Positions 1 through 64,000 of a stretch of DNA of 64,000 nucleotides are shown piece after piece. How positions within the stretch are numbered: position 1 is the stretch's first letter; every line of letters starts with the position of its first letter. The stretch is from an uncultured Pseudomonadales bacterium. Its GTDB lineage: Bacteria > Patescibacteriota > Microgenomatia > UBA1400 > UBA12028. The notes under the pieces are model-generated. The model did no database searches. It saw nothing but the letters and a program-made list of their open reading frames with translations, and had not been told where the DNA came from. The stretch spans positions 68,894 to 132,893 of the forward strand of contig CAZWPK010000001.1 of the NCBI GenBank assembly GCA_964635905.1, in the 5' to 3' direction. A program made the position numbers and the translations under genes.

Positions 1-131
1 ACCAGAGTGTGATCACCATGCGACGCATGATTGATATGCTTGGCAAAGATGAACGCACCATGATTTTGCTAGACCGATTAAAGAAAACCAAGACCAACAA
101 AGAGTTCTTGGCCTCACTCAAAGAGGGGTAA
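1..131 (+). CDS. 3' end of an upstream gene (partial, product unknown)
   Basis: Open frame enters from the window edge and stops at TAA 129-131 (...MRRMIDMLGKDERTMILLDRLKKTKTNKEFLASLKEG*). No recognisable family from about 40 aa. Confidence 0.25.
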   Translation, partial: QSVITMRRMIDMLGKDERTMILLDRLKKTKTNKEFLASLKEG

Positions 132-191
132 GCACCTCTGGCACAGATCAACTAGCGTTTTTTCGTTGTATCGATTATCCTAGCAACACGC

Positions 192-1340
192 ATGACGATT
201 GGAAAACACGACAGTATTTTGGCGCAGTTTAAAACCTTTAACCAGTTTTTCAAACGATACTGGAAGGTTCGGGCGTACGCGTTGTTTTCTAAGTTTGAAT
301 TTCTAAAGGATCTGGTTGTTGATCTGCTCTACAAGCGACGCGGCAAGTATGCACGTCCCGTGTTGCATACACTCCTGTTTGTCACGCTCTTTTTTGGGAT
401 CACACTAGGACCATTAATTCTCAAGAATGAAACGGCCGAAGCAACCGCTCCGGACACCTTGCCTTCCGGGGTTCTGCTGGACTCCTCCGGTCAAGAAATT
501 GGTGGTACCGGAATTGTAACGGTGCAAGGAGAAGACGTCTTCAAATATCGGGGTGGAGAAATCTTTGAGCATGAAGTCTCCCAAGGTGAAACGCTGCAAA
601 CGATTGCCAAAAAATACAACTTGGAAGAAATCACCACGATAACCTGGCTCAACAACATCTCCGAAAAAGATCCCATTCGTCCTGGTCAAAAACTCCGTAT
701 TTTGCCAGTCGATGGAGTGTTACATAAAGTCAAGAAAGGCGACACGATCTGTTCGATCGCCAAAACCTACAGTTTGATTGAAAAAGGGGAAGACTGTGGA
801 TCGGGTGCCCAGCCTATCGTTGACTATCCCTTCAACACCTTTACCGATGATGAATTCGGTTTGCAAGTTGGTCAGTATCTTGTGGTTCCGCAAGGGGTAA
901 TGCCGACTCCAGTTCAAAGTCAAACCCGCCCAACTGTGTCACGTCCATCTACCCCCAACGCTGGATCGGTCAGTGCGACCGGCCAGTTCATTTGGCCAGC
1001 CTCTGGCCGCATTACTCAGGGCTATGCCTTCTATCACAAAGCTTTTGACATCGCCAATAAGGGTGGAGGTGCAATTCTTGCAGCCGATGCAGGGCGAATC
1101 ATTGTGGCAGGCTGGAAAGATAACTCCGGGTATGGAAACAGAGTCATGATCGATCACGGGAATGGCTTTGTGACCTTGTATGCCCATATGTCGTCGATTT
1201 CTGTCAAAGAAGGACAAACAGTTCGTCGTGGTGATGTTCTGGGCACTATGGGTTCTACAGGCCGTTCTACGGGTACACATTTACACTTTGAAATCCGCCA
1301 GGGTGGAGTCAATCAAAATCCAGGAACTTGGTTAAAATAA
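192..1340 (+). CDS. LysM-domain M23 family metallopeptidase (murein hydrolase/activator type), N-terminal TM anchor
   Basis: Two LysM-like segments (GETLQTIAKKYNL..., GDTICSIAKTYSL) and a C-terminal M23 core GYGNRVMIDHGNGFVTLYAHMS...GSTGRSTGTHLHFEIR (HxxxD / HxH zinc motifs). Confidence 0.85.
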   Translation: MTIGKHDSILAQFKTFNQFFKRYWKVRAYALFSKFEFLKDLVVDLLYKRRGKYARPVLHTLLFVTLFFGITLGPLILKNETAEATAPDTLPSGVLLDSSGQEIGGTGIVTVQGEDVFKYRGGEIFEHEVSQGETLQTIAKKYNLEEITTITWLNNISEKDPIRPGQKLRILPVDGVLHKVKKGDTICSIAKTYSLIEKGEDCGSGAQPIVDYPFNTFTDDEFGLQVGQYLVVPQGVMPTPVQSQTRPTVSRPSTPNAGSVSATGQFIWPASGRITQGYAFYHKAFDIANKGGGAILAADAGRIIVAGWKDNSGYGNRVMIDHGNGFVTLYAHMSSISVKEGQTVRRGDVLGTMGSTGRSTGTHLHFEIRQGGVNQNPGTWLK

Positions 1341-1341
1341 T

Positions 1342-1659
1342 ATGGTAGAAGTTTCAAAACTAGTCTTGCTCAAACCCGAACTATTTCGAGGGACGAAACT
1401 ACGTATTGTCCAACTCTTGATCGCGCACAATACGAGCACAAAAGAGATCGCAGAGAAGCTAGGAATGTCTGAAGATACCGTGCGTGCGCATCTGTACAAA
1501 CAGCCCGACACCAAAAAAGGAGATCCAAGGGAAACCATCTGGAGTATCGTCGAGGAATTGGCAGATGGAAGAAGAATTGAAAATCTGACAGGAATTCTGG
1601 AATACATGATCACGACAGGTATAGTGGCTGTTGTCCCAATTGATCATCTCCGCGATTAA
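1342..1659 (+). CDS. small LuxR/GerE-type HTH protein
   Basis: 105 aa. TKEIAEKLGMSEDTVRAHLYK matches the LuxR-type HTH consensus. ATG lies 2 nt after the upstream stop. Confidence 0.5.
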   Translation: MVEVSKLVLLKPELFRGTKLRIVQLLIAHNTSTKEIAEKLGMSEDTVRAHLYKQPDTKKGDPRETIWSIVEELADGRRIENLTGILEYMITTGIVAVVPIDHLRD

Positions 1660-1692
1660 GTGAAGTAGAAAAGTAGTTGCTTTCAAAATGAA

Positions 1693-3078
1693 TTACGTGG
1701 AGCTAGAAGGAGCTTCTGCGTTGGGGAGTTCAAACCAGAAAGTGGAGCCTTTTCCAACCTGCGAACTCATCCCAATACTTCCATTCATCATCTCCGCAAA
1801 TTGTTTTCCGATATAGAGTCCAAGCCCGGTTCCTTCAATTGTAGCCATTTGCTTGAATGATGTGCCGACACGAGAGAATTTCTGAAATAATTTTTCTTGA
1901 TCTTCCTCTGAGATTCCCATTCCCGTATCCGATACTAGGATACGAATTACAGAGTTACGTTGTTCAACCCCAATGGTGACAGAACCTTGAGGTGTGTATT
2001 TTATGGCATTGGAGACTAGGTTGTTTAAGACATCTCGAATCTTCATGTCATCGGCAAGCACATATAACTCAGTTTCTAGTAATCCCACATGATTGATGAG
2101 TTCGAGGTTTTTGGCTTTGGCTTGAGGATCATAAATCTCGATTGTTTCTTTGATGACCTTCGAGAGGGGAATGGGCTTGAGCTCTAAACTCACACGTCCA
2201 CTTTCTATTCTTGAAACATCGAGCAAATCATTGACCAGCACAATCAATCGCTGAATCGATTCATAGGCAATGGTCAGATATTCATCCAGCTTTTCGGGAT
2301 GATCTTTGCCTTTATGCAGCGCCATCCAAAGATAATTCTTTACCGCATTCATTGGACTCTTAAGCTCATGACTTGCCATGGAAAGAAATTCGTCCTTGAG
2401 CATATCCAGTTTTTGCAGCGCTTCGTTTGCTTGACGAACATTTTCGTGCAGTTGAGCCCGATCGATGGCGATGGCAATCAAATCAATCACTTCTTCGAGT
2501 GTCTGTTTTTCGGCTCTAGAAAGGTCATCCGCTGGTTTTGTTAGCCCAACGGTCAAACTTCCCACGCTTTTTGTCCCTAACGCGATGGGATAAATAATAA
2601 GGGTTTTAATGCCAGTCAGGTTCTCAATGTCATCAGCGACTTCCTGGCTGACAAACGGAGTTATGATATCTAATACGTTTCCGGTGATCTGGCGTTTATT
2701 TTGATGAATGGATTGTGCGATTAAATTTTGAGGATCATTAATTTCCAAACAGAGCTCTTGTAAGGGCTTGCCAATCAGTTCTAGTGATTTTGAGATACCT
2801 TCTGAATTGGTAATGGCAACGGGGTAGAAGTATTTTTCATCTGGCAATACCAGTGAGAGCATGGAAAATGAGATGCTGAGCTCTTCGGAGAGTGTATCGA
2901 CGATCTTTTGACAAACGTCCTTAACATCGAGAGTAGCCATGCTGATTTCATACAGCTTAGACAGCACCCCTAACGTTTTATTATGAATAGCCAGCTGTAC
3001 ATTTTGTTCATACAACTGTTTTGCAATATCTGTTGAGCCAGATGCATCGTTTGGAATTACAGCTGTAGGATCGGACAT
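1693..3078 (-). CDS. cytoplasmic sensor histidine kinase (GAF-like N-terminus, HisKA, HATPase_c)
   Basis: H-box SHELKSPMNAVKNYL. N/G1/G2 boxes NLVSNAIKYT, VSDTGMGISEE, GTGLGLYIGKQFAEMMNGSI. No TM segments. Confidence 0.85.
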   Translation of the reverse strand: MSDPTAVIPNDASGSTDIAKQLYEQNVQLAIHNKTLGVLSKLYEISMATLDVKDVCQKIVDTLSEELSISFSMLSLVLPDEKYFYPVAITNSEGISKSLELIGKPLQELCLEINDPQNLIAQSIHQNKRQITGNVLDIITPFVSQEVADDIENLTGIKTLIIYPIALGTKSVGSLTVGLTKPADDLSRAEKQTLEEVIDLIAIAIDRAQLHENVRQANEALQKLDMLKDEFLSMASHELKSPMNAVKNYLWMALHKGKDHPEKLDEYLTIAYESIQRLIVLVNDLLDVSRIESGRVSLELKPIPLSKVIKETIEIYDPQAKAKNLELINHVGLLETELYVLADDMKIRDVLNNLVSNAIKYTPQGSVTIGVEQRNSVIRILVSDTGMGISEEDQEKLFQKFSRVGTSFKQMATIEGTGLGLYIGKQFAEMMNGSIGMSSQVGKGSTFWFELPNAEAPSSST

Positions 3079-3127
3079 CCTTACATCCTAACAAATTCGA
3101 GAGCAGAAGGGAACAAAAGATCTGTTT

Positions 3128-3958
3128 CTAGCACTTTTGAAGTGACGCAGTAAATTTATCAAATCCTTCAGCCATCACATATTCAATCTGGAGTTCCACT
3201 TTTTCCGATTTGCTGACGTGCAGCTCGTTAAGCGGGATGATGACCGGCATATTCAGATCGGTGGTACCCCAAAGAGACTGGCTTGGCGTTAAATGTATTT
3301 TGGACTCGAGAACAAGAGCATTGCATGTGCCGGGATTTATAATATCGAGTGTCATTTTTGCATTCACATGCGTCTCGACCGGCTGGTAGAAATTCACATC
3401 AGCATAAACCGTTCTTTTTGAAAGGTACTGCTTAACTTTTTTTCTGACTCCAAAATTTCTGGCCTGAATGACAAAGGGCATGTGGAACCCATAGAAGTCG
3501 AAATCGTAGTCAATTAATGTGGCAACACATTGATAGCGAAAGGGAATGATTTTAGTCCCAGGATGGATAACTTTTTGTGCATGTAACGCATTAATGACAG
3601 GCGCTTGTTGTTCCCCAACCATGCCAGTATCCATGAGCTCCATGGTTATGACATCGACCGGGGGAAGGGTTGAGAGCGTTTTTGCATCTGCATGAATGAC
3701 CTCAACGATATTCTCCAGACCATTTTGTTTGACGTTTTTGCGCGCAAAATGGACGATGTCCTCTGCGATGTCAATCGCATACACTTTTTTTGCACCGGCA
3801 CGAGCACACATCATCGCAAGGATTCCGGATCCAGTGCCGATATCAAGTGCTGTACAGCCTGGAGTCACCACGTTTTTAATTGCGTGTTGAAAGGCTTTAG
3901 TGCGGCGGAAATCCAGCAAACATTCTCCCACGACCATTAGATTTGAAAATACATCCAT
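3128..3958 (-). CDS. class I SAM-dependent methyltransferase, protein arginine N-methyltransferase-like
   Basis: Motif I LDIGTGSGILAMMCARAGAKKVYAIDIAEDIV resembles PRMT1 [27 protein letters not shown]. An acidic loop TMELMDTGMVGEQ sits where the PRMT double-E loop is. A C-terminal beta-barrel-like region follows. Confidence 0.6.
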   Translation of the reverse strand: MDVFSNLMVVGECLLDFRRTKAFQHAIKNVVTPGCTALDIGTGSGILAMMCARAGAKKVYAIDIAEDIVHFARKNVKQNGLENIVEVIHADAKTLSTLPPVDVITMELMDTGMVGEQQAPVINALHAQKVIHPGTKIIPFRYQCVATLIDYDFDFYGFHMPFVIQARNFGVRKKVKQYLSKRTVYADVNFYQPVETHVNAKMTLDIINPGTCNALVLESKIHLTPSQSLWGTTDLNMPVIIPLNELHVSKSEKVELQIEYVMAEGFDKFTASLQKC

Positions 3959-3987
3959 ATTCGAAGTAGATTACACGTCCGAGAATA

Positions 3988-4278
3988 TTATTGCAAGATT
4001 AGAGGGAGGTCTTTTGTAGAAATAGTGATATTCGCCTCGCGCAGGGCATCTTTACATACTTCAATAGAAGTGTTCCCAAAGATCTGGGCGTACTTATCGA
4101 CTAACTCAATCAGAATCTGTTGGGGATCAGTATTCGTGTCTGGGATCTGGACTGAATTTTGCGAGACAATAACTCCTTTGACCTTACTAGCTTGTTGTGT
4201 GGCTAAAGGCCCGATGATCTCTGTTTGATGTTTAACAATTGCGGTAGCGATTTCGCTAGCAACTGAATTGCTCAACAT
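3988..4278 (-). CDS. hypothetical protein
   Basis: 96-aa ORF with no recognisable motifs. Position between two minus-strand genes supports it weakly. Confidence 0.35.
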   Translation of the reverse strand: MLSNSVASEIATAIVKHQTEIIGPLATQQASKVKGVIVSQNSVQIPDTNTDPQQILIELVDKYAQIFGNTSIEVCKDALREANITISTKDLPLILQ

Positions 4279-4283
4279 ATGGC

Positions 4284-5099
4284 TTATTTACTCTTACGCA
4301 ATCTCTGGTTTACTAATCGTAATTCTAGAACAGCAAGCGTCATCATTGTATAGGCGGTTAAATAAATATAGTCGTTTATTCGTCCACCTTCCCAGGTTCC
4401 TATACTATTCTGGTATAAGAAGGTGAAATCCGCTAAGTATTGTAATAAAAAGGCAATAAGTAGAAGAAAAATTCTCGAACGCATGATTCCGCCAAGATAT
4501 TTGAAACTGAGAACATACACAAGCAATGCTAGGGAAATATAGATGGCTTGACCAAACGGATTGCCTAAATCGATCAACGTTTTAATGGGTTCGGAAAGAT
4601 TTAATTCATACCCGCGTAAAAACAAAAAGTACGATGCGGATAATAAGAGGACCGGATACAGAATGACTTGGATCCGATTCTTTAGGGTGCTACTTCCCAA
4701 CTGTGCTCTCACTGCTTTTGCCAACAAGAGCATTCCGAAAATGTAGAGGGGAATACTTCCAAAAAAACCTAAGTCTCCGATGGAAGGATAGGGGATTTCG
4801 ACATGTAGGACGTAGGCATAATAGGAATAGGCGAGCTGTCCAAATTCTTGCGAAAGTAGTCCGCCGGCAAAACACAAAATTGCTTTTCCAAATACACTAC
4901 GAGATCCGCCCCATTCCTGAGCAGTTTGATATCCCCAAAACGCTCCCCACAATGCAATCAGTCCATACACTGCAGCAAATATAGATCGTTGATCTGGACT
5001 TGCGCTCGGAGCTTGCACCAGAAGCCACCACAGGCTCAGACCCCCAAAGAAAAGTCCTGTGATGACATGATATGGTCGCTCTTTTAGAAAAGACGTCAT
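4284..5099 (-). CDS. polytopic integral membrane protein (about 8 TM), unknown function
   Basis: 271 aa with hydrophobic helices throughout. Aromatic-rich. Confidence 0.6.
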   Translation of the reverse strand: MTSFLKERPYHVITGLFFGGLSLWWLLVQAPSASPDQRSIFAAVYGLIALWGAFWGYQTAQEWGGSRSVFGKAILCFAGGLLSQEFGQLAYSYYAYVLHVEIPYPSIGDLGFFGSIPLYIFGMLLLAKAVRAQLGSSTLKNRIQVILYPVLLLSASYFLFLRGYELNLSEPIKTLIDLGNPFGQAIYISLALLVYVLSFKYLGGIMRSRIFLLLIAFLLQYLADFTFLYQNSIGTWEGGRINDYIYLTAYTMMTLAVLELRLVNQRLRKSK

Positions 5100-5130
5100 A
5101 GATCCAGCCTACGGAAAATTTAAAAAAAAG

Positions 5131-5160
5131 TCAAACAGACGTACAGAAATACAGTATAAT
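5131..5160 (+). promoter_or_regulatory. sigma70-like promoter candidate for the 5187 gene
   Basis: TCAAAC (5131-5136), 18-nt spacer, TATAAT (5155-5160). This is 27 nt upstream of ATG 5187. Confidence 0.35.
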
Positions 5161-5186
5161 AGAAAGAATGTTTCTATTGTGCTCCT

Positions 5187-6098
5187 ATGATTCCTCAATT
5201 TCCTTTGTTTAAGGCTCTCGACCTTTCGGACAAAAATGACATTGAAGTGTTTACACAGCGCTATCCTCCATATTCAGACCATAACTTTACCGGGTTGTGG
5301 AGCTATGACACGAATTCACTGACACAACTATCGATATTGCAAGGGAACTTGTGCTTAAAGGTTCAAGATTATACGGATCTTTCCCTTTTTTATACGCTTT
5401 TAGGTGAGAATCAAGTTGATAGCACGATTCAAACCTTGTTAGAGCTAGCCAAGACTGAACCAGTAAAACCGTACTTAAAACTCGTTCCTGAAGCTGTCGT
5501 AGAGAAGATCATTCATCCAGAACTGTTTTACATCCAAAAGGACCGAGATAACTTTGACTACATTATTGATGCGGATGAATTTACTGCATTAGACGGTCGA
5601 GACTATCATAGTAAACGGAAAGACTACACGCATTTCTTTGACGAAAATAAAGATCCCATTGAGCTGACCGTGTTAAATATTTCTGATCCGCAACACCAGG
5701 CAGAAATTCTTCGCCTGTTCGAAGAGTGGAACGTGTTATCCGGCAAAGATGGAGACGAGAGTCTGCATGAGATGCAAGCGACCCAAAAAATCTTTTCGGG
5801 CGTGGGAGTCCTCAATCTTCATGCCTTTGGAATCCGTATTTCGGGAAAGCTTGTTGCCTATTTAATTGCAGAAGTGGTTCATCATTCTTATGCAGTTCTG
5901 CATTTCGGTAAATGGGATTATCGATACAAGGGGATCGGAACGGTCATTCAGCACCACAGCATCGACTCCTTAGGCAAACTTGGATGTAAGTATATTAACT
6001 ATGAGCAAGATTTGGGAATTGAGGGTATCCGGCGCGCCAAAGAGCTATGTAAGCCAGCTTTTTATTTAGAAAAGTATGTCATTTCGTCGTTGTCTTGA
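5187..6098 (+). CDS. DUF2156-like protein (standalone MprF/LysX C-terminal aminoacyl-phosphatidylglycerol-synthase-like GNAT-fold domain)
   Basis: C-terminal INYEQDLGIEGIRRAKELCKPAFYLEKY resembles the DUF2156 signature (N.EeDLGieGLRkaK...P). N-terminal YSDHNFTGLWSYD resembles its FxNLWxW-type motif. No TM domain. Confidence 0.5.
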   Translation: MIPQFPLFKALDLSDKNDIEVFTQRYPPYSDHNFTGLWSYDTNSLTQLSILQGNLCLKVQDYTDLSLFYTLLGENQVDSTIQTLLELAKTEPVKPYLKLVPEAVVEKIIHPELFYIQKDRDNFDYIIDADEFTALDGRDYHSKRKDYTHFFDENKDPIELTVLNISDPQHQAEILRLFEEWNVLSGKDGDESLHEMQATQKIFSGVGVLNLHAFGIRISGKLVAYLIAEVVHHSYAVLHFGKWDYRYKGIGTVIQHHSIDSLGKLGCKYINYEQDLGIEGIRRAKELCKPAFYLEKYVISSLS

Positions 6099-6115
6099 AG
6101 AGGAGATGATATACT

Positions 6116-7060
6116 TTGGCTATGTCCTCACTTTTCTGGGTAGTCCCCGCGCTTCTGTCTCCGATTTTTGCGGCTCTCGTCAATCACATCGATAAAGCGT
6201 TGTTATCGCGATATTTTAAAGGGGGCGGAGCAGGGGCCTTAGTGATTTTTTCTGCGTGTATTGGGTTTCCCATTGCACTCTTTATTGCGATATTTTCTTC
6301 ACAAATCTGGGTGATAGCCCCATCCGCTGTAGCGATCTTAATTGTCAATGGAATGATCTACATGGCAGGGATCGTTCCCTATCTGTATGCATTAATGGAA
6401 GATGAAGCTTCAATCGTTTCCCCTTTATCGCAAATGATTTCTCCCATCAGTCTTGTTCTCGGGTTGCTCTTTTTAAATGAGGCTATCGCCGTAGAGCAGA
6501 TGGTCGGTGGGGTGATCGTTATGTTGGGAGCGGTGTTGCTGTCAATAAAAGTAGGTGAATCAGGGAAACAAAAAAGACATATTAGTATTAAGAAAAAAGT
6601 TGTGGGCTTAATGTTTGTAGCCTCTTTTTTTGTAGCCTTAAACGGGCTTCTTTTTAAATCGGTTGCAATTCATGCGTCCTTTTGGACGACCGCATTTTGG
6701 GAGTATGTGGGTGTCATGGTGTTTGGACTGCTTGCGTTCTGTTTTATTCCTTCGTATAGACATCAGTTCATCGATGTTTTACGACAAAATAAGCTCTCCA
6801 TTCTTAGCATCAATGCGATTAATGAGGTGTGTGCGGTAGTTGCAAAACTTACCTTACATTTTGCCACATTATTAGCGCCGTTGGCTGCAGTATTCTGGAT
6901 CGCTGAAGGTTTTCAACCAGTTTTTGTGCTGGTATTTGGAATACTTTTAACGATGTTTTTCCCGCACATTTCAAAAGAAGAAATCAAAAGACAAGTTCTC
7001 TATCAGAAAATTGCAGCAATTTTTGCAATGTTGCTGGGAACGTATCTATTGGCAAAATAA
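6116..7060 (+). CDS. 10-TM membrane protein, DMT/EamA-like permease candidate
   Basis: 314 aa in two hydrophobic halves of about 5 TM each, suggesting a duplicated EamA-like architecture. Family assignment is tentative. Confidence 0.5.
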   Translation: MAMSSLFWVVPALLSPIFAALVNHIDKALLSRYFKGGGAGALVIFSACIGFPIALFIAIFSSQIWVIAPSAVAILIVNGMIYMAGIVPYLYALMEDEASIVSPLSQMISPISLVLGLLFLNEAIAVEQMVGGVIVMLGAVLLSIKVGESGKQKRHISIKKKVVGLMFVASFFVALNGLLFKSVAIHASFWTTAFWEYVGVMVFGLLAFCFIPSYRHQFIDVLRQNKLSILSINAINEVCAVVAKLTLHFATLLAPLAAVFWIAEGFQPVFVLVFGILLTMFFPHISKEEIKRQVLYQKIAAIFAMLLGTYLLAK

Positions 7061-7078
7061 ACGCGAACAGTTTAACAC

Positions 7079-7438
7079 TTATCGGGATAACGTGGTTTGT
7101 TTCATCTCTTCCGCTTTGAAGTACTCTTTGCAGTAGTCTGCGGCGTCTTGCGTGTCAAAATCCTTACACGAAAAAATATCAATAAAAGCTCTATTTTCGT
7201 ATTCATCCATATGCACGGTAATCGAGGAGGTTTCGATAAATTGAAGGGCAGAGTATCCAGGTCCTGGATGTTTGCTTGGATCACCAAAGCGTTCGATGTG
7301 CAGTGGGCCATGGGCTTTCATCTCAATATGTGGAATGATATCCGCAACAAACTGAGCGATATATGTCGGGTCACAAATGAGATCGTGTGCACACCCGTGA
7401 AGGTCGATTGCAACTGATTTTCCCCAAGGCTGATACAT
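7079..7438 (-). CDS. speH: S-adenosylmethionine decarboxylase proenzyme-like (pyruvoyl-dependent, class 1b SpeH-like)
   Basis: 119 aa. FIETSSITVHMDEYENRAFIDIFSC matches the AdoMetDC core (ES-H-TIHTWPE...DIFTC), including the serine expected to be the self-cleavage site that generates the pyruvoyl group. Confidence 0.7.
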   Translation of the reverse strand: MYQPWGKSVAIDLHGCAHDLICDPTYIAQFVADIIPHIEMKAHGPLHIERFGDPSKHPGPGYSALQFIETSSITVHMDEYENRAFIDIFSCKDFDTQDAADYCKEYFKAEEMKQTTLSR

Positions 7439-7599
7439 ACATGTTCTTTCTAACGGTAGCGAAATATGAAAGGTGAGTGCTACACAGCGTCAAAGACGGA
7501 TTATATAGCCTATATTATATATTTGTCAAATTATAGATTCTAAAAAAAGGTCTGTGACCTTTCATCAACAGTAGCGTAACCAGAACAAATTGAAAAGAG

Positions 7600-7989
7600 T
7601 TAGCCTAAAATACTATGAATTTTAGCGAGGAATTGTTCTGGAGTGATGTCTGTTTTGATGATATATCCGTCACTTCCCAGAGCCTTGGCATTCTCTAAGA
7701 CACTTTCCTGTCCCAGTGCAGATAACATATAGATCGGACCATGCTTGGCGCGAATCGGATTGTTGTGCAGGGCAGTCAAGGTTTCCATTCCATCTTTGAC
7801 TGGCATCACAACATCCAAGAGAATGAGGTCAAAATGCTCCGTTTTTTCGATGAGTTCTAAGGCTTGGGACCCATTTTCTCCGGTGAGGACCTCATAGCCT
7901 TCATCTTTGAGGATTTCTTGATAGAAATCCCGGTTGTAGACATCGTCATCAATAATGAGAATACGTTTTTTCGTTGGGGAATCGGCCAT
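7600..7989 (-). CDS. single-domain response regulator (CheY-like receiver)
   Basis: ILIIDDD...DLILLDVVMPVKDGMETL...K. Contains the DD pair, the phospho-accepting Asp, and T/K residues. Confidence 0.85.
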   Translation of the reverse strand: MADSPTKKRILIIDDDVYNRDFYQEILKDEGYEVLTGENGSQALELIEKTEHFDLILLDVVMPVKDGMETLTALHNNPIRAKHGPIYMLSALGQESVLENAKALGSDGYIIKTDITPEQFLAKIHSILG

Positions 7990-8162
7990 AGGTACTTGCG
8001 ATAGTACTCAGACTTTCAAGCCGCTGTCAAGCGTTGTTCTCACCAAAAAGCGTGTGTAAGAAAACCGCGCTCGTTATTCTGACGGCGACAGGATATACTA
8101 CACTTGAGAAAATGTAGCAGATGGGAAGTCTTTTTCAAGAGTCTTCTTGAACGTTCGATACT

Positions 8163-9506
8163 ATGGTTGATTTTGTCAAAATTCAGTTATCAGCAGGAAA
8201 CGGCGGAGATGGTCGGATTTCCTTTTTTAGAAATCGGTACCAGCCCAAAGGTGGACCCGATGGTGGAGATGGAGGAAAAGGCGGCAGTGTTATCGTTAAA
8301 GCCAACCCCCATCTGGCTACATTGCGCGATTATGCCGGGAAACAAGTGATTGCCGCGAATCATGGGGGAATGGGAGGCAAGGAGAAAATGCACGGCGCGG
8401 ATGCCGATGACATTATTCTTTCGGTCCCTGTTGGAACGCGCATTTGGAGTGTCATTGACACCTATTCACCAATACGACGAAAACGCATGTACACTGTGGA
8501 TCGCGATACCGGGAGAACAGAAACTCCGATCTATACAAAATCGCATCACACAGCGATTACGCAAAAAAATGGAGTCTTTGGGTTACAAGGTGCCTCTCAA
8601 TCTGCACGCGGAATTGAAGAGGAAGCGCAAGCTGGCATGAATGAGGAAGGTACGGAAGTCGAAGAGGTCACTCAGAGTGCGATTGATCAGACCGGATCAC
8701 AGCGCGTTATCAGAGTAGGGAGCCAGGAATTTTACGTCCGTTTAGTCGGAGATGTTATCGAGGAAGATCAAACGCTCTGTATTGCCAAGGGAGGGAAGGG
8801 CGGTCAAGGCAATTTTGAATTCCGATCCTCACGCAACACAACCCCACGACAAGCTGAAACCGGTGAAGACGGGGAACGCGGACTCTATATCTTTGAATTA
8901 CAACTTCTTGCCGATATTGGTCTGGTCGGATTACCCAACGCAGGGAAGAGCACGTTGCTTTCTGTGCTGACCAATGCCAGTCCCAAAATTGCGAACTACC
9001 CGTTTACCACCATTGAACCCAACTTGGGTGTCATTACCTTTGACTCTAAATACACGGATCGACATACGGCGGTGATTGCAGATATTCCTGGAATCATTGA
9101 AGGTGCGAGTGAAGGAAAAGGGTTGGGTCACGAATTTTTGCGCCACATTGCCCGCTGCGATGTCTTGGTCTTTGTCTTGGCATTAGAAGACTCGTTTATT
9201 CTTGAAAACTCTAAAAATACGCAAGTTATATTAGACGAACTGATCAAGCAATATCGACTGTTAGAAAAAGAATTGTCCTCATATGTTGAGGCCCATCCAA
9301 CCCAGGCTGCCGATGAATATGGGGTTGCGATGGATAAAAAAGAACGCGTAATTGTCTTAAATAAACGTGACTTATTATCAGAAGATCAACAACAGGACAT
9401 CTTTAAGGGAATGAAGGGAATTCAACCAACGATTTGTTGGACTTCTGGAGTGACTCAAGAGGGCATTGAAGAATTAAAGAAACTCCTGGTTTCCAAATTG
9501 CGATAA
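8163..9506 (+). CDS. obg: GTPase Obg/CgtA with an insertion of about 100 aa in the N-terminal Obg fold
   Basis: N-terminus FVDFVKIQLSAGNGGDGRISFFR. G-domain DIGLVGLPNAGKSTLLSVLTNASPKIANYPFTTIEPNLGV, DIPGIIEGAS, NKRD. Confidence 0.9.
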   Translation: MVDFVKIQLSAGNGGDGRISFFRNRYQPKGGPDGGDGGKGGSVIVKANPHLATLRDYAGKQVIAANHGGMGGKEKMHGADADDIILSVPVGTRIWSVIDTYSPIRRKRMYTVDRDTGRTETPIYTKSHHTAITQKNGVFGLQGASQSARGIEEEAQAGMNEEGTEVEEVTQSAIDQTGSQRVIRVGSQEFYVRLVGDVIEEDQTLCIAKGGKGGQGNFEFRSSRNTTPRQAETGEDGERGLYIFELQLLADIGLVGLPNAGKSTLLSVLTNASPKIANYPFTTIEPNLGVITFDSKYTDRHTAVIADIPGIIEGASEGKGLGHEFLRHIARCDVLVFVLALEDSFILENSKNTQVILDELIKQYRLLEKELSSYVEAHPTQAADEYGVAMDKKERVIVLNKRDLLSEDQQQDIFKGMKGIQPTICWTSGVTQEGIEELKKLLVSKLR

Positions 9507-9552
9507 CTATCGATTATTTGAATCTTGCTCTGCTCTAGAGTACGATTGTTTC

Positions 9553-10257
9553 ATGCATCGATATCCTAGCAGTCTTGTTACTAAAGCTAGAACGCTAAGA
9601 AGTACTGGGGTCACCTATTCTGCTATTCAGAGAGCTTTGAAAAGAAACATTCCGAAAAGCACATTATCGGATTGGTGCAGTGGTGTTACGTTGCCTGATT
9701 ACTATTCAGAAGATATCCAAGAATTAAACTTGTCTAACCTTCATAGAGGACGTGCAATTGCGGCTGTTTCAAACAAACATAAAATTGAGATGCAAAAGCA
9801 AGCCTTCTACGAAAAAAACCTGCCGATTTCAAATCACATACTGGATCCAGACACTGCAAAAATTGCGCTCGCTATGCTTTGCCTTGGTGAAGCCTCAAAA
9901 TCTAGAAAAGGTGGGACGACAGTTTTCTATTTGGGCAACACTGATCCGCGAATCATCGTGCTGTTTATACAATTACTAAAGTACTGTCTTCCATATGACA
10001 TTGAGAAAGTCCGTTGTACTGTTCAATGTAGGGCAGATCAAGACACTAAAGAGCTGGAGGAATATTGGATAGGAGTCACTGGAATTCCAAAAAAATACTT
10101 TTATAAACCTCAAATAGATCCAAGGACTTTGGGTAAACCTACTCAAAAGAAAAACTACAAAGGCGTTTTAAAAGTTGAATATCATGATAGAAGAGTTCAG
10201 CTTGAGCTGGAATCTTTAGCAGATCTGTCTTATAATCGGATATCTCAGGGCCCGTAG
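9553..10257 (+). CDS. hypothetical protein, N-terminal HTH-like segment and weak LAGLIDADG-like pattern
   Basis: 234 aa. LAMLCLGEASKS then IIVLFIQLLKY is loosely reminiscent of a degenerate LAGLIDADG block. The stop overlaps the 5' end of tRNA-Ala. Confidence 0.4.
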   Translation: MHRYPSSLVTKARTLRSTGVTYSAIQRALKRNIPKSTLSDWCSGVTLPDYYSEDIQELNLSNLHRGRAIAAVSNKHKIEMQKQAFYEKNLPISNHILDPDTAKIALAMLCLGEASKSRKGGTTVFYLGNTDPRIIVLFIQLLKYCLPYDIEKVRCTVQCRADQDTKELEEYWIGVTGIPKKYFYKPQIDPRTLGKPTQKKNYKGVLKVEYHDRRVQLELESLADLSYNRISQGP

Positions 10258-10318
10258 TTCACCGGTAGAATAATTCGATGGCATCGAATAGAAAGGGGTT
10301 CGATTCCCCTCGGGTCCA
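10248..10318 (+). tRNA. tRNA-Ala (anticodon GGC)
   Basis: Hand-folded cloverleaf. Acceptor GGGCCCG/CGGGTCC with a G3:U70 pair and A73. D-arm GTTC-ACCGGTA-GAAT. Anticodon stem ATTCG/CGAAT, loop ATGGCAT. T-arm AGGGG-TTCGATT-CCCCT. CCA is not encoded. Confidence 0.75.
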
Positions 10319-10351
10319 CAAAATCTTATTTTTCTTCCAGGGAAAATAGTA

Positions 10352-10735
10352 TTAAAGCATTCTCAATACATGGGGCAAGAAAATTCTGACTCCGATCACT
10401 GCAGCAGCTGTTGCAGCAATTAAGACTGCTCCCGCCGATAAATCTTTAGCTTTCCCAAGTTTCTTGTTTGCATACGGGACGTGGCAATCATCACGGATCA
10501 GATTAACGAGCTGCTCGATCGCTGTATTAAACGTTTCTGCGCTCAAAACTAACCCAATTGCAAATAATAATTCAACCCAGTCTGCAGAGGATAAGGGAAA
10601 GAAACAAGCCACGATTAGGACCACAATTGCGGCAATCGCATGCACTTTCATGTTTCGTTCTTGAAAAGAAAGCTTGACCCCGTTAAAGGCATAGATAAAT
10701 CCCTTAAAAAATTTCTTCATCCTTTGATGATACAA
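10352..10735 (-). CDS. dgkA: diacylglycerol kinase / undecaprenol kinase family (DgkA)
   Basis: 127 aa and 3 TM. SAETFNTAIEQLVNLI and KAKDLSAGAVL match the DgkA signature (E-x-NTAIE, KD-x-SAAV). Confidence 0.8.
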   Translation of the reverse strand: MYHQRMKKFFKGFIYAFNGVKLSFQERNMKVHAIAAIVVLIVACFFPLSSADWVELLFAIGLVLSAETFNTAIEQLVNLIRDDCHVPYANKKLGKAKDLSAGAVLIAATAAAVIGVRIFLPHVLRML

Positions 10736-10752
10736 TATCTACACATTCTTTG

Positions 10753-10823
10753 GGGCTGTTCGTATAGTGGTAATACATAGCATTCGCATTGCTAGAACGG
10801 GGGTTCGATTCCCCCACAGTCCA
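10753..10823 (+). tRNA. tRNA-Ala (anticodon CGC)
   Basis: Acceptor GGGCTGT/ACAGTCC with G3:U70 and A73. D-arm GTAT-AGTGGTA-ATAC. Anticodon stem TAGCA/TGCTA, loop TTCGCAT. T-arm GGGGG-TTCGATT-CCCCC. Confidence 0.75.
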
Positions 10824-10900
10824 CCCGTATCCTTCTTCAAATTTGGTTTTCCTTGTTTCGTTAAAAAGTGCTATTCTTATTCCTTAAAAAGGAGAATCCT

Positions 10901-11113
10901 ATGGCAACAATTGAAGAGCAAATGGAGAGAGCACATCATTTCGCTGACACCAGTTCAGTGATTGGTAGGGGATTTAGGCCATCACCTGGAGTAAAGGAAA
11001 TAGAACTCAATGATCCAGACCTAACGACTGAACCCGGAACAAAAGTAGATCTTTCAAAAGAAACGCAATCACCATTCATGCGTTTTCTACGAACGATACT
11101 CCGGAGCAGATAA
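10901..11113 (+). CDS. small hypothetical protein (70 aa)
   Basis: ATG at 10901 is preceded by AAAGGAGAATCCT (SD-like) and sits in frame within track ORF 10868..11113. Acidic N-terminus. Confidence 0.4.
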   Translation: MATIEEQMERAHHFADTSSVIGRGFRPSPGVKEIELNDPDLTTEPGTKVDLSKETQSPFMRFLRTILRSR

Positions 11114-11339
11114 CGGCTTATTTCCCAACCACTTGCTTTAGGGCATCAAGCACAAACTGGACCACAAACTTAATCAGTTGTGCGCCAAAGATAATCGTCT
11201 TTTCAAGAATTGACGTTCCTGCCTGTATAGCAACACGTTTAAAATCGTTTTTATCGGGTTGGTAGGGGGAGTTGTAGGCCATGGGCATAGTATACTCCAG
11301 ATACCGACATGTCGTCACGGTGCTACAATAGTAGGCTCT

Positions 11340-12311
11340 ATGTCCGTGATTTCTGTAAAAAATCTCACTAAAACGTTCCAAATTAGCCAAAAAGACCCTG
11401 GTTTTTGGGGTGCAGTTCAATCCTTTGTGCATCGGAAAACGATTCCCATGACGGCAGTGGATGGAGTATCTTTTAGCATCGATAGTGGCGAACTAGTTGG
11501 ATTTATCGGTCCAAACGGTGCGGGGAAAACGACCACTTTGAAGATGCTTTCTGGGTTACTTTATCCCTCAGATGGAAAAGTGAAGGTATTAGGGCATACA
11601 CCCTTTGAACGGAAGCGGGAATTCTTGCGGCAAATCTCGTTGGTGATGGGACAGAAAAATCAGCTATGGTGGGATCTTCCTGCAATCGATACTTTTTTAC
11701 TGAATAAAGAAATCTACGAAATTGAGACTGACAACTTCAAAAAAACGTTGGATCGTTTAATTGAACTTTTACATGTTGGTGATGTGCTAAAAACTCCGGT
11801 TCGAAAACTGTCCCTGGGGCAACGGATGAAAATGGAATTGATTGCGGCGCTCTTGCATCAGCCTAAGGTTCTCTTTTTGGATGAGCCAACCATCGGTTTG
11901 GATGTAGTAGCGCAATCCTCGATGCGCGAGTTTATCAAAGAATACAATACAACCTATGGGGCGACCATTATCTTGACGAGCCATTACATGGAAGACGTCA
12001 AGGAATTGTGCAAACGGGTCGTTATGATTGACCACGGAAAAGTACTCTTTGACGGTGCATTGACTGACTTGATTACCAAACACACGAAATGGAGGCGTAT
12101 AACGCTTCGACTTGAGAAGAAGGTGGATGAAAAAACGCTTGAAACGTTTGGAATTGTCAAAAAGAACGACCATCCCATCGTTGTCATCGATGTTGATCGA
12201 TCAGCAACCAAACGCGTTGCCTCCACAATGTTAGCTACACTCCCAGTTGCAGATATTGAAATTAGTGAACCGAAAATTGAAGATGTTATTCGGGATGTAT
12301 TTATGTCCTAA
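11340..12311 (+). CDS. ABC transporter ATP-binding protein (ABC-2 exporter type)
   Basis: Walker A GPNGAGKTT. ABC signature LSLGQRMK. Walker B LLFLDEPTIGLD. H-loop TSHYM. Start placed at MSVISVKNLTKTF; the longer track ORF is an upstream in-frame extension. Confidence 0.85.
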   Translation: MSVISVKNLTKTFQISQKDPGFWGAVQSFVHRKTIPMTAVDGVSFSIDSGELVGFIGPNGAGKTTTLKMLSGLLYPSDGKVKVLGHTPFERKREFLRQISLVMGQKNQLWWDLPAIDTFLLNKEIYEIETDNFKKTLDRLIELLHVGDVLKTPVRKLSLGQRMKMELIAALLHQPKVLFLDEPTIGLDVVAQSSMREFIKEYNTTYGATIILTSHYMEDVKELCKRVVMIDHGKVLFDGALTDLITKHTKWRRITLRLEKKVDEKTLETFGIVKKNDHPIVVIDVDRSATKRVASTMLATLPVADIEISEPKIEDVIRDVFMS

Positions 12312-12437
12312 CCAGAATGCGTGGAAACCACCATTTTCGGTAGACATGATCCGTTCTGCTGTATCTAGAAGTAGAAAGATGTGGATAGATCATGTCTTGA
12401 AGTACGCGGTGAATGTTCTGGTAATGGTTAGTATGAT

Positions 12438-13235
12438 ATGAAAAGACACGTTGCCTTATTTTTACTCCATATGCAGGATGTGCTGCAGTATAAGCTGCGT
12501 TCCTTGGTGTGGATGCTGGTCAACTGTACCGGAATTGGAATTTTAATCATTTTTTGGATGGCAAAAATACATTCCAATCCGTCCGCATACACCAACGCGG
12601 ACCTACAGACATTAATTTCGTATTACTTACTCATGCTTCTGTGTGGCAACGTATTGATTTCGCATACGGAGACTGATGTCTCGGTCTTGGATATCCAAAA
12701 AGGCGAACTTTCTAACTATTTGCTCAAGCCCATTTCCTATCTGGTCATGAAGTTCTATGGGGAGATTAATTGGAGAATTCTCTCTGGCTTTTGGGCAGTT
12801 CTTCTGCTGGTTGTGGTTTGGCTATCGGGATTTCCGATTCACATTACGCAGTCCCTTGGCTTGATGCTGTTGTTTCTGGTCAGTGCATGTCTGGGATTTC
12901 TCATTTCCTTTCTCCTTACCATGCTACTTGGATTAAGCGCAATCTGGGTTACCTCGACCAAAGGTTTGTTTGAGCTCTACGAGGTCGTCCTATTATTGTT
13001 CACCGGATCCATGATTCCGTTATCGCATTTCCCAGAGCAATTCAAGACCATGGCCTACCTTACACCGTTTGCCTCGATTCTTCCCATCCCTGTGGAATTC
13101 TTGCAGGGGATTCCGCACGGACCCACGATCTTGTGGAGATTGGTGCTGCAGCTTCTCTGGCTGACGATCTTGTACCTTGGATACCGGGTGATCTGGAAAG
13201 TTGGGGCTCGAGCCTATAGTGGGGTAGGACAATGA
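12438..13235 (+). CDS. ABC-2 family permease subunit
   Basis: 265 aa and 6 TM. It is translationally coupled to the next permease with a 4-nt overlap and lies downstream of the ABC ATPase. Confidence 0.7.
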   Translation: MKRHVALFLLHMQDVLQYKLRSLVWMLVNCTGIGILIIFWMAKIHSNPSAYTNADLQTLISYYLLMLLCGNVLISHTETDVSVLDIQKGELSNYLLKPISYLVMKFYGEINWRILSGFWAVLLLVVVWLSGFPIHITQSLGLMLLFLVSACLGFLISFLLTMLLGLSAIWVTSTKGLFELYEVVLLLFTGSMIPLSHFPEQFKTMAYLTPFASILPIPVEFLQGIPHGPTILWRLVLQLLWLTILYLGYRVIWKVGARAYSGVGQ

Positions 13236-14020
13236 AACGCATTGCAAACATCTATCGGCAATTGTTTAAAGCCAACTGGAGCAAAACCTTGGTCTATCGG
13301 ATGGACTTTATTAACAGTGTGCTCTCCGGTTTCTTATGGGGAGGCTTTAGCATCATCACGATTAGCTTATTAACCTCCAATGTTTCCCAAGTAGCGGGGT
13401 GGAAATCCGGAGAGATTCAGATGCTCAACGCCGCATACTGGGTGCTCGCTGGTATTTTTCATCTTTTCTTTACCAAAAACTTTTCAGCAGCCGCTCGAAT
13501 GCTTCATTTCGGAGAGATTGATAGCTTAGCCCTAAAACCCATCAACACGTTATTTCTGTTAACCACCAGCGAAATTGCCTATGCGTCGACGATTCGTATG
13601 ACAGCCGGGATCTTCTTTCTGTCCTGGTTAGCGGACCGTCAGGGGATCGCGTTATCGCCGGAACGCTGGGGACTTTTTTTCTTGATGGGGATTGCGGGGA
13701 TAGCAATCCTGTATGCCGTACACGTTTTGCTAATCTCCTTGTTACTCTGGAGGAGTTATCTTTCTAATCTGCTGGAGTTGGGGTCCCTATATATGTCCAC
13801 TGCGCGAAATCCCGTGGACTTACTCCGCTATGTGCCTTCCGTACTTTCTCCAGTCTTTTTTATCGCGCTGATAACCGTCAGTATCCCGACACAGTTTTTG
13901 CTTGGAAAGGGAACGCTGGAACGCGGCGGACTCTTGATCGGAACAGCAGTGATGTTACTTTTTTTTAGCACACGCTTTTGGAATTATTCCTTGAAACGGT
14001 ACACCGGTGCAAGTGGGTAA
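13232..14020 (+). CDS. ABC-2 family permease subunit (second)
   Basis: 262 aa and 6 TM. Start overlaps the previous stop. Confidence 0.7.
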   Translation: MKRIANIYRQLFKANWSKTLVYRMDFINSVLSGFLWGGFSIITISLLTSNVSQVAGWKSGEIQMLNAAYWVLAGIFHLFFTKNFSAAARMLHFGEIDSLALKPINTLFLLTTSEIAYASTIRMTAGIFFLSWLADRQGIALSPERWGLFFLMGIAGIAILYAVHVLLISLLLWRSYLSNLLELGSLYMSTARNPVDLLRYVPSVLSPVFFIALITVSIPTQFLLGKGTLERGGLLIGTAVMLLFFSTRFWNYSLKRYTGASG

Positions 14021-14176
14021 ATCGGTTCATCTCTGGCAAGTTACCCCCACCACAGCTTCGATGTTTCACTGGAGTAGTCCACACTCTTTTGCACAAAAGC
14101 ATTGACTGTGTGGATAACAACGATCGGGTTTTCGTACGACGACAACAAAAAGAGACGAGGTGCCGTCTTTGGGGGT

Positions 14177-14205
14177 TTGAGTACTGTCAAAAAACAGGCT
14201 ATAGT
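14177..14205 (+). promoter_or_regulatory. sigma70-like promoter candidate for the pilin genes
   Basis: TTGAGT (14177-14182), 17-nt spacer, TATAGT (14200-14205). ATG at 14219 gives a near-leaderless transcript. Confidence 0.4.
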
Positions 14206-14218
14206 AGGAAGATAGGCT

Positions 14219-14755
14219 ATGGCAGTGACACGTCAAAAATTCTTTCTCGATTCTGGTTTTACTCTTCTTGAGTTAATTGTTGTGATGGCAATTATTGGCA
14301 TCCTCGCAATGCTGGCGGTAGGCAACTTTCAATCCAGTCGAATCAAAGCTAACGATGCACGACGGAAGAGTGATTTAAAACAAATCCAGGCTGCTTTAGA
14401 ACAATATCATGCAGACTTTGGAAACTATCCTGGATCTGCCAGTAATGGAACTATCCTAGGTTGTGGAGCGGGGACGTCAACGTGCAGTTGGGGTGCTGCC
14501 TTTTCGATTACTGGAGGGGCAGTGTATATGAGTAAATTGCCCTCAGATCTGTCTCCTCAACGGTACTATTATGTGGGAAGCACAACAGGTCGATCTTACC
14601 AACTGTTTACCACCCTACAAAATACTCGAGATAATGACAATACCACCTTCACTGCGATTGCACCCAACTGTGCCTCCACGGGGACACTGGCGTGTACCTA
14701 TGGAGTATCCAGTTCAAATGTCACGATCGGTAGTGCTGTATCTACCATGCCATAA
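14219..14755 (+). CDS. type IV pilin / pseudopilin (prepilin-type N-terminal cleavage/methylation domain)
   Basis: N-terminus ...SGFTLLELIVVMAIIGILAMLAVGNFQ (class III signal, G|FTLLE). C-terminal Cys pairs (GCGAGTSTCSWG; CASTGTLACT). Confidence 0.85.
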   Translation: MAVTRQKFFLDSGFTLLELIVVMAIIGILAMLAVGNFQSSRIKANDARRKSDLKQIQAALEQYHADFGNYPGSASNGTILGCGAGTSTCSWGAAFSITGGAVYMSKLPSDLSPQRYYYVGSTTGRSYQLFTTLQNTRDNDNTTFTAIAPNCASTGTLACTYGVSSSNVTIGSAVSTMP

Positions 14756-14765
14756 AGGAAATGCT

Positions 14766-15263
14766 ATGAAGATCAAAGTGCTTTCGCGTTTTGTCCTCCA
14801 ACAGGGGTTTAGCTTAGTGGAATTGATTGTGGTTATTGCGATTATCGGAATCCTTACTGGACTAGTGGTAACCAATCTTTCTGGCGCTCGGGAGCGTGCC
14901 CGTGATGCACGACGAAAAGCAGATCTTCGGGCTATACGGGATGCACTACAGCTGTATCAAAATGATTATGGTGCATTTCCTGGAAATAATGCTTCTGGCC
15001 AAATCTTAGGTTGTGGAGCCTCCGGAACATCTGCCTGTGCCTTTGGCAGTGCATTTAGCGCAAATGGGAATGTCTATATGGGGCGTATTCCGCAGGATCC
15101 ACTCAATCGGAGTACCTATGTGTATCGCTATGCGGCAAATGCAACCGTCGATTATTTGTTGACAACAAACCTAGAAAACATCTCCGATCCGGATATCGCC
15201 AAATCACAAACGCGTTGTAACGTGTCGACAGGTGGAACACAATACGTGGTGTGTAACCAATAG
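14766..15263 (+). CDS. type IV pilin / pseudopilin paralog
   Basis: MKIKVLSRFVLQQGFSLVELIVVIAIIGILTGLVVTNL. Shares the YxxDxGxxPG...ILGCGA...C..G.AFS core with the upstream pilin. ATG 14766 is in frame with the longer track ORF. Confidence 0.85.
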   Translation: MKIKVLSRFVLQQGFSLVELIVVIAIIGILTGLVVTNLSGARERARDARRKADLRAIRDALQLYQNDYGAFPGNNASGQILGCGASGTSACAFGSAFSANGNVYMGRIPQDPLNRSTYVYRYAANATVDYLLTTNLENISDPDIAKSQTRCNVSTGGTQYVVCNQ

Positions 15264-15308
15264 GAATACTATTGACCCCAGTACACTTGAGACTATAATC
15301 AGATATCT

Positions 15309-15599
15309 ATGACAGAGACTACCCTTTATCGACAACTTACAATTGAACAGGTAACCGCAGCAATAGCTCGTAGTCTAGAGGATGCGCGATTCACTGACCA
15401 ACAACAGGTTTTAGTAATCCTACTTGCGCAGGCCCGCATGCTAGCACTAAACGCTCATGTAGGGATCTATAAAGTAGCAGAGGAGAAATCGCAAACTAGA
15501 AAAGTCCAAATCGCTTCCGCGTTGCAATATTTTGCCAGCCGAGCTGGAGAGTCTGATATCTTTGCCGCCTACGAAATCATTCCGGCACCACGGGACTAA
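15309..15599 (+). CDS. hypothetical protein (96 aa)
   Basis: ORF only. Position follows the pilin pair. Confidence 0.4.
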   Translation: MTETTLYRQLTIEQVTAAIARSLEDARFTDQQQVLVILLAQARMLALNAHVGIYKVAEEKSQTRKVQIASALQYFASRAGESDIFAAYEIIPAPRD

Positions 15600-15613
15600 T
15601 GATTGGTATGTAT

Positions 15614-15645
15614 TAAAACCGCCCCTGATGGAGCGGTTTCTTGCA
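15614..15645. terminator. hairpin between convergent genes (bidirectional terminator candidate)
   Basis: AAAACCGC-CCCTGATGGA-GCGGTTTC, with T-runs on both strands. It lies between the + gene ending 15599 and the - gene ending 15665. Confidence 0.35.
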
Positions 15646-15664
15646 TTCTATTTTTCAACTAACA

Positions 15665-17800
15665 CTATTCCTCCGGCACATCCGGAATCGCCGATGCGGA
15701 GGCAATCCCTGCGTCATCCGTCAAGCTGACGGGGGTGTTGACTTTTGGAGTGGCACTTTGGGTCGCCTCAATGGCTTGTGGTCGAGGCGTTGCTGTTGGC
15801 TTCGGGGTTGCAGAAGGCGTTGCTGTCTGTGTCGCCGCTGCGCTGGCGGCATCCCCCAGTTTCTTGCGTAAGGCATCTGCTTCTACTTTAATTTTTTCAT
15901 ATTGTGGATCATCTTGTTTGATCAGAGTGAGAGTCTTATCTAAGTAGGCAAGCTGTTGTGGTTCCTTTTTTACTTCTTTTGCAATATCAGCCAAGTTAAA
16001 GTACGCATTAGCGTAATCTGGTTTGAGTTGGACGGCCTGTTCTAATAATCGAGTAGCCTGGTCTAAGTTTTTCGCGCGGCGGAAAACACCGGCTAAATCA
16101 ACCCGGATTTTAGGATCCGATGGCGCTCGTTGAATGGCTTGAACATAGGCAGCAACTGTCCATTGGTCAGCTTGTTGTGCAGCTCCAATCAGTGCTTCAT
16201 AGATGGTTGCTAAGGTTTGCCAGTTGGCTACATTAGCAGGATCAAGCGCTACTGCAGCTTTTGCTTCATTAATCCCTTGTTGAATCAAGGTGAGCGCTGT
16301 CTTTCGATCATCCTCCGAAGGTTCTTTTTTTTGTGTTAATCCTTGGGCAATCAGTACGTTCGTGTTTGCAAAGGAACGGCGAAATTCCTCATGATGGGGA
16401 GCGATTTGAATTGCACGTCGTGTTAAATCGTACGCATCTTTTGCCTTATTTGCTCGAATGGCAGCTAATGATTGATTAAAAACAGTTTTGGCAATCGCTG
16501 AACGGATGTTAAAGAAAAGGGCAATTCCAGAAAGAGCGCACAAAACCACACAGACAAATCCCAAGACACCAAAAGCAACCTGACGTTCATCCTTACTTGT
16601 CTTATCCTTCGCGTTGACTAATGAGAATTCCGACTCCTCCACTCCCTCACTGGGAAGAGAATAGGAACGGGTATTTGTTGCCCATACCATTGCCAACAAG
16701 GTAAAGAGAGCAAGCAAAATGACATTGACGGGGAGAAGAAGGAAGAGAATGACGATCGTTAGGGTTGCGGCGGCAACAGGTAAGTCTTGTTTCTGTGTTT
16801 TTCTCAGTAACGCAAGAATTCCCAAGCCAATGAGAGCTAGTGCTGATAAACCGACAATTCCATGGGTCACCACAATATCGAGTGGGAAGCTACGAGCATT
16901 TGCGTATCGAATGAACCAGAACTCACCTTGGTTCATGGCAACAGGGCGCAAAATGCTAAAAGCATTGAGATAACTTTCAGTTCCAACCCCTAGGATTGCA
17001 GTACGTGGATTTTTAAGCACATCGAGCGCAATACTCCAACTTTGCTGAAAACTCATTAATACTGGACTTTGTGGTTGACCGGGAAGCAAGAGAGAGGCAT
17101 TGAGGAGCAATCCTAAGACCATGAGTCCACTCATCGCAGCGACAACCAATTTTTCTACAGTTTTCTTTGAAGTTACAAAAAATGTGAGTGTAGCAGCCAA
17201 TGCGACGATAAGCACCGTGGTATTGAGAAGAGGACCTCCATTGGGAAAGATTCCCGAGAGGGTGGAGTTGCCCGCACCAATCAAGGGGTTGAGGTTTATT
17301 CCAACCCGATCGAGCGCAGAAAGGATACTTATTATTACTCCACTGGCACCCAAGGCGTAGACAATTTTTGACGTTAATCGACTATGTAGCAACGCCGTTC
17401 CTAGGAAGTAAAGTAAAGCACAAGCAATATAAAACATTCCTGTCCCAGTCAGAGCTGCCATTTTATTTGGTGCGGAAACAACGATTGACATTAATGTCGA
17501 GAGGAGTAAGACAATAAATCCAAGGTTGAGTGGGGTGCGTGTGATCACTAACTTACGACGGAAAAAGGAAAGAACTGCAAAAAGAGTCAAACCAATCAAC
17601 GCTAGGGCAATGACAATCAGTCGTTTACCACCTTCAAAACTCTCCGGTAGAAAAGGGAGAAAAGCCAACGGAAGCAAGAATGTTAATCCGACAGCACTAA
17701 CGGCACTGAATTTGGAGAGAAGTGAGTTGCGCATAAATAAAACCCTTTGTAGAGCTAACAACCGGAGTATAAGGTTATCGAATATTCTTTCCTTCCACAA
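15665..17800 (-). CDS. O-antigen ligase-like (Wzy_C) polytopic membrane protein fused to C-terminal TPR repeats and a Pro/Thr-rich tail; candidate pilin/protein O-glycosylation ligase
   Basis: About 12 TM in the N-terminal 400 aa, with a loop motif RSFPLDIVVTHGIVGL resembling the ligase H-N-x-x-L...E-x-G-x-x-G block. The C-terminal 250 aa carry TPR-like helices (AYVQAIQRAP, DYANAYFNLADIAK). The tail is ATQTATPSATPKPTATPRPQ. Confidence 0.55.
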   Translation of the reverse strand: MWKERIFDNLILRLLALQRVLFMRNSLLSKFSAVSAVGLTFLLPLAFLPFLPESFEGGKRLIVIALALIGLTLFAVLSFFRRKLVITRTPLNLGFIVLLLSTLMSIVVSAPNKMAALTGTGMFYIACALLYFLGTALLHSRLTSKIVYALGASGVIISILSALDRVGINLNPLIGAGNSTLSGIFPNGGPLLNTTVLIVALAATLTFFVTSKKTVEKLVVAAMSGLMVLGLLLNASLLLPGQPQSPVLMSFQQSWSIALDVLKNPRTAILGVGTESYLNAFSILRPVAMNQGEFWFIRYANARSFPLDIVVTHGIVGLSALALIGLGILALLRKTQKQDLPVAAATLTIVILFLLLPVNVILLALFTLLAMVWATNTRSYSLPSEGVEESEFSLVNAKDKTSKDERQVAFGVLGFVCVVLCALSGIALFFNIRSAIAKTVFNQSLAAIRANKAKDAYDLTRRAIQIAPHHEEFRRSFANTNVLIAQGLTQKKEPSEDDRKTALTLIQQGINEAKAAVALDPANVANWQTLATIYEALIGAAQQADQWTVAAYVQAIQRAPSDPKIRVDLAGVFRRAKNLDQATRLLEQAVQLKPDYANAYFNLADIAKEVKKEPQQLAYLDKTLTLIKQDDPQYEKIKVEADALRKKLGDAASAAATQTATPSATPKPTATPRPQAIEATQSATPKVNTPVSLTDDAGIASASAIPDVPEE

Positions 17801-17839
17801 TAGCAGGTTTTTTAACTTATCTCTAGAGGGATCTCTATG

Positions 17840-20800
17840 CTATGGAGAACCACTGGACGGGCCAAATTTAACCGCACTTCCAGCTTGCATGAGCTTAAGA
17901 ATTTGAGCTTGTGTAAGGGGGTAACTGTAGATTCGAAAGTCATCAATTTTCCCTGTAAACCACGAATCGGGACTATTATCTTCAATTTCTCCGATTGTGG
18001 CATTCTCGGCATCTGTTGCAATATCATCAAACCAATCATCAAGAGTTCCGGTGCCTGCTAACGTTGTGGAAGCCCAGTTAACAGGTTTGGCATTGATGTA
18101 GAGATCGACGCCAGTGCCATCTTGCACATAACAGATATGTTCCCAGGTCTGTCGTCGGACTACATCGTTTGCTGAAAGATAGGTAATCTGATTTGATGTA
18201 GTGCTATTTCGAAGACTTGCGTAAACTGCAGCAGAGTCAGCGCCGGTGTCTGAGATAAAAAAGTTATGTTTGACATTCGATCCAGTGGAGTCAGAATAGG
18301 AAAAGAGTGTTCCTTGTGTCCCTACGTCTGTCGGAACGTCATAATAAAACCAGGAACACAGGGAACCGATAGTTTGGGTATCCATGATGTCATCCGGCAG
18401 CGCAACATAATCATCGGTCCCATCAAAATTAAGGGAGGCGTTAATTTTCCCCGTTGCCCCATTTCCCCAGGCAGTTGAACTTGTGTTACACGTGCCAACA
18501 GCTGTTTGAGACCCTGAACTTGTTCCAAACCAGGTTCCATGGTTTGTGTTTCCACTAACATCATTCATTGCGGTTCCTTGACATTCGTCAAATTGGTAGA
18601 AAAGAAACGGACCACCTCGATTATAGTCATATAGTATCTGTGTTGGTGTTCGTGCGTAGTTATAGATTACCGTGTGATCGATCGTGCCATCAAATAAATT
18701 GGATCCGGCGGATGACTGGCTTCCCCAAGTCAACGTGTTGGCAACTCCCAATCCAAGCCCCATCGTCGCGGTTCCCGTTTGGAGGACTCCGTTAATATAC
18801 AAACTCGGTGTATTACTGGCTCCCACGAAAACTCCAACCAAGTGGTACCAAGTATTGAGGGCGATAGCAGGATTACTCGTCGAACAGCCAGCGGTGTAGT
18901 TGGTATTTGACTTTTCAATTTCAAAGATAACGCGCGAGCCACAGGTTCCATTCGAGCTACCTACTAACGCAAGATGGTAGCCATCCGTACCTCCACTTCC
19001 AATTTGATAGGTCAAAATACGATGATTGATCGCGGCAGAAATCGTATCCACTTTTATCCACGTTTCGACAGTAAAGGATCCTGACCCAACTAGACCAAAG
19101 ATGGAGTTTGCCATCTGCATGACGTCATTATTGCCGTCAAACTGTAGACCGTTTCCAATTTTCCCGCGTAACCATCCCGTGTTTTTGCGATCCTGACCAA
19201 AGTTAGCATTCAGGGTAGCAGTATATCCGTTTCCGGAGGTATCAGGTGCGGACGTTCCACTCTTCTCGTCTAATTTCCATTCCCCTAAGGGAGGCCATCC
19301 CGCTCCATCCGCGAGTTGTCCAGATTCGCTGGCAGCAGTCACACCCAAATTCAAACTTGATCCGGCATTAAAATCCATGGCAATTTCTTGATCAGACATG
19401 ACTGTTTGGTAAATCTTAAACTCATCAATATACCCCTGATACCCATAGGTAGCCGAGGAAAGACCTTGGTATCCTCCAACATACGGTGTCCCGGTGTTGA
19501 CTTCAGCAGCACTATCAGAATAGGTGTCGGTATCAACATGTCTGCCGTTGTAATAGGTCTTGATAACTTTATTGACCCGATCATGAGAGATGGCGATATG
19601 CTGCCAGCTCCCCACCACAATTGGTGCCCCTAGCGTCACTTGAATTGCTGAACTCCCATTGGCGTATTGATACTGAAAGAGGGTTCCACTGACGTTAAAG
19701 TAGATCCAGTGAAACCCTACTGATGTGCTTTGTGCTCCGCGGTTATACAGTGTCGGCAGGGTAGAATTAGTCAAGGAAGTGGGATTAATCCACATACTAA
19801 AAGTGATGCCATCTTTGCCATCGATTGCAGGGCTGGATGTACCAGTGATAATGTCTCCAGAACCATCCATAGACAAGGATCCGTTTACTTTCCCATTCTT
19901 TTTAAAACTTGCGCCGGTAACTGTACCATTGTCCGTTCTACTTCCTGTATGGTGAGCAATAGCACCGGAGGATTCATCCATCGCCCAATACAAACTTGGA
20001 GAGAGGTTTTGGACGGTAGTCCGACTTCCATTGAAGTCTTGGTTGACTAAGCGATACGTTCGCTCGTAGTTGTAGATTATTATCTCATCTACGGAGCCAG
20101 TAAAATCATTCGAGGTGCCATCAGCATCAATTCCGATATACAGTGGATCGGAGTTGGTTAGCGTATTGGTTGCCGTCAACGAAGAATCGGTGGCAATCAG
20201 TAATCCATCGATATAGAGTTTTAGACTTGTAGCACCTAATTTCACACACTCTACATGATGCCAAGTATTGTCATCGTAGGTTGCCGCCGTGGACGTCGCA
20301 GAGTCGGTCGGTGACCAAGTCGAGTCATAATCTAACCCACACGTAATATCCCCATCCGATTCCATAATGACCTTGTAGCCAGCCTCGTTAAATTTGGACA
20401 GAATGACTTCTTGGGCAGAAGCGGTTTCATGTTTGAAAAAGAGGCTAATCGACATGTCCGCATCATCGGCAAAATCAAAATCAGCATCATCGGCACGTGT
20501 TAAATGCTGATTGGATCCAGCAAAGGCAATTCCTGATCCATATTTTCCGGTCTTCCAAGTCGGGGTATTCGTTAAGGTGAGCTCATTATCTCGTGTGGAA
20601 GTATCAAGCGCCGTACTCCCGCTATTATCGTCAAGATTCCAGTACCCAACAGGACTGGGGGGTGTGGCGTACAATTGCCGAATTTCTGCAGGACTTAACG
20701 CGCGATTATAGATACGTGGTTCATCGATTAGACCATCGTAATAGTCCGATCCCCCGAAGGAATAATGCGCAGCTCCCACGAGAAAGGTTTCACCGGTGTC

Positions 20801-22501
20801 CCCAATTGCGCTCGGAGCTCCAGTGGAAGTTGCTGCTAGTTCACCGTTGACAAAGACATTGGCAATCCGGGTTCGGGGGTCATAGGTTCCCGCTACATGA
20901 TACCAAGTTCCTGTCACTAAATTGCTGGTAGCTGTAGTTACCAAAAAGGTGTCTGTATCGATAAATAGGCGGACTTCATCGCCATATTGCGTCAGAAGAT
21001 AGCTTAAGTTCGTATCGTCCCACTTTCCGATGATATTAAAGTGTGTGGCTGCAGTAGTGGACTCCGGTTTGATCCATGCAGATAGGCTCAGGGCTCCGGT
21101 GACCGACAGAGTTGCATTGTCAGCAATGTACAAATAATTGAAGCTACCACGCTCGTTATCAATGCCATTTCCATATTTGCCATTGGCGTAGGCAGTGCTG
21201 TTGGCATTGGTTAACGTAAATCCATTTCCCGAAGCATCTGCGGCATTTCCGCTACTTTCATCCAGTTTCCAATAGCCAATTAAGCCATTGCTTAACGTAT
21301 CTTGGGGTTGTCCACCCAGCTTACCGGCGAACTGATTATAATCCGATTTAACCTGCGTTGCGCTGCGACCGTACGTATACAATTTAACTTCATCAATGCT
21401 TCCTAAAAACTTCTCTACACCATCGGCTCCTGCCGTTACGGCTCCAATCGTTAAGGCATAGGTATCATCCGACATGGCTTCAGTCACGCTACCTTCGGCT
21501 CGCTGCAGCCCGTTGACAAAAATACGTTCTGTTGTGCTATCGCGGCTGTACACCACATGGGTCCAGCGACTGGTTACGATATTTGCGGTGGTGGTTCGAA
21601 ACTCCTGCCAGCCATTCCCATTTTTGTAACTCACAGCAATTTCGTCTTGATCTAGATATAAGCTGTAGGCACGTGCATCCCAACTACTTGGAGTGCCTTT
21701 ATGCACAATGCCTTGCCAGTCAATGGTCGTACTGTTGGGGAAAATCCACGCTTCAATCGTCAGCGTATTTCCTAGATCCAACGTGGGATCATCGGTTGCC
21801 AGTACATAATCATTGGTACCATCAAAGCGTAAACACTTATCGACGACGCACTGACTATTGGTAACCCAGACAGGGTCATCGGTAGAGATGGAGGTCGAAC
21901 TTCCAAAGGTCGCATCATTGTCATTTGCGGTCGAATCTTGTGTCACTTGTCCGGTTCCTTCGTTAAATCCCCAGTACGCGACAGGACCTGGGGTAGATTC
22001 TTCGGACTGGAGGGCGAGAGAACCGAGGCCGGAGGCAGCGGAGGAGAAGTCAGCGGATTCAAATCCATTGGCAATGGTGGGGTTGCCATAATACATATAG
22101 TAGTTGGATTCCCCAGCTGGGAGGGAATCAAAGAGGACATGGATGTTGGCCGTGGCATCACAATCTACGACATAGAATTTGAGTAACTGTCCATTTTCTT
22201 TGGTGAAGCGGAGATCACCACAATCAGCTTGGAACTTGGTAGAGTCTGTGGCATCAAAGGAGGGGACAGAGACATAGACAGAGGATTCTAAGGAGGAATG
22301 GGAGGGGATGTTGACTCGTTTTCGATAGGCCCAATTGGCATCAAACCAGGCTGCTTGACTTAAGGGAGCTTGACGTAAGGAGAAGAATACCAAGGGGATG
22401 AGAATGAGTACAACAGGAAGAGTGATCGCCAAAATCAGGAGTCGAGAAAAACTCCGGGAACGTAATTTCCGGTGACCACTGCGAATGCGCTTCACTCTCA
22501 T
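17840..22501 (-). CDS. 1553-aa N-terminally anchored surface protein: DUF2341-like N-terminal module plus multiple LamG/concanavalin-A-like lectin domains
   Basis: N-terminal TM LILAITLPVVLILIPLVFF, then WAYRKRVNIP...CGDLRF...YYV (DUF2341-like). Repeated Laminin_G_3-like blocks with FDGTNDYV / FDGTDDYVALPD / LQFDGNNDVM / W..L..W.H. C-terminus ends FGPSSGSP. Confidence 0.8.
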   Translation of the reverse strand: MRVKRIRSGHRKLRSRSFSRLLILAITLPVVLILIPLVFFSLRQAPLSQAAWFDANWAYRKRVNIPSHSSLESSVYVSVPSFDATDSTKFQADCGDLRFTKENGQLLKFYVVDCDATANIHVLFDSLPAGESNYYMYYGNPTIANGFESADFSSAASGLGSLALQSEESTPGPVAYWGFNEGTGQVTQDSTANDNDATFGSSTSISTDDPVWVTNSQCVVDKCLRFDGTNDYVLATDDPTLDLGNTLTIEAWIFPNSTTIDWQGIVHKGTPSSWDARAYSLYLDQDEIAVSYKNGNGWQEFRTTTANIVTSRWTHVVYSRDSTTERIFVNGLQRAEGSVTEAMSDDTYALTIGAVTAGADGVEKFLGSIDEVKLYTYGRSATQVKSDYNQFAGKLGGQPQDTLSNGLIGYWKLDESSGNAADASGNGFTLTNANSTAYANGKYGNGIDNERGSFNYLYIADNATLSVTGALSLSAWIKPESTTAATHFNIIGKWDDTNLSYLLTQYGDEVRLFIDTDTFLVTTATSNLVTGTWYHVAGTYDPRTRIANVFVNGELAATSTGAPSAIGDTGETFLVGAAHYSFGGSDYYDGLIDEPRIYNRALSPAEIRQLYATPPSPVGYWNLDDNSGSTALDTSTRDNELTLTNTPTWKTGKYGSGIAFAGSNQHLTRADDADFDFADDADMSISLFFKHETASAQEVILSKFNEAGYKVIMESDGDITCGLDYDSTWSPTDSATSTAATYDDNTWHHVECVKLGATSLKLYIDGLLIATDSSLTATNTLTNSDPLYIGIDADGTSNDFTGSVDEIIIYNYERTYRLVNQDFNGSRTTVQNLSPSLYWAMDESSGAIAHHTGSRTDNGTVTGASFKKNGKVNGSLSMDGSGDIITGTSSPAIDGKDGITFSMWINPTSLTNSTLPTLYNRGAQSTSVGFHWIYFNVSGTLFQYQYANGSSAIQVTLGAPIVVGSWQHIAISHDRVNKVIKTYYNGRHVDTDTYSDSAAEVNTGTPYVGGYQGLSSATYGYQGYIDEFKIYQTVMSDQEIAMDFNAGSSLNLGVTAASESGQLADGAGWPPLGEWKLDEKSGTSAPDTSGNGYTATLNANFGQDRKNTGWLRGKIGNGLQFDGNNDVMQMANSIFGLVGSGSFTVETWIKVDTISAAINHRILTYQIGSGGTDGYHLALVGSSNGTCGSRVIFEIEKSNTNYTAGCSTSNPAIALNTWYHLVGVFVGASNTPSLYINGVLQTGTATMGLGLGVANTLTWGSQSSAGSNLFDGTIDHTVIYNYARTPTQILYDYNRGGPFLFYQFDECQGTAMNDVSGNTNHGTWFGTSSGSQTAVGTCNTSSTAWGNGATGKINASLNFDGTDDYVALPDDIMDTQTIGSLCSWFYYDVPTDVGTQGTLFSYSDSTGSNVKHNFFISDTGADSAAVYASLRNSTTSNQITYLSANDVVRRQTWEHICYVQDGTGVDLYINAKPVNWASTTLAGTGTLDDWFDDIATDAENATIGEIEDNSPDSWFTGKIDDFRIYSYPLTQAQILKLMQAGSAVKFGPSSGSP
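21971..22433. repeat. about 463-bp perfect direct repeat, copy 1 (5' coding end of LamG gene 1)
   Basis: Nucleotide-identical to 27035..27497 by direct comparison. It encodes the shared TM anchor and DUF2341-like module. Confidence 0.8.
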
Positions 22502-22645
22502 AGTATGCCAATTTTTTCTTGATTGTACTAGGGATAAATCAACAGTGAAGGAACAATCTACAAGATCATATTGCTACAAAAACATCCATACCATGACAAA
22601 AAAGACTCACAATATAGGGCGAAGCATCAGAACAAAACGACCATT

Positions 22646-25600
22646 CTACGGTGAACCCGAAGACGGTCCAAAGAACAGAGAGGCGTTGTTGTTATAGAGT
22701 TTGCGGGCGTGATAGATGGATAAACGATAGTTAAAGATTTGTAGTGCATCAATTTGACCGGTGAAATTATTACTACCAACCGTTGCTGCATACGTGCCAA
22801 TGGTTTTGCTACGTCCGGTTGTAGTGATGGTATTTCCGTTAAAACCAGCGCTTCCCGAGACAGTTTTACCATCTAAGAACATGTAGACCTCATGACTGCT
22901 CCCATTGTAACTGAGGGTACACACAAAGTGGTGCCAAGCACCGTCGTTGACCAGCGGGGAAGGAGAAACGGTCCCACTTCCGGAGGCATTGCCGACATTA
23001 CAAGCAACGCGATTGGTGGTGTTTACATAGATGTTAAATCGGTGGGTTGTAGTAGTCCCCACATTGGAAAAAATGTATCCAATGCCACCGGAATAATCGG
23101 CCGAAGTTTTGAACCAGACGCTTACTGATTGTTCTCCGACGTCGGGTGAAAAGATGCTGGTATCGGCAATCGAAACATAGTCATCACTCCCATCGAAGTT
23201 TAAGCTTCCATTAAATTTCCCAGTCGATCCATTTCCCCAGGCAGTGGAAGCGGTAGTGCAGGTACCAGCGGTGGTTTGGGAGCCGCTAGCCCCAACGGTA
23301 AGGGTGCCGTTGTTTCCTTTCCCAGAAGAGTCGTTTAAGGTGTTTCCTTGACATTCATCCAGTTTCCAATGAGCGATGGGAGCTCCCCGGCTAAAGTCAT
23401 AGGCAATTTGAGCATCGGTGCGGGCATAGTTATACAACTTGAATTCATCCACCGACCCATTCAAGAAAGAGTCGGGACTATTGTCTTGGATGTTGCCTAT
23501 CGTAACCGCTTCCACCGAGGCTGCACCATCATCAAACCAGTCATTTAAGCTCCCAGCTCCGCCATCGGTGGCGGTGACCGCAATCTTTACGCCGTTGACA
23601 AACATCTCGACTCCCAAGCCGCTCCCAGCTTGGCGCAGACATAGATGTGTCCAGGTAAGACGGGGAATGGCATTGTCGGCAGAGGTGTAATCGTACGCAT
23701 CATTGGCGGTGCCATCTTGTCGAATGTGGACGCGTAAACGGGCGATATCACTCCCCGTATCAGAGATATAGATCGAATGCTTGGTCACCGTTCCTCCGGT
23801 GTCGGCAACGGAGAAAAAGCTGCCCTGCGTCCCATCATCAGTAGGCTTATTGTAATAGACCCAACCACACACAGTGCCTACGGTGTGACTGTCCGTACTA
23901 TTGTCCGGAAGGGCAATAAAATCGTCGGTACCATCTAACCGCACCCCTGTCCCAATTTTCCCTTGCGTCCACACGGGTCCACTAGTCAGCGTCCCGGTGT
24001 TTCCCGTGCTACTGGTATCAACAGCAGTAGTGCCAGTATTGTCATCGAATTGTAAATAGGAAGCTGGGGGATTCCCGCTCCCATCCACGGATTGGGCACT
24101 CTCGGCGGTGGAGGTGCTATTGATATTTAAGGCTGCGTTGGCATTCGCATCCACACGAATTTCTTCGGAGCTAAGCTCACCGCTGTAGATTTTAAACTCG
24201 TCAATTCTTCCATCAAAATTTGCGGTGGTTGTTCCGCCAACCAGGAAATTTGCCGTATCTGTAATTGCAGGGGAACCCGATCCATTCGTGGAGGTTCCTT
24301 TCCGTATTCCATTTACCCACAGACTAATCTCATCGTCGCTATCATCTGTATATGTTAGGGCAATATGGTTCCAGGTGCCGGTAGTGATCGGAGAACTTAC
24401 ATTAAGCGTTGCGTCGCTTCCGGTTAAATCTAGACTACATTCAATATCCAGATTACTTCCTGACTGGGAATCTACCCGACACCAGGTAGTGGTGCCTTTA
24501 TAAAAAATTTGACCCACATCATTTTCGCCATCAGAATCGGCATTAATCCAAGAAGAGATCGTGACACCTTGTGTTAATGTCACATCAAAATCAATCGCAT
24601 CACCATTGGTGACTGTTAGGACGTCATCACTACCATCAAAGTCTAAACAACCATTGAGTTTACAGTCGGTTTTGGTTTTCCAAGTGGTGCCGGTTAAAGT
24701 CTCTGTAAACGCGATACTAGAGCGGGAGTTAATGGTGGTGCCTTGGACTTCATCCAATGCCCAATAGGCAATCGGAGAGCCAACCGGGGAACCGGCCAGT
24801 GGATGTCCCCCATTCATATCTTCAATAATTTGTTCACTGGTTCGCTGGTAGTTATATACACGAAGATCATCCATTTTCCCCGGGAACTGGGTTGAAACAC
24901 CACTGTTAAGAGCTCCTATCAAGATTGCAGCGTTGCTACTTATTCGTCCCGCGATCGCGCAGGTTTTTACCAGGACGCCATTTAAATAGATACGAACGTT
25001 CACTCCGGTTAGTGTATCTTCATAGGTGACGGCCGCATGACTCCAAGTATTGGCGGAGAGAATTCCTGTGGACGTATTGCAGCTAGTTAAGACCGATTGG
25101 GTTTGGTTGCGTACATTTCCAAACAGTCCGCCTCCAGCAAGCTGTGCCAGTCCAAACCCATATGTGGACCCATTTTCTCCTCCGGCAATCACTCCAGCAG
25201 GTGTGATTGTAGAAGGATTGATCCAGGCCATGACGCTGGCACTCCCGTTGGTGATGGTATATGGTGTGCCAACCGATCGTATATAGTCATTCACCCCATC
25301 AAAAAATCCAGCTTTGCCAAATTTCCCCTCGGCTCCACCCATGGGTCCAGTCGAATTTGGACACGCAATTGCTGAATAGGCATTTCCCGATTTTTCCTGT
25401 ACTGTGGCGGTTGAACAGTCATTGGTCCAACTCCCTTCATCCATGGGCCAGTACCCTATAGGTCCTGTAGCCCAGTTGGCAAGTTGTTCGATTGCAAGAG
25501 GTGAGAGGGCGCGGTTATAAATGCGAGCTTCATCGATAATTCCTTTGTACGGGTGGGTTGTGGGTGCACCTCCCAAGTACACGACTTCGGTTCCGGTATA

Positions 25601-27568
25601 TAAAGTGCCGGTATAGGTCGTGCTACTTTCCAATTTTCCGTCAATAAAAATAGACGCTCGAGTCCCATCCATGGTCGCGGCAACATGATGCCAAATTCCA
25701 TCATTGACTAGGGTTGTACCTGCGACTGCCACTCCATCGTTTACTCCTCCAACTTTGGAAAATAACACGATGGAGCCATCGGTTCCGTACGCACCTCCTG
25801 ATGTAAGACCGAGCCAATAATTGCGTGTGGTATTGCTATCGTTATCTTTGGATATAAACGTCTGTAAACTTCCTGAGGACGTCGTCTTCACCCAGGCGGC
25901 TAGAGTGAACTGTTGCAGTTGGAGGGAAGCAGCATTGGCAACGCTGATGTAGTCATTGGTTCCATCCATCCACACCGCGTTGCCAAAGCGCGCGGTGCCA
26001 GTTTTGTGGACAACTTGATAGTTACACGAGTTTAAGGTGGCAGCGAATGCATCCGTGGTAAAGGTTTTAGTACTCCCCACATAGTCGTTAATAACACGGA
26101 TGGTGTTAATCGTATTACCGCCACAGGTTGCGGTGATTTGCAGATACATTCCAACATACATGTCGTCAACGGACGACAGTGTTCCATCGGTATCAACTAA
26201 CACCGTTGTAGATCCACCGGAAGCATCGGCCGTCCCACCTTCATTTGTGCCGGTGATGGTGCCAGTATTCCCGATGCCCGAATCATCAACCACCGACGTT
26301 CCTGCCGTCAGTAGTTCATCCATCTTCCAGTAGCCAACGAGACCTTCCGAGAGAAAGGTGGTGGGGTCGTTTCCTCCTAGTTGAGCGGCCCGATTGCTAG
26401 CCATATCCATTTTTATCTGGGCGGGGGTACGCGCGTACCCATACATTTTGACCTCATCGATATATCCTTTATACAAATAGGTCGAACTATGGTTAAATCG
26501 ACCGATGCTTAAGGTTCCGGCGGTCGCGGTGTCGCGTGTTCCCGAAGTACTCGAGCTTGTGGCTACAGCTACACCATCAATGTACAGGGTCATTGTCGTG
26601 CCGGAAACCGTACATTCTAGATGATGCCATTTACTATCGCGATAATTCGTCGTTACGATGGCCTCTAGGTATGTGTTTCCTGAATTGGCTTGGTACACTT
26701 TACAGTGCAGAGTTTCATCGGTATGAAAAAAGATGGCATAGAGCCAGTCGTTGCTAGTTCCATAATTGACCAACACGTGACTGGACCCGGCGGGTCCAGG
26801 ATTTTTGAACCAAAGGGAAGTGGAAAAGTTTCCCGTAAACTCGAGCGCATTAATATCTCCCACGTTGACATAATCTTCCACTGCATCAAAGTATAAACAA
26901 CTTTCACTCACACAGCGATCTTTCGATTGCCAGACAGGGTCGGTGGAGTTAGCAGATGTCGAGTTGCCTAATGTGCCATCATAGTTTTTTGTCGTACTAT
27001 CTTCGATAAACTGTCCCTGGGCTTCATCCATCTTCCAGTACGCGACAGGACCTGGGGTAGATTCTTCGGACTGGAGGGCGAGAGAACCGAGGCCGGAGGC
27101 AGCGGAGGAGAAGTCAGCGGATTCAAATCCATTGGCAATGGTGGGGTTGCCATAATACATATAGTAGTTGGATTCCCCAGCTGGGAGGGAATCAAAGAGG
27201 ACATGGATGTTGGCCGTGGCATCACAATCTACGACATAGAATTTGAGTAACTGTCCATTTTCTTTGGTGAAGCGGAGATCACCACAATCAGCTTGGAACT
27301 TGGTAGAGTCTGTGGCATCAAAGGAGGGGACAGAGACATAGACAGAGGATTCTAAGGAGGAATGGGAGGGGATGTTGACTCGTTTTCGATAGGCCCAATT
27401 GGCATCAAACCAGGCTGCTTGACTTAAGGGAGCTTGACGTAAGGAGAAGAATACCAAGGGGATGAGAATGAGTACAACAGGAAGAGTGATCGCCAAAACA
27501 TAGAGCCGACGCAACGAACGAGATGCTGGTATGCGTTTTTGATGTCGTTTCATTAGTTGATAATCCAC
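22646..27568 (-). CDS. 1640-aa paralog of the upstream LamG/DUF2341 surface protein
   Basis: N-terminal 165 aa are identical to the 17840..22501 product apart from the first ~25 residues. Multiple LamG blocks (FDAVEDYV, MDGTNDYISV, FDGVNDYI, FDGSDDVLTV, LDGTDDFIALPD, FDGSDDYVSI). Same FGPSSGSP C-terminus. Start overlaps the giant gene's stop by 16 nt. Confidence 0.8.
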   Translation of the reverse strand: MDYQLMKRHQKRIPASRSLRRLYVLAITLPVVLILIPLVFFSLRQAPLSQAAWFDANWAYRKRVNIPSHSSLESSVYVSVPSFDATDSTKFQADCGDLRFTKENGQLLKFYVVDCDATANIHVLFDSLPAGESNYYMYYGNPTIANGFESADFSSAASGLGSLALQSEESTPGPVAYWKMDEAQGQFIEDSTTKNYDGTLGNSTSANSTDPVWQSKDRCVSESCLYFDAVEDYVNVGDINALEFTGNFSTSLWFKNPGPAGSSHVLVNYGTSNDWLYAIFFHTDETLHCKVYQANSGNTYLEAIVTTNYRDSKWHHLECTVSGTTMTLYIDGVAVATSSSTSGTRDTATAGTLSIGRFNHSSTYLYKGYIDEVKMYGYARTPAQIKMDMASNRAAQLGGNDPTTFLSEGLVGYWKMDELLTAGTSVVDDSGIGNTGTITGTNEGGTADASGGSTTVLVDTDGTLSSVDDMYVGMYLQITATCGGNTINTIRVINDYVGSTKTFTTDAFAATLNSCNYQVVHKTGTARFGNAVWMDGTNDYISVANAASLQLQQFTLAAWVKTTSSGSLQTFISKDNDSNTTRNYWLGLTSGGAYGTDGSIVLFSKVGGVNDGVAVAGTTLVNDGIWHHVAATMDGTRASIFIDGKLESSTTYTGTLYTGTEVVYLGGAPTTHPYKGIIDEARIYNRALSPLAIEQLANWATGPIGYWPMDEGSWTNDCSTATVQEKSGNAYSAIACPNSTGPMGGAEGKFGKAGFFDGVNDYIRSVGTPYTITNGSASVMAWINPSTITPAGVIAGGENGSTYGFGLAQLAGGGLFGNVRNQTQSVLTSCNTSTGILSANTWSHAAVTYEDTLTGVNVRIYLNGVLVKTCAIAGRISSNAAILIGALNSGVSTQFPGKMDDLRVYNYQRTSEQIIEDMNGGHPLAGSPVGSPIAYWALDEVQGTTINSRSSIAFTETLTGTTWKTKTDCKLNGCLDFDGSDDVLTVTNGDAIDFDVTLTQGVTISSWINADSDGENDVGQIFYKGTTTWCRVDSQSGSNLDIECSLDLTGSDATLNVSSPITTGTWNHIALTYTDDSDDEISLWVNGIRKGTSTNGSGSPAITDTANFLVGGTTTANFDGRIDEFKIYSGELSSEEIRVDANANAALNINSTSTAESAQSVDGSGNPPASYLQFDDNTGTTAVDTSSTGNTGTLTSGPVWTQGKIGTGVRLDGTDDFIALPDNSTDSHTVGTVCGWVYYNKPTDDGTQGSFFSVADTGGTVTKHSIYISDTGSDIARLRVHIRQDGTANDAYDYTSADNAIPRLTWTHLCLRQAGSGLGVEMFVNGVKIAVTATDGGAGSLNDWFDDGAASVEAVTIGNIQDNSPDSFLNGSVDEFKLYNYARTDAQIAYDFSRGAPIAHWKLDECQGNTLNDSSGKGNNGTLTVGASGSQTTAGTCTTASTAWGNGSTGKFNGSLNFDGSDDYVSIADTSIFSPDVGEQSVSVWFKTSADYSGGIGYIFSNVGTTTTHRFNIYVNTTNRVACNVGNASGSGTVSPSPLVNDGAWHHFVCTLSYNGSSHEVYMFLDGKTVSGSAGFNGNTITTTGRSKTIGTYAATVGSNNFTGQIDALQIFNYRLSIYHARKLYNNNASLFFGPSSGSP
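27035..27497. repeat. about 463-bp perfect direct repeat, copy 2 (5' coding end of LamG gene 2)
   Basis: Identical to 21971..22433. The two copies are 5064 bp apart. Confidence 0.8.
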
Positions 27569-30500
27569 CAGTTAAACTCCACATCCTTACTCAAGGCTTG
27601 GTCCAGCGTGACCGTAAACCCACCCACGGTAGTAGTTGTCTCGTCTTGACCTTGTTTGCCAGAGACATACAAGACTTGGTTATTCGTACTGCTCGTTGGT
27701 GTGATATAGATTAACGAGTCCGAGGACACTTGAGTGGTATAAATAATGACATCGGTTTGTCCTTGCTTCAAGACGGCTTTTCCAGTACTTGCGTTTGTTG
27801 CCGATCCACTCGCTGTGGTTGGGGCGCTCAAGGTCAGTTTAGCAAAAGTTGCAGATCCACTGGCATCAATAGAGGCAACTTCTGTCATCCCGCTCTTGAT
27901 GGCAAGTTTGCCACTTTCACTGGAAAGAACCCCACTCTCACTAGCCAGTTGAATCCCTAAAATCTTGGATTCCGGAGCAATCAAGGTTGTTGACAGTTGA
28001 CCCTGGACGGTCACGTCTTGGGTAAAGAGAGCGTCGGTTGTCACCACTAATCCACCTTCGCGATTAAGGGTGAGAGCCCCAGCTAACAGATCTAAGGTTC
28101 CAGTCCCGGTAGCTTGGACATAAAGGGTCGACTCGGTGTCGGAAATAAGATTAATCGAGTTTTTGTCAAATGCCATACTGCTTCCTACAATGAGGGCCGT
28201 ATTGATGTGAGCATTGGTGATACTGGCCGTGCCTTGGACGTTTAAGTATTCGTTAGCAAAAACCGCATCGGCCGAAATCAGATCCGCAGAACTGCTAGCC
28301 TCTGTATTCCAGTCGGCACTGTCGGAAAGCAGATCGGAGACAATCAATTTAATTTCTGGATTCAAACTCGCAAGCAATTCATCCTTTTGTTGTCCGGAGA
28401 TTGTGGAATCCTGAGCCAACAGGGATGAAATGGAAGCTTCTGCGGTAATTAGCCGATTTGCCATTTCGGTGATATTTTTAGCTGTCAAGTTTCCAGAGAT
28501 GGTGGCCTCGGCAGCCGTCAGAATTCCAGAGATGGAGGCTTCTCGAGTATCCACGCGCTCACTCTGGGAAACTAAGTATCCATTTTGTGCAATCGTATCG
28601 ATGACTAAGTTATGCAGACTCTTTCCCCCAACGGTTAACGTGTCTGTTTGAATCGACGAAGATTGAATAGTTCCAGCAATCAACGTGGTAAAGACATTAC
28701 TCGTAGACTCCACAATTTCGGAGAGGGAAGCGGCAATCGAACGAATCAGCGTTTTATTGGCTTCTGCTTCTGGATTACTGGCAAGTTGTGCTAATCCATC
28801 AGCAACCATTTGGCCTTGGTTATCCAGTGCCATCGTGGGATCAGCAAACGATGGATTCACATACACTAAGACGTCACGATCTCCAGAGCCTGGGGTCCAA
28901 GCTTCCAAGGCATATCCGATAATATAGCCTGGTTTATTGGCTTTGGTAGCGCGTCCCGATTGTGTCGAAGGTCGCAGCGGATCTCCGGGGCGAATGGAGC
29001 CTTCTTGATCGTCTAGTTTAACATCGAGCTGTCCAGTGAATCCAACCAAAGCATAACTGGCAGCAATTTGTTCATCGGTTTTCCCTTTAGGGTAGTTTCC
29101 AACAAAACCAGCGCGATTGGAGGTGATACCTAAGAGTTTGTCTCCGGACTGGAATCGACGCACTTTTCCAGTTTCATAGTTAATACCCACGACTTCATTA
29201 GTGGGCAGGTCGCCTTCCTTTTCAAAGTATTCTGCAAGGTCGGCACCCGTAGTTTGGAAGGCAGCTTCACCATAGACTGTTCCATCGGCTCGGACGCGGA
29301 AGACTGAAGCAGCATCAGAACGTGTTAAGGAATTGTACGCGGTAATTAAGTTGTAGGCAGTGGTAGATGATCCAGCCCCTTCAACAGTCAATACACCTGG
29401 ATCACCTTGGGCGCCAGCGGTTCCTACGTTGGTCATGGTGATCGCTCCCGTGTTTCCGTTACGCACCAATAATGAGATGGTATCCAGATCATTGGTGGTG
29501 ATAAATCCACCCGCCACATTAAGATCAGTGGCGGTTGTGCCGGTTACCGATGTGGAGGTGTTACTAACCACAAAGTTCCCCGTACCTGTTAGGTCGGCGA
29601 CGATATCGCCTCCATTGTAGGTGCGTAGAGTCAAGTCGTTACTCTCATAATTTTCTCCGGCTTCAATGTAGAGCGGAGCCTTGGACTTGATAGAAGATGT
29701 CGTTTGATTGGTAAACTGCAAATCATATGCCATTGAGACATCCCCAGGGGCATTAAAGGCGACTGGTAAGGCGGCAGTGATAGCAGTCTCAGAGACAGAG
29801 AAGAGAGATGAGGCCGTGTCAGCAACCGAGAACAAGTTGCCACTGGTACTGCCATTGGTGCCAATGTTGATTCGGAAGAGATCTCCAGTGGCAGACGTTG
29901 CCGATCCCGGACTCCAATCGAAGTTGGCTAAGAAACCGGAAGTAAAGGCTGTAGAGGTAGAGGCGAGGGAGAGACCGGTACCGGAGGAGAGGGCATTAAC
30001 GCTGAGCGCTAATCCAGTCCCTGTAGCCGTTGCAGACTGAATGAGCATACCGGAGGTACCAGCGGTGACTAATTCCAATCGATCATCAGTGGCTTCATCA
30101 TAGCCCAAGGTCCAATCTTGATCCAAGCCGAAAGCAATTCCATTGTCGTCACCCAAGAACAACTGCTCCCATTCCGCAGCTGCAGATCCTAGTGAATTTC
30201 CTTCGGCGGCGCCAGCTGTCAAGTTGGTGGCATTCAGGGCTAGTTCGGCAACAGAATTGATGTAGAAGGTAGCGGTATCTGCCGTGGCTTCTCCTAAATC
30301 GATGTTTTCACCACCTGCAGTGGTAATGTCACCACCGCCTACACTCAAATCTCCAGAGACTGCTGTGGTTGGTGCGGTAATGGTAACAGTTCCATCCGTA
30401 TCGTTATCAATTTTTTCTCCATTCGCAAAGGTGATATCTCCACCAACCCCTGAAAGTGTTAATCCTGTGGTCCCGGAAATGGTAGTATTTCCAGACAGCG

Positions 30501-33500
30501 TGAGATCTCCACCAGAGGGAGCGATGGTCAGATCCCCGTTCGTATCGGTGGTCAAGTCGGAGTAGGTAGACCCATCAGCATAGGTTAGTCGTAATTGAGA
30601 ACCGGAGGTAGCTAAGACATCGAGTTTTCCATCCGGTCCGGTGGTTCCGATTCCCACATTTCCAGAGGTGTTGATCGTTAAGAAGGCATTGGTACCTGGT
30701 GTTGTTCCATCACCAATCTGGAAAAGGTCGTCATCATCCGACCCTGCATCTTCTTGAACACCTAACCAGAAATCGGTATCGGTGGCTGTCTTCGTATCCA
30801 AAATAATGTTGGGATCTGCAGAGTTGATCACCACATCTCCGGTTCCTTGGAAATCAAAGACGGCATTTCCAGTTCCATAGGTTTGGAAGGAAAGGTTGTT
30901 GTTTTCAAATGATTCACCAGCTTGCAGAATCAATGGTCCATAAGACTTGATATAGGCTGCTGTTTGATTGGTAAAGAGGAGATCGTAGGCCATCGAGACA
31001 TCCCCAGCTGCCGTAAAGGAAGTTGGGAGATTTGCAGTGATTGCAGATTCTGAGACCGAGAAGAGGGAAGAACCAGTGTCTTCAATATCAAAGAGATTTC
31101 CAGTTGTTGTCCCATTCGTACCAATATTGATTCTAAAGAGATCTCCAGAGGCTGTTGTGGCTGATCCTGGACTCCAGTCCAAACTTGCAAGACTTCCGGA
31201 AGTTAAGGCTGTAGATGTAGAAGAGAGAGCCAAACCCGTTCCGGAGGAGAGGGCATTAAAGGTGGTGGCAAGACCAGTCCCTGTAGCTGTTGCAGACTGA
31301 ATTAGCATACCGGAGGTACCAGCGGTGACTAATTCCAATCGATCATCAGTGGCTTCATCATAGCCCAAGGTCCAATCTTGATCCAAGCCGAAAGCAATTC
31401 CATTGTCGTCACCCAAGAACAACTGCTCCCATTCCGCAGCTGCAGATCCTAGTGAATTTCCTTCGGCGGCGCCAGCTGTCAAGTTGGTGGCATTCAGGGC
31501 TAGTTCGGCAACAGAATTGATGTAGAAGGTAGCGGTATCTGCCGTGGCTTCTCCTAAATCGATGTTTTCACCACCTGCAGTGGTAATGTCACCACCGCCT
31601 ACACTCAAATCTCCAGAGACTGCTGTGGTTGGTGCGGTAATGGTAACAGTTCCATCCGTATCGTTATCAATCTTCTCACCGTTGGCAAAGGTGATGTCTC
31701 CACCAACTCCTGAAAGAGTTAATCCTGTGGTCCCCGATACAGTCAGGTTTCCAGCTGCGGTAATCGCGCCAGCAGTTAACGTCATGGAATCGGAGGCAAA
31801 GGCGAGAGTTGGATCGGTAGCACCTGCATCAAAGGTCCAGGTAAATCCAGATCCGGATCCATAGGTGGTAGTGCCAACTTCGGTAGAATCCCAGGCAATG
31901 TCATCGGCGTTAATATCAATCGCGGTTCCTTCACCGACATTCAAGGTCACATCGCCGGTGATTCCACCACCCGTTAATCCGGAGCCAGCGACTACACTGG
32001 TAATATCTCCACCGGATCCTGCGATCGCCGCATCCAGGTCATCGAGGACATCTTGCACGGTTGTCGAAGCGGAATTACCAAACTCATCAAAGACGCCAAC
32101 TAACGAAGCTCCAGAAGTAATATTGTCTGTTCCCACATCATTGAGGCCAATGGCACCGATGGTTAAGTCTCCACCGGTATTGATGGTGAGATTCACGACA
32201 TCCGAGACAGTACCGGTGTTAATATCGATACCATTAATTGTTTCAGCAGTTGCTGCGGTGATGGCTCCGGAGGCATCAACTTGGAAGGCGTTTGCGGTAC
32301 CAGAGATTAATGTTCCCGATACATCCAAGTTTCCAGTGATTCCAGTAGAACCAGCAGTAATGGTGAGGGCATCGGAGGCAAAGGCGAGTGTTGGGTCGGT
32401 AGCACCTGCATCAAAGGTCCAGGTGATTCCTGATCCACTTCCGAATGTGGTAGTTCCTAGTTCTGTGGAATCAAAAGTCACGGTGGGACTCCAGGCTTCT
32501 CCAGCGGAACCAGAGACATCGATGGCTGTTCCTTCCGTGAGTCCGGCGATATAATTCCCAGTGGTGTCGGTGCCGAGGGCAACCGAGTCTGAAGCAATGG
32601 TGAGTGCGGTTGTATTAGCTGCACCCAAAGTCGCAGTCACATCACCGGTGAAGGTGTGACCAGAGAGAAGTACCGTACCTGTTAAGTCAGGGAAGGTAAT
32701 GGTCTTGTCCGCACTCGTTGCATCGGCAACGGAGAAGTACGTTTCAATCGTGTTGGCAGTGGCCCCTTCAAAGATGAGTCCTGACACACCAAACTTGGAT
32801 TCATTCGCCGCGAGGGTGTGATCTCCAGATAATGCTGCAGTGAAATCGAAGGCGATGGCATCCGCAGCAACACTAATTCCGGTTCCCGCTCCAATGTTGA
32901 GTGTTAATGCTCCAACTGTTCCACCACCTGTGAGCCCTGATCCTGCAGTGACTCCAGTTGTTGCATACGTTGCCACGTTGTTGGAGTCTACCAGCGTTCC
33001 GGATCGTCCATCGAGGAGTAAGAGTTCTGCTGTAGAGAGAGTTCCACCAGTAACGGTGACATTGTTGGATCCTAATGCCAACGTTCCAGCTGCAGTGATT
33101 GTGCCAGCCGTGAGGGTCAGACTATTGTTACCAGCAGCGAGGGTGGGATCGGTTACTCCAGAGCCATTCAAGGTCCAGGTGAAGTCAGAACCGGATCCAT
33201 AGGTGGTTGTTCCAACTTCCGTCGAATCCCAAGCGATATCATCCGCGTTAATATCGATAGCCGTGCCTTCACCAATATTTAAAGTGACATCTCCAGATAC
33301 TCCTCCGCCTGTTAATCCTGAACCAGCAGTCACAGAGGAGATATCTCCCGCCAAAGCTGTAGTGATCGAGGCATCGAGGTCATCTAAGACATCTTGAACG
33401 GTTGTTGAGGCTGAGTTTGCGAATTCATCAAAAGTTCCAACCAAGGATGAACCAGAAGTAATATTGTCTGTTCCCACATCATTGAGGCCAATGGTTCCGA

Positions 33501-36500
33501 TGGTTAAGTCTCCACCGGCGTTAATGGTTAAGTTCACCACGTCACTGACGGTTCCCGTGGTGATATCAATGCCATTAATTGTTTCGTTGGTTGCAGCAGT
33601 GAGTGTCCCAGTTGTATTTAGGTTTCCGGAAGCATCAACTTGGAAGGCGTTTGCGGTGCCAGACGTCAGAGTACCCGAGACATCAAGATTTCCAGTGATT
33701 CCAGTAGAACCAGCCGTAATGGTGAGAGCATCCGAGGCAAAGGTAAGCGTAGGATCGGTAGCACCAACATCAAAGGTCCATACTACTCCAGAGCCGGATC
33801 CGAATGTTGTCGTTCCCAATTCCGTAGAGTCAAAGGTCACGGTGGGACTCCAACCTTCTCCCGGAGTTCCAGAAACATCGATAGCGGTGCCTTCGGTTAA
33901 GCCCGCGACATAATTACCCGTTGTATCAGTTCCTAAGGCTACAGAATCGGAGGAGATGGTGAGGGCGGTGGTGTTGGAGGCTCCAAGTGTAGCTGTGATG
34001 TCCCCAGTGAATGTATGACCGGATAAGAGAACGGTTCCTGAGAGGTCAGGGAAGGTAATGGTTTTGTCACTGGTGGTTGGATCCGTGACAGTGAAATAGG
34101 TTTCGATCGTGTTTGTGGTTGCTCCTTCAAAGATCAAGCCGGACTGACCAAACTTCGCGTTGTTGGCTGAGAGAGTGTGATCTCCAGAGAGGGCAGCGGT
34201 GAAATCAAAGGCAATATCATTCGCGTTCACAGCAATGCCGGTTCCAGCACCGATATCAAGGGTTAAGGCTCCGACGGTTCCACCCCCAGTTAAACCGGAT
34301 CCGGCAGTGACACCGGTTGTGGCATAGGTTGCCACATTGTTGGAGTCTACTAAGGTACCAGATCGACCATCGAGGAGCAATAATTCTGCTGTGGAAAGTG
34401 TTCCACCTGTAATCGTCAAATTGTTCGAGCCTAGAGCTAGAGTTCCTGCAGTGGTTATGGTTCCAGCAGTCAGTGTCATGGTGTCGGAGCCAAATGCGAT
34501 TGTTGGGTCGGTTGCACCCGCATCAAAGGTCCAGGTGATTCCTGATCCGGATCCATAGGTCGTTGTTCCCACTTCGGTAGAATCCCAGGCAATATCATCC
34601 GCATTAATATCAATCGCAGTTCCTTCTCCAACATTTAGGGTCACATCTCCAGAAACACCTCCTCCGGTCAACCCAGATCCCGCAGTTACCGATGAAATAT
34701 CTCCAGCTGCCCCAGCTGTGATGGCAGCATCTAAATCATCCAAGACATCTTGCACGGTGGTTGAGGCAGAGTTTCCGAATTCATCAAAAACACCAACTAA
34801 CGATGCACCAGAAGTAATGTTGTCGGAACCGACGTCATTTAATCCGATCGTTCCAATCGTTAAATCCCCACCCGCATTCACCGTAAGGTTGACGACATCC
34901 GTGACTGTCCCGGAAGAGATATCGATGCCATTGATGGTTTCTGCCGTGGCAGCGGTGATGGCTCCAGAGGCATCCACTTGGAAGGCATTTCCGGTTCCAG
35001 ATGTCAGTGTTCCAGAAATATCGAGGTTTCCGGCGATCGCGGTAGATCCAGCCGTGATCGTCAAAGCGTCAGATGCAAAAGCAAGCGTAGGATCGGTAGC
35101 TCCCACATCAAAGGTCCAGGTGATTCCTGATCCACTTCCGAATGTGGTCGTTCCCAATTCCGTAGAGTCAAAGGTCACGGTGGGGCTCCAAGCTTCTCCA
35201 GCAGTGCCTGAAATATCGATCGCAGTTCCTTCGGTAAGTCCTGCTACGTAGTTACCGGTTGTATCGGTACCTAGTGCCACGGAATCGGCCGCAATGGTCA
35301 GTGCGGTTGTGTTACTTGCTCCCAAGGTTGCAGTCACATCACCGGTGAAGGTATGTCCCGACAATAGTACTGTTCCTGACAAATCGGGGAGAGTAATGGT
35401 CTTGTCGGTTGTGGTTGGATCTGTAACTGCTAGGTAGGTTTCAATCGTGTTGGCAGTGGCACCTTCAAAGATGAGTCCTGATTGACCAAACTTGGATTCA
35501 GTGGCGGCTAGTGTGTGATCTCCAGAAAGAGCAGCAGTGAAGTCAAAGGCAATCGCGTCAGCGACAACACTAATTCCAGTTCCAGCACCAATATCCAACG
35601 TGACGTCTCCGCTTACTCCGCCGCCTGTTAATCCAGATCCAGCAGTCACGGAGGAGATATCTCCTGCAGAAGCTGTGGTGATGGCAGCATCTAAGTCGTC
35701 TAGAACATCTTGGACGGTTGTTGAAGCGGAATTACCGAATTCATCGAATACTCCAACCAAGGATGCACCGGAGGTAATATTATCTGTTCCGACGTCGTTC
35801 AAGCCAATAGCGCCGATCGTTAAGTCACCACCAGCATTTATCGTCAAGTTGACCACATCCGACACCGTTCCCGTGGTGATGTCGATCCCATTAATTGTTT
35901 CGTTGGTTGCAGCCGTTAATGTGCCTGTGGTGTTTACATTTCCCGAGGCATCAACTTGGAAGGCGTTCCCGGTTCCCGATGTGAGCGTTCCCGATACATC
36001 CAAGTTGCCTGCGACTGCTGTGGATCCAGCTGTGATGGTGAGGGCATCGGAGGCGAACGCTAAGGTAGGATCTGTCGCACCAACATCAAATGTCCAGGTT
36101 ACTCCAGAGCCAGATCCAAAAGTTGTTGTACCAAGTTCGGTAGAGTCGAACGTTACGGTGGGACTCCATGCTTCACCTGCGGAGCCAGAAATATCAATGG
36201 CAGTACCTTCGGTTAATCCTGCAACATAGTTTCCAGTGGTGTCTGTCCCTAGTGCTACAGAATCGGCGGCAATCGTTAACCCCGTCGAGTTATCAGAATC
36301 GAGTGTTGCGGTCACATCACCAGTAAATGTGTGGCCTGAGAGTAGTACAGTACCGGACAGATCAGGGAAGGTGATGGTTTTGTCAGAGGCTGTGGGATCG
36401 GTGATGGCAAAGTAGGTCTCAATCGTGTTCGCGGTTGCGCCTTCAAAGATCAAACCTGATACACCAAATTTGGATTCGTTGGCGGCCAGTGTGTGATCTC

Positions 36501-39500
36501 CAGATAATGCTGCAGTGAAATCAAAGGCGATCGCGTCAGCCGCTACACTGATTCCAGTTCCAGCACCAATGTTGAGTGTTAATGCGCCAACAGTCCCACC
36601 ACCGGTGAGTCCGGATCCTGCGGTAACTCCGGTGGTGGCATAGGTTGCCACATTGTTGGAGTCTACTAAGGTACCTGATCGACCATCGAGGAGCAATAAT
36701 TCTGCTGTGGAAAGTGTTCCACCCGTAACCGTCAGATTGTTGGATCCAAGAGCTAACGTTCCTGCTGCCGTAATGGTTCCTCCAGTGAGTGTGATGCTAT
36801 CGGAGGCAAAGGCAATCGTAGGATCGGTTGCCCCTGCATCGAATGTCCAGGTGATTCCCGATCCCGATCCAAAGGTCGTCGTTCCAACTTCCGTCGAATC
36901 CCAAGCGATATCATCCGCGTTAATATCGATAGCCGTGCCTTCACCAATATTTAAAGTGACATCTCCAGATACTCCTCCGCCTGTTAATCCTGAACCAGCA
37001 ACGACGGAGGTAATATCTCCAGCACCACCGATACCGGTAACATCGATCCAACTTAAGACTCCGGCGCCATCCGTAATCAAGACCTGGTTGGAACTTCCAT
37101 CGTTAGTTGGGAGGGTGTAGGTTACATCTTGGGTTTGGGTTCCAGTTTGGAACACGGTGGAATAGGCATTGTCACCATTGGAGATCAAAGCTAATTTTCC
37201 AGGGACGTTACTACTACCACTGCCAATGTCGGTTCCGATGGTGATTCCTGTTGCTCCGGCGACATGGAGTGCAGAGGAGGGTGTTTGGGTTCCAATTCCT
37301 ACGTTGGCGGCAATGATGTTGACCTCATCCGTCGCTTGATCATCAAACTCAATGCGTCCTGCAGAAGCACCCAATCCTAACCAGTCATCATCCGCAGTGG
37401 CATCGGTAAACACGTCGCCAGTTGCCATCGAACCGACAGTAGTGATGTCGCCAGTTCCAGCACCAATTCCAGTTACCGATTGCCAAGAGAGAACGCCACT
37501 CCCATTGGTAGTGAGCACATAATCACTGGTACCGTCATCCACGGGTAAGGTGAGGGAATAACTACCTGTTTGAGAGGCGCTTGGTTGGAGAGTCACTGAG
37601 TAATCGGTAGCTCCAAGTTCGTTGTAAACAACGATTGATCCGTCTGTTCCATTACTTCCAAAAGTTGCAGTTCCACCGTTCACCGCGAGTGTACCAGACG
37701 TAGAAATGTTTCCAGAACCATCAACTTGGAATGCATTAGCGGTTCCACTTGCTAATGTTCCTGAGACATCGAGATTTCCAGTAATCCCTGTTGAAGTTGC
37801 TGCAATGGTGAGCGCATCGGAGGCAAAGGTAAACGTCGGATCGGTGGCTCCGACATCAAAGGTCCAGACGACTCCAGATCCTGAACCGAACGTGGTTGTT
37901 CCCAGTTCGGTGGAATCAAAGGTCACGGTGGGACTCCAAGCTTCTCCGGCAGTTCCAGAAACATCGATGGCTGTGCCTTCGGTTAAGCCCGCGACATAAT
38001 TACCGGTTGTATCGGTACCTAGTGCCACGGAATCGGCTGCGATGGTGAGGGCGGTGGTGTTACTTGCCCCTAAGGTTGCAGTCACGTCGCCAGTGAACGT
38101 GTGGCCAGAGAGAAGTACCGTACCTGTGAGGTCAGGGAAGGTAATGGTCTTGTCTGCACTCGTTGCATCCGCAACCGAGAAATACGTTTCAATCGTATTG
38201 GCCGTCGCACCTTCAAAGATAAGCCCCGAGACACCAAACTTTGATTCGTTAGCGGCTAGTGTGTGATCTCCAGAAAGAGCAGCCGTGAAGTCAAAGGCAA
38301 TCGCGTCAGCGGCTACACTGATTCCCGTTCCCGCTCCGATATCCAGGGTGACGTCGCCGGAAGCTCCGCCGCCAGTGAGTCCTGATCCAGCCGTTACAGA
38401 AGAAATATCTCCAGCAGCTCCTGCGGTAATGGCGGCATCTAAATCATCCAAGACATCCTGAACGGTAGTGGAATTGGAATTGGTAAACTCATCAAAGACT
38501 CCAACCAGTGAGGAACCGGAGGTGATGTTTGTTGTACCCACATCGTTTAAGCCGATCGTTCCAATCGTTAAATCTCCACCGGCATTGACGGTGAGGTTGA
38601 CGACATCCGTAACAGTTCCGGTGTTGATATCAATCCCATTGATGGTTTCATCGGTGGCGGCACTGATGGTACTGGCTGTGACAATGGCACCAGCCGTTGA
38701 AATAGACCAATCATCCCCACCTGTTAACGCCAGCGTTGTAGAAGCGTTGTTGTTCCCAATCGTAATCACATCCGCAGCTGTACTGTTGGTTGCGATGTTA
38801 ACGGTATCTGCAGCAGAGGAGCTGACACCCGCAATATCGATCGTCTTTCCGGTGGTGTTGTCCCCGATGTTAATTCTCCCCGTTCCTTCAATCAAAATAT
38901 CATTGCGGACATCGGTGTTATTGGCGATGACAAAGTTATCGGCATCCACACTGATGTAATAATCTTCAGCTGCAGAAGTGGTGTCATTAAAATAGAGGGT
39001 AGGATCAGCCTGTTGGAATGAATGATCACTGGTCCACACAAAGGCATAGGCCTGATCAACGGCAACGCTATCCGTTGCAACGGTAATTCCATTTCCAGCT
39101 CCAACATCCAAGACTCCGGTAGTCAAGGTAAGTCCATTTCCGGCAGTGGTACTGGCCAGCTCTAGTGCGGCTGTCCATCCTTCCCCAGCAGTTCCGGTTA
39201 CGGTAATTCCATTGGTACCAGTGACGTTGGCGACATAATTTCCGGTTGTATCGGTACCTAGTGCCACGGAATCGGCTGCGATGGTGAGGGCGGTGGTGTT
39301 ACTTGCCCCTAAGGTTGCAGTCACGTCGCCAGTGAACGTGTGGCCAGAGAGAAGTACCGTACCTGTGAGGTCAGGGAAGGTAATGGTCTTGTCTGCACTC
39401 GTTGCATCCGCAACCGAGAAATACGTTTCAATCGTATTGGCCGTCGCACCTTCAAAGATAAGCCCCGAGACACCAAACTTTGATTCGTTAGCGGCTAGTG

Positions 39501-42500
39501 TGTGATCTCCAGAAAGAGCAGCCGTGAAGTCAAAGGCAATCGCGTCAGCGGCTACACTGATTCCCGTTCCCGCTCCGATATCCAGGGTGACGTCGCCGGA
39601 AGCTCCGCCGCCAGTGAGTCCTGATCCAGCCGTTACAGAAGAAATATCTCCAGCAGCTCCTGCGGTAATGGCGGCATCTAAATCATCCAACACATCCTGA
39701 ACAGTGGTTGACGCGGAGTTTCCAAATTCATCAAACACTCCAACTAGTGAGGCTCCGGAAGTAATGTTATCCGTTCCAACATCGTTCAAGCCAATCGTGC
39801 CAATGGTCAGATCTCCACCGGCATTGATGGTCAAATTCACCACATCCGAGACGGTACCGGTCGTAATATCAATGCCGTTAATCGTCTCATTGGTTGCAGC
39901 GGTGAGTGTCCCCGTGGTATTGAGGTTCCCTGATGCATCCACTTGGAAGGCGTTGGCAGTTCCAGAGTTGAATGTTCCGGAGACATCGAGGTTTCCTGTA
40001 ATTGCGGTAGCGCCTGCGGCAATGGTGAGTGCATCGGAAGCAAAGGTCAGGGTGGGATCGGTGGCACCAGAGCCATCGAAGGTCCAGGTGAAGTTCGAGT
40101 TCGCTCCAAAGATGGTGGTGCCGACTTCAGTCGAATCAAACGTGACGGTGGGACTCCATCCTTCACCTGCGGCACCGCTAATATCAATCGCAGTTCCTTC
40201 GGTGAGTCCGGCAACATAGTTCCCAACGGTCTGGGTACCTAAGTCAACGGCATTATTGGCAATCGAAATATTGGCTTCATTGGACGGTGAGGCGATCAAG
40301 GAAAATTCTGTGCCAAAATCCAAGGTATCCACGTTGGTGCCAACCGCAACATCATTATTCTCCACGTTGACCACGGCAAACGAAGCACCCGTATCGGATC
40401 CACATTCCCACAAACTGGTCGCATCATTCCATTTCAGAACTTGGCCATCCGAACACCCTTGGAGTAATCCAATGCGATCGGTGTCGACTTCTAGTCCCGA
40501 TGCAGATCCCGTGGATCCCGTACCATCGGCCGAAATCAATTGCAGGGCATCGGCATCCAAATATCCTGTGGCGGTTGTCAGCGTAACTGGTGTAGACCCA
40601 GCCAGCAATTGACCACTTACCAGGACGTTTCCACCGGAGAAGACAAATTGATCAGAGGTATTATAGGACAAACTACCAGTATCTCCAGTGGATGAATACA
40701 GCGACAGGGTTGCATCGGCAGTGGCGCCAGTCCCAATCCGAACCAGGTTACTTGCCACATTCACGGAAAAAGAAGAGGCTAGGGTAGAGCCACCAATCGC
40801 AACGTCATCCGTCGTGGCGGTAAGGTAGGAGAGGGTTCCGGAGTCTGTCCACTTGGAAGCACCCGATCCCATGGCAGAGTCAAAATCATCCAAGACGTCT
40901 TGAAGCGTCGTTGCATTGGAGTTATTAAATTCATCATACACACCAATCAAGGCTGCTCCGGAGGTGGTGTTACTGGAGCCGATGTCATTGAGTCCAATCC
41001 CGCCAATCGACAGATCTTGACCCGCTGTTAAGTTCAGAGAACCCGCACTGTTAATGGTTAACACGTCGGTTCCATCCGAAGCTTCGATCACAAAGTAGTT
41101 TGCAGTTTGGGTGCTGTTTCCTTGAATGAGGAATTGGATCTCATCGCTATCGCCATCAATGCCTAGTTTTGCTAAGTCGAGTGTCGAGCCAATAGTCAGA
41201 TCATCCGTGGTTGCGGTCAGATAGGTTACATCTCCACCATCCGTGAAGAGATTTAAGGATGCGCCATCGCCCCAACTGAAGCCACCGGTTGCAGAGTTAT
41301 AGGAGAGCAGCGCCCCATTAGCTGCGGTTCCAGAGACTTTGATATCGACAGCTGCGATACTGCCATCTTCTAACTCAGCGGAAGCAATCGAGGTCCCTAA
41401 ACTGGTTTGCAAGGATCCATTGGAGACTAAGAGTCCCGTGCCGGTCAAGTCCGTAAAGGAATCTCCATTCAGTGAGAGGGTACCAATCGTTGCCGTGGTG
41501 AGTTGGGCGTTGGGACCATACAAGGTGCCGTCCAATTCAATGTCCCCTGAAACGAATAAATCTCCGGCTGCGGAGTCAATACTTCCTGGAGTGGAATCTC
41601 CAATCAACACCGCTCCACCACCCGGATCAATGACAAGATCTCCCGGCGTTGAAAGCGTATTCCCCGCAATGGTTAAGTCTCCGCCTACGGTTGTGGTACT
41701 CGTGGCGGATCCAATGGTGATGAGCTGGGCAATCGACGGGAAGATGGAAGCGGATGTTACGGAGGTGAGCAACTGTCCACTTTCCAGGGTTAAGGAGCCA
41801 GCAATGGTTGCGTCTTTTGCCACACGGAAATTCTCATTGAGCACGGTATCAACGTTGAGCGAGAAGCGTGTGTACTCTAAGGCGGTGCTACCTAAGATAA
41901 CCGACGGCATCTGCACTGATTCCGGAGCTTTTTTGCCCAAAACGAGGAATCTAGGAGCTTGTAATCGAGGAAGACGGAAGCCTAAGGCAATCGTCTGTAG
42001 TTTTGCAAACTCCACACTGGGAGTACTCGTCACGATCAAGGACGAGAGAGCAAGTAGGGCAATACAACACACCGTTACCAAGGCTGGGCGCAGATCCGCA
42101 ATACTGAGGCTTGGAAACGACACCGTGGGGAGATGGAAAGAAGGTAGCCGTAAGGAGAGCTGCTTGTGCGTGGAAACGGAGTGGGTGATCGAGGACCTCT
42201 CAACGAGTGGTGCGGATACGATGGGTGTACTGGTGGTTGCCACTACAGTAGGGGTGACCGCCGTTTCGCCATAGGGAACGGAAGTGGAGACTGGGGCAGT
42301 ATATAACCCGCGTTCGATGGCTTTCTTGTGTTTCTTGAATTCCTGAAGTTGGAGATACGAATAGCGTCGGTGACCTCCCAAAGTTCGAAGCGGTTCTAAG
42401 ATTCCACGATCTTCCCAGCGTCGGAGAGTTTTTTCAGAAACTTTAAGGATCCTGGCGGCCTCTTGAATGGAAAGTGAGCTAGTATCGAAGTGATTTTCCG

Positions 42501-42510
42501 GCAAACTCAT
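27553..42510 (-). CDS. giant (4985 aa) repeat-rich surface protein: N-terminal MerR-type HTH, single TM anchor, long tandem-repeat ectodomain, phage tail-fibre-like modules
   Basis: Uninterrupted 14958-nt ORF. Residues 13-52 (SIQEAARILKVSEKTLRRWEDRGILEPLRTLGGHRRYSYLQL) match the MerR/excisionase HTH. TM at residues 143-162. At least 8 near-identical units of about 410 aa (NETINGIDITTGTVSDVVNLTINAGGDLTIG...). Motifs NVGIGTQTPSSALHV and NVGIGTTGPDGKLDV resemble the fibre-module signature GNVGIGTTxPxxKLxV. Gly/Thr/Ser-rich beta-solenoid-like composition. Confidence 0.8.
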   Translation of the reverse strand: MSLPENHFDTSSLSIQEAARILKVSEKTLRRWEDRGILEPLRTLGGHRRYSYLQLQEFKKHKKAIERGLYTAPVSTSVPYGETAVTPTVVATTSTPIVSAPLVERSSITHSVSTHKQLSLRLPSFHLPTVSFPSLSIADLRPALVTVCCIALLALSSLIVTSTPSVEFAKLQTIALGFRLPRLQAPRFLVLGKKAPESVQMPSVILGSTALEYTRFSLNVDTVLNENFRVAKDATIAGSLTLESGQLLTSVTSASIFPSIAQLITIGSATSTTTVGGDLTIAGNTLSTPGDLVIDPGGGAVLIGDSTPGSIDSAAGDLFVSGDIELDGTLYGPNAQLTTATIGTLSLNGDSFTDLTGTGLLVSNGSLQTSLGTSIASAELEDGSIAAVDIKVSGTAANGALLSYNSATGGFSWGDGASLNLFTDGGDVTYLTATTDDLTIGSTLDLAKLGIDGDSDEIQFLIQGNSTQTANYFVIEASDGTDVLTINSAGSLNLTAGQDLSIGGIGLNDIGSSNTTSGAALIGVYDEFNNSNATTLQDVLDDFDSAMGSGASKWTDSGTLSYLTATTDDVAIGGSTLASSFSVNVASNLVRIGTGATADATLSLYSSTGDTGSLSYNTSDQFVFSGGNVLVSGQLLAGSTPVTLTTATGYLDADALQLISADGTGSTGSASGLEVDTDRIGLLQGCSDGQVLKWNDATSLWECGSDTGASFAVVNVENNDVAVGTNVDTLDFGTEFSLIASPSNEANISIANNAVDLGTQTVGNYVAGLTEGTAIDISGAAGEGWSPTVTFDSTEVGTTIFGANSNFTWTFDGSGATDPTLTFASDALTIAAGATAITGNLDVSGTFNSGTANAFQVDASGNLNTTGTLTAATNETINGIDITTGTVSDVVNLTINAGGDLTIGTIGLNDVGTDNITSGASLVGVFDEFGNSASTTVQDVLDDLDAAITAGAAGDISSVTAGSGLTGGGASGDVTLDIGAGTGISVAADAIAFDFTAALSGDHTLAANESKFGVSGLIFEGATANTIETYFSVADATSADKTITFPDLTGTVLLSGHTFTGDVTATLGASNTTALTIAADSVALGTDTTGNYVANVTGTNGITVTGTAGEGWTAALELASTTAGNGLTLTTGVLDVGAGNGITVATDSVAVDQAYAFVWTSDHSFQQADPTLYFNDTTSAAEDYYISVDADNFVIANNTDVRNDILIEGTGRINIGDNTTGKTIDIAGVSSSAADTVNIATNSTAADVITIGNNNASTTLALTGGDDWSISTAGAIVTASTISAATDETINGIDINTGTVTDVVNLTVNAGGDLTIGTIGLNDVGTTNITSGSSLVGVFDEFTNSNSTTVQDVLDDLDAAITAGAAGDISSVTAGSGLTGGGASGDVTLDIGAGTGISVAADAIAFDFTAALSGDHTLAANESKFGVSGLIFEGATANTIETYFSVADATSADKTITFPDLTGTVLLSGHTFTGDVTATLGASNTTALTIAADSVALGTDTTGNYVAGLTEGTAIDVSGTAGEAWSPTVTFDSTELGTTTFGSGSGVVWTFDVGATDPTFTFASDALTIAATSTGITGNLDVSGTLASGTANAFQVDGSGNISTSGTLAVNGGTATFGSNGTDGSIVVYNELGATDYSVTLQPSASQTGSYSLTLPVDDGTSDYVLTTNGSGVLSWQSVTGIGAGTGDITTVGSMATGDVFTDATADDDWLGLGASAGRIEFDDQATDEVNIIAANVGIGTQTPSSALHVAGATGITIGTDIGSGSSNVPGKLALISNGDNAYSTVFQTGTQTQDVTYTLPTNDGSSNQVLITDGAGVLSWIDVTGIGGAGDITSVVAGSGLTGGGVSGDVTLNIGEGTAIDINADDIAWDSTEVGTTTFGSGSGITWTFDAGATDPTIAFASDSITLTGGTITAAGTLALGSNNLTVTGGTLSTAELLLLDGRSGTLVDSNNVATYATTGVTAGSGLTGGGTVGALTLNIGAGTGISVAADAIAFDFTAALSGDHTLAANESKFGVSGLIFEGATANTIETYFAITDPTASDKTITFPDLSGTVLLSGHTFTGDVTATLDSDNSTGLTIAADSVALGTDTTGNYVAGLTEGTAIDISGSAGEAWSPTVTFDSTELGTTTFGSGSGVTWTFDVGATDPTLAFASDALTITAGSTAVAGNLDVSGTLTSGTGNAFQVDASGNVNTTGTLTAATNETINGIDITTGTVSDVVNLTINAGGDLTIGAIGLNDVGTDNITSGASLVGVFDEFGNSASTTVQDVLDDLDAAITTASAGDISSVTAGSGLTGGGVSGDVTLDIGAGTGISVVADAIAFDFTAALSGDHTLAATESKFGQSGLIFEGATANTIETYLAVTDPTTTDKTITLPDLSGTVLLSGHTFTGDVTATLGASNTTALTIAADSVALGTDTTGNYVAGLTEGTAIDISGTAGEAWSPTVTFDSTELGTTTFGSGSGITWTFDVGATDPTLAFASDALTITAGSTAIAGNLDISGTLTSGTGNAFQVDASGAITAATAETINGIDISSGTVTDVVNLTVNAGGDLTIGTIGLNDVGSDNITSGASLVGVFDEFGNSASTTVQDVLDDLDAAITAGAAGDISSVTAGSGLTGGGVSGDVTLNVGEGTAIDINADDIAWDSTEVGTTTYGSGSGITWTFDAGATDPTIAFGSDTMTLTAGTITTAGTLALGSNNLTITGGTLSTAELLLLDGRSGTLVDSNNVATYATTGVTAGSGLTGGGTVGALTLDIGAGTGIAVNANDIAFDFTAALSGDHTLSANNAKFGQSGLIFEGATTNTIETYFTVTDPTTSDKTITFPDLSGTVLLSGHTFTGDITATLGASNTTALTISSDSVALGTDTTGNYVAGLTEGTAIDVSGTPGEGWSPTVTFDSTELGTTTFGSGSGVVWTFDVGATDPTLTFASDALTITAGSTGITGNLDVSGTLTSGTANAFQVDASGNLNTTGTLTAATNETINGIDITTGTVSDVVNLTINAGGDLTIGTIGLNDVGTDNITSGSSLVGTFDEFANSASTTVQDVLDDLDASITTALAGDISSVTAGSGLTGGGVSGDVTLNIGEGTAIDINADDIAWDSTEVGTTTYGSGSDFTWTLNGSGVTDPTLAAGNNSLTLTAGTITAAGTLALGSNNVTVTGGTLSTAELLLLDGRSGTLVDSNNVATYATTGVTAGSGLTGGGTVGALTLNIGAGTGISVAADAIAFDFTAALSGDHTLAANESKFGVSGLIFEGATANTIETYFSVADATSADKTITFPDLTGTVLLSGHTFTGDVTATLGAANTTALTIASDSVALGTDTTGNYIAGLTEGTAIDVSGSAGEAWSPTVTFDSTELGTTTFGSGSGITWTFDAGATDPTLAFASDALTITAGSTGITGNLDVSGTLISGTANAFQVDASGAITAATAETINGIDINTGTVSDVVNLTINTGGDLTIGAIGLNDVGTDNITSGASLVGVFDEFGNSASTTVQDVLDDLDAAIAGSGGDITSVVAGSGLTGGGITGDVTLNVGEGTAIDINADDIAWDSTEVGTTTYGSGSGFTWTFDAGATDPTLAFASDSMTLTAGAITAAGNLTVSGTTGLTLSGVGGDITFANGEKIDNDTDGTVTITAPTTAVSGDLSVGGGDITTAGGENIDLGEATADTATFYINSVAELALNATNLTAGAAEGNSLGSAAAEWEQLFLGDDNGIAFGLDQDWTLGYDEATDDRLELVTAGTSGMLIQSATATGTGLATTFNALSSGTGLALSSTSTALTSGSLASLDWSPGSATTASGDLFRINIGTNGTTTGNLFDIEDTGSSLFSVSESAITANLPTSFTAAGDVSMAYDLLFTNQTAAYIKSYGPLILQAGESFENNNLSFQTYGTGNAVFDFQGTGDVVINSADPNIILDTKTATDTDFWLGVQEDAGSDDDDLFQIGDGTTPGTNAFLTINTSGNVGIGTTGPDGKLDVLATSGSQLRLTYADGSTYSDLTTDTNGDLTIAPSGGDLTLSGNTTISGTTGLTLSGVGGDITFANGEKIDNDTDGTVTITAPTTAVSGDLSVGGGDITTAGGENIDLGEATADTATFYINSVAELALNATNLTAGAAEGNSLGSAAAEWEQLFLGDDNGIAFGLDQDWTLGYDEATDDRLELVTAGTSGMLIQSATATGTGLALSVNALSSGTGLSLASTSTAFTSGFLANFDWSPGSATSATGDLFRINIGTNGSTSGNLFSVADTASSLFSVSETAITAALPVAFNAPGDVSMAYDLQFTNQTTSSIKSKAPLYIEAGENYESNDLTLRTYNGGDIVADLTGTGNFVVSNTSTSVTGTTATDLNVAGGFITTNDLDTISLLVRNGNTGAITMTNVGTAGAQGDPGVLTVEGAGSSTTAYNLITAYNSLTRSDAASVFRVRADGTVYGEAAFQTTGADLAEYFEKEGDLPTNEVVGINYETGKVRRFQSGDKLLGITSNRAGFVGNYPKGKTDEQIAASYALVGFTGQLDVKLDDQEGSIRPGDPLRPSTQSGRATKANKPGYIIGYALEAWTPGSGDRDVLVYVNPSFADPTMALDNQGQMVADGLAQLASNPEAEANKTLIRSIAASLSEIVESTSNVFTTLIAGTIQSSSIQTDTLTVGGKSLHNLVIDTIAQNGYLVSQSERVDTREASISGILTAAEATISGNLTAKNITEMANRLITAEASISSLLAQDSTISGQQKDELLASLNPEIKLIVSDLLSDSADWNTEASSSADLISADAVFANEYLNVQGTASITNAHINTALIVGSSMAFDKNSINLISDTESTLYVQATGTGTLDLLAGALTLNREGGLVVTTDALFTQDVTVQGQLSTTLIAPESKILGIQLASESGVLSSESGKLAIKSGMTEVASIDASGSATFAKLTLSAPTTASGSATNASTGKAVLKQGQTDVIIYTTQVSSDSLIYITPTSSTNNQVLYVSGKQGQDETTTTVGGFTVTLDQALSKDVEFNWWIIN
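30041..31680. repeat. direct duplication of about 1.26 kb inside the giant gene (type B unit x2)
   Basis: 30041-30420 is base-identical to 31301-31680. It encodes two copies of TISGTTGLTLSGVGGDITFANGEKIDNDTDGTVTITAPTT...GMLIQSATATGTGLA. Confidence 0.75.
32600..40250. repeat. tandem array of near-identical coding repeats of about 1.24-1.34 kb inside the giant gene (type A, at least 7-8 units)
   Basis: Identical stretches can be seen directly, e.g. 38042-38266 = 39281-39505. Repeated protein blocks AT[N/D/A]ETINGIDI[T/N/S][T/S]GTV[S/T]DVVNLT[I/V]N[A/T]GGDLTIG recur. Array boundaries are approximate. Confidence 0.7.
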
Positions 42511-42557
42511 ACATGGGTAAGTTTTTAACTCAGTCTCTTTTCGTTAACCTCTTGATC

Positions 42558-42669
42558 AAATGTCCAATTCTTGTTTTCGTTTTATGTCCAAATTTAGTAG
42601 ACCATTTTTTCGCACCCGGTGTCAAGCATGGAAATTGGACATTTTTATGAGTAAAAGTCCAAGTTTTTA
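42558..42669. promoter_or_regulatory. cluster of four AAATGTCCAA(A/G)TTT-like motifs in the divergent intergenic region upstream of the giant gene
   Basis: aaatgtccaattc (42558-42570), tatgtccaaattt (42583-42595), inverted aaattggacattt (42633-42645), aaagtccaagttt (42654-42666). A fifth copy aaatgtccaagttt lies at 43252-43265. Confidence 0.45.
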
Positions 42670-43427
42670 TAGGCAGATGCAATCCCGTCTTTTTTGTGTC
42701 AAAAACCTCAAATTTGATGGCAAATTGACTAAAAATACTCTGGAAATGAAATGAACTGCATAGTGCTCTGAATACCTAAAAACCTGCGGTAGTAGCGCGG
42801 TAATATCACAAGAATACGAATCTCTTGCTTTCAAGATGTAGACAGGTAAAAAATAGTTATCACCGCAGATTAAATCAGAGATAACGCGGCAGTATTATTT
42901 GCAAGAAGTATGGAAATGGATTTTTTGTGCTGTAACCGAACTGAGTAGCTTTTTTCTTCACTTTAGTATCCAAACAGCACTTTTTTTAAACTGTCTCAAC
43001 ACGTTCTTGCAATCCCCGTACTCAGAAAATGGAGTTTTTCCGACCAAGGGGGTACGCAAACGGGGAATACCGCACGCTCATTCTCCTCGTCTCCCGTCGA
43101 TTGCGGTGGGAAGCCAGCCTATCGGCATACCCAACATATAGCGACATCTACTTTGGGTGCAACCCAATCTCAATGAGTGCGTCGATTACTACGATGCAAA
43201 GAAGAGCTCCTTAATCCAACCGTAGGTTTATGATCAATCTTCTTATAGAGTAAATGTCCAAGTTTCGCGGCACGAAATGTTCTAAATACATTGTGTTCAT
43301 CGGTAATTTAATACGCACTGTCGTTGCGTAAAATGGCCAATCTACTGCCGAACGATGCTTCGGGTATTCATTCCTCGGTGTGGAACCACTTTGCATATCG
43401 ACCAAGAACAACGCTATACTAAGCCTA

Positions 43428-44198
43428 ATGCATCGTATTGGAATCTATCTACTAGCGGCTCTATTTCTTCTCTTCGTTTCTTCGCGCAGTGTCTCTGCTC
43501 AAATAAGTTCATCGGGAGTCGCAACACCCGTGATCGTGGGGGGGACTGCGCCCTCCCTTGGAAGCGTAATCTGTTCTGGAAAGGGAAGTTATGAACTCTG
43601 CTCCAATACCTATGACACTTCTATCTTTGGTGTCGTTTCGACGATTCCTGCAGCCTCGTTTGACATGGAGCCGCAAGAGAATCAGTACTTGGCTGTTACC
43701 CATGGAAAGACGATCGTCCAAGTTGTGGGAAGTGGAGGAGCGATTAAAAATGGAGATTTGCTAACGAGTTCCGAGCGACCGGGGTTTGCCCAGAAAGCCG
43801 ATCGCAATGGCTATGTTTTGGGGATGGCTCTGGAAGATTTTAACCCGAATAGTCCGGATGAAACGACAACGCTGCTCGTGTCCTTAAACATCCATCCCAC
43901 GACCATTTTTATTGACGTCAAGAACAATTTGTTTAAAGCACTTCAACAAGGATTGTCCGCACCGATTTTGACGCCACTAGCTGCCATGCGCTATATGATT
44001 GCGGCGTTGGTCACCGTACTCTCGTTCATTCTTGGGTTCGTCTATTTTGGCCGATTTGCAAAAACCGGAATTGAAGCGATCGGACGAAATCCTCTGGCGC
44101 GGTTTCAAATCCAAACCACTGTTATTTTTAACTTATTCTTAATGGCAGGAATCTTTGTGGTCGGACTCGCGCTCTCGTACTTTATCTTAGTCTTGTAG
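43428..44198 (+). CDS. secreted protein (signal peptide) with a C-terminal two-helix membrane hairpin resembling F-ATPase c-subunit but lacking the ion-binding carboxylate
   Basis: MHRIGIYLLAALFLLFVSSRSVSAQ is the signal peptide. C-terminus GIEAIGRNPLARFQIQTTVIFNLFLMAGIFVVGLALSYFILVL compares with Bacillus-type subunit c [41 protein letters not shown], with the Glu position replaced by Met. Start placed at the Met after the in-frame track extension. Confidence 0.55.
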   Translation: MHRIGIYLLAALFLLFVSSRSVSAQISSSGVATPVIVGGTAPSLGSVICSGKGSYELCSNTYDTSIFGVVSTIPAASFDMEPQENQYLAVTHGKTIVQVVGSGGAIKNGDLLTSSERPGFAQKADRNGYVLGMALEDFNPNSPDETTTLLVSLNIHPTTIFIDVKNNLFKALQQGLSAPILTPLAAMRYMIAALVTVLSFILGFVYFGRFAKTGIEAIGRNPLARFQIQTTVIFNLFLMAGIFVVGLALSYFILVL

Positions 44199-44217
44199 TG
44201 AACCGCGTTGGTTTAAA

Positions 44218-45912
44218 GTGATTATGCTCAGTTTCTTACGACCATTGTTTGCTCCCAAGTTTCGTCCGGCTGCCAATGCCATTCCGCCCGTGGTGCTGAT
44301 TTCTCTGGACGGGTGGGGCATTGCCCCCGATTCTCATGGAAATGCGATCACCCAGGCAAAAACACCGAACTGGGACAGCTATCTTTCCACCTACCCTAAC
44401 TCGCAGCTCATTGCATCGGGAGAATCGGTCGGATTACCAGCCAATGAAGTCGGTAACTCGGAGGTGGGGCATTTAACCATGGGGGTAGGACGCGTGATCT
44501 TTGAGAGTTTGCTGCGGATCAACAAAGCCATTGAAGATGAATCTTTTTTTCGTAATGAAGCACTCCTTGCGGCCATCGACTACGTGCAGGCCCATCACAG
44601 TACATTACATTTGTTGGGACTGGTGGGAGCAGGGAACGTTCACTCTTCTGTCTCGCATCTGTATGCCTTATTAGAACTTGCTAAACGCGCGAAGCTTCCC
44701 AAGGTTTGTTTGCATGTCTTTACGGATGGGCGTGACTCTCCACCGCATGATGGGGTCAATGTAATTACCAAACTAGAATATGAGATTAAGGAACACTATC
44801 CCTTTGCGCGGATTGCTACAGTCTCAGGACGCTACTACGCGATGGACCGGGACACCCGTTGGGAACGCACGCAGAAAGCCTACGACGCAATTGTGATGGG
44901 GAAGGGAGTCCAAGCCCACAATGCAACGACGGCGGTCAGTGCCTCGTATAAAGACGGGAAGACGGATGAGTTTATTGAAGCAACGGTGATTGTGGACGCG
45001 GCTGGAAACTGCAGCCCCGTCAATGACAATGATGCCTGCATTTTCTTTAATTTCCGTGTCGACCGTCCGCGTCAGTTAACCAAAGCGTTTGTGCTCCCCG
45101 ATTTTGAATCCGGTGCATTTCAATTCGAAGAAGAGAAGAAGACTCCTTCCGCATTTCATCAACCCAAGCCTACATTTAAACGGGAAAAGCGGCCCGCCAA
45201 TCTGTTTTTTGTGACGATGACGGAGTATCAACAGGGGTTGCCAGTGAGTAAGATTGCATTTCCCAACGATACCGTACAGCACTCGCTCCCCGAAGTTCTT
45301 GCTGCAGCAAAACTCCGTCAGTTTCATCTAGCAGAAAGCGAAAAGGAACGAATGGTGACCTATTATTTCGATGGTCTACGCATCGACAAATTTCCCGGAG
45401 AAGACACCTTAATCATTCCATCTCCATCCGTGGGAACCTATGATCGAAAGCCAGAAATGTCACTTCCCGCAATCGTGGATGCTTTTAAAACGGCTCTTGC
45501 GTCCAATACCTATCACTTCTTCATGCTCAACTTTGCCAACCCCGATATGGTCGCGCACAGTGGCAAACTCAAAGCCACCATTAAGGCGTGTGAGATTGTC
45601 GATTGGGCGCTGGGGGACATGGTGCCGATGGTGTTGTCAGTAGGAGGGACCGTGTTTATCACCGCTGATCACGGCAATGCGGAGGAACTTCTAACCTTTG
45701 ATTCTTCCGGGTTCTTCTTTACCACCAGAGAAGGGGCGATGAATACCGAACACTCTAATAATCCGGTTCCATTCGTCATGATTAATACTGCCTATCAAGG
45801 AAAAACCCAAGCGTTGGCTGACGGAAGTTTGGCGGATGTTGCTCCCACCATTTTGACCCTCCTACAACTTCCAATCCCGGAACAGATGACCGGGCAAAAC
45901 CTACTCAAGTAA
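44218..45912 (+). CDS. gpmI: 2,3-bisphosphoglycerate-independent phosphoglycerate mutase (iPGM)
   Basis: VVLISLDGWGIAPDSHGNAITQAKTPNWD, NSEVGHLTMGVGRV, TDGRDSPP, ITADHGNAE. These are the iPGM metal-binding blocks. Confidence 0.85.
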   Translation: MIMLSFLRPLFAPKFRPAANAIPPVVLISLDGWGIAPDSHGNAITQAKTPNWDSYLSTYPNSQLIASGESVGLPANEVGNSEVGHLTMGVGRVIFESLLRINKAIEDESFFRNEALLAAIDYVQAHHSTLHLLGLVGAGNVHSSVSHLYALLELAKRAKLPKVCLHVFTDGRDSPPHDGVNVITKLEYEIKEHYPFARIATVSGRYYAMDRDTRWERTQKAYDAIVMGKGVQAHNATTAVSASYKDGKTDEFIEATVIVDAAGNCSPVNDNDACIFFNFRVDRPRQLTKAFVLPDFESGAFQFEEEKKTPSAFHQPKPTFKREKRPANLFFVTMTEYQQGLPVSKIAFPNDTVQHSLPEVLAAAKLRQFHLAESEKERMVTYYFDGLRIDKFPGEDTLIIPSPSVGTYDRKPEMSLPAIVDAFKTALASNTYHFFMLNFANPDMVAHSGKLKATIKACEIVDWALGDMVPMVLSVGGTVFITADHGNAEELLTFDSSGFFFTTREGAMNTEHSNNPVPFVMINTAYQGKTQALADGSLADVAPTILTLLQLPIPEQMTGQNLLK

Positions 45913-45953
45913 TCCCGCGAACTCTCGTTGCAGTACGGTTTGATTTTGAATTT

Positions 45954-46589
45954 TTGGTTGCTTTAGTTCACAATGAAACAATGGAGTTAACGCCCTTACT
46001 GATTTACGAATCATTCATCCTGATCATCGGAGTTTCTGCCGTCCTTGCCTTTGCGGCGTTCTACTATCGACTCTTAAAAGGCTACACGCTCCTGCGCCAA
46101 GACTACATCGCCCTGGAAGCCAAAACGAAAAAAGATTCTGCTGCGCTTCTGGAAGACTCACAGCAGCAAGCGATTCGGATTATTCGGGAATCCCGTGTTC
46201 TCTCCGAAGAACTCAAAGAAAAATTGGCAACCATCCTGACAGCCGCAGCCAAGAGTGAAGGGAAAGCCTACGAAGAAGTACTGGAGGGTGTGGAAGAAGA
46301 TCTCAAACGAGAATCACTGTCCAAAGTGGATGCGTTTGCCAAGAGTCTTGAAAAGGAAACTGTGTCTTCCCAGCATGAGATCGAGAAACGACTGGAATCC
46401 GCGTATGCCGCTGTGGATACCGAGGTGGAGATGGTAAAGAAAGCAAAACTAGCCAAGTTGGATACGCAAATTGCTGCCATCGTCACCGAGGTGATTTCTG
46501 CCTCTACGGGGAAAGTAGTTTCTTTGCAAGATCACGACGATTGGATTCGAAAGGCCCTCAAGGATGCAACCAAGCAAGCTGGACTCTAA
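45954..46589 (+). CDS. atpF: F-type ATP synthase subunit b-like (single N-terminal TM plus long charged coiled coil)
   Basis: N-terminal helix LLIYESFILIIGVSAVLAFAAFYY, then an Ala/Glu/Lys-rich helical region. Lies immediately upstream of the delta/alpha/gamma/beta/epsilon genes. The true start may be the internal Met (MELTP...). Confidence 0.55.
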   Translation: MVALVHNETMELTPLLIYESFILIIGVSAVLAFAAFYYRLLKGYTLLRQDYIALEAKTKKDSAALLEDSQQQAIRIIRESRVLSEELKEKLATILTAAAKSEGKAYEEVLEGVEEDLKRESLSKVDAFAKSLEKETVSSQHEIEKRLESAYAAVDTEVEMVKKAKLAKLDTQIAAIVTEVISASTGKVVSLQDHDDWIRKALKDATKQAGL

Positions 46590-47049
46590 CCTCAAGCAGT
46601 TCCTGGTCACCATCGATGATAAAGTGGCGATGCTGCAAGCGATTGCCAAATTAAAACTGGTGCAGTTCTCCACGAGTTCGGATGCCTTGGCTTCGACGCT
46701 TAAAAACGACGTTTCCTATGATGTGGCAACCGCACTTTCCGGATTACTCAAAGAGGAAACTCCTCCTAGTTTTGAAGCGATTGAAACATGGCTCACCAAA
46801 CTTCCAGTCGTTTCGTTGACGTTGCCATTTTCCCCAACACGAAGTCAGTTGCAAGCCTATCAAGAAATTCTGCAAACAGAAGGGAAACAGGAAACGATCC
46901 TCTTGCAGATTCAGGTGCGTCCCCAACTCCTTGCAGGGGTGCAGATAGAGATTGCGGGGTCGTATCGTGATTATTCACTCCAAACGGCTCTGGATTCTTT
47001 TGTACATACCCCGGCGTATCAAGCCATACTCACCAAACATCTGCAATGA
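46564..47049 (+). CDS. atpH: F-type ATP synthase subunit delta (OSCP)
   Basis: 161 aa. C-terminus LLAGVQIEIAGSYRDYSLQTALDS resembles the delta consensus (GG..v..Gd...DgSvr..L). Position fits between b and alpha. Confidence 0.6.
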   Translation: MQPSKLDSNLKQFLVTIDDKVAMLQAIAKLKLVQFSTSSDALASTLKNDVSYDVATALSGLLKEETPPSFEAIETWLTKLPVVSLTLPFSPTRSQLQAYQEILQTEGKQETILLQIQVRPQLLAGVQIEIAGSYRDYSLQTALDSFVHTPAYQAILTKHLQ

Positions 47050-48507
47050 AAACCTTTCAGGACTACCTTACCAGTACGCAGGAAATCGGCTATGTTGAAA
47101 AGCTGTTACATGGATTAGTGACGGTCACGGGGATTCCCAGTGTGCGCTTGTTTGAACTTGTGATATTGGAATCCGGTGAGATGGGACAAGTGATTAGTTT
47201 GACTCCAGAAATGGTTGAAGTCTTGTTGTTTACCGCAACTCCCATTCAGGCTGGTACCCGGGTCGTGCGAACGAATGAGCGGTTATCCGTAGGCTTGGGT
47301 CAGGGGATCTTGGGAAAACGTCTAAATGCGCTCGGTGAAGTCACTGGACTGTATGCCCCGATTCAAGTCGATGAATACCGTGGGATTGATATTCGTCCGC
47401 AAGGAATCATGGCTCGCGCTCCCATTGAAAAGCCTTTAGAAACCGGGGTTGCCGTTGTCGACTTGATCATCCCCTTAGCCAAAGGTCAGCGTCAGCTGAT
47501 TATCGGAGATCGAAAGTCCGGGAAAACCACCTTCTTACTGCAGACCCTTTTAACCCAAGCAAAAAACGGATTAGTTTGTGTGGTGGCGGCGATTGGGAAA
47601 CGCGCAATCGAGATTCGACAACTGGAAGACTTCATCAAGGCCAATGGAATTGAGTCGCAAGTGGTGATTGTCGCCTCCGCTTCCTCGGATCCTTCTGGCC
47701 TCATCTTTTTAACTCCCTATACCGCAATGACAGTGGCCGAGTATTTCCGTGATCAGGGCAGGGACACGCTGATCATCATGGATGATCTGTCGATGCATGC
47801 GGCAGTCTACCGCGAAATCACGCTGATTGCCCGACGGTTCCCCGGTCGTGCTGCCTATCCCGGAGATATCTTTTACACCCATGCCCGCTTGATGGAACGG
47901 GGAGGAAACTACAAGTCAAAATCAGGCAGTTCGGTGTCTATCACAGTCTTACCCGTCATTCAAACCGCAATGGGGGATTTGGCTGCCTACATTACCACGA
48001 ATATCATGTCCATGACCGATGGCCATTTGTATTTTGATACCCAGCTATTCGATCAGGGACGTCGACCCTCGGTCAATCCCTTTCTCTCGGTTACGCGTGT
48101 GGGACTGGAAGCCCAAACACCCATTCAACGCGATGTTTCAAGAAGCCTGCAAAGTTTCTTAGTCCAGCACGAGAAAATGAAACAATATACCCACTTTGGC
48201 GCCGAAGTCTCGCAGGGTGTTCGTGATACCTTGGCCTTAGGGGATCGGATCTATACCTTCTTTCAACAGCTCTCCGATGAAGTCTATCCCATCCACGTGA
48301 GTATCTTAATCTTGGCGCTACTCTGGGGTGGACTCTGGGCAGAGTTAGAACCGGAAAAAATGAAAGCGCTCATGAAAAAAACGATTCAACGTTACCAGGA
48401 AGAAGCCAGCTTTACCTCGCAAGTCGATACGCTGATTACGCAAGCGGCTGATTTTACCCAGCTCGTTGCTACCGCCAAATCACAGATAGATACACTCAAA
48501 GTTCGCT

Positions 48508-48518
<11 letters not shown>
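47046..48518 (+). CDS. atpA: F-type ATP synthase subunit alpha
   Basis: P-loop GDRKSGKTTFLLQTLL. DDLSMHAAVYREITLIARRFPGRAAYPGDIFYTHARLMER. Confidence 0.9.
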
Positions 48519-50755
<2,237 letters not shown>

Positions 50756-50760
50756 TCACT

Positions 50761-51021
50761 ATGGCAACGTACCCCCCAATGATGCTCACGGTTAAAAGCC
50801 GCGAAAAGACGCTTTTTGAAGGTGAAGTGACATCGATAACTTCCTATAACGAAAAAGGTAAATTTGACGTTCTACCGCTCCACAGCAATTTTATTTCTCT
50901 AATCGGTGAAAAAATCATCATCCAACCCACCGTAGGTCCTACGCAAGAAATTCAGCTAGATAATGCCGTGCTGCGTGTGATAGAAAACACGATCCAAATC
51001 TTCATTGGCATCGAGCGCTAA
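50761..51021 (+). CDS. atpC: F-type ATP synthase subunit epsilon (short form)
   Basis: 86 aa. LTVKSREKTLFEGEVTSITSYNEKGKFDVLPLHSNFISLI is an epsilon-like beta-sandwich. Confidence 0.7.
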   Translation: MATYPPMMLTVKSREKTLFEGEVTSITSYNEKGKFDVLPLHSNFISLIGEKIIIQPTVGPTQEIQLDNAVLRVIENTIQIFIGIER

Positions 51022-51359
51022 CACCAATTTTTAAACAGTTCTTTACTTGTCCCACGAGTTATCCACATTGTGTACTCCACAAACCAATCTTTTTACACGT
51101 TTCACAACGATCAGACTCTCTCATACCCATTCAACTATCATGATTATCGGGGAAAAAGCACGATCTATACACAACAAAGAAAAAACTGTATATTGTTGTG
51201 TTAGTACCATAGAAAAGAGATCGAAACACAACATTGCAATTTACTTGAGTACAATCCACAATCGTGTGAGCATTGTACCCAATGGGGGATCTGTGTCATT
51301 TTCATTTCACCTTACAAGAATGTGATTATTGAACCCTTTATCGCAATCAAAGACACACT

Positions 51360-52160
51360 ATGAAGAAATTAAAAAAAGAACTGTTACTCACGCTGTATTG
51401 TGTGCGCAGCAGTACCCATCCCGCACTTTCCGTGGGTGTGTCGTATCCTTTCCTGAATTCCATCCTTGAGTACTCTTCTAGCTCTATTCGGGAAGTCATC
51501 TCGAGCTGGGTTGCGTTGGGAGTGGTAACTGTAGTGCGTCACAACTCTATCCTGCACTTTACGCTTTCTTCCCGAGGTATGGAGCTCGTGACAGCCTCAT
51601 TTCCGGCATTTTTTGCACCAAATGGACGACAGGAGCCTGAGCAAGTGACGGTCTGTATCTGTACTGCCAAAACTAGTTCCAAAGAGTATCAAGACGTAGC
51701 GTCAACACTAGCGCAGTGGGGAACACAACTCACACGGACTGTATGGATTGGACCACCGCTCTCCACCATCCAACAACAGAAGCTCTATCACAACACAAGC
51801 GTTGTCGTAGTTACTCAGGGAATTCTTGCAGGAAATCTTTCTCAAGTGGGAGGAATCGACGCAGCACTCCAGCATCGACTGCAACAATATGTGAAAAAAG
51901 TCTCTACAGAGCTGCTTGCGTTAAAGCAGATGAAAGTGGCAAAATTCCCACGTCCCACTTCCGCGGTAAAAAAGATGCAATTATTGCTCCAAATATTTAC
52001 GCAAAACGACTGGAAGTTGGCGGCAATAGCAGGCAATATATTACCGCATAGTCAAGAAACCAGCACTCACTTCGATGAATTCTTAACACTGACGTCAATT
52101 CTATTCGTTCATCTATTACTGCATGATAAAACCAGAAGAATACCCAATGCGTCAATATAA
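51360..52160 (+). CDS. hypothetical protein
   Basis: 266-aa ORF with no motif recognised. Confidence 0.4.
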   Translation: MKKLKKELLLTLYCVRSSTHPALSVGVSYPFLNSILEYSSSSIREVISSWVALGVVTVVRHNSILHFTLSSRGMELVTASFPAFFAPNGRQEPEQVTVCICTAKTSSKEYQDVASTLAQWGTQLTRTVWIGPPLSTIQQQKLYHNTSVVVVTQGILAGNLSQVGGIDAALQHRLQQYVKKVSTELLALKQMKVAKFPRPTSAVKKMQLLLQIFTQNDWKLAAIAGNILPHSQETSTHFDEFLTLTSILFVHLLLHDKTRRIPNASI

Positions 52161-52394
52161 CTACGTATTTCATGCGACAAAGATCGATTCACGAATTCAC
52201 GATAATTTGCGATATACGTTACTACTATAAGATAATTGATGCAAAAACTCCTACGAGATCACCATTCCAGTGTATACTGAGACTAAGAAAAGAAAAGACG
52301 GATGATTCAAGCTAATTTGAATTCAAATTCGTTAGCACTAGCATGAACCAAGTGATTTCCCCTCAAGTGATAATTTTTGATGGAATATTGCAAT

Positions 52395-52855
52395 AAATCA
52401 GCGCGATTCTGTAGAATGGGGAATATTTAGGGTGCATTGTCCGATTTGTCCCAGCCTTTCTCCAGAGTAGAAGCCTATGCGCAGGAAACTCGGAAAAAAA
52501 CAGCTCCTGTTCATCACAACCGTCTCGATCTTCACCTTTCCACTGTGCTCGCGCTTCGTACAACATTGCGGCTTAATAACAGAAAGCACAACCATCCCCA
52601 ATCGATGGAAAGAACCGAAACCTCATTGGGAAAGAGTAGAGTAATGGAATGGTAAGGGTAAAATCAAAAAGGGTGGATGCATCCAAGCGCAAAGAGGGAT
52701 GAAATAGTTAGCGGAAGACGGTTGACGCTGCTACTCGTTCGGGTTGGTATAACTCTTATACCCAAGTGAAACGAATGAAAAGGATTGTGGAGCAAACACT
52801 CTTACAAATAGGCCTATAGCAGTTGAGTTTTCTTTACATAAATGATACAATTCTC
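52395..52855 (+). ncRNA. rnpB: RNase P RNA (rnpB), bacterial type; ends approximate
   Basis: Five blocks match RNase P conserved regions in order. GTAGAAGCCTATGCGCAGG aligns with GGAAAGUCCGGGCUCCAUAGGGCAGG (P4 5' strand region). TAATAACAGAAAGCACAACCATCC aligns with CAACAGARAGCAAACCGCC. CCAATCGATGG aligns with CCGAUGG. GGTAAGGGTAAAATCAAAAAGGGTGGATGCATCC aligns with GGUAAGGGUGAAAGGGUG-hairpin. ACGAATGAAAAGGATTGTGG...ACAAATAGGCCTATAGCAGTTGAG aligns with GAUGAAUGACUGUCC...ACAGAACCCGGCUUAUCGGUCAGUUUC. GCCTAT (52474-52479) can pair with ATAGGC in the 3' block, giving a P4-like helix. No plausible ORF in the region. Confidence 0.55.
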
Positions 52856-53269
52856 TTTTGATTGAGATCAAACAAGAACTAGAGCCCTAGGTCCCTACCG
52901 ATCTCGACTCTTCTTCTTTTTGTTATCTCCATCAGATTCGCTTTTTTACAAGCTAAAATCGCGCTCTCACTGTCTTGCCAGGCAGGGAGAAAAGACTCTC
53001 ATTCTTGAGCCTAGGATCCTACACACCCTGTGTTTTCGATCATAGATTCAAGCCGGCGCCTAAACTAATATTTAGGCTCTGGAAGAGATAGACGGCACAT
53101 TGGATAGATGCGGGGCGATACGCCCCGTTTTACGTTCATGAGCCTGTCTGTCAGCCCTTTACAAAGTTCATGTTACTAAGCCTAAAACTCCTTCATCTAT
53201 TTGGCTTGCATTGTGGGTTCTACTGGAATCTAGAATGCAGGTCATATAGCTATAGGGAGCGAAAAGAAA

Positions 53270-54190
53270 ATGACCCAGCAGAGCACTGACCAAGACCAGG
53301 TCTTTATTTCGGAATTTTTCGCACGTTATCCATGGTTGACAGATGAGACAAACATCAGTCGGATCCTCATGGATCGGTGGTATCAGGAGTATCGGGCGGA
53401 GCTTCCCCACACGACTGCTCTCGCGGCGCATTTCTTAAAGCAGGTGGAGAAGAATCTACTCTATCTGCTTTCAGAGGCACAGGGACTGGAGTTAAAGGCT
53501 CCCGCCCGCTATCCATTGCCCGTGCCCGCATCGAAGTGGGAAAAGCCAGGTGATCTCGCGAATCAGCTCTTCAAACCAGGGAGCTACGGGAACGCAACCG
53601 TGCCTCAGCCCATCGAGGCGAAGGAGGTAGAGGAACCCAAACCGGTCGATCCGGAAGACCCCATCCCTGACATGGACCTCCCGCCACGTCTGGAGCGTTG
53701 GATCGTCAACATGATCACCGTCCTGGACCCGGATGCGGAGATCCGGAGCAGGTTGGTAATCGCCTACGGTGCGGACATTGCGACCTCGATCGTCACTGCG
53801 ACCCGGAACACATGGGGGGCAGACCCAGGATCTGTTGCAGTTGCGGTGTTTCTCAACGTCATGGGCAGTTTCTCTGAGCTCGTGTTCCGGTTCGGCTTCA
53901 CAAGCTTCATGCATCGGATTCGCAGGTGGGACACGCGCAGTGCTGGCGATTTTGTCTTGCATCTCATTTATCTAGGGATGGCGCTCTTCGTTGCGCTCTT
54001 GGGCGGCGGAGGCTTCGTGTATAACTTTTCGATGACCGTCGAGTTCTTCGATAACCTGGCGCCAGCGGCGCTGGTGGTCTTCGAGATCGCGATGCCCATC
54101 AGCGTAGGCGCACTGTTCGGACTCCTCGTTACCTCGATCATGACAATGATCGAGTTGGAGTACCTCCTGGACAAGGTTCGCAAGAACTAA
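53270..54190 (+). CDS. hypothetical protein with C-terminal membrane helices, encoded in a GC-rich island
   Basis: 306 aa. Local GC is clearly higher than the flanks (frequent GCG/CGG/GGC codons). 2-3 C-terminal TM helices. An intrinsic terminator follows. Confidence 0.55.
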   Translation: MTQQSTDQDQVFISEFFARYPWLTDETNISRILMDRWYQEYRAELPHTTALAAHFLKQVEKNLLYLLSEAQGLELKAPARYPLPVPASKWEKPGDLANQLFKPGSYGNATVPQPIEAKEVEEPKPVDPEDPIPDMDLPPRLERWIVNMITVLDPDAEIRSRLVIAYGADIATSIVTATRNTWGADPGSVAVAVFLNVMGSFSELVFRFGFTSFMHRIRRWDTRSAGDFVLHLIYLGMALFVALLGGGGFVYNFSMTVEFFDNLAPAALVVFEIAMPISVGALFGLLVTSIMTMIELEYLLDKVRKN

Positions 54191-54211
54191 ACATGAACAA
54201 GGTAAAGGGAA

Positions 54212-54241
54212 AAGCCCCGGGATAAAATCCGGGGCTTTTTC
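54212..54241 (+). terminator. rho-independent terminator
   Basis: AGCCCCGG-GATAAAAT-CCGGGGCT followed by TTTTT (54236-54240). Confidence 0.7.
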
Positions 54242-54292
54242 ATATCTAGATACGAAAATGGCGCCCATTACTGAGCGCCATTTACTGAATAT

Positions 54293-54481
54293 TCACTTCT
54301 GACGGAAGTTTCGCGAAGCAGACGACGGTGAAGTCCTTTTGGCATTACGATAGTTTTCCATTCTTTCAAAATTTAGCCGCGTCGCGCGCGGCTTAAAGAA
54401 AGCGATCCCCACCAGGGTGAGGATCCCGAAGCCCGCGCATCCCAGCGCGAGGCCAACTGTTAGTAAACTATTAACGTCCAT
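54293..54481 (-). CDS. small single-TM protein (62 aa) in the GC-rich island
   Basis: MDVNSLLTVGLALGCAGFGILTLVGIAFF, then a basic tail. GC-rich like its neighbour. Confidence 0.4.
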   Translation of the reverse strand: MDVNSLLTVGLALGCAGFGILTLVGIAFFKPRATRLNFERMENYRNAKRTSPSSASRNFRQK

Positions 54482-54675
54482 CTTTTCTCCTCTCCGTGGA
54501 CGGGATCAAGAAACTGTAAGTGATTCCTAATCCTATCCACCGAGTGGATTTAAGCTTATTCAGTATTAAAGAGCTTCTCTATGCACTCAACTCTAGACGC
54601 CTTGTCTAAAAGAGAACTATAGAATCCTATAGTGTATTACTTTGCGGGGATTTATTCAAGAATTAATTCAGAATT

Positions 54676-56880
54676 TTAATCTTCAACCGGTTTTGTTGTC
54701 TCAACTTCTTCTTTCTTTTCTTCCTGTTTCTCCTGACTCTTTGGTCCTGCCATCATGGTTTTCTTCTTGGCATATTGTTCTCTGGAGGAGCGTAACACCT
54801 TGGCTTTGTTTTGATTATTGGAGCTTGCTAGCCCCAGCGTATGGGCGGGGAATGGTCTGGAGGTGGTCCCATCTATCATGAGCTTGATAATGATCTGGTA
54901 GCGGGAGAGGGAGACTAAGTCCTCTTGGGTATACATATTCCCGTATTCTTGCTGCAACTGTGCCGCATCGGAAGCTCCCAGGATGAAACTGGCAATGGTG
55001 CCAGCATTTCCAAAGATTGCAGATTTTACCTCTGGAGGGATCTGGTCCATGTACTGGTTGGCCAGGATTAAGTTGAGGCGATACTTTCGTGCCTCGGAGA
55101 GAATCTTGATGAAACTGGTGGTGGCAAAGTTTTGAAACTCATCGATATAGAGATAGAAATCCTTGCGATCGGCTTCTGCTTTGTAGACGCGATTCATGGC
55201 GGCTAACTGAATCTTGGTAATCAACATGGCGCCTAGAAGGGCGGCATTATCTTCACCCAGTTTTCCCTGGGAGACGTTAATCAAGAGAATCTTGCCGGAA
55301 TCCATGATGTCTTCGATGTTGATGGAGCTGTGTTGGGCGTTGACCACATCGCGGATGATCGGGGAGGTCACAAACTGTCCCACCTTGTTTAAGATCGGGG
55401 AAATCGCCTCGGTCCGCAGGCGTTCCTGCATGGGGTTAAACTCCTTGATCCAGAAGTTCTTTAACACGGGATCTTGCAGATTCTCTACCACGCGTTCTCG
55501 ATACTTCTCATTGGTCAGCATCGTAATTACGTCTTCTAATCGTGCTTGCTTGGACAGCAGGGTTAACAGGGTATTGCGCAAGATATATTCCAGTCGTGGT
55601 CCCCAAGAGTGGGCATACATCTTCTGAAAGATAGCCACAATTCCGGAGGCAATCAGTTCGCGATGGACTTCCGAGCCTCCCTCAAAGAGGTTGATCTTGA
55701 CTACGGCCTCGGGGTCGGATGGATCCAGATAGATCACATCGTTGATGCGGTGTTTGGGAATGTAATCGAGGATCGTCTCGATTAAGTCTCCATGCGGATC
55801 AATGACTGCCAGCCCTTTACCATGCTTTAAATCATTAATGATCATGTTGGCAAGTAACGTGGATTTTCCGGTACCAGACTTTCCCACCACATACATGTGA
55901 CGCCGTCGATCTTCTTCTTTGATTCCAAAGATCTGCTGAGCGTTCTTTAACTCGGTCTTGGCAAACAGATTGACATTATTTTTCTCTTCCTCAGGTAATG
56001 TGGCAAAGATAGGCAGGGTATCCGGTGGTTCTCCCCGTAGTGATTTTCCCCAGGCAATATTCTTGACGGAATTTACCAGCTTGTGGGGGAGATGACAGAG
56101 GGCAGCTAACTCTTCTTCGCTACAGTACAGTTTTCCAAACCATGGGGTGCGTGTCGTCATCAGGGAAAGCAATTTCTTATTCCCAAATAAACTGCTCTTT
56201 AATTCCAGACTATTCGTCTCACTGCTAAAGGCGTTATACGCATGATCTAAATCATGCACGATCTGGGTGGCACGTTCCGGTGTTGCTGCCTGTGCCAATA
56301 TTCCAATCCCACACTCAAACCCGACTTGGGCTAACTTTTTACTGATCTGTTCTTTGTGGGGATGCATTTTGGCAGGATCCGCAATTACCGATTGACCGGT
56401 ACTCTTCCAGGATTCCTTGGCTTTGCGCAAATGAATCTGAATCAAGGCACATTCTTCGGGCATGAGCTTGCTTAGATTCGAAAACACCGAGGCCAACAGA
56501 TCACTATCCGGATTCGTGGAGACCGTCTTTAGGGGCAAGTAGGCCGCATTCCGCAGCTTTAATTCGCGTGCATGCTTGGGTCTGGTATGCAAAAACTCAT
56601 CAAGAGGGTTATGTTCCAGCTTGGTAATCAGTGCTTCGGGGTAGGCTGCCGTTAACTGGCTATGAATGAAACTCTCCAGATGAGCAGGGATGGTCAAGAA
56701 GGTATAGATTGTTTGTCCCTGATTAAAGAACTCGACCGTAATGGATGGAGCTTGCTTGAACACATCTAGTAATCCGTGGGGAGGTGAAGGGAGGGTAGCA
56801 AAAAACTGCGCAGCCGCAGAAGATCCTTGCGGGCTTTCTCGATGATTTCTGATCTCAAAGGTGATGCTCTGCGCACTCAT
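54676..56880 (-). CDS. soluble P-loop ATPase of the TraD/VirD4/TrwB (type IV coupling protein) / DUF87 AAA-like superfamily
   Basis: Walker A YVVGKSGTGKSTLLANMI. Walker B FYLYIDEFQNFAT. Arginine-finger-like ARKYRLNLILANQY. 734 aa with no TM helices. Acidic/lysine-rich C-terminal tail. Confidence 0.7.
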   Translation of the reverse strand: MSAQSITFEIRNHRESPQGSSAAAQFFATLPSPPHGLLDVFKQAPSITVEFFNQGQTIYTFLTIPAHLESFIHSQLTAAYPEALITKLEHNPLDEFLHTRPKHARELKLRNAAYLPLKTVSTNPDSDLLASVFSNLSKLMPEECALIQIHLRKAKESWKSTGQSVIADPAKMHPHKEQISKKLAQVGFECGIGILAQAATPERATQIVHDLDHAYNAFSSETNSLELKSSLFGNKKLLSLMTTRTPWFGKLYCSEEELAALCHLPHKLVNSVKNIAWGKSLRGEPPDTLPIFATLPEEEKNNVNLFAKTELKNAQQIFGIKEEDRRRHMYVVGKSGTGKSTLLANMIINDLKHGKGLAVIDPHGDLIETILDYIPKHRINDVIYLDPSDPEAVVKINLFEGGSEVHRELIASGIVAIFQKMYAHSWGPRLEYILRNTLLTLLSKQARLEDVITMLTNEKYRERVVENLQDPVLKNFWIKEFNPMQERLRTEAISPILNKVGQFVTSPIIRDVVNAQHSSINIEDIMDSGKILLINVSQGKLGEDNAALLGAMLITKIQLAAMNRVYKAEADRKDFYLYIDEFQNFATTSFIKILSEARKYRLNLILANQYMDQIPPEVKSAIFGNAGTIASFILGASDAAQLQQEYGNMYTQEDLVSLSRYQIIIKLMIDGTTSRPFPAHTLGLASSNNQNKAKVLRSSREQYAKKKTMMAGPKSQEKQEEKKEEVETTKPVED

Positions 56881-56898
56881 ACAGTGTTAAGTGTAGCA

Positions 56899-57213
56899 TT
56901 ATTCTTGTTTGCGAAGTTTGCGCAACTCCGATTGTGTATGCTGATGGACAATCGAAATGATGTAAGTCTGGTAGGGAAGGCGACGTTGATTTGCCACGGT
57001 CTGGATGTCTGCCAGATCTGCTTCACTGATACGGAGTGAGATCATTTTATTTTTCCGCTGTTTTGCAGAGTTTGCAGCAATTTTTTGATACCGTTTTTTT
57101 TCTTCCTCGAAGTTGGGAATTGTTGTTAAGGAACCGCTTTCAAACGCATCTTCGATTTCTTGCTCTTGTGGATCTAAGATAATGGTGTGCTCGTCAGGAT
57201 TATAGTTTTTCAT
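56899..57213 (-). CDS. ribbon-helix-helix protein, BrnA/CopG-like antitoxin-type
   Basis: C-terminus ISLRISEADLADIQTVANQRRLPYQTYIISIVHQ matches the BrnA-type RHH (I.LRl.eelle.lk..A...G.pYQtli...l..). Start ATG at 57213 has GAAGAGGT 6 nt upstream. The longer track ORF is an in-frame extension. Confidence 0.55.
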   Translation of the reverse strand: MKNYNPDEHTIILDPQEQEIEDAFESGSLTTIPNFEEEKKRYQKIAANSAKQRKNKMISLRISEADLADIQTVANQRRLPYQTYIISIVHQHTQSELRKLRKQE

Positions 57214-57533
57214 AATTACCTCTTCGATAAATAATATTTTGTTGCTTTTCGACTTGGGTAGCACGTCTTTATAAATATTTTTTCTGCATCCTCTACGAAG
57301 GGGACAAAGAAAACATAGGCCTCTATTTCAATTTTTCTCTTCATTCCACCGAATCGTCTTCATACATTCTCAATCCACCCATAGTGTAATACGGCGTATA
57401 TACAATGTCAATTCATCGCATTACAGTATTGAGTTGCTTTCTCGACCGATAAGACCTATAATAACAATCTACTCTCACCCCATACTACATGGGGAATGAG
57501 AGTCTTGTCCTTTGATTTCTAGCGGAGGCAAAA

Positions 57534-57809
57534 ATGTTCGGGAATGCACTACTGATTGCTGGTATCGGGATCCTGACGATGATTCCACTCTCGTTTGCGG
57601 TCGCGGTACTCTCGAAGAGAACGGGAGAAGACTTCTTAGGGTCTGTGCTAAAAACTATCGTCGTCAACGGTGGACTTGGGGTAGTTTACTACCTCATTTT
57701 CATCAAGGCAGGGGTGCCCTACGACCCCTGGCAAACGCTCCTGACTGCTGGGTCGGCCATTGTGGCTGCCCTTATCAGTAATGTTGTCGTTTTCGTCTTC
57801 CGCCGCTAG
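57534..57809 (+). CDS. small 3-TM membrane protein (91 aa)
   Basis: Hydrophobic ORF followed by a GC-rich hairpin. Confidence 0.45.
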   Translation: MFGNALLIAGIGILTMIPLSFAVAVLSKRTGEDFLGSVLKTIVVNGGLGVVYYLIFIKAGVPYDPWQTLLTAGSAIVAALISNVVVFVFRR

Positions 57810-57816
57810 ATCTCAT

Positions 57817-57856
57817 GGCCCGCCCCCACAGTGGGGCGGGCTAGTACGTTTCTTTC
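57817..57856 (+). terminator. GC-rich hairpin, terminator candidate
   Basis: GGCCCGCCCC-ACAGT-GGGGCGGGC (9-bp stem) followed by a T-rich stretch GTTTCTTTCC. It separates the small membrane gene from leuS. Confidence 0.4.
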
Positions 57857-57950
57857 CTCTGATTTCCTTTTGTATTTTTTCCCATATATTCCTCTCGTTT
57901 GTTGCGGGATTTCATTGCACACAAATTCAAGATACAATAACGCCTACACT

Positions 57951-60473
57951 ATGAACCCATATAACCCACAAGAAATCGAAGAAAAATGGTTACACACTTG
58001 GGAAGAGAATCATCTCTTTCAGGGAACTGCAAAATCCCTTGCGACCAAATCGCTAGAAAATAAGTTCTACGCGCTCTTTGCCTTTGCCTATCCTTCTGGC
58101 TCAGGACTCCATGTGGGACATGTTGAATCCAAAACCGCGTTAGACATTCTGGTGCGCTACTTACGCATGCAGGGGAAAGATGTCTTTTTCCCCGTTGGTT
58201 GGGATGCCTTTGGACTTCCGGCAGAAAACTATGCCATCAAAACCGGTGTTCCTCCAGCTACAACCACCAAAGATGCAATCAATACTTTTCGCCGTCAGAT
58301 TAAACGCGTCGGGATCTCGTATGACTGGGAAACCGAGATTGCCACCTGTCATCCTGGCTACTACAAGTGGACGCAATGGATCTTTGTGCAGTTGTTCAAA
58401 GCCGGGTTAGCATATAGGGACAAAGGCTGGGTGAACTGGTGTCCATCCTGCAAGACCGTGCTTGCCAACGAGCAAGTCGTCAACGGCACTTGTGAACGCT
58501 GTGGGTCGGCGGTCATCCAAAAAGAACTAGAACAGTGGAAATTCAAAATCACCAAGTACCAAGATGAATTACTCGAAGGCCTGGAAACCGTTGACTGGCC
58601 AAAAGCAACCAAAGACCAACAGATGAACTGGATTGGAAAATCCAAAGGTCTCTCGATTGATTTTGCCCTGCAAGAAAAAGACATCCAACTGACAGTCTGG
58701 ACTAAGTTCTGGGAAACCGTGTTTGGTGTGACATTTGTGGTGATTGCTCCCGAGAAATTTAACGAACTGGAACTCATGGATGTTGTTCCCGTAGAGCATC
58801 AATCCAAAGTCGCTACGTATCTGGATGCCGCATTCCATATGACGGAAGAACAACGCAGAATCGGGGAGAAACATAAAACCGGTGTGGATACTGGCTTAAC
58901 CGTCAAAAACCCCGTCAATGGTGTCTTGGTTCCGCTGTATGTCGCAGACTACGTGCTCCGCAATGTCGGTACTGGAGTGGTCATGGGTGTTCCTTCTCAT
59001 GATGAGCGCGACTTTGCCTTTGCCAAGAAATTTAATCTTCCCTTGATTCAAGTTGTTGCGTATGCCGATGCAGAATTAAACGCCAAAGTCGCCTCTGGAG
59101 ACTCTTGGGCAGAAGGAGAGGGAAGGCTCCTACATTCTGGAGAATTTGATGGACAGTCCGCATGGGGTGAGGGAAAAGCTGCCATGGCGGAATGGATGAT
59201 CGAAAAAGGGGTTGCCAAGTGGCAAACCACCTACAAACTCCGTGACTGGCTAATCTCTCGACAACGCTATTGGGGTGCTCCCATCCCGATGGTTTTCTGT
59301 GAGACGTGTAAGGCAGCCAATAAAGGCGAACAGGAAGCGATGCCTGGCTGGTATAGCATTCAAGAGACGGCGTTACCTGTCCTACTTCCCGAGGTACCCG
59401 ATTTCCGTCCCACTGACGACGGAAAGTCTCCCATCGAAAAAGCTCCGGAAGAGTGGAAATACACCACCTGTCCCGGATGTGGCGGGCAAGCCAAACGCGA
59501 AGTCGACACCATGGATACCTTTGTGGATTCCAGTTGGTATTACTTGCGCTACGCCTTCTCCCGTGATGAATCACAGATCTTTAATCCTGAGGTGACCAAC
59601 GCACTCCTCCCAGTGGATATGTACTTAATTGGGCCTGAACATATCGTCTTACATCTTCTCTATGCGCGGTTCTTTACCAAGTTCTTGCGTGATCAAGGGT
59701 ATCTCTCCTTTGATGAACCATTCCAAAAAATGCGTCATCAAGGCATGATCTTGGGTCCTGACGGCAAGAAGATGAGTAAGAGTAAAGGGAACGTCATCAA
59801 TCCGGATGATGTGATCGAAAAGTTTGGCGCTGATACACTACGCGTCTACGAAATGTTCATGGGTCCTCTAGATGCCGACAAGGCCTGGGACATGAGTAGT
59901 GTTGCGGGCGTCTATCGGTTCCTGAACCGTGTGTACAGCCTATTTTCAAAGAATCAAGAATTACTCAAGGGAGCTCCACAAAAATCCAGCAAAGATCCGC
60001 TGCGCATCAAACTGCATTGGGCAATCGAGAAGGTAGGGAAGGATCTGCCAGAATTGAAGTTTAATACCGCAATTGCGGCCTTGATGGAACTCCTCAACGT
60101 CTGGCAAGCAAGTCTGGAAACGTCGGTGGGCTTGACATCCAAAGAATTGGAAACGGTTGCCAAGCTGCTTGCACCACTCGCCCCATTCCTTTCTGAAGAG
60201 CTCTGGAGCAGTCTAGGGAATACCGAATCCATTCATCAACAGTCTTGGCCAGTACTTGATCAGGATATGTTGACTCAAACAGCGATTGAAATTGCGGTGC
60301 AATTGAACGGGAAAGTGAAACTGCGACTGCAGCTTCCCATTGCGGCTGCAAGCGAATCGGAGTCCCTAAAACAGGCAGTCTTGGACCATTCGGAAGTGAG
60401 AGAACTTCTCGCAAGCCAAACGCCAAAAATGGTCGTAGCCGTGCCAACCAAGCTCGTGAACCTGGTGATCTAA
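57951..60473 (+). CDS. leuS: leucyl-tRNA synthetase
   Basis: MNPYNPQEIEEKWLHTWEE start. HVGH (HIGH motif), KMSKS, CP1 and zinc-binding CxxC blocks. Start set at the Met matching the LeuRS N-terminus; the track ORF extends upstream in frame. Confidence 0.9.
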   Translation: MNPYNPQEIEEKWLHTWEENHLFQGTAKSLATKSLENKFYALFAFAYPSGSGLHVGHVESKTALDILVRYLRMQGKDVFFPVGWDAFGLPAENYAIKTGVPPATTTKDAINTFRRQIKRVGISYDWETEIATCHPGYYKWTQWIFVQLFKAGLAYRDKGWVNWCPSCKTVLANEQVVNGTCERCGSAVIQKELEQWKFKITKYQDELLEGLETVDWPKATKDQQMNWIGKSKGLSIDFALQEKDIQLTVWTKFWETVFGVTFVVIAPEKFNELELMDVVPVEHQSKVATYLDAAFHMTEEQRRIGEKHKTGVDTGLTVKNPVNGVLVPLYVADYVLRNVGTGVVMGVPSHDERDFAFAKKFNLPLIQVVAYADAELNAKVASGDSWAEGEGRLLHSGEFDGQSAWGEGKAAMAEWMIEKGVAKWQTTYKLRDWLISRQRYWGAPIPMVFCETCKAANKGEQEAMPGWYSIQETALPVLLPEVPDFRPTDDGKSPIEKAPEEWKYTTCPGCGGQAKREVDTMDTFVDSSWYYLRYAFSRDESQIFNPEVTNALLPVDMYLIGPEHIVLHLLYARFFTKFLRDQGYLSFDEPFQKMRHQGMILGPDGKKMSKSKGNVINPDDVIEKFGADTLRVYEMFMGPLDADKAWDMSSVAGVYRFLNRVYSLFSKNQELLKGAPQKSSKDPLRIKLHWAIEKVGKDLPELKFNTAIAALMELLNVWQASLETSVGLTSKELETVAKLLAPLAPFLSEELWSSLGNTESIHQQSWPVLDQDMLTQTAIEIAVQLNGKVKLRLQLPIAAASESESLKQAVLDHSEVRELLASQTPKMVVAVPTKLVNLVI

Positions 60474-60519
60474 CTCCTGCTTGAACAACTAAAAGAGTTG
60501 CTATTAGATAATAGGCAGC

Positions 60520-61113
60520 ATGGATGATTCGTTGCCTCCGTTTGTCCAGCCGTCTGCATCAAAACAAGCGCTTGTGCTTCTAAGCCTCGTTGGAGTGGTC
60601 CTCATTGTCAGTGGTGGGATGTGGTTGTGGCGATCAACTCCTGCACCAATTGTTCCATCTCCAACGCCCTTTGCTCCTAAACGAACGATCGTCGTCGATG
60701 TCCAAGGAGCAGTGCATCATCCTGGCCTTCAAACCCATGAACGTGCGTTTGGCGTGGATTTGCGCGTTGGTGAACTCCTTGCCAGTGCAGGAGGACTGCT
60801 AGCAACCGCTGATCAAGACTATGTGAGTAAACAGATCAATCTCTCTGCCAAGGTAGAGGACGGAGAAAAGATCTACATCCCGACAAGTGGAGAAGTCACC
60901 GTTGCCACGAACCAAGTAATCGCCCAAAAAAACGGAAGGGTTGCAATCAACACGGCATCAAAAGAAGAAATTCTCAAACTCAAAGGCATTGGTGATGTAC
61001 GCGCAGAGACCATTTTGTCCACCCGACCGTTTCGTTCCTTTAGCGACTTTAGTGAAAAGACTGCATTTCCCCAATCAATCCTCACCGCGCTAGAATCGGT
61101 GCTTAGTTTTTAA
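60520..61113 (+). CDS. comEA: competence protein ComEA (TM anchor, SLBB-like domain, C-terminal helix-hairpin-helix DNA-binding domain)
   Basis: INTASKEEILKLKGIGDVRAETILSTRPFRSFSDF is the ComEA HhH signature. N-terminal TM. Confidence 0.75.
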   Translation: MDDSLPPFVQPSASKQALVLLSLVGVVLIVSGGMWLWRSTPAPIVPSPTPFAPKRTIVVDVQGAVHHPGLQTHERAFGVDLRVGELLASAGGLLATADQDYVSKQINLSAKVEDGEKIYIPTSGEVTVATNQVIAQKNGRVAINTASKEEILKLKGIGDVRAETILSTRPFRSFSDFSEKTAFPQSILTALESVLSF

Positions 61114-61124
61114 CGACACAACCT

Positions 61125-62441
61125 ATGAAGGGTATTCTTCGCCAGTTTTTGCACACGTACTCTGGAGTCTTGAATGGACATAGAATGCTATGGATACTAG
61201 GCATTCTGATCTGTTTTGGACTAATATATTTCCCGCGGTATACGCTAGAGTTTGCGTTACGGCAAAAAAATCTTGAGGATGGATGGTCGGGAAATGGCAT
61301 GGTCACGCGAGCAATTACGAAGAATCCGGGACGATTCGTGTACAGTTTTGAGGGAATGGAGCTCTCCTCAACTCAAGAGCTAGCCGTTGGAAGCGTCTAT
61401 TCTGTTGTCGCCACCGTGCAACGAGAAGAGAAGCCTACGGCGATAGTCCGGTTACAGGCGAAGTCAATCCAAGCACAACCTACTCAAGGCAGTCAGCAGC
61501 TTCTCGGAAGCTATTTCAAGGCAATTGATGGCTTACAAACGCGCATGCAGCACCGTGTCTTTCAGGCATTTTACCCCGACACCGCCCAATTGTTATTAGG
61601 CTTTGCCATTGGAAAGCGCCCAGAAGCTACGTCGTCCTTAAACCAATTGCTTCAAGATACAGGGCTTCTCCATGTCGCGGTTGCCTCTGGTGCAAACATC
61701 GTGGTGATGGCCGCGTTGTTTCATGCGGTAATAAAGTATTTCACTCCCAAGAAGGTGTCAATAATACTGACGCTGTTTTGGGTATTCTCGTACGCAATCC
61801 TTACGGGCTTTGATCCATCGATTTTACGAGCTTTTTGGATGTTTGCCATTGTCCTTGCAGCGACTTGGGTCGGTAGAAGTGTGCCGGGGATACTAGCTCT
61901 TATCTACTCAGTGATGATTGGATTGATCTATCAACCTTTTTTAATCTATTCCTTATCGTTTCAGCTGAGTGTAGCAGCCACTGCAGGAATTTTATGCATT
62001 CATCCACTCTGGTTTTCCTCTGCCAACGAAGCTCTAACAGGAGTGCGATCGAAGCTGCAATCCCTGTTGCTCGATTACGCTGGAATCACCCTTTCCTCGA
62101 GTATCTGTGTGGCGCCGTTGCTACTGGTAGCCAAGGGTAGCTTCAATCTAGGCGGAATTTTGGCCAATACAGTAGTTGGTTGGATCTTGGAGCCCTTACA
62201 ATTCCTCTCGCTGGTCTATGCCATGGGATTTTTGGTTCCCAGAGGTAATCCGCTCCAATTCCTCGAGATTCCGTTGTGGTTTCTCTCGCAGCTGTGTCTT
62301 GGAGTTCTCACTGTCATTCGACCGAGCATCCAAGTCCCGATCCAGACAGAAAATCTCTCGGGACTCATTGTTGCATGCTATTACGGAATCCTCGTTTTGG
62401 GCTATCTTTTCCTTCTGGCACAGAGGGGTCGTAAGCGCTAG
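61125..62441 (+). CDS. comEC: ComEC/Rec2-family DNA internalisation channel, short form lacking the C-terminal metallo-beta-lactamase domain
   Basis: Polytopic. LLLGFAIGKRPEATSSLNQLLQDTGLLHVAVASGANIVVMAALF is the competence-domain core. 438 aa only. Confidence 0.7.
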   Translation: MKGILRQFLHTYSGVLNGHRMLWILGILICFGLIYFPRYTLEFALRQKNLEDGWSGNGMVTRAITKNPGRFVYSFEGMELSSTQELAVGSVYSVVATVQREEKPTAIVRLQAKSIQAQPTQGSQQLLGSYFKAIDGLQTRMQHRVFQAFYPDTAQLLLGFAIGKRPEATSSLNQLLQDTGLLHVAVASGANIVVMAALFHAVIKYFTPKKVSIILTLFWVFSYAILTGFDPSILRAFWMFAIVLAATWVGRSVPGILALIYSVMIGLIYQPFLIYSLSFQLSVAATAGILCIHPLWFSSANEALTGVRSKLQSLLLDYAGITLSSSICVAPLLLVAKGSFNLGGILANTVVGWILEPLQFLSLVYAMGFLVPRGNPLQFLEIPLWFLSQLCLGVLTVIRPSIQVPIQTENLSGLIVACYYGILVLGYLFLLAQRGRKR

Positions 62442-64000
62442 CTAGTCAGGCAGGGTGTATGGATTGATCAATAGGACTAAACCCACGTTTTTTATGGGTA
62501 AAGATCGGGACGCAATTACTCGAGGTAAAATAGCGAGTAATCGTTGCTAAAAAGTATATCGGTTTCGCCTATTCTGCGTACTTTGAAGTCTCTGTAGCGA
62601 CACTCTCTAATGGCTTGAATTCCGATTATTTTGAAGCTTAGTATAGAACTGTAGGCCCCCAACCTGTCAATAGGAAAGAAAAAGGTAAGAATCAAAAACG
62701 ACAATAACAACAACTACTGCATGATGACCATTGGGATGGTTTGTAGGGAACAACTCCCTACAACGGGCCAGTTTCTTACAAAAGTATCCGGGATCGTTGA
62801 TCCCATTCCACATCCATGGACCAAAAACCCTCAATGAAACTAAACACCAACGACAACCACGATGTAAAGCTGGTCCCAAAATAGCTCAAAATCCACGATC
62901 GCGGTTAGCAAAAGCAACCCACCTCAATACATCCTCTAATAAAAATACTTATAAGATAATGGGTGAAGTTTCGGGTCTAAGGGAAGGGGTGTTTAATTAC
63001 CTCTGGTAGATAATCCACTTTTAGCACTAGCGTGGCTACTACCTGAATCTTTGTAGTGGGTAGTTTAGCTTGATGTATCAAGCTAAAACGCAATTAAGCG
63101 GGAAATAAAGGAGAGTAGAGAGGCCGAAGCAGAAAAATAGGCCTAGTATAAAATGCTATGAAGCTTTTGAGTTGTCTCCCGCAAAAACTGTGTTTTTTTA
63201 GTGATACCATGCCACCACGGGAATCGTCAATCCCAGACTCCGTTGTGGTGCCATCTTCCGAGCGCCTTCCACCGAATATTCATCGAAAATGAACAAGCCT
63301 CTCAAACGCCCATTTTGGTGTTTTTTACCGGATTACCTCATAAGAGGTGGACAGTAAAAATGACAAAACAACGTAAGATACTCGAGTAAAATCGCAGTCC
63401 GAACGAGTGATCTTTCTCTATTTTCGCAATTCTTCTCGAGAGAGGGCAATGGTTGCTACCACCGTTCTTGGCAAAACAATAAATGAATTCTTTTCAACAA
63501 ATCTATCGGAGGTAGTACCAAGCAGTCCTCCGATTTCCGCACTGGGTAGAACGTCAATCTTTTAGGGTAAACTGCCAACACTATTGCCTACGAAATCGAA
63601 ATGACGTTCCCAATGGCGAGGTAGTAACGAAAAGACAAAGCGATCGTCGTCTTTGCGAAAAACTAGTGAGACCATGACGATACAAAAACGATCATCAGTA
63701 ACACTAATAAAAAATGGGATGGGCCAATAGGACCTATAGTGGACAGAAAAACTATTGTTTTCTTCATACGATTTAAACAGCAGTAAAAGAGTAATAATAG
63801 TGAACATCGAAATAGACGGATAGAACAAGTAAAAACGGATAAAGAATGAGTTCTAAAAATAAACAAAAAGGAAACGATAAAAAGTGCAAGAACACTAAAC
63901 GTGTTCAATATAGCGTCAACTATTCGGTACTGTTACGGTAAATGAGCTAGTATGTTCGGGGAAAGACAGTGTATTGAGTACCGTGGACCATAAAACCACA

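Follow-up and report, generated by a model that had tools for sequence, protein, structure and literature searches.

Probable recent gene conversion between tandem DUF2341–LamG surface-protein genes marked by an exact 464-nt repeat

The window, as we call the whole 64,000-nt stretch of DNA that was analysed, carries on its minus strand a three-gene surface-protein locus (Table 1). Read along that strand, a giant gene is followed by two tandem genes of closely similar architecture, here called B and A, and then by a gene for a multi-TM protein. The ATG of gene B overlaps the stop codon of the giant gene (TAATG). Each of genes A and B is a complete open reading frame (ORF) with its own ATG and its own N-terminal tail, that of gene A being positively charged, and gene B differs from gene A by an extra insert of ~90 aa after the first LamG domain. 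The spacer between them shows no similarity at an offset of 5,064 nt; together with the 67-nt 5′ tail of gene A, which is also unique, it forms the B–spacer–A junction. Pilin-like genes adjoin the locus. The host is probably an ultrasmall bacterium of the CPR/Patescibacteria kind.

Table 1. Features of the surface-protein locus, in window coordinates
Feature	Position	Strand	Remarks
Multi-TM protein gene	15665..17800	(-)	Downstream of gene A; C-terminal TPR repeats; 711-aa ORF, a later ATG being the likelier start
Gene A	17840..22501	(-)	1553 aa; charged N-tail, TM/signal segment, DUF2341, six Laminin_G_3, C-terminal FGPSSGSP
Repeat copy 1	21971..22434	(-)	Codons 23–177 of gene A, starting at 2nd position
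Spacer, B stop to A start	22502..22645	(-)	144 nt, unique; weak sigma-70-like match at 22549-22522
Gene B	22646..27553	(-)	1635 aa from ATG; architecture as gene A
Repeat copy 2	27035..27498	(-)	Codons 19–173 of gene B (ATG 27553), starting at 2nd position
Giant gene	27553..42510	(-)	4985 aa; MerR-type HTH, TM segment, ~1.3 kb repeats, Peptidase_G2 intramolecular-chaperone domain
Third exact patch	30044..30411	(-)	368 nt; partner 31304-31671
Partner of 368-nt patch	31304..31671	(-)	Inside giant gene
Fourth exact patch	33209..33328	(-)	120 nt; partner 36881-37000
Partner of 120-nt patch	36881..37000	(-)	Inside giant gene
Near-perfect tract	37991..38451	(-)	461 nt, one mismatch, exact run 449 nt; partner 39230-39690
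Partner of 461-nt tract	39230..39690	(-)	Inside giant gene

In the Pfam comparison, the two proteins score 31.7 and 34.7 bits against DUF2341 (PF10102; cut-off 23.4) and 434.7 and 410.6 bits against Laminin_G_3 (PF13385), the latter in six stretches per protein and above the curated cut-off. In passing both thresholds they resemble the large DUF2341/LamG surface proteins of Patescibacteria and archaea, and on this domain content they are assigned to the DUF2341–LamG surface protein family. A model for a TafC family fimbrial protein (NF052521) was rejected, its score of 208.7 bits lying below the cut-off of 410 and its matches being confined to the repeated LamG units. Patescibacteria are reported to have large DUF2341 proteins, for which a role in adhesion or host interaction has been suggested (PMC11809585), and an inferred link connects DUF2341 proteins with pilus-like systems of type IV (PMC4858521). 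The products of genes A and B are probably large secreted or membrane-tethered surface proteins that serve as adhesins.

Near their 5′ ends, genes A and B share an exact match of 464 nt, without a single mismatch in a direct string comparison of the assembled window. The two copies are 5,064 nt apart in direct orientation, both within minus-strand genes; they occupy nt 68–531 of gene A and nt 56–519 of gene B (counted from ATG 27553), and both begin at a second codon position, that is, in the same codon phase. In a k-mer diagonal scan this pair is the longest exact repeat within the 64-kb window, where the module occurs in two copies and where no exact repeat of comparable size was found outside the three-gene locus. 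A sequence-only reading had reported nucleotide identity between 21971–22433 and 27035–27497, at the 5′ ends of the two LamG genes and with diverged sequence on both sides. The string comparison bears this out, the true match being one base longer, and in-register identity drops sharply at both ends, to 0.50–0.60 over the 150 nt next to the low-coordinate end of the tract and to 0.16–0.38 beyond its high-coordinate end. That reading also confined the tract to the anchor-coding segment, which does not hold: of its 154 full codons (to which two bases of a 155th are added), only ~22 encode the hydrophobic helix.

The tract instead comprises the hydrophobic TM or signal segment, the whole DUF2341 β-sandwich and the linker, and its end falls on the conserved PVAYW with which the first LamG domain begins (the linker ends PGPVAYW). 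The PF10102 match in the gene A protein spans aa 93–144, and an AF2 model of residues 1–200 (pLDDT 69.5 overall, 80–89 in the sandwich) predicts a helix at 14–43, a β-sandwich at 59–138 and a disordered stretch at 150–175. The DUF2341 model has no Foldseek neighbour in the PDB at E ≤ 0.001, and a PDB sequence profile search for DUF2341 returned chance antibody matches only. Because a conserved AxA-like motif follows the hydrophobic helix, this helix may be a cleaved signal peptide instead of an anchor.

Inside the tract, genes A and B use the same codon at 150 of 150 informative codons, as against only 43 of the 85 conserved degenerate residues outside it, in the codon-aligned 3′ flank. Protein-level homology continues on both sides of the tract: the 3′ flanks are 35% identical in amino acids, 45% in nucleotides and 32% at third positions, and the 5′ tails 44% in amino acids and 48% in nucleotides. 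With a flank dS of 1.85 (dN 0.51), synonymous sites are saturated just outside the tract. Identity by chance is excluded by this difference between the tract and flanks of 45–48% nucleotide identity. The bodies of the two genes share ~30% aa identity, about the same as either shares with homologues in other genomes (29–34%), and A and B are therefore not the products of a recent whole-gene duplication. Gene A is collinear over its full length with the single-copy homologues L032_1524 and L031_1553 (33–34% aa); orthologue assignment fails, both bodies being about equidistant from all relatives. The N-terminal modules of A and B group trivially as sisters, and those of the relatives give mixed groupings.

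Three further exact or near-exact patches, with exact runs of 449, 368 and 120 nt, lie inside the giant gene, the repeats of which otherwise show dS values of 1–2.5 and dN/dS ratios of 0.02–0.09. The sole mismatch of the 461-nt tract is at position 38002, and one of its flanks is 74–78% identical, with differences mostly at third positions. The 368-nt patch sits in a 494-nt stretch at 96.4% identity, flanked by sequence at 64–80%, and the identical 157-aa repeat that surrounds it (30007–30477 and 31267–31737) shows 15 synonymous differences in 471 nt. The giant gene also encodes 108 identical amino acids at only 83% nucleotide identity. Two of the four tracts of the locus are nearly equal in length (464 and 461 nt), which could be coincidence or could hint at a length scale related to the library or the assembler.

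Metagenome-assembled genomes (MAGs) of CPR/Patescibacteria relatives carry one to three DUF2341–LamG genes each, and at least six of the relatives' assemblies, independent of one another (MAGs and metagenome contigs), contain tandem pairs. In these tandem pairs, the 5′ 450–650 nt always form the best-conserved nucleotide stretch, with the paralogous modules at 67–85% nucleotide identity and never at 100%. Between genomes, the N-terminal module retains 57–68% aa identity versus ~30% for the bodies, and pN is 0.05–0.3 in the module versus 0.35–0.55 in the bodies. In four of six tandem-pair relatives (L018, L004, L003 and L017), the paralogous modules are saturated at synonymous sites (pS 0.72–0.93), and concerted evolution across the whole family was rejected on these grounds. 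A further pair, in L048, has a lowered pS in the first 150 codons (~0.4 versus ~0.75); this resembles the trace of an earlier conversion. Because saturation prevails in four of the six, conversion in the DUF2341–LamG family is, on the sequences compared, episodic, the usual similarity of the modules being due to purifying selection. The closest relatives by N-terminal module, L025 and L032, have a single DUF2341–LamG gene downstream of a giant gene, starting 4 nt after it in L025; in both, the single gene is followed by an ORF of 641–642 aa that is like the TPR gene of the window in position and size. Strain-level mosaicism is seen in the DUF2341–LamG genes of L032 and L034. The best matches to the N-terminal module of A and B reach 61–70% aa (61% in the protein search, 41–70% in the genome scan and ≤68% in the metagenome scan), and the protein, genome and metagenome collections searched contain no independent assembly of the A/B locus. 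Exact-protein look-ups with gene A and with two start variants of gene B gave no match.

The 464-nt identity in the assembly is probably the result of recent gene conversion, of the RecA type, between tandem paralogues. The identical segment lies at a homologous position, in the same reading phase and within the same domain architecture of both genes, and the homologous sequence around it has diverged far more at synonymous sites than the segment itself. The sequence-only reading had spoken of recent or ongoing conversion. A recent event is supported by the zero synonymous divergence of the tract against its saturated surroundings, by its in-frame homologous placement and by the three patches in the giant gene; the idea of an ongoing process, taken as a trait of the family, is at odds with the saturation in four of six relatives. 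In the proposed course of events, A and B would be old tandem paralogues with bodies long diverged, and enough nucleotide similarity for strand invasion would have been left in the N-terminal module because purifying selection acts far more strongly on this module than on the LamG arrays. Non-reciprocal homologous recombination, inferred as the mechanism and presumably dependent on RecA, would then have replaced 464 nt of one copy with those of the other, and the end points of the tract would mark where usable homology gives out. Through the resulting direct repeats, the 5,064 nt between them should now be open to being deleted or duplicated. After a deletion, a single hybrid gene in frame (N-tail of B, module, body of A) would remain coupled to the giant gene, an outcome that would match the one-gene layout of the closest relatives.

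Two alternatives place the origin of the identity partly or wholly in the assembly, a possibility that the sequence-only reading had raised and against which the indirect evidence speaks. Short reads do not span a 464-nt repeat, and near-identical repeats can be homogenized by bubble-popping or by polishing with short reads; a few real differences might thus have been merged by the assembler or polisher, and the figure of 100% might be slightly overstated. A handful of lost SNPs would leave no trace in the sequence alone, but such flattening is unlikely in an assembly that has kept both the mismatch at 38002 and the 15 synonymous differences of the 471-nt stretch. Even if it had occurred, the copies would be ~97% identical or more against saturated flanks, and conversion would still be the underlying event. 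It is very improbable that just one gene has the module, or that each genome has a single gene and two strain alleles were joined through the shared segment. A de Bruijn graph is unable to make an exact copy from differing sequences, and the tandem path requires the unique junction that runs from the stop of B through the 144-nt spacer to the start and 67-nt tail of A. Because this junction is without similarity to the 3′ end of the giant gene or to the region upstream of the TPR gene, allelic paths would not join in that way. Both copies are, moreover, in frame with homologous protein sequence on each flank, and tandem pairs recur in the at least six independent assemblies. These observations stand against two that would suit a chimera, namely the single gene between the giant gene and the 641–642-aa ORF in L025 and L032, and the strain mosaicism within the family.

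Other alternatives accept the identity as real. Programmed variation, an adhesin-switching arrangement comparable to bab, pilE/pilS or orphan toxin cassettes, would make the constant 5′ module of an episymbiotic CPR bacterium a maintained recombination handle for swapping LamG bodies into the slot that is translationally coupled to the giant gene, taken here as a MerR-anchored fibre gene. It would draw on the tight linkage of that slot (the TAATG overlap of gene B, the 4-nt distance in L025), on the in-frame transfer of the A body into it by recombination between the repeats, and on copy numbers of one to three and mosaic strains among the relatives. If true, it would imply that one-, two- and three-gene forms, such as are found across the relatives, coexist in the population and that the specificity of host attachment varies. 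We nonetheless regard it as quite unlikely: there are just two copies in the window, each in a complete gene with its own start codon; silent promoterless cassettes are lacking, and no recombinase was found among the 24 ORFs scanned; deletion between direct repeats is irreversible; and the saturation of the paralogous modules at synonymous sites in most relatives is unexpected for a maintained handle. Selection alone, whether on the protein, the RNA or a DNA element, might be invoked to keep the segments identical without recombination, since no other part of the family is as conserved as the N-terminal module, the third positions of which share a distinctive C-rich, G-poor bias with close relatives. 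Constraint on the protein leaves synonymous sites free, however, as the pS values of L018, L004, L003 and L017 attest, and the giant gene exemplifies selection without conversion in its 108 identical amino acids at 83% nucleotide identity. The tract shows no excess of RNA structure (fold z = −0.41) and no Rfam match, the only such matches in the window being two tRNA-Ala genes. Selection alone is effectively refuted by the synonymous-site data. A near-identical repeat pair beside a surface-protein gene is also a hallmark of diversity-generating retroelements (DGRs), which are common in CPR bacteria, and terminal repeats of mobile elements might be considered as well. Both are extremely improbable here. 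The copies have zero mismatches, and hence no adenine-specific differences of the kind expected between TR and VR; both are coding and at the N-terminal end; and a viral sequence scan with the N-terminal module found no relatives. The 24 window ORFs compared with Pfam (a set that leaves out six ORFs of at least 150 aa on the high-coordinate side) yielded no reverse transcriptase, integrase or transposase, and exact matches in inverted orientation reach no more than 16 nt within the window, which gives no signal of terminal inverted repeats.

Recent conversion, as the preferred reading, has parallels in several known systems. In the Helicobacter pylori bab paralogues (babA, babB and babC), conversion is reported at ~60–240 bp from the start codon and gives rise to chimeric 5′ ends (PMC4552749). 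As is probable for the A/B locus, these are surface adhesin paralogues of the same genome with divergent central parts, in which intragenomic recombination replaces the 5′ part. By contrast, the bab loci are dispersed and not in tandem, they encode outer-membrane Hop proteins and not DUF2341–LamG proteins of a host that probably belongs to the CPR and lacks an outer membrane, and their 5′ exchange moves a CT-repeat phase-variation switch that has no counterpart at A/B. Duplicated bacterial genes such as tufA/tufB of Salmonella evolve in concert through conversion that depends on RecA, a subject reportedly reviewed by Santoyo and Romero in 2005. The A/B tract is like such cases in being a perfect tract of a few hundred nucleotides between paralogues, with boundaries in coding sequence and without a mobile element; but the tuf genes are near-identical over their whole length through frequent conversion, whereas A and B are identical in one module only and conversion is rare in their relatives. 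A constant region joined to variable bodies, which gives homology for swapping, is also found in Neisseria pilE/pilS, Borrelia vlsE, the MgPa repeats of Mycoplasma genitalium and orphan Rhs/CdiA toxin cassettes, and, as in these cassette systems, the direct repeats could fuse a downstream body to an upstream expression site. In cassette systems, however, the cassettes are arrayed, silent and devoid of promoter and start codon, whereas A and B are two complete genes with start codons, and the constant region of the A/B family, unlike theirs, varies at the nucleotide level among relatives. Conversion between adhesin paralogues is already well known and no new mechanism is involved here; the A/B tract adds one more case to a familiar type of event.

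In practical terms, the repeat is a hazard for assembly, binning and variant calling, and the corresponding remark of the sequence-only reading is fair for an exact 464-nt direct repeat with a 5-kb period. Its collapse would drop 5 kb and leave a plausible in-frame hybrid gene, and reads from within the tract can be assigned to neither gene. For the family, the boundaries of the tract delimit a discrete N-terminal module whose evolution is decoupled from that of the rapidly changing LamG arrays. For the organism, the 464-nt tract and the three patches in the giant gene point to active homologous recombination in the main locus for surface proteins of a bacterium that has a reduced genome and probably belongs to the CPR, and the large surface proteins of such loci are leading candidates for host attachment.

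The window carries three large genes in head-to-tail order on the minus strand: a giant gene followed by genes B and A, which both encode DUF2341-LamG proteins (see table). At 27553, B's start codon overlaps the giant-gene stop (TAATG), which suggests that the two are translationally coupled; in L025, a contig from a relative, a single DUF2341-LamG gene begins 4 nt after the giant gene. The A and B proteins are alike in architecture: they begin with a short tail of positive charge and ~22 hydrophobic residues, continue with a DUF2341 domain (PF10102; 31.7 and 34.7 bits, respectively, cut-off 23.4) and six Laminin_G_3 domains, and end in the C-terminal sequence FGPSSGSP. This last element is an instance of [FY]GPxxGxP, found at the C-terminus or at most two residues from it in A, B and 11 of the 14 complete homologues inspected, with variants such as FGPSTGTP and YGPSTGAP (relatives L003, L004, L017–L019, L025, L031 and L032). 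Because no hydrophobic segment follows the motif in the sequences inspected, it is ruled out as a known sortase- or exosortase-type signal.

Features of the DUF2341-LamG locus and of other parts of the window (window positions)
Feature	Position	Strand	Details
Giant gene	27553–42510	−	4985 aa
Gene B	22646–27553	−	1635 aa, counted from ATG
Gene A	17840–22501	−	1553 aa
Spacer before A			144 nt, unique sequence
Multi-TM/TPR gene	15665–17800		next after A
Tract, copy in A	21971–22434		nt 68–531 of A
Tract, copy in B	27035–27498		nt 56–519 of B
Giant-gene patch	37991–38451 = 39230–39690	−	461 nt, one mismatch; exact run 449 nt
Giant-gene patch	30044–30411 = 31304–31671	−	368 nt exact, inside 494 nt at 96.4%
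Giant-gene patch	33209–33328 = 36881–37000	−	120 nt exact
C-terminal motif of A	17840–17866		FGPSSGSP
C-terminal motif of B	22646–22672		FGPSSGSP
Pilin-like ORF	14219–14755	+	GspG/PilA-type pilin resemblance
Pilin-like ORF	14571–15263	+	overlaps the preceding ORF
tRNA-Ala	10248–10319	+	anticodon GGC
tRNA-Ala	10753–10825	+	anticodon CGC
Coupling-protein-like gene	54676–56880	−	734 aa; TrwB/VirD4-type and HerA-like ATPase domains
Short similarity	47706–47753, 50033–50080		48 nt, 71% identity

Direct comparison of A and B reveals a tract of 464 nt without mismatch, in direct orientation and at an offset of 5,064 nt; the repeat is real and statistically unambiguous. The sequence-only reading had placed a perfect repeat at 21971–22433 and 27035–27497: the identity is borne out, and the true length is one base more. 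The diverged neighboring sequence that it described was also found, in-register identity falling at once to 0.50–0.60 on the low-coordinate side and 0.16–0.38 on the high-coordinate side. In a k-mer diagonal scan of all 64 kb, which is the reliable inventory because BLAST self-comparison silently culled hits of this kind, the tract is the longest exact repeat, and the only other long ones (449, 368 and 120 nt) all lie within the adjacent giant gene. Both copies have the same codon phase and extend from where the hydrophobic segment starts as far as PGPVAYW, which opens the first LamG domain. The initial reading had confined the identity to the anchor-coding segment; however, an AlphaFold model of residues 1–200 shows a helix (14–43), a β-sandwich (59–138, pLDDT 80–89) and a disordered linker (~150–175), so the tract encodes a whole N-terminal module of hydrophobic segment, DUF2341 and linker rather than an anchor alone. 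After the helix comes an AxA-like SQA|AW motif that recurs among homologues, so the helix may act as a signal peptide and be cleaved off. At third codon positions, the module has 44% C and 8% G, versus 26–31% and 17–18%, respectively, in the gene bodies, and this strand-asymmetric bias toward C and away from G is also present in the modules of the close relatives L022, L023, L031 and L032. The bias suggests that the 5′ region is constrained at the nucleotide or translation level; GC-biased conversion is ruled out as its cause because G is depleted.

When A and B are codon-aligned, the tract (A codons 23–177) is 100% identical in nucleotides and 99% in amino acids, the single amino acid difference being at the boundary codon, which begins one base outside the tract. 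Within it, the same codon is used at 150 of 150 conserved degenerate residues, versus 43 of 85 in the 3′ flank (A codons 178–440; 35% amino acid and 45% nucleotide identity, 32% at third positions) and 1 of 7 in the 5′ tail (A codons 1–22; 44% and 48%). The first 55 flank codons give dS 1.85 and dN 0.51 (Nei–Gojobori). Outside the tract, A and B have ~30% amino acid identity, and either one has 29–34% with homologues from other genomes; because the bodies are no closer to each other than to those homologues, this comparison identifies A and B as old paralogues and argues against a recent duplication, which we regard as excluded. Selection on the protein alone is ruled out, as it cannot keep 150 codons synonymously identical, and the tract shows neither excess RNA structure (fold z = −0.41) nor an Rfam match. 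The difference in codon usage and the flank dS uphold the earlier proposal of recent gene conversion, and we consider it probable that the tract arose in this way between old tandem paralogues. Most likely, homeologous RecA-type recombination between A and B would have started in the module, the part of both genes kept most alike by selection, and one copy would have been overwritten across the 464 nt.

An exact direct repeat of this length and offset is a real assembly hazard, as the sequence-only reading had cautioned, and that two tracts are almost equally long (464 and 461 nt) gives a slight warning of an artefact. An assembler, however, cannot produce an exact duplicate from divergent sequence; at most, it could have flattened a few differences between nearly identical copies of A and B, in which case conversion is still implied, as the copies must already have been nearly identical, and single-base differences between near-identical giant-gene repeats are retained in this same assembly. 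A chimera in which two strain alleles of a single-gene locus were joined is unlikely, because the tandem path crosses the B stop, the unique spacer, and A's own start and 67-nt tail, a junction without resemblance to the 3′ end of the giant gene or the upstream region of the TPR gene; moreover, homologous protein continues in frame on each side of both copies. A DGR is ruled out, with no RT gene among the window ORFs scanned, no mismatches and an N-terminal tract, as are a mobile-element repeat, with no integrase or transposase among the same 24 ORFs, and, because A and B are both complete genes, a pilE/pilS-type cassette system. Gene conversion as the preferred reading makes the tract a fresh instance of an already known type of event. 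Concerted evolution of the tuf type is an additional analogue; the closest is found in the bab adhesin paralogues of H. pylori, in which gene conversion swaps 5′ parts and makes chimeras (PMC4552749).

The giant gene encodes an N-terminal MerR-type HTH, a TM segment, ~1.3-kb repeats and, near the C-terminus, a Peptidase_G2 intramolecular-chaperone (tail-spike-like) domain; its product looks like a fibre that is anchored in the membrane and carries a head of the DNA-binding type, the HTH being cytoplasmic. With dS of 1–2.5 and dN/dS of 0.02–0.09, its repeats (32000–40300) are evidently old and strongly constrained, and identical stretches of 92–108 amino acids are encoded at only 83–84% nucleotide identity (83% for the 108-residue stretch). 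Such constraint is unusually strong for surface-protein repeats. The three patches lie on a background of 64–80% identity, and one flank of the 461-nt patch is 74–78% identical, with differences mostly at third positions. They look like further gene-conversion tracts; identity patches on old repeats are the classical signature of a gene-conversion mosaic.

Elsewhere in the window, two tRNA-Ala genes lie ~500 nt apart, and the TrwB/VirD4-type protein is encoded in otherwise housekeeping surroundings (LeuRS, iPGM), no other conjugation genes having been noticed. The 48-nt similarity, encoding ...AEYFRD, is between two adjacent ORFs of ~460–490 aa and presumably represents ordinary ATPase alpha/beta subunit paralogy.

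The best matches to the N-terminal module reach 61% in a protein search, 41–70% in genome contigs and no more than 68% among metagenome contigs; the viral contigs searched yielded no relative. The great majority of genomic matches fall in CPR/Patescibacteria MAGs (among them Microgenomates, Levyibacteriota, Roizmanbacteria, Daviesbacteria and CPR3), and the closest metagenome contig (L022, 68% amino acid identity) is named Hain-H43, which we take to be a Hainich groundwater sample. On this basis, a CPR bacterium is the probable source of the window. The A and B proteins belong with the large DUF2341/LamG surface proteins noted in Patescibacteria, for which a role in adhesion has been suggested (PMC11809585; PMC11310336), and an inferred link connects DUF2341 with type IV pilus-like systems (PMC4858521). 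Pilin-like genes flank the A/B locus, which fits this proposed link; the two overlapping ORFs, each with a prepilin N-terminal methylation motif, adjoin the TPR gene.

DUF2341-LamG genes stand in tandem, as pairs or triplets, in L001, L003, L004, L008, L017, L018, L019 and L048. Six pairs were analyzed in detail, and five gave a single long 5′ alignment: in L003, L004, L018, L019 and L048, the 5′ 450–800 nt are the longest well-conserved nucleotide stretch between paralogues, at 66–85% identity and never 100%. In sliding windows, the modules of L018, L004, L003 and L017 have saturated pS (0.72–0.93) and low pN (0.05–0.3), pointing to purifying selection without conversion. In the L048 pair, pS is ~0.4 over the first 150 codons versus ~0.75 in the body, which looks like an earlier event of the same type. 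The last 25 residues of this pair (3971–15706) are identical and its 102-nt 3′ end is 95% identical; the low 5′ pS and the similar 3′ end both fit an older conversion at each end of the genes. Given saturated pS in the modules of four relatives and reduced pS in that of L048, conversion of the module is episodic, and the tract in the window is a very recent case.

In L025 and L032, the closest relatives by module, the giant gene is followed by one DUF2341-LamG gene and a 641–642-aa ORF at the position of the TPR gene. The direct repeats would now make it possible for the 5,064 nt between them to be deleted or duplicated. A deletion would leave a hybrid gene in frame, composed of the B tail, the module and the A body and coupled directly to the giant gene; these two contigs have that one-gene layout. 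That the tract is a functional handle for adhesin switching is improbable. L032 (7244–11770) and L034 come from metagenome strains that are closely related to each other. Their identity is 98% along 3 kb of LamG body and 92% in the module; no alignment was reported for the ~400 nt separating these two parts, nor for 11164–11565, close to the gene's 3′ end. Such a mosaic indicates inter-strain recombination and shows that recombination shapes the DUF2341-LamG family more widely.

Follow-up and report, generated by a model that had tools for sequence, protein, structure and literature searches.

A giant Microgenomates fibre protein with a predicted BldC-type DNA-binding domain and candidate binding sites at its own promoter

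Described systems closest to the giant protein

BldC of Streptomyces (6AMA/6AMK; PMC5859096) is a minimal MerR-like winged helix-turn-helix (wHTH) protein without a coiled-coil or effector domain, a free cytoplasmic protein of 68 residues with a developmental regulon. It binds direct AATTxxxx(C) repeats, present in variable number, cooperatively and head-to-tail, and is capable of both activation and repression (PMC5859096). RacA of Bacillus subtilis (5I41/5I44) likewise uses a MerR-like wHTH, here to anchor DNA to the cell pole (PMC5859096); it is soluble, reaches the membrane via DivIVA and binds many GC-rich sites around the origin rather than a single promoter. ToxR, CadC and TcpP place an N-terminal cytoplasmic DNA-binding domain, of the OmpR/PhoB wHTH type, ahead of one transmembrane (TM) helix and an extracytoplasmic C-terminal part, a periplasmic sensor of 100–250 residues. 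MYRF, a eukaryotic membrane transcription factor, is a single chain (PMC3742443) in which a self-cleaving intramolecular chaperone domain of the phage tailspike kind separates the DNA-binding domain from the TM helix. This chaperone domain faces the cytoplasm, and its cleavage therefore sets the DNA-binding domain free. Phage fibres with C-terminal auto-chaperones, such as the phi29 gp12 pre-neck appendage, carry a Peptidase_G2 domain with a D-x-A-E-Y-F cleavage motif, which in gp12 is followed by 163 residues. In RodZ, a structural, non-enzymatic protein, a cytoplasmic N-terminal HTH precedes one TM helix and an extracytoplasmic C-terminal domain, and the HTH is of the Xre type and binds MreB rather than DNA.

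CPR/Patescibacteria make up a large share of bacterial diversity and are almost uncharacterised, also in their regulation and in how they build and control presumed host-contact surface structures. The stretch of DNA analysed here (the window, 64 kb) encodes a protein of 4985 residues in which an HTH, a linker and one TM helix lead into a repeat-rich fibre ectodomain, with an autocleaving chaperone domain and a C-terminal tail at the end. Unlike BldC, its predicted HTH makes up the first 1.3% of a membrane-anchored fibre, and many of its candidate sites are inverted, whereas those of BldC are direct. Anchored DNA binding is proposed for it as for ToxR, CadC and TcpP, but with a MerR/BldC-type domain inside and a 0.5-MDa structural fibre outside. 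Trimerisation is implied as in MYRF, although the chaperone domain, Peptidase_G2 and not S74, lies at the far extracellular C-terminus (residues 4384–4600). In contrast to phi29 gp12, the gene is chromosomal and syntenic, the anchor is an N-terminal TM helix and not a virion adaptor, and the protein is 5–6 times longer, with ~560 residues past the predicted cleavage site. The literature searched contained no description of an HTH-TM-giant fibre architecture. This agrees with the initial annotation, made from the DNA letters, that no characterised protein has it. The protein is not unique and proved to be a member of a large family.

Architecture of the giant protein and its relatives

The following features were assigned to the gene and its product.

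27553..42510, minus strand: giant gene, by ORF reading; an NCBI contig (504,786 bp) carries an identical protein
42313..42474, minus strand: predicted BldC/MerR-type winged HTH, cytoplasmic, residues 13–66 (Pfam, NCBIfam, phmmer, AF2, Foldseek)
42085..42312, minus strand: basic patch (KKHKK), then a Ser/Thr/Pro/Val-rich disordered linker, residues 67–142 (AF2 pLDDT 23–29, composition)
42025..42084, minus strand: predicted single TM helix (signal anchor, N-in), residues 143–162 (Kyte-Doolittle, AF2, family positive-inside bias)
29242..42024, minus strand: predicted extracellular T/G/A/S-rich fibre, residues 163–4423 (composition, repeat analysis, shared modules)
28711..29361, minus strand: Peptidase_G2/phi29 gp12 pre-neck-appendage auto-chaperone domain, residues ~4384–4600 (Pfam PF11962, 37.8 bits, cut-off 25)
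27556..28710, minus strand: helix-rich stretch and terminal beta domain ending FNWWIIN, residues 4601–4985 (sequence, comparison with relatives)

The gene begins with ATG, has no internal stop and is the largest ORF of the window, as first described, and its residues 13–59 (LSIQEAARILKVSEKTLRRWEDRGILEPLRTLGGHRRYSYLQLQEF) match the HTH segment read there. The initial annotation had expected MerR or HTH_17 profiles at the N-terminus, and Pfam placed three above their cut-offs on residues 13–69: MerR PF00376 (49.0 bits, cut-off 28.2), MerR_1 PF13411 (46.3 bits, cut-off 21.6) and HTH_17 (40.3 bits, cut-off 27). The best NCBIfam match was HTH_BldC (44.2 bits, below its cut-off of 77), and phmmer aligned the domain with the BldC structures 6ama and 6amk (E 1.3e-6 and 2.3e-6). 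AlphaFold2 modelled residues 11–66 as helix-turn-helix, beta wing and helix (pLDDT 70–83). Foldseek matched the model best to wHTH domains in complex with DNA, those of RacA, CarH and BldC (TM-score relative to target length, TMt, 0.65–0.77; rmsd 1.6–1.8 Å over ~50 residues), with RacA 5i41 at the top (TMt 0.70) and BldC at TMt 0.77. Identity to BldC was 36–41% over ~50 residues. Arg30, Trp31, His46, Arg47 and Arg48 of BldC align with R31, W32, H47, R48 and R49 of the giant, which together with T28 are DNA-contact residues kept from BldC; in one subfamily Asn-Gln replaces Gly-His.

The earlier description of the domain as a canonical MerR/excisionase-type HTH holds as to a MerR-type winged HTH, but the domain is not a classical MerR. 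After residue 66 come the basic patch, the disordered linker and the TM helix, and the coiled-coil dimerisation helix and effector-binding domain of classical MerR proteins are absent, leaving a minimal domain of the BldC/excisionase type. The excisionase profile TIGR01764 gave 30.3 bits with the N-terminal fragment (cut-off 28.8) and 25.2 bits with the whole protein. No integrase or mobile element was found near the giant, which lies among genes for LamG proteins, iPGM and ATP synthase, in a synteny conserved across genera. Pfam gave no match to the OmpR/PhoB-type winged helix (Trans_reg_C) in the giant. By these comparisons the nearest counterpart of the HTH is BldC, a minimal MerR-like domain whose binding sites are direct repeats.

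Across the whole protein, hydrophobicity exceeded 1.6 in a single 19-residue segment (residues 143–161, Kyte-Doolittle 2.53), and AF2 predicted a helix at residues 137–162, so the TM helix placed at 143–162 by the initial annotation is the protein's only hydrophobic helix. The giant's own flanks (two K+R before the helix and six after) leave the positive-inside rule ambiguous for the giant itself. Among 66 family members, the mean K+R count was 3.45 on the N-side and 2.30 on the C-side, with N greater than C in 44 and smaller in 10 (p = 8e-8), a family-wide bias that supports the N-in topology proposed earlier. The architecture read there, in which a MerR-type HTH is followed by a single TM helix and then by a giant ectodomain resembling a fibre, is likewise supported.

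The ectodomain is rich in Thr (16%), Gly (13%), Ala (12%) and Ser (10%) and consists of ~6 super-repeats of 1.0–1.8 kb plus two 420-aa modules. It includes a conserved base module common to the homologues ('VLAATSF..V.F.VNV' in these). Ectodomain modules also occur in HTH-less proteins, whose N-termini appear similar to those of phage tail fibres. Within the gene, DNA repeats of 350–400 nt occur as two near-identical pairs; they make the exact repeat number and the exact length of the giant less certain and leave the N-terminus unaffected. Self-cleavage is predicted between A4423 and D4424 (GA/DLAEYFE): PDB 3gqh begins DFAEYFE and aligns with DLAEYFE of the giant, and 'GAD.AE.F' is invariant in four homologues. 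By analogy, a chaperone domain of the phi29 gp12 type implies both trimerisation and this self-cleavage. The PHROG pre-neck appendage match to the region was weak, and the AF2 prediction of the chaperone/C-terminal region was too poor to interpret (monomer models, pLDDT ~40). The terminal FNWWIIN is common to other fibres in relatives (FNWWVVN, VNWWIVN).

The search for an N-terminal MerR HTH on giant proteins of other CPR genomes, suggested by the initial annotation, recovered a large conserved Microgenomates family. The HTH-linker-TM-giant layout was found in at least 72 protein clusters and ~26 genomic loci (12 genome loci and 14 metagenome loci). The HTH was carried by 72 of the 152 best-matching cluster representatives, with lengths of up to 7954 aa, and nearly all 72 had one hydrophobic segment 73–180 residues in. 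KTLRRWE/D and RT.G..RRY are nearly invariant in the HTH, and linker and ectodomain have diverged to 30–40% identity; judged from these alignments, the HTH is under strong constraint. Some relatives have two, four or eight tandem HTHs ahead of the TM helix. A family-specific HMM scored the fibre HTHs at 74–106 bits and soluble BldC-like proteins at 73 bits or less. The linker shows no conservation and differs in length between homologues (median 51 residues, range 3–112). At three loci (L001, L004 and L088) the giant homologue adjoins a c-subunit-like gene, iPGM and the ATP synthase operon, as in the window, and by this comparison the position beside the ATP synthase operon is kept in Woesebacteria. 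A 'Candidatus Woesebacteria bacterium' protein shares a cluster with the ATP synthase beta subunit encoded in the window, which supports the CPR origin implied by the initial annotation.

TTGGACA motifs upstream of the giant gene

The region upstream of the giant gene contains a promoter-like element and several copies of one motif.

42596..42625, minus strand: promoter-like element of the giant gene, TTGACA (42625–42620), 18-nt A-rich spacer, TCTACT (42601–42596)
42584..42591, minus strand: operator-like site TTGGACAT, separated by 4 nt from the -10-like hexamer before it and lying where transcription is expected to start, -81 from the ATG
42560..42567, minus strand: operator-like site TTGGACAT, which directly repeats the site at 42584..42591 at a distance of 24 nt downstream, -57 from the ATG
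42635..42662, no strand assigned: inverted pair of TTGGACTT (42662–42655, minus strand) and TTGGACAT (42635–42642, plus strand), 21 nt start to start
43254..43261, minus strand: distal TTGGACAT copy within the 18-nt repeat GAGTAAATGTCCAAGTTT, a repeat also present at 42649–42666

The promoter-like element was not called by a generic promoter scan because its -10 is weak; its layout of TTGACA, 17–19 nt and a hexamer also occurs in ~22 homologous upstream regions. The classical MerR operator, a palindrome in an over-long -35/-10 spacer of 19–20 bp, was not found at these promoters, where the spacers are ~17–19 nt and the motif is placed past the -10 or ahead of the -35. The inverted pair lies directly upstream of the -35, and the distal copy ~170 nt upstream of the divergent c-subunit-like gene, with copies at the equivalent place in L001. 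Five of the 12 copies of TTGGACWT in the 64-kb window are in the 869-nt intergenic region upstream of the giant, and the sites there form the window's single cluster of convincing paired sites.

The clustering of TTGGACA upstream of the giant and its homologues is new here. Twelve upstream regions of 200 nt contained 21 copies of TTGGACA/TGTCCAA, against 40 in the other 173 kb (38-fold enrichment). The motif usually follows the -10 hexamer by 3–4 nt, and in 15 of 25 loci it starts 31–36 nt past the start of TTGAC[AT] (500 shuffles: mean 0.006, maximum 1). The consensus AAATTGGAC equals the BldC protomer site AATTCGGAC at 7/9 positions, including the C-G pair read by Arg30. Direct arrays of 3–5 copies at 10-nt phase were seen at four loci (L011, L091, L093 and L007). 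The motif flanks vary with the wing of the HTH, proteins with GGHRRY having AAAA-TTGGACA-TTT and those with GNQRRY having AAAC-TTGGACA-AAC; as this covariation follows two lineages, it could reflect shared descent. Given this co-occurrence and the analogy with BldC, the HTH and the TTGGACA sites at its own promoter are a candidate pair.

Candidate functions and neighbouring genes

We think it somewhat probable, on sequence grounds, that the giant is a membrane-tethered autoregulator, at once a fibre and its own transcription factor, that limits the production of a very costly fibre. The sequence shows a cytoplasmic BldC-type wHTH (13–66) on a flexible tether of ~75 residues held by the single membrane anchor (143–162), with ~4800 residues outside the cell that are predicted to form a tail-fibre-like rod. 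Tethered HTHs would bind the TTGGACA repeats that straddle the promoter (the inverted pair before the -35, the site on the expected transcription start and the site 24 nt downstream), much as BldC protomers do on 9–10-bp repeats. Each membrane-inserted fibre would add HTHs at the cytoplasmic face, so that the more fibres there are, the higher promoter occupancy would be, and a 0.5-MDa product with a 15-kb mRNA would be kept at a set copy number, negative autoregulation by a self-counting fibre. A tether of ~25 nm may let the membrane-bound HTH reach the nucleoid unreleased in cells 100–300 nm wide (cell size from PMC12857230). The HTH is translated first, and may therefore act in cis even before synthesis of its own mRNA has ended. 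Sites on and just past the transcription start argue for repression, the sign of regulation being guessed from site position alone. The actual binder could instead be a soluble BldC-like paralogue encoded elsewhere in the genome, of which the window covers 64 kb on a contig of at least 505 kb, and one locus (L010) has an 89-aa HTH ORF close to the giant homologue. The occurrence of the BldC-like motif over the gene's own promoter, in the window and at ~25 homologous loci, favours the earlier idea of a one-component transmembrane regulator.

If true, this would be the first membrane-anchored BldC-type regulator, and a structural macromolecule feeding back on its own gene, a simple rationing of a 0.5-MDa protein in a very small cell. 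A specific DNA-binding domain is linked here to a specific 7–9-bp site at a specific promoter. The pair is conserved between genera, and a 70-residue peptide plus an oligonucleotide would suffice to test it. The motif may also mark fibre genes and co-regulated genes in CPR genomes. A broader version, which we regard as doubtful, is that giant host-contact fibres are hard-wired to the chromosome throughout Microgenomates, a class of ultra-small episymbiotic bacteria, with cytoplasmic DNA-binding domains (BldC-type HTHs, single or in arrays of 2–8, and in a paralogue integrase-type SAM-like domains) reading fibre number and possibly integrity or tension at the promoter without a diffusible signalling component. 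This would be a circuit of a structural protein as transcription factor, coupling host attachment to gene expression.

Since the RacA domain is the top structural match and RacA itself anchors DNA to the pole, the HTH might instead bind TTGGACA sites, or DNA generally, and fasten the chromosome or the transcribing fibre locus to the membrane, as RacA-like anchoring or as an aid to transertion (co-translational export of the 4800-residue chain) with little effect on transcription. Translation of the HTH first, with the TM helix 140 residues later, and the sites off the core promoter (-152/-131 and -751) fit such a tether. We nevertheless consider it unlikely: the most conserved site lies exactly over the expected transcription start (15/25 loci), where occupancy without an effect on initiation is hard to envisage, and the 64 kb contain only one site cluster, whereas many sites would be expected of a general chromosome anchor.

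The motif and the HTH may also be unrelated, TTGGACA being the site of another factor or a 5' mRNA stem-loop that stabilises the 15-kb transcript, and the HTH docking to a cytoplasmic partner in a non-DNA role, as in RodZ. Two inverted copies 19–20 nt apart downstream of the promoter in ~12 loci, about half, could pair in RNA as a 5' hairpin, and the small HTH ORF at L010 also counts for an unrelated motif and HTH. However, compensatory changes are missing at the variable motif position (G-C 6, A-C mismatch 6, G-T 3, A-T 2), the window and four loci (L001, L011, L091 and L093) have direct repeats only, which are unable to pair, and some copies stand ahead of the -35 and are part of no transcript. 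The conserved base- and groove-contacting residues of BldC and the 7/9 match to its site further make this reading quite improbable.

Still less credit is due to a signal-transducing membrane transcription factor, in which tension on the ectodomain, its breakage or a ligand would trigger cleavage in or near the membrane and free the HTH to regulate genes, in the manner of Notch, MYRF or RIP. The topology and the flexible linker would suit it, as would a self-cleaving phage chaperone domain within the same protein, for which MYRF sets a precedent of DNA-binding domain, phage chaperone domain and TM helix working together (PMC3742443). But the chaperone domain, the only recognisable self-cleaving domain, is predicted to lie outside the cell, ~4260 residues beyond the TM helix, so that its cleavage would release a C-terminal piece and cannot free the HTH. 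The linker, 3–112 residues long, has no conserved cleavage motif, and no protease gene conserved beside the locus was found among the window neighbours and the homologous loci compared. The suggestion in the initial annotation of dependence on the state of the ectodomain, such as proteolytic release after host contact, found no support here, the linker being unconserved and disordered. As the only site cluster in the 64-kb window is the gene's own promoter, feedback fits better than a wider target set.

An assembly or gene-calling error that made one gene out of two, a small MerR-like one and a giant one, is effectively refuted: the near-identical repeats that might mislead an assembler lie >2.5 kb from the N-terminus on a 505-kb contig, and the frame from HTH through linker and TM helix into the ectodomain is unbroken in 72 cluster representatives that have diverged, and also in ~26 independent loci found in many samples. 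The absence of Met between HTH and TM helix was correctly noted before, although in-frame GTG/TTG codons occur at 90, 130 and 144 and would count in favour of such an error; most genes of the source organism lack a Shine-Dalgarno sequence, which makes arguments from start sites weak. The conservation of the uninterrupted fusion in so many diverged homologues is the strong argument, and by it the HTH-giant fusion is genuine.

Two related genes follow the giant on the same strand.

22646..27553, minus strand: type-II membrane protein, DUF2341 plus six Laminin_G_3; its ATG overlaps the giant's stop codon (TAATG)
17840..22501, minus strand: second membrane protein with DUF2341 and six Laminin_G_3, its N-terminal region nearly identical to that of the first

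The first is likely to be co-transcribed with the giant, and at L004 a DUF2341 and LamG gene is likewise found downstream of the giant homologue.

The giant gene and its N-terminal DNA-binding domain

The largest open reading frame of the window was the gene for the giant protein:

42510 to 27553, minus strand: giant gene, ATG start, 4985 aa

Its N-terminal residues were identical to those quoted in the initial annotation, which had read them as a MerR-type helix-turn-helix (HTH). Pfam agreed, with MerR (49 bits, cut-off 28.2), MerR_1 (46.3 bits, cut-off 21.6) and HTH_17 (40.3 bits, cut-off 27) all matching residues 13–69 above cut-off. HTH_BldC led the NCBIfam matches with 44 bits, short of the 77 set as its cut-off, and ranked ahead of the excisionase domain, HspR, IS607 and CarH. 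AlphaFold2, using a shallow alignment, predicted residues 11–66 (pLDDT 70–83) as helices at 15–21 and 26–34, a beta wing and a helix at 52–60. Over residues 1–497 the prediction was confident for the HTH and the transmembrane (TM) helix (137–162) only, and the ~70 residues between the two were predicted to be disordered. Foldseek against the PDB matched the HTH solely to DNA-bound MerR-type winged HTH (wHTH) domains, those of RacA, CarH and BldC, with a TM-score normalised to target of up to 0.77 for BldC (rmsd 1.6–1.8 Å). A single hydrophobic helix had also been proposed, and a Kyte-Doolittle scan of the entire giant returned one stretch, residues 143–161 (2.53). A Shine-Dalgarno argument against internal starts was given up, because most genes of this organism lack such a sequence.

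BldC of Streptomyces is the closest characterised relative of the giant HTH. This MerR-like wHTH of 68 residues lacks dimerisation and effector domains and binds head-to-tail to variable numbers of 9-bp direct repeats (PMC5859096). Its optimised site is CAATTCGGACAATTCGGACA, with the consensus AATTxxxx(C); Arg30 contacts the C-G pair, and the wing places His46, Arg47 and Arg48 in the minor groove of the AT-rich part (PMC5859096). In our alignment these four contact residues corresponded to giant residues R31, H47, R48 and R49, and Trp31 to W32. The giant HTH is BldC-like, but scores under the curated BldC threshold and is part of a larger protein, whereas BldC is free.

Conservation of the fusion and nature of the ectodomain

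Only 4 matches came from a word-index search for homologues of the N-terminal 371 aa of the giant; the family was instead revealed by an exhaustive HMMER search and contig scans. The HMMER search returned 164 cluster representatives (E<=1e-30). The HTH was present in 72 of the best 152 (longest 7954 aa), and nearly all of these 72 had one hydrophobic segment 73–180 residues in. Scanning one genome per species located the HTH, linker, single TM helix and giant ORF together at 12 Patescibacteria loci, including Woesebacteria and Levybacteria, and a metagenome scan added 14 further loci of the same layout; N-terminal MerR HTHs on giant proteins do therefore occur in other CPR/Patescibacteria genomes. 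Conservation of the HTH was far above that of the remainder of the protein, KTLRRW[ED] and RT.G..RRY being nearly invariant, and a family-specific HMM gave 74–106 bits to fibre HTHs vs at most 73 bits to soluble BldC-like proteins. The relatives are labelled in databases as hypothetical proteins or 'excisionase family DNA binding protein'.

The ATP synthase beta subunit of the window fell in the same cluster as a 'Candidatus Woesebacteria bacterium' protein. Three homologue loci (L001, L004 and L088) had in common with the window a divergent gene of ~255 aa, iPGM and the ATP synthase genes, in that order, and the giants are therefore orthologues inherited vertically and do not belong to a prophage. 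An excisionase or prophage reading of the HTH was rejected because of this synteny together with the lack of an integrase. The fusion of HTH, TM helix and giant ORF is real, conserved and chromosomal.

For the window giant taken alone, the Lys/Arg rule at the TM flanks was ambiguous. Across 66 family members the N-side was richer in these residues (3.45 vs 2.30 on the C-side; N>C in 44, N<C in 10; p=8e-8), which supports the cytoplasmic HTH proposed in the initial annotation.

Beyond its N-terminal part the giant was composed largely of Thr (16%), Gly (13%), Ala (12%) and Ser (10%). A repeat map showed ~six super-repeats of 1.0–1.8 kb each and two 420-aa modules; Tandem Repeats Finder reported no repeats in the gene, because the periods exceed 500 nt. 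Near-identical DNA repeats within the giant gene were as follows:

30050-30400 vs 31310-31660: repeat pair, 99–100% over 350–400 nt
38001-38400 vs 39240-39640: repeat pair, 99–100% over 350–400 nt

The repeat number, and hence the exact giant length, could be mis-assembled or variable.

Towards the C-terminus, residues 4384–4472 matched Pfam Peptidase_G2 ('IMC autoproteolytic cleavage domain'; 37.8 bits, cut-off 25). At D4424 the giant's DLAEYFE aligned with the N-terminal DFAEYFE of 3gqh, a solved structure of the auto-chaperone fragment from the C-terminus of gp12 (the phi29 pre-neck appendage), and 'GAD.AE.F' was invariant in the 4 homologues found. The AlphaFold2 model of this region (pLDDT 40) was left out of the fold search. 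Domains of the gp12 type drive trimerisation of the shaft and afterwards excise themselves. The giant C-terminus is the mark of a phage-type fibre, and by analogy the fibre would trimerise and cleave itself. Many ectodomain relatives without the HTH begin either with sequences that we take to be phage-tail-fibre-like or with signal peptides. Compared with phage fibres, the giant ectodomain is a cellular cousin, anchored N-terminally.

A repeated motif at the giant gene promoter

Five of the 12 copies of TTGGACWT in the window (whole-window shuffles: mean 6.4) lay within 869 nt upstream of the giant gene. Relative to the giant ATG, the elements were:

-751: further motif copy, near the divergent gene
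-152/-131: inverted motif pair
-115: TTGACA hexamer, then an 18-nt A-rich spacer and TCTACT
-81: motif copy TTGGACAT, four bases past TCTACT
-57: direct motif copy

Elsewhere in the 64 kb there were no convincing paired sites. A generic scan upstream of the giant gene called no sigma-70 promoter, and the promoter was recognised solely via cross-locus comparison. In the 200 nt before homologue starts the 7-mer TTGGACA was enriched 38-fold (21 copies in 2.4 kb vs 40 in 173 kb). At 15 of 25 non-redundant loci it began 31–36 nt after the start of TTGAC[AT] (500 shuffles: mean 0.006, maximum 1), which places it 3–4 nt past a -10-like hexamer, at the point where transcription is expected to start. 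A second copy was either inverted 19–20 nt downstream or part of direct runs, with 3–5 direct copies at 10-nt phase in L011, L091, L093 and L007. The family consensus AAATTGGAC was identical to the BldC site AATTCGGAC at 7 of 9 positions, GGAC among them, and the giant HTH is the likely binder of the motif. Motif flanks differed with wing subtype, being AAAA-TTGGACA-TTT for GGHRRY (22 sites) and AAAC-TTGGACA-AAC for GNQRRY (22 sites); this covariation fits direct recognition, yet is suggestive only, because the two groups are two lineages.

Reading the inverted pairs as a 5' RNA hairpin was unsupported. The variable stem position was A-C mismatched as often as G-C paired and was compensated only twice, several loci including the window had direct repeats only, and some copies lay upstream of the -35. 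Apart from two tRNAs, Rfam matched nothing in the window, leader RNA families included.

A second conserved upstream element, the repeat GATAAGATTATGATAAGATTAT, was seen just upstream of the -35 (~-100 to -200) in L007, L009, L011 and L093, all with giants carrying the GNQRRY form of the HTH wing. Directly 5' of the start codon was a conserved C-rich element (window 42511-42525), which read CTTACCCA in the window and L001 and took the form CTGCCC(T/A) at many other loci; it occupied the same position in L001, L006, L010, L011, L082, L086, L091, L093 and L094.

Proposed autoregulation and neighbouring genes

The sequence shows a cytoplasmic HTH of the BldC type joined through a flexible tether to a single TM helix, a fibre outside the cell that carries a chaperone domain like that of gp12, and a conserved promoter motif resembling the BldC site. 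On this basis we favour, with moderate confidence, a model of autoregulation: anchored HTHs, probably three per fibre, would occupy the sites that overlap and surround the transcription start, repressing their own gene, so that its expression would fall as fibres accumulate. The sign of the regulation and the trimer are its weakest steps. ToxR-type regulators reach the nucleoid while membrane-tethered, and the giant would resemble them in mode of working but not in DNA-binding fold; MYRF has parts in common with the giant, arranged in another order. As Patescibacteria are 100–300 nm wide (PMC12857230), a membrane-tethered HTH could plausibly reach the nucleoid. Being synthesised minutes ahead of the remaining chain, the HTH may act first on the gene copy under transcription. 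No description of this HTH-TM-fibre architecture was found in the literature searched.

A role closer to that of RacA, one of the Foldseek matches, would also employ an anchored HTH, in this case as a tether of DNA to the membrane; we consider this unlikely. That motif and HTH are unrelated seems quite unlikely. The initial annotation had suggested, as one example, signalling through release of the HTH by proteolysis after host contact. This is very doubtful, as the self-cleaving domain sits outside the cell, ~4260 residues beyond the TM helix, where its cleavage cannot free the HTH, and there was neither a conserved cleavage motif nor a conserved protease partner. An artefactual fusion is scarcely credible; the exact giant protein is present on an NCBI contig of 504,786 bp.

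The divergent neighbour (window 43428-44198, plus strand, ORF listed from 43380; 256 aa) leads the ATP synthase operon and comprises a signal peptide, a ~170-aa extracellular domain and, at the C-terminus, a 2-TM hairpin. Its homologues carry the JGI label 'ATP synthase subunit c'; it had no Pfam match, and no acidic residue was seen in its second TM helix. Its extracellular part shared 29% identity over 136 aa with giant residues 4468–4600 (E 2e-9). The named ones among its ~375 homologues were all Woesebacteria, Gottesmanbacteria, Microgenomates or 'Patescibacteria group'.

Downstream of the giant on the minus strand were two type-II membrane proteins with DUF2341 and 6x Laminin_G_3 (window 22646-27553 and 17840-22501), the ATG of the first overlapping the giant stop codon (TAATG). 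Their near-identical N-terminal regions suggest a recent duplication, and L004 had a gene of the same kind downstream of its giant. The same-strand cluster ended, 39 nt after the second of these genes, with the gene of a 711-aa protein (window 15665-17800, minus strand) that has ~8 hydrophobic segments and, at its C-terminus, TPR repeats.

In L006 a 1364-aa paralogous fibre (5654-9748) lay immediately upstream of the HTH giant. It had two N-terminal Phage_int_SAM_1 domains (55.8 bits), one hydrophobic segment around residue 415 and a chaperone domain of the Peptidase_S74 family, and its end, FNWWVVN, resembled that of the window giant. Fibres of this kind can thus begin with another DNA-binding-type domain besides the HTH; the short N-termini of two family representatives, P0122 and P0128, gave sub-threshold integrase-SAM matches only in Pfam. 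Other representatives (P0063, at L161 2467-4338, P0114, P0119, P0135 and P0137) had 8, 4 or 2 tandem HTH copies, followed in three by a TM helix. P0063, with 8 HTHs in only 623 aa, had after its promoter the perfect 28-nt palindrome CCTATGCATTGCTTAAGCAATGCATAGG in place of TTGGACA. Finally, an 89-aa ORF of L010 (1398-1667, minus strand), 8 kb from the giant of that locus, encoded an HTH related to that of the giants (family HMM, 37.9 bits); its product is possibly a soluble paralogue, able to compete with them for their sites.

Follow-up and report, generated by a model that had tools for sequence, protein, structure and literature searches.

The window analysed here, a 64,000-nt stretch of an uncultured-genome contig, contains a giant open reading frame (ORF) that runs unbroken across 14,958 bp with zero frame breaks (Table 1). 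From its N-terminus, the product consists of a helix-turn-helix (HTH) domain, a transmembrane anchor, a modular fibre portion of about 4,200 amino acids, a Peptidase_G2 auto-chaperone and a C-terminal domain. A protein of identical sequence is present in a public collection, on a 504,786-bp NCBI contig. Two further giant genes lie downstream and code for lectin-like proteins, each with a DUF2341 domain and six Laminin_G_3 domains in Pfam; the first of them overlaps the end of the fibre gene by 16 nt.

Table 1. Features of the giant fibre gene and its downstream neighbours (window coordinates; residues are numbered in the giant protein).
Feature	Position	Strand	Residues	Basis or details
Giant ORF	27553-42510	-	4,985 aa	ORF list, Pfam, translation
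MerR/BldC/excisionase-type HTH	42304-42474	-	13-69	Pfam MerR (2e-11), MerR_1, HTH_17; PDB 8jbs, 6ama
Predicted transmembrane segment, single	42028-42084	-	143-161	Kyte-Doolittle hydropathy
C0, divergent N-proximal copy of module C	40870-41085	-	476-547	57% identical to module C
Main mosaic array	31708-40281	-	744-3601	blastp module mapping, motif positions
Exact tract 1, upstream copy	39242-39690	-	941-1089	End of C1 and most of A1; 449 nt, = 38003-38451
Exact tract 1, downstream copy	38003-38451	-	1354-1502	End of C2 and most of A2
Exact tract 3, D1 copy	36881-37000	-	1837-1876	120 nt, = 33209-33328
Exact tract 3, D3 copy	33209-33328	-	3061-3100	
Second repeat family	29545-31770	-		E1 30826-31770, linker of 105 aa 30511-30825, E2 29545-30510; period 1,260 bp
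Exact tract 2, E1 copy	31304-31671	-	3614-3735	368 nt, = 30044-30411
Exact tract 2, E2 copy	30044-30411	-	4034-4155	
Peptidase_G2-type auto-chaperone	28858-29241	-	4424-4551	Pfam, PDB profile, fold
C-terminal beta-rich domain, conserved	27556-27786	-	4909-4985	AF2 pLDDT ~70-87; ends NWWIIN
Two giant lectin-like proteins	17840-27568	-	1,640 + 1,553 aa	Pfam

The N-terminal domain is a MerR-type winged HTH, scoring 44 bits against PF00376 (cut-off 28.2 bits) and 40.8 bits against PF13411 (cut-off 21.6). Its best named matches are minimal HTH proteins of the BldC/excisionase type–the NCBIfam model HTH_BldC gives 40 bits, under its 77-bit cut-off–and its residues KTLRRWE and T-x-G-x-HRRY are invariant across 10 homologues. 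The protein is not a full MerR regulator: after the HTH come a variable linker and the transmembrane segment, with no coiled-coil dimerisation helix or effector-binding domain. In the whole protein, 19-residue windows with a Kyte-Doolittle mean above 1.8 occur only at starts 135-148, with a peak of 2.53 at residue 143. All 11 homologues have an equivalent segment, in most cases with lysine and arginine mostly on its N-terminal side. The predicted topology probably places the N-terminus and HTH in the cytoplasm and about 4,800 residues outside the cell.

Kilobase-scale coding repeats span positions 29545-40281 and are in frame within a fibre-like giant protein, much as a preliminary description of this DNA had proposed at about these coordinates. 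That description counted at least eight units of about 410 amino acids; instead, we found a mosaic of five module types (six copies of A, six of B, seven of C, four of D and two of E), in which module D contains B-like parts besides the six B copies. The order in the main array is A-tail B1 C1 A1, U1, C2 A2 B2, U2, D1 A3 B3 C3, A4 B4 C4, D2 A5 B5 C5, D3 A6 B6 C6, D4 (partial), where U1 and U2 are two unique inserts (residues 1118-1282 and 1609-1833), and the spacings of the A modules are uneven (1239, 1770, 978, 1338 and 1359 bp). In a tree, C0 falls outside the clade of the six other copies in the window, and the N-proximal copies of the homologues P0008, P0004 and P0001 form a separate neighbouring clade. 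A separate unit of about 1.26 kb, also reported earlier as present twice, is indeed there as modules E1 and E2, which are 81% identical in nucleotide sequence and 82.5% identical in amino acid sequence over 315 residues by blastp (dN/dS 0.23). Modules A-E have no family match in Pfam, PHROGs or NCBIfam. Tandem Repeats Finder reported no repeats with its longest period of 500 bp, which is shorter than the unit.

Although the repeats do exist, the array they form is neither near-identical nor prone to slippage. Modules are 76-96% identical in protein. Outside three exact tracts, DNA identity between module pairs is 70-83% and the longest stretch without a mismatch is in most cases 10-47 nt, so the earlier statement that the units are nearly identical at the nucleotide level does not hold. 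Across all pairs except the two with long exact tracts, A1-A2 and E1-E2, pS is 0.44-0.81, dN is 0.02-0.19 and dN/dS is 0.02-0.15. At sites with identical residues, the same codon is used with a frequency of 0.38-0.62, compared to 0.35-0.40 for random synonymous codons (overall ratio 1.26). Synonymous sites this near saturation, together with such low dN/dS values, indicate that the modules are old duplicates under purifying selection. Copies of modules A and C cluster by genome in trees, a pattern that, with the near-saturated codons, would fit an old lineage-specific amplification. Because codons have diverged and units are not identical, most units give slipped or homologous recombination little to act on. 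Contingency-type repeat proteins, with DNA identity of at least about 95% and a uniform period, are thus a different class from this gene, with its spacings of 978-1,770 bp and unique inserts. In surface proteins of Gram-positive cocci (alpha C/Rib, Esp and Bap type), in-frame repeats of about 80-400 residues set protein length, their DNA is near identical and their number varies between strains, whereas the modules of the giant fibre are heterogeneous, of the lower identity given above, and near random in codon usage.

The same N-terminus occurs in the genomes of about 36 species that bear the name Woesebacteria, Microgenomates or Patescibacteria; no sequence from the same species was found in genome or metagenome collections. 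Three orthologues (P0008, P0010 and P0011) share the layout of HTH, N-terminal fibre, modules, E and C-terminal domain with differing module counts, and have a common synteny comprising ATP synthase, iPGM, a small ORF, the giant gene, one or more large downstream proteins and a TPR protein. Orthologues of the fibre gene adjoin the same lectin-like neighbours: the large downstream proteins are Laminin_G_3-rich beside P0008 and P0011, and have no Pfam match on record beside P0010. Of the three, P0008 and P0011 gave a G2 match, and P0010, a positional orthologue that appears to be without the D-x-A-E region described below, gave none. Domain architecture and synteny thus recur in Woesebacteria/Microgenomates with differing module numbers and orders. 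Orthologue lengths are 3,679, 4,167, 4,985 and 5,133 amino acids, and since module number and order differ, fibre length changes over evolutionary time. The giant gene is cut off by the end of the contig at 21 of the 36 orthologous loci, compared to 7 of 36 that are truncated upstream (Fisher P = 0.0015), which upholds the earlier caveat that the copy number is only as reliable as the assembly.

Each of the three exact tracts is displaced by a whole number of codons: tract 1 by 1,239 bp (413 codons), tract 2 by 1,260 bp (420 codons) and tract 3 by 3,672 bp (1,224 codons). To assess their significance, we compared their lengths of 449, 368 and 120 nt to 500 codon-column shuffles, in which the maxima were 91, 69 and 51 nt; none of the 500 reached the observed values. 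The reported identity of 38042-38266 to 39281-39505 is exact (225 of 225 nt) and lies within tract 1. That of 30041-30420 to 31301-31680 holds as well, at 376 of 380 nt, and surrounds tract 2. On one side of tract 1, identity drops to 87, 78 and 61%, and on the other it stops abruptly. One or more tracts, or the copy number, might be an assembly or polishing artefact, because the source is a metagenome-assembled genome of an uncultured organism, related loci often break within the gene, and giant genes rich in repeats are known to come out of short-read data in fragments or mis-assembled (bioRxiv 10.1101/2023.11.21.568195). We consider this unlikely: the ORF is intact throughout, every offset is divisible by three, the flanks are colinear and homologous with gradually decaying identity, and cross-mapping of reads, with homogenisation of the copies, is not expected at a background identity of about 75%. 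Furthermore, an orthologue from an independent assembly (L001) has the same kind of tract, with exact matches of 401 and 167 nt against a background of about 80% identity. The tracts look like the products of recent gene conversion.

Gains or losses that keep the reading frame could come only from these three tracts and would involve 413, 420 or 1,224 residues. The preliminary description had gone further, expecting the array to expand and contract and so change fibre length. The differences in length, module number and module order between orthologues agree with this, but the array is not near-identical and so offers little substrate for slippage. In its strongest form the idea is a hypervariable tandem array in which recombination, slipped or unequal, would vary fibre length over the time scale of a population, like a contingency locus. 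The tracts themselves (120-449 bp, all in frame) and the variation among orthologues speak for it, and the 21 loci that end inside the gene in short-read assemblies suggest that some relatives have longer identical repeats that were not assembled. We nevertheless regard it as quite improbable, given the low identity and short exact runs of most unit pairs, their near-random codons, the uneven unit lengths interrupted by unique segments, and the rarity of exact repeats of at least 40 nt in assembled orthologues.

The region near the C-terminus resembles the auto-chaperone of a phage tailspike, the pre-neck appendage protein gp12 of phi29 (PDB 3gqh, 3suc), to which it is homologous by Pfam, PDB profile and fold. 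PF11962 scores 46.2 bits over residues 4330-4985, and 37.8 bits on the whole protein, against a cut-off of 25 bits. In the profile match to 3gqh_A, chain residue 1, the aspartate that starts the cleaved gp12 fragment, is aligned with D4424. This residue begins a D-x-A-E motif (D4424-L-A-E4427) in which D, A and E do not vary among 8 homologues; we take D and E to be the catalytic pair of MEROPS family G2. AF2 gives a pLDDT of about 67-87 over the G2 stretch (although the model as a whole scores a poor 49.7), and the best Foldseek matches are 3gqh_A (E-value 8e-6, TM-score on target 0.55) and then 3suc. From the sequence, the protein probably cleaves itself just before D4424 (between TTGA and DLAEYF). 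In both proteins the G2 domain is C-terminal to a long, presumably fibrous part, but the giant fibre is cellular rather than viral, is 4,985 amino acids long, has an HTH and membrane anchor at its N-terminus, and has shaft modules unrelated in sequence. The G2 domain is terminal in gp12 and about 430 residues from the end here, so this is not a chaperone at the extreme C-terminus; residues 4552-4985 comprise helical segments and the terminal beta domain, whose FNWWI(I/V)N-like ending is kept in homologues.

Might the protein instead be a monomeric repetitive adhesin, or an S-layer-like wall protein, in which the G2-like domain is a relic with no chaperone or cleavage activity? The modules match no known fibre family, phage matches to the repeat unit are short and weak (E-values 2e-4 to 7e-4) with none at all in viral contigs, and the G2 domain is not terminal. 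We think this very unlikely in view of the invariant D, A and E, their alignment with the first residue of the cleaved gp12 fragment and the fold matches, and because threonine, glycine, alanine and serine make up 50% of residues. AF2 gave no usable single-chain model of the repeat unit (pLDDT 54.7), a failure that is compatible with an obligate-oligomer fibre and does not demonstrate one.

Cell-encoded, phage-tail-fibre-like surface fibres with a mosaic modular structure also occur in Bdellovibrio bacteriovorus. These mosaic adhesive trimer (MAT) fibres belong to a bacterium that lives on other cells, and many have a C-terminal self-cleaving chaperone, which when present is of the S74 type (SDxxxK) and not G2 (PMC10769870). 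The whole giant protein has no match to Peptidase_S74 at E <= 0.01, and matches G2 instead. Set against the MAT description (PMC10769870), it does not fit that superfamily: in place of a signal peptide and a beta-rich domain that is conserved and about 130 amino acids long it has the HTH, linker and transmembrane segment, and it differs further in its kilobase-scale internal repeats.

N-x-S/T sequons, noted earlier as a sign of N-glycosylation, are present but only at the level set by composition (71 observed, compared to 65.7 +/- 7.0 in composition-matched shuffles). Among the scanned window ORFs of at least 150 amino acids, none has a Pfam match to a glycosyltransferase or oligosaccharyltransferase. 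The suggestion of glycosylation is therefore not borne out, and we do not place the protein among N-glycosylated bacterial adhesins.

We consider it likely that the repeats form the modular shaft of a giant fibre on the surface of an ultrasmall, Woesebacteria-like bacterium (Microgenomates/Patescibacteria), a shaft made of old and mostly stable modules with tracts reset by occasional conversion. Such a fibre would serve adhesion or reach. A single transmembrane segment would anchor the fibre with its MerR/BldC-type HTH in the cytoplasm, and the phi29-gp12-type auto-chaperone would drive trimer folding of the shaft, built from module families A-E, before probably cutting itself off ahead of D4424. 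Strong purifying selection would hold the protein while its codons drift almost to randomness, so that most of the array would be genetically stable. Occasional intragenic gene conversion would restore exact identity to short tracts, so that, apart from the three exact tracts, the array would offer no good substrate for gaining or losing residues in frame, and over long times module duplication, loss and conversion would alter fibre length and module order between species.

The fusion of HTH, membrane span and fibre raises the speculative idea, to which we give little credence, of a membrane-tethered Woesebacteria transcription factor that senses contact or tension. Modules would set its reach, binding of a host cell would be coupled directly to gene regulation or DNA handling at the attachment site, and the attachment apparatus would also take in the lectin-like giants, the TPR protein and the pilin genes. 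There is a loose parallel in MYRF/MrfA; the chaperone of MYRF is S74-type and its DNA-binding domain is Ndt80. As in the giant fibre, a single chain unites a DNA-binding domain with a transmembrane segment and with a phage chaperone-type domain that cleaves itself (PMC3828593). In MYRF, however, the DNA-binding domain and the membrane segment flank the chaperone, and cleavage therefore frees the factor, whereas in the giant fibre it is about 4,260 residues past the membrane, where its cleavage could not release the HTH if, as predicted, it lies outside the cell. Omnitrophota and other bacteria have giant genes rich in repeats (bioRxiv 10.1101/2023.11.21.568195), which are similar in that they specify a very large extracellular protein, anchored in the membrane, in a bacterium that is ultrasmall or depends on a host, and in that their repeats break short-read assemblies. 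These genes contain HEAT, dockerin and thrombospondin repeats instead of A-E modules and a G2 chaperone, and the fibre gene is five to fifteen times smaller than giant genes of that type.

Comparison of the giant fibre gene with itself confirmed that it contains kilobase-scale coding repeats. DNA self-BLAST found 33 distinct self-matching segment pairs with 72.7-92.5% identity, and the repeats occupy positions 29545-40281, close to the 29900-40250 claimed in the preliminary description. Tandem Repeats Finder reported no repeats, since it handles periods of up to 500 bp and these units are longer and diverged. We mapped the repeats by DNA self-BLAST, protein self-comparison and motif positions. 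The latter two resolve the array not into eight uniform units of about 410 aa, as had been proposed, but into five module families, A to E, with uneven spacing between successive A copies (1239, 1770, 978, 1338 and 1359 bp). The module order is A-tail B1 C1 A1, the unique insert U1, C2 A2 B2, the unique insert U2, D1 A3 B3 C3, A4 B4 C4, D2 A5 B5 C5, D3 A6 B6 C6, D4 (partial), E1, a linker and E2. A unit of about 1.26 kb that had been noted as present twice corresponds to the two E copies and their period. Antisense to the giant gene there are eight ORFs of 155-311 aa at 31865-42274 (+), such as 31865-32554 and 35537-36229. Their recurrence follows from the repetitive sense strand, and we regard them as mechanical by-products rather than genes.

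Features of the giant gene and its protein (nucleotide positions in the window, or residues of the protein where stated)
Feature	Position	Strand	Size	Remarks
Giant ORF	27553-42510	-	14,958 bp; 4,985 aa	
MerR-type HTH	residues 13-69			Pfam
Predicted transmembrane segment	residues 143-161			sole strongly hydrophobic segment of the whole protein
Module A			~155 aa	6 copies
Module B			~75 aa	6 copies; B-like parts also within D
Module C			~93 aa	6 copies and one divergent N-proximal copy
Divergent extra C copy	40870-41085			
Module D			~130 aa	3 copies and one partial
Module E			~315 aa	2 copies, period 420 aa
Tract 1	38003-38451 = 39242-39690		449 bp	exact
Tract 2	30044-30411 = 31304-31671		368 bp	exact
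Tract 3	36881-37000 = 33209-33328		120 bp	exact

The modules had been described as nearly identical at the nucleotide level, which is wrong for the array overall. In codon-aligned module pairs, with the three exact tracts set aside, nucleotide identity is 0.70-0.83 and amino acid identity 0.76-0.96, with pS of 0.44-0.81, dN of 0.02-0.19, dN/dS of 0.02-0.15, and longest exact runs of 10-47 nt. Where a residue is shared by two copies, its codon is also shared at a frequency of 0.38-0.62, compared to 0.35-0.40 expected if synonymous codons are drawn randomly from the array's own usage (overall ratio 1.26), and some pairs (C1-C3, A3-A5 and B3-B4) are at the random expectation. Since codon use is near random and the protein is conserved, with low dN/dS, the copies are old duplicates whose protein is under strong purifying selection. 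We rejected the idea of selection for codon dissimilarity, acting against homology, because same-codon use is at or above the random level and never below it. A protein that is 76-96% identical among its repeats but encoded by almost random codons illustrates one way in which a long repeat protein can persist, since such codons leave little homology for recombination.

Against this diverged background the three tracts stand out. To one side of them, same-offset identity drops fast (87, 78, then 61%) before reaching background. In a permutation control in which codon columns were shuffled 500 times, the runs of 449, 368 and 120 nt exceeded every shuffle (maxima 91, 69 and 51), whereas a few runs of 38-47 nt were marginal and the remaining runs look like chance. 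Both of the identities originally quoted are borne out: 38042-38266 and 39281-39505 match at 225 of 225 positions within the 449-bp tract, and 30041-30420 and 31301-31680 match at 376 of 380 around the 368-bp tract. The simplest reading of the tracts is sporadic intragenic gene conversion on an old, diverged background. Their offsets are all multiples of three (413, 420 and 1,224 codons), so unequal exchange at the tracts would yield length variants that stay in frame. Similar tracts occur in an independent assembly, at the orthologous locus L001 (CAYOQI010000004.1, gene 10001-25402), where exact matches of 401 nt (gene positions 3691-4091 = 7819-8219) and 167 nt (9505-9671 = 11278-11444) sit within repeats whose identity is elsewhere about 80%. 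Occasional conversion tracts of this kind suggest that module copies still trade sequence. Our verdict is that the array is a real and largely stable mosaic of old modules carrying three recent exact tracts. By the test that defines near-identical tandem-repeat adhesins of the contingency type, it does not belong with them; the preliminary observation is confirmed in part and its interpretation supported in part, its caution about copy number standing.

That caution, that the copy number is only as reliable as the assembly, is justified because contigs break within this gene: of 36 orthologous loci, 21 have a contig end within the giant ORF, but only 7 have one in the 10 kb upstream (Fisher P = 0.0015). 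The truncated orthologous contigs do not stop consistently within modules homologous to those of the window. Short-read assemblies are known to break up at giant genes rich in repeats (bioRxiv 10.1101/2023.11.21.568195). Exact repeats of at least 40 nt are rare in the assembled orthologues, the exceptions being L001, L026 (181 nt) and L034 (83 nt), which fits an ascertainment effect whereby versions with longer identical repeats do not assemble. For the tracts in the window, the intact ORF, the in-frame offsets, the colinear flanks with gradual decay and the similar tract in an independent assembly argue, short of proof, that they are real. Surveys should be cautious: most short-read assemblies of relatives break inside the gene, so public MAGs are a systematically unreliable guide to its length and copy numbers.

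We searched for homologues with parts of the giant protein, and carried out one exhaustive search with an ABC unit (one A+B+C stretch). Modules A-E have no family match in Pfam, PHROGs or NCBIfam, yet they are present in about 1,300 protein clusters at the 50% identity level (1,295 at E <= 1e-3 in the ABC-unit search). The top matches, P0008 (5,133 aa), P0010 (4,167 aa) and P0011 (3,679 aa), share the layout of HTH, N-terminal fibre, modules, E and C-terminal region; P0008 and P0011 also gave a Peptidase_G2 (G2) domain match, and P0010 did not. The three proteins are positional orthologues, flanked by ATP synthase/iPGM genes plus a small ORF and, on the opposite side, by one or more large downstream proteins followed by a TPR protein; gene order in the window follows the same arrangement. 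Comparing repeat counts across related genomes, as had been suggested, showed that module numbers and orders differ among these three proteins and the window protein. In trees of modules C and A, the window copies form a group separate from the copies of other genomes, and some orthologous copies are common to P0008 and P0010; these trees indicate lineage-specific amplification or homogenisation over long times.

An N-terminal alignment scan of species-representative genomes, a collection that does not include the window's own genome, gave 140 relatives, about 36 of them covering the whole stretch from the HTH through the transmembrane segment to the start of the fibre. Those with informative names are Candidatus Woesebacteria, Microgenomates or Patescibacteria. 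The scan found no relative from the same species (best match 42% identity), and neither did a metagenome search with U1 (at best 72% over about 65 aa). Many third-party MAG records with a Woesebacteria-type locus (L004-L081) are titled 'uncultured Gammaproteobacteria' or 'Pseudomonadales bacterium'; these titles fit neither the genes in the records nor the relatives that are named, and look like placeholder or mistaken taxonomy. A phage origin of the modules is not evident: tblastn matches in phage genomes were short and weak (virion structural proteins), and a scan of viral contigs found no relative. Seven short proteins of 299-509 aa (P0167, P0172, P0176-P0178, P0181 and P0187), with 54-64% identity to the ABC unit over 13-25% of its length, contain Mtd_N (PF18454), the N-terminal domain of the phage major tropism determinant, which may point to a connection with phage receptor-binding proteins.

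The HTH at the N-terminus of the giant protein resembles BldC/excisionase-type minimal HTH proteins. All 11 homologues examined have a comparable hydrophobic segment, with basic residues mostly on its N-terminal side, which suggests an N-in, C-out anchor that would place about 4,800 residues outside the cell. One would not expect a surface-fibre protein to carry a DNA-binding domain. The succession of HTH, variable linker, single transmembrane segment and giant extracellular fibre (42028-42474 (-), residues 13-161) persists as a fusion across about 36 species genomes of Woesebacteria/Microgenomates, in which the KTLRRWE and HRRY residues are invariant. Near the C-terminus Pfam identifies a Peptidase_G2 'IMC autoproteolytic cleavage' domain, and the C-terminal region has a profile match to the phi29 gp12 C-terminal fragment 3gqh_A; residue 1 (D) of this cleaved fragment aligns to D4424 in TTGA|DLAEYF, a motif whose D, A and E are invariant in eight homologues. 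An AF2 model of the C-terminal region was poor overall (49.7) but confident over residues 4424-4551 and 4909-4985, and its best PDB fold matches were 3gqh_A (E = 8e-6) and 3suc. For one ABC unit, single-chain AF2 yielded no usable model (pLDDT 54.7, pTM 0.26). We infer that the giant protein is a phage-type, probably trimeric fibre assembled via its G2 auto-chaperone.

The sequon motifs listed in the preliminary description are present, but N-x-S/T sequons as a whole are not enriched (71, compared to 65.7 +/- 7.0 in shuffles of the protein), in a protein with 15.9% T, 9.8% S and 5.2% N (T+G+A+S = 50%). No window ORF of at least 150 aa among those scanned matched a glycosyltransferase or oligosaccharyltransferase family.

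Among known systems, phi29 gp12 is closest by mechanism, with a G2 auto-chaperone in both, although only the giant protein has about 430 residues beyond the chaperone domain. Also closest, as cell-encoded phage-like fibres, is the Bdellovibrio MAT family (PMC10769870); we rejected membership of it because the giant protein lacks a signal peptide and the conserved N-terminal domain, and has G2 rather than S74. MYRF-type factors likewise join a membrane span and a phage chaperone domain to a DNA-binding domain (PMC3828593), but the chaperone of the giant protein is extracellular and a long way from the HTH, and cannot work by the MYRF release mechanism. Literature searches on CPR bacteria found no description of a family with HTH, transmembrane, fibre and G2 regions, and we regard it as a variant, not yet described, of the phage-like fibres that cells encode. 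Its main interest is the conserved HTH-anchored architecture, together with scrambled codons set against a conserved protein sequence. Ultrasmall Patescibacteria are thought to be attached to other cells, and the contact molecules are largely unknown outside Saccharibacteria (PMC11665869). The investment is large: three adjoining giant genes take up 24.5 kb of a 504,786-bp contig, the N-terminal architecture recurs in about 36 Woesebacteria/Microgenomates species, and the position at the ATP synthase operon is kept in the three orthologues examined.

The other two giant proteins (17840-27568 (-); 1,640 and 1,553 aa) each have a DUF2341 and six Laminin_G_3 (lectin-like) domains, and the first overlaps the stop of the fibre gene by 16 nt. 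Downstream of P0008 and P0011 there is one Laminin_G_3-rich protein of 2,436-2,506 aa, and the proteins downstream of P0010, of 537 and 1,675 aa, have no Pfam match on record. The downstream block, with the TPR protein in all three orthologous loci, looks like a conserved cassette. Just past the TPR gene, two overlapping ORFs at 14219-15263 (+) have type IV pilin-like N-terminal methylation motifs and T2SS-G domains, and an N_methyl gene is at the same place in the orthologous locus L002. Near the locus, at 54676-56880 (-) and 60520-62441 (+), are genes for a TrwB/TraG-like type IV coupling protein and for ComEA-like (HHH_3/SLBB) and ComEC-like (Competence) proteins; a TrwB-like gene also adjoins the ATP synthase operon in a JGI orthologous locus. 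At 10248-10825 (+) there is a pair of tRNA-Ala genes, with anticodons GGC and CGC and about 430 bp between them.

Follow-up and report, generated by a model that had tools for sequence, protein, structure and literature searches.

BldC of Streptomyces is a MerR-like winged HTH (wHTH) protein that has no dimerization or effector domain and that places one protomer on each AATTxxxx(C) repeat of its target DNA (PDB 6AMA and 6AMK; Schumacher et al. 2018, PMC5859096). Bases are contacted by Lys26 and Arg30, the wing residue His46 lies in an AT-rich minor groove, and the minimal whiI site bears the half-site AATTCGGACA on its bottom strand (PMC5859096). The DNA-binding domain of CarH (PDB 5C8E) reads an 11-bp repeat, nAnnTnnACAn, with one domain per repeat; the CarH operator overlaps core promoter elements and represses, and its design is plastic (PMC8156234, PMC9304148). 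Both proteins are documented on head-to-tail tandem repeats, which in the case of CarH have a period of 11 bp. BldC is a free protein of 68 residues with a developmental regulon, and CarH oligomerizes through its B12-binding domain and is controlled by light.

DNA binding from within the membrane is known from ToxR, TcpP, and CadC. In these proteins, a cytoplasmic DNA-binding domain at the N terminus is followed by a single transmembrane (TM) helix and then by an extracytoplasmic part, and they bind DNA while in the membrane. Their DNA-binding domains are winged helices of the OmpR type, their periplasmic sensor domains are small, and they activate other genes. RacA of Bacillus subtilis links DNA to a location at the cell envelope; it is a soluble protein recruited by DivIVA, with many binding sites near the origin, and it does not constitute a promoter-specific operator system. 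Proteins with an N-terminal HTH and a TM helix are not always DNA binders, as illustrated by RodZ, the HTH of which binds MreB. The CPR/Patescibacteria have tiny genomes with few recognizable regulators and depend on large surface proteins that are thought to mediate contact with host cells. To our knowledge, almost nothing is known about the control of the genes for these surface proteins.

The locus considered here lies in a 64-kb stretch of DNA (hereafter the window), which is identical in three Logan assemblies. The window contains a gene of about 15 kb that encodes a giant protein of 4985 residues. This is the first gene of a minus-strand block of about 27 kb, which the first-pass annotation had proposed and which is real (Table 1). 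The next reading frame overlaps the giant gene by 16 nt, and the three genes that follow on the same strand encode two LamG-rich proteins and then a TPR protein. A Peptidase_G2 intramolecular-chaperone domain is found by Pfam at residues 4384-4472 of the giant protein. The control region is shared with a divergent gene for a secreted or membrane protein that has no Pfam match. This gene is the opposite-strand upstream neighbor in at least 23 related loci, with 37-64% identity, and beyond it in the window lie iPGM and then the ATP synthase operon.

Table 1. Features of the giant-gene locus, in window coordinates. For the boxes, strand is that on which TTGGACA (or TTGGACT) is read; the fourth column gives the copy of the 14-bp motif as first written, with its strand and its mismatches to the 14-mer.
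Feature	Coordinates	Strand	Copy of 14-mer	Remarks
TPR protein gene	15665-17800	-		last of the three genes after the giant gene
LamG-rich protein gene	17840-22501	-		1553 residues
LamG-rich protein gene	22646-27568	-		1640 residues
Giant gene	27553-42510	-		4985 aa, ~15 kb; first gene of the ~27-kb block
Single predicted TM helix, coding sequence	42025-42102	-		aa 137-162; from AlphaFold secondary structure and pLDDT
Winged HTH, coding sequence	42334-42474	-		aa 13-59; Pfam MerR, MerR_1, HTH_17
AACTTACCCA element	42514-42523	-		3 nt before ATG; only exact copy in window
Box P2	42558-42571	-	AAATGTCCAATTCT (+, 2 mismatches)	TTGGACA reads 42567 to 42561; direct repeat 24 bp downstream of P1, in predicted 5' leader
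Box P1	42582-42595	-	TTATGTCCAAATTT (+, 2 mismatches)	TTGGACA reads 42591 to 42585, in gene direction; over predicted transcription start
Candidate -10 region	42592-42602	-		gtctactaaat; between -35 and P1; placed by alignment to relatives
Candidate -35 hexamer	42620-42625	-		TTGACA; TTGAC(A/T) at the equivalent place in nearly all related loci
Box U2	42631-42644	+	AAATGTCCAATTTC (-, 2 mismatches)	TTGGACA reads 42635 to 42641; inverted relative to gene; downstream arm of convergent pair with U1
Box U1	42653-42666	-	AAAAGTCCAAGTTT (+, 1 mismatch)	TTGGACT reads 42662 to 42656; upstream of -35
Box D (distal)	43252-43265	-	AAATGTCCAAGTTT (+, exact match)	TTGGACA reads 43261 to 43255
Divergent gene	43428-44198	+		256-aa secreted or membrane protein; shares control region

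The giant protein had been described in the first pass as starting with a MerR-type HTH. The Pfam matches agree with this in general terms, but the domain is of the BldC/CarH type and not a classical MerR domain. BldC is the best PDB match of the profile of the N-terminal family (E 2.2e-12), followed by a CarH-like protein, and BldC is also matched by phmmer (E 1.2e-6). The winged HTH is modeled confidently by AlphaFold at residues 11-66, with pLDDT values of 86-93 over residues 11-60. Foldseek matches this model to CarH (the best match, at 35-38% identity), RacA, and BldC, with BldC superposing with an rmsd of 1.6 Å over 46-48 residues at 38-41% identity. Lys27, Arg31, and His47 align with Lys26, Arg30, and His46 of BldC and are invariant in an alignment of five sequences (A1); together with these Lys, Arg, and His contact residues, the wing RT(L)GGHRRY is common to the two proteins. 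The domain further resembles both BldC and RacA (PDB 5I44), a strong structural match, in being a MerR-like wHTH without the MerR coiled coil. No coiled-coil dimerization helix follows the wHTH; helix 52-66 is succeeded by a disordered linker (residues 68-132, pLDDT below 50) and then by the TM helix. Pfam finds no effector-binding domain in the 4985-residue protein and, in contrast to CarH, no B12-binding domain.

No signal peptide precedes the HTH, and the simplest topology is therefore one in which the HTH is cytoplasmic, the chain passes the membrane once, and about 4800 residues lie outside. By this model-based prediction, the HTH would be the membrane-tethered cytoplasmic end of the giant protein. 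The arrangement (HTH at residues 13-66, single helix at 137-162, the remainder outside) is that of ToxR and CadC, whereas the domain itself is MerR/BldC-like and not an OmpR/PhoB-type winged helix. It also differs from ToxR, TcpP, and CadC in that a giant putative fiber takes the place of a small sensor and that the target is apparently the protein's own gene. The AlphaFold model covered 400 residues, had a mean pLDDT of 42.6, was poor outside the HTH and the TM helix, and was not used as a whole for fold searches. The HTH-linker-TM layout recurs, as judged by hydropathy, in 15 further loci.

The spacer between the giant and the divergent gene (42511-43427) had attracted attention because of five copies of a 14-bp motif, and all five are present: three on the plus strand and one on the minus strand within 42558-42666, that is three direct copies and one inverted, and a fifth at some distance. 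The consensus as it was then written, AAATGTCCAA(A/G)TTT, is matched exactly only by the distal copy at 43252-43265, the other four having one or two mismatches. Common to all five is GTCCAA, and four of them share ATGTCCAA. The repeats are real. Their functional core, however, is not the full 14-mer; it is the heptamer TTGGACA, which reads TGTCCAA on the opposite strand, preceded by an A-rich 5' flank (AAAnTTGGACAttt). When up to two mismatches are allowed, the 14-mer has six matches in the whole window against 1.8 expected, and five of these are in the 0.9-kb spacer. The octamer ATGTCCAA occurs six times in the window, four of them in the spacer, and all three occurrences of the decamer AAATGTCCAA are located there; nowhere else in the window does a stretch of 917 nt contain three copies of one 10-mer. 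The box with a T-rich 3' flank is likewise restricted, within the window, to the spacer, bar two matches in coding sequence.

That such clustering is unlikely to arise by chance, as had been supposed, was upheld by Monte Carlo simulation with Markov models of order 1 and 2, in which the motif was not presupposed, only k-mers containing all four bases were considered, and non-overlapping occurrences were counted. For these complex k-mers, the probability that any 8-mer occurs at least four times in a simulated spacer of the same length and composition is ~0.002, and that of any 10-mer occurring at least three times is <=0.0015. The spacer had also been called AT-rich, which holds only in a mild sense: the GC content is 0.44 in 42001-43000, 0.51 in the adjoining part of the giant gene, and 0.40-0.53 over the 1-kb bins of the window.

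For comparison across loci, the first 400 residues served as a query, and contigs from genomes and metagenomes were then scanned, which brought in 29 further loci, orthologous or paralogous, with the same N-terminal layout; the genes concerned extend beyond 1000 residues or reach the end of the contig. These relatives are found in public records of Candidatus Woesebacteria, Levybacteria, and other Patescibacteria, so that the genome behind the window is of the CPR type. The relatives with long coverage share 28-41% amino acid identity with the window protein. In nucleotide alignments, the spacer has nothing alignable with related spacers beyond the part that encodes the HTH. When all 7-mers within 180 nt upstream of the 30 genes are counted without bias, TTGGACA/TGTCCAA ranks first and occurs in 28 of the 30 loci, where 1.0 would be expected; the next ranks are occupied by words that overlap TTGGACA and then by the -35 word CTTGACA. 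For the 14 relatives with long coverage, the density of TTRGACA within 200 nt upstream of the gene is 40-fold that in the other 157 kb of their loci, where it is about at the level of chance. Throughout the 854 kb analyzed, 22 of 25 box pairs lie within 300 nt upstream of an HTH-TM-giant gene (L101 counted), and none of 66 BldC-like loci outside the family, mostly from Actinomycetota, has the box. Taken over 79 sites, the consensus reads AAAnTTRGACA and is flanked downstream by T-rich or A-rich sequence. The earlier proposal of an operator tied to the HTH-bearing gene is favored by every computational test that was run, namely conservation, position, specificity, and fit to known consensus sequences. 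On this evidence from sequence, we take the repeated motif to represent operator boxes on the promoter of the giant gene, with chance excluded by conservation across loci.

When loci are anchored on the -35 element, a common plan is apparent: TTGAC(A/T), 17 nt, a weak -10 element, 3-5 nt, and the first TTRGACA. The -10 element of the relatives reads CTTAAT, ACTAAT, or CTAAAT and ends 3-5 nt before the first box. That of the window, the position of which is suggested by the relatives, is weak, with GTCTAC at 17 nt or CTAAAT/TACTAA at 20-22 nt from the -35 element, and for this reason a consensus sigma-70 scan of 42300-43600 called no promoter. The promoter was instead assigned from the conservation of TTGACA and from the constant distance that separates it from the box in the relatives. 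Measured from the first position of the -35 element to the first position of the first box, this distance is 32-34 nt in 17 box/-35 pairs of related loci and 34 nt in the window (42625 to 42620 for the -35 element, 42591 to 42585 for P1), so that P1 would lie over the expected transcription start, as inferred from the relatives. No box is present between -35 and -10; the relatives have a 17-nt spacer, and their first box comes after the -10 element.

In the window, U1 and U2 form a convergent pair, 21 bp apart, just upstream of the -35 element. U1 is preceded by TATAAA (42671 to 42666) and 3 nt, which resembles the -10/box module of relatives; as the nearest TTGACA (42702 to 42697) is 25 nt from TATAAA, the U1 region may be a second or decayed promoter-operator module. 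Box D lies ~745 nt upstream of the ATG of the giant gene and 163 nt upstream of that of the divergent gene. Its 18-mer, GAGTAAATGTCCAAGTTT, is identical to 42649-42666, which contains U1, at 17 of 18 positions (94%), and distal boxes are also present in the spacers of L004, L005, L006, L008, and L009. A further element, the decamer AACTTACCCA, is located 3 nt before the ATG and could represent either an additional, degenerate box or something distinct from the boxes. L006 has this decamer ahead of its start codon as well, and most loci have a related CTGCCC(A/T) at the start or close to it.

Other readings of the promoter region were considered and set aside. Inspection of TTGGACA by eye as part of a sigma-54 or an ECF-type promoter found the spacing and partner elements of these to be absent and the box to be present on both strands and in tandem. 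A classical MerR activator, which acts as a symmetric dimer, was rejected on the grounds that there is no coiled coil, no effector domain, and no palindrome in an overlong -35/-10 spacer of 19-20 bp.

Each locus has two to five boxes, all at the gene's own promoter. Across the family, the spacing of convergent pairs peaks at 19-20 bp (12 of 20 pairs), with the second box usually the inverted one, and direct neighbors are 10, 12-13, or 22-24 bp apart. In the subfamily of the window, most pairs are either convergent, at 19-21 bp, or direct, at 22-24 bp, and the closest relative of the window, L006, has a direct pair like that of the window, at 23 bp instead of 24 bp. These spacings are close to one or two helical turns and therefore suit proteins bound on one face of the DNA. 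The orientation of the boxes relative to the gene is variable: direct in the manner of P1 and P2 in the window and L006, direct with opposite orientation in L005, and convergent in most other loci. Multiple boxes in variable number are shared with BldC promoters. The head-to-tail arrays of BldC and CarH differ from the commonest arrangement here, a convergent pair ~20 bp apart. BldC is also a regulon-wide regulator, whereas the boxes described here were found only at the gene that carries the domain.

The box itself fits the sequences read by both proteins. AAnTTGGACAn agrees with CarH nAnnTnnACAn at every specified position (A2, T5, and A8C9A10), a fit of sequence only. Against BldC, AAnTTGGACA fits AATTxxxx(C) and nearly equals the whiI half-site quoted above, from which it differs mainly at one base, and the consensus AAnTTGGAC(A) resembles the whiI site AATTCGGAC. 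Both consensus strings, that of BldC and that of CarH, are low in information, and the fit is therefore suggestive and not proof. Variation within the family adds to this picture. Loci with a GGHRRY wing have AAAnTTRGACATTT boxes, and those with a GNQRRY wing, in which the wing His is replaced by Gln, have the flank AAACTTGGACAAAC and often carry 10-bp tandem arrays as in BldC and CarH operators (L011, L015, L017, and L098 have such arrays). This correlation fits a wing that reads the flank of the box, and it could also reflect mere shared ancestry.

The box fits the type of the N-terminal domain, and this domain is predicted to form the cytoplasmic end of the giant protein, so autoregulation of the giant gene is probable. 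The reading that we favor, with some confidence though well short of certainty, is that the boxes are operators read by the protein's own membrane-tethered BldC/CarH-type domain, which is probably autorepressing. One wHTH domain would read each box, at ~10 bp per protomer. The most economical candidate for the binder is the first ~66 residues of the giant protein, which are encoded 50-150 nt downstream. With ~66 residues of domain followed by ~65 residues of disordered linker, the TM helix, and the extracellular part, the domain would be held in the cytoplasm on a membrane tether. Repression is predicted from the placement of boxes at the start site and early in the leader: occupied P1 and P2 would block RNA polymerase, and the surface protein would limit transcription of its own 27-kb operon, which amounts to negative autoregulation of a very costly operon. 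The divergent partner gene would perhaps be limited too, and box D may serve that gene or help looping.

The main rival to binding by the protein's own domain is a separate soluble BldC/MerR-like regulator, encoded elsewhere, for which the giant gene is one regulon target among others and the HTH of the giant protein has another use. Small BldC-like proteins are widespread (PMC5859096), 13158 library proteins match the family profile at E <=0.001, many of them presumably HTH-only, the host genome is represented here by 64 kb, and a tethered domain has limited reach. Against such a regulator, the box co-occurs with the HTH-TM-giant gene in nearly all loci and shows no enrichment in 157 kb of DNA flanking these genes in 14 genomes, the 64-kb window has no second BldC-like HTH, and the variants of the box flank go with the wing type found in the HTH of the adjacent gene; we consider such a regulator improbable, though a serious contender. 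It is also conceivable, but in our view distinctly unlikely, that the domain binds the boxes for a structural purpose, with the locus (or the nucleoid) being held at the membrane or at the base of the surface fiber in the manner of RacA and any effect on transcription being incidental. The membrane tether predicted for the domain and the presence of chromosome-anchoring RacA among the best structural matches would suit such a role. However, a fixed offset from the -35 and -10 elements, with a box over the predicted start, is the constraint expected of an operator and not of an anchor; the boxes number merely two to five per locus and are confined to the gene's own promoter; and RacA binds a GC-rich site as a symmetric dimer (PMC5859096).

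In an account without any protein, the inverted copies would be the stem arms of a hairpin (RNA or DNA) in the 5' leader, and this hairpin would stabilize or attenuate the long mRNA. In many relatives, TTRGACA...TGTCYAA does follow the -10 element with an offset of 19-20 bp, and the U1/U2 pair of the window can fold (-7.2 kcal/mol, z -2.3). Yet the window, L006, and L005 all carry their leader boxes as direct repeats, the predicted leader of the window is less structured than its shuffles (z +1.6), and the sole variable position of the box does not covary between the arms (G-C 8, A-C 6, G-T 5, A-T 2), which together make a leader hairpin very unlikely. In addition, the predicted start falls inside the first arm, the 10-bp direct tandem arrays of other loci are unable to pair, and Rfam has no match in 42450-43480 at E <=1, the only matches in the window at gathering thresholds being two tRNAs. 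Chance recurrence in an AT-rich spacer, or a family of dispersed short repeats without a regulatory role, is scarcely credible. It could appeal to the imperfection of four of the five copies and to the observation that 8-mers occurring four or more times are not rare in simulated spacers once low-complexity k-mers are admitted, an effect of poly-A inflation. It is opposed by the low probability obtained for complex k-mers, by the chance-level matches in the rest of the window, and by the retention of the box upstream of related genes.

The operators proposed here on the basis of sequence would thus be of the BldC/CarH protomer-per-box type and would differ from those described in being served by a domain that is membrane-tethered, self-targeted, and attached to a giant surface protein. 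Literature searches turned up neither an account of a BldC-like domain fused to a giant transmembrane protein nor one of an HTH-TM-giant family in the CPR. The fusion is nevertheless a common one: a profile search of a representative protein library gave 127 cluster representatives at E <=1e-30, and among the matches listed, ~18 are proteins of 2815-7954 residues in which the match starts at the N terminus.

Beyond autorepression by the tethered domain, a more elaborate scheme may be entertained as a tentative possibility, in which these proteins are an undescribed class of regulator-adhesin fusions in the CPR and the nascent domain binds the boxes in cis while pinned to the membrane. The first ~66 residues would be translated, and the next helix would then pin the domain to the membrane. 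The coupling of transcription to translation and membrane insertion would hold the nascent domain near its own promoter. Binding in cis would stop re-initiation and tether the locus to the membrane for as long as the fiber is being synthesized, so that the copy number of a very costly surface structure would be controlled polymerase by polymerase. Feedback through the tether might also convey the state of the fiber outside the cell, be it assembly, host contact, or cleavage.

With this locus, a widespread family of genes for giant surface proteins has a concrete cis element and a candidate for the protein that binds it. Should the N-terminal domain indeed bind its own promoter, it would be the first BldC-type domain to serve as a membrane-tethered module, and the giant protein would be a structural surface protein with its own transcription factor. 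The box AAAnTTGGACA, paired at ~20 bp, would then be usable to find such promoters in metagenomes.

The gene that shares the 917-nt spacer with the giant gene encodes a 256-aa protein with a signal peptide and hydrophobic helices at its C-terminal end, for which a search of Pfam returned no family. Its pairing with the HTH-TM-giant gene is tightly conserved, the two being neighbours in the window and in at least 23 related loci, and a domain resembling the 256-aa protein (31% over 113 aa) is also present inside the giant ORF of the related locus L004.

A second conserved motif, (T/A)GCGGA(G/A)AATAT(AG), was observed in the spacers. It is present in ten loci at one to three copies per locus, including the spacers of L004, L008, L009, L086-L090, and L097, and all copies point toward the divergent 256-aa gene. 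This motif may be the promoter of that gene or a site for another factor.

The spacer of the window seems long for a compact CPR-type genome, and L006, the closest relative of the window, has one of ~850 nt too. Over the stretch at 42700-43250, Rfam gave no matches, no convincing ORF was identified, and no nucleotide conservation with the related spacers was found.

Features of the window (nt positions unless marked aa)
Feature	Position	Strand	Remark
Type IV pilin-like gene	14571-15263	+	N_methyl and T2SSG motifs; immediately past the end of the 27-kb block
Giant gene	27553-42510	-	single 4985-aa ORF
Peptidase_G2 intramolecular-chaperone, self-cleaving domain	aa 4384-4472		near C terminus of giant protein
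AACTTACCCA	42514-42523	-	3 nt ahead of ATG of giant gene
GCGCGGTAATATCAC	about 42790-42812		weak version of second spacer motif
80-aa TTG ORF	42899-43141		no Pfam match
Divergent gene	43428-44198	+	256 aa

At the other end of the spacer, AACTTACCCA occupies the place expected of the Shine-Dalgarno sequence of the giant gene. The identical decamer lies ahead of the start in L006, and most loci have the related CTGCCC(A/T) at their start codon or close to it, in a reading frame that differs between loci. In loci of the subfamily marked by the GNQRRY wing of the HTH (L011, L013, L014, L015, and L098), a tandem GATAAGATTAT repeat (GATAAGATTATGATAAGATTAT) lies directly 5' of the TTGACA hexamer, the candidate -35 element; a search of the window for this repeat did not find it.

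Several of the MAG records that carry the CPR-type locus (among L006, L008, L009, L011-L013, and L017) are labelled 'uncultured Gammaproteobacteria' or 'Pseudomonadales', titles that look wrong because of the gene content and relatives of those loci.

In the window, the HTH-TM part and the giant part are fused in one ORF, whereas the syntenic relative L004 (10001-20262) encodes the HTH-TM protein as a gene of its own (532 aa), followed by a gene for a protein of 2867 aa. The N-terminal module is therefore separable from the giant part. The Peptidase_G2 domain is associated with trimeric fibres in phage tailspikes. If the giant protein were trimeric, three N-terminal HTH domains would be brought together.
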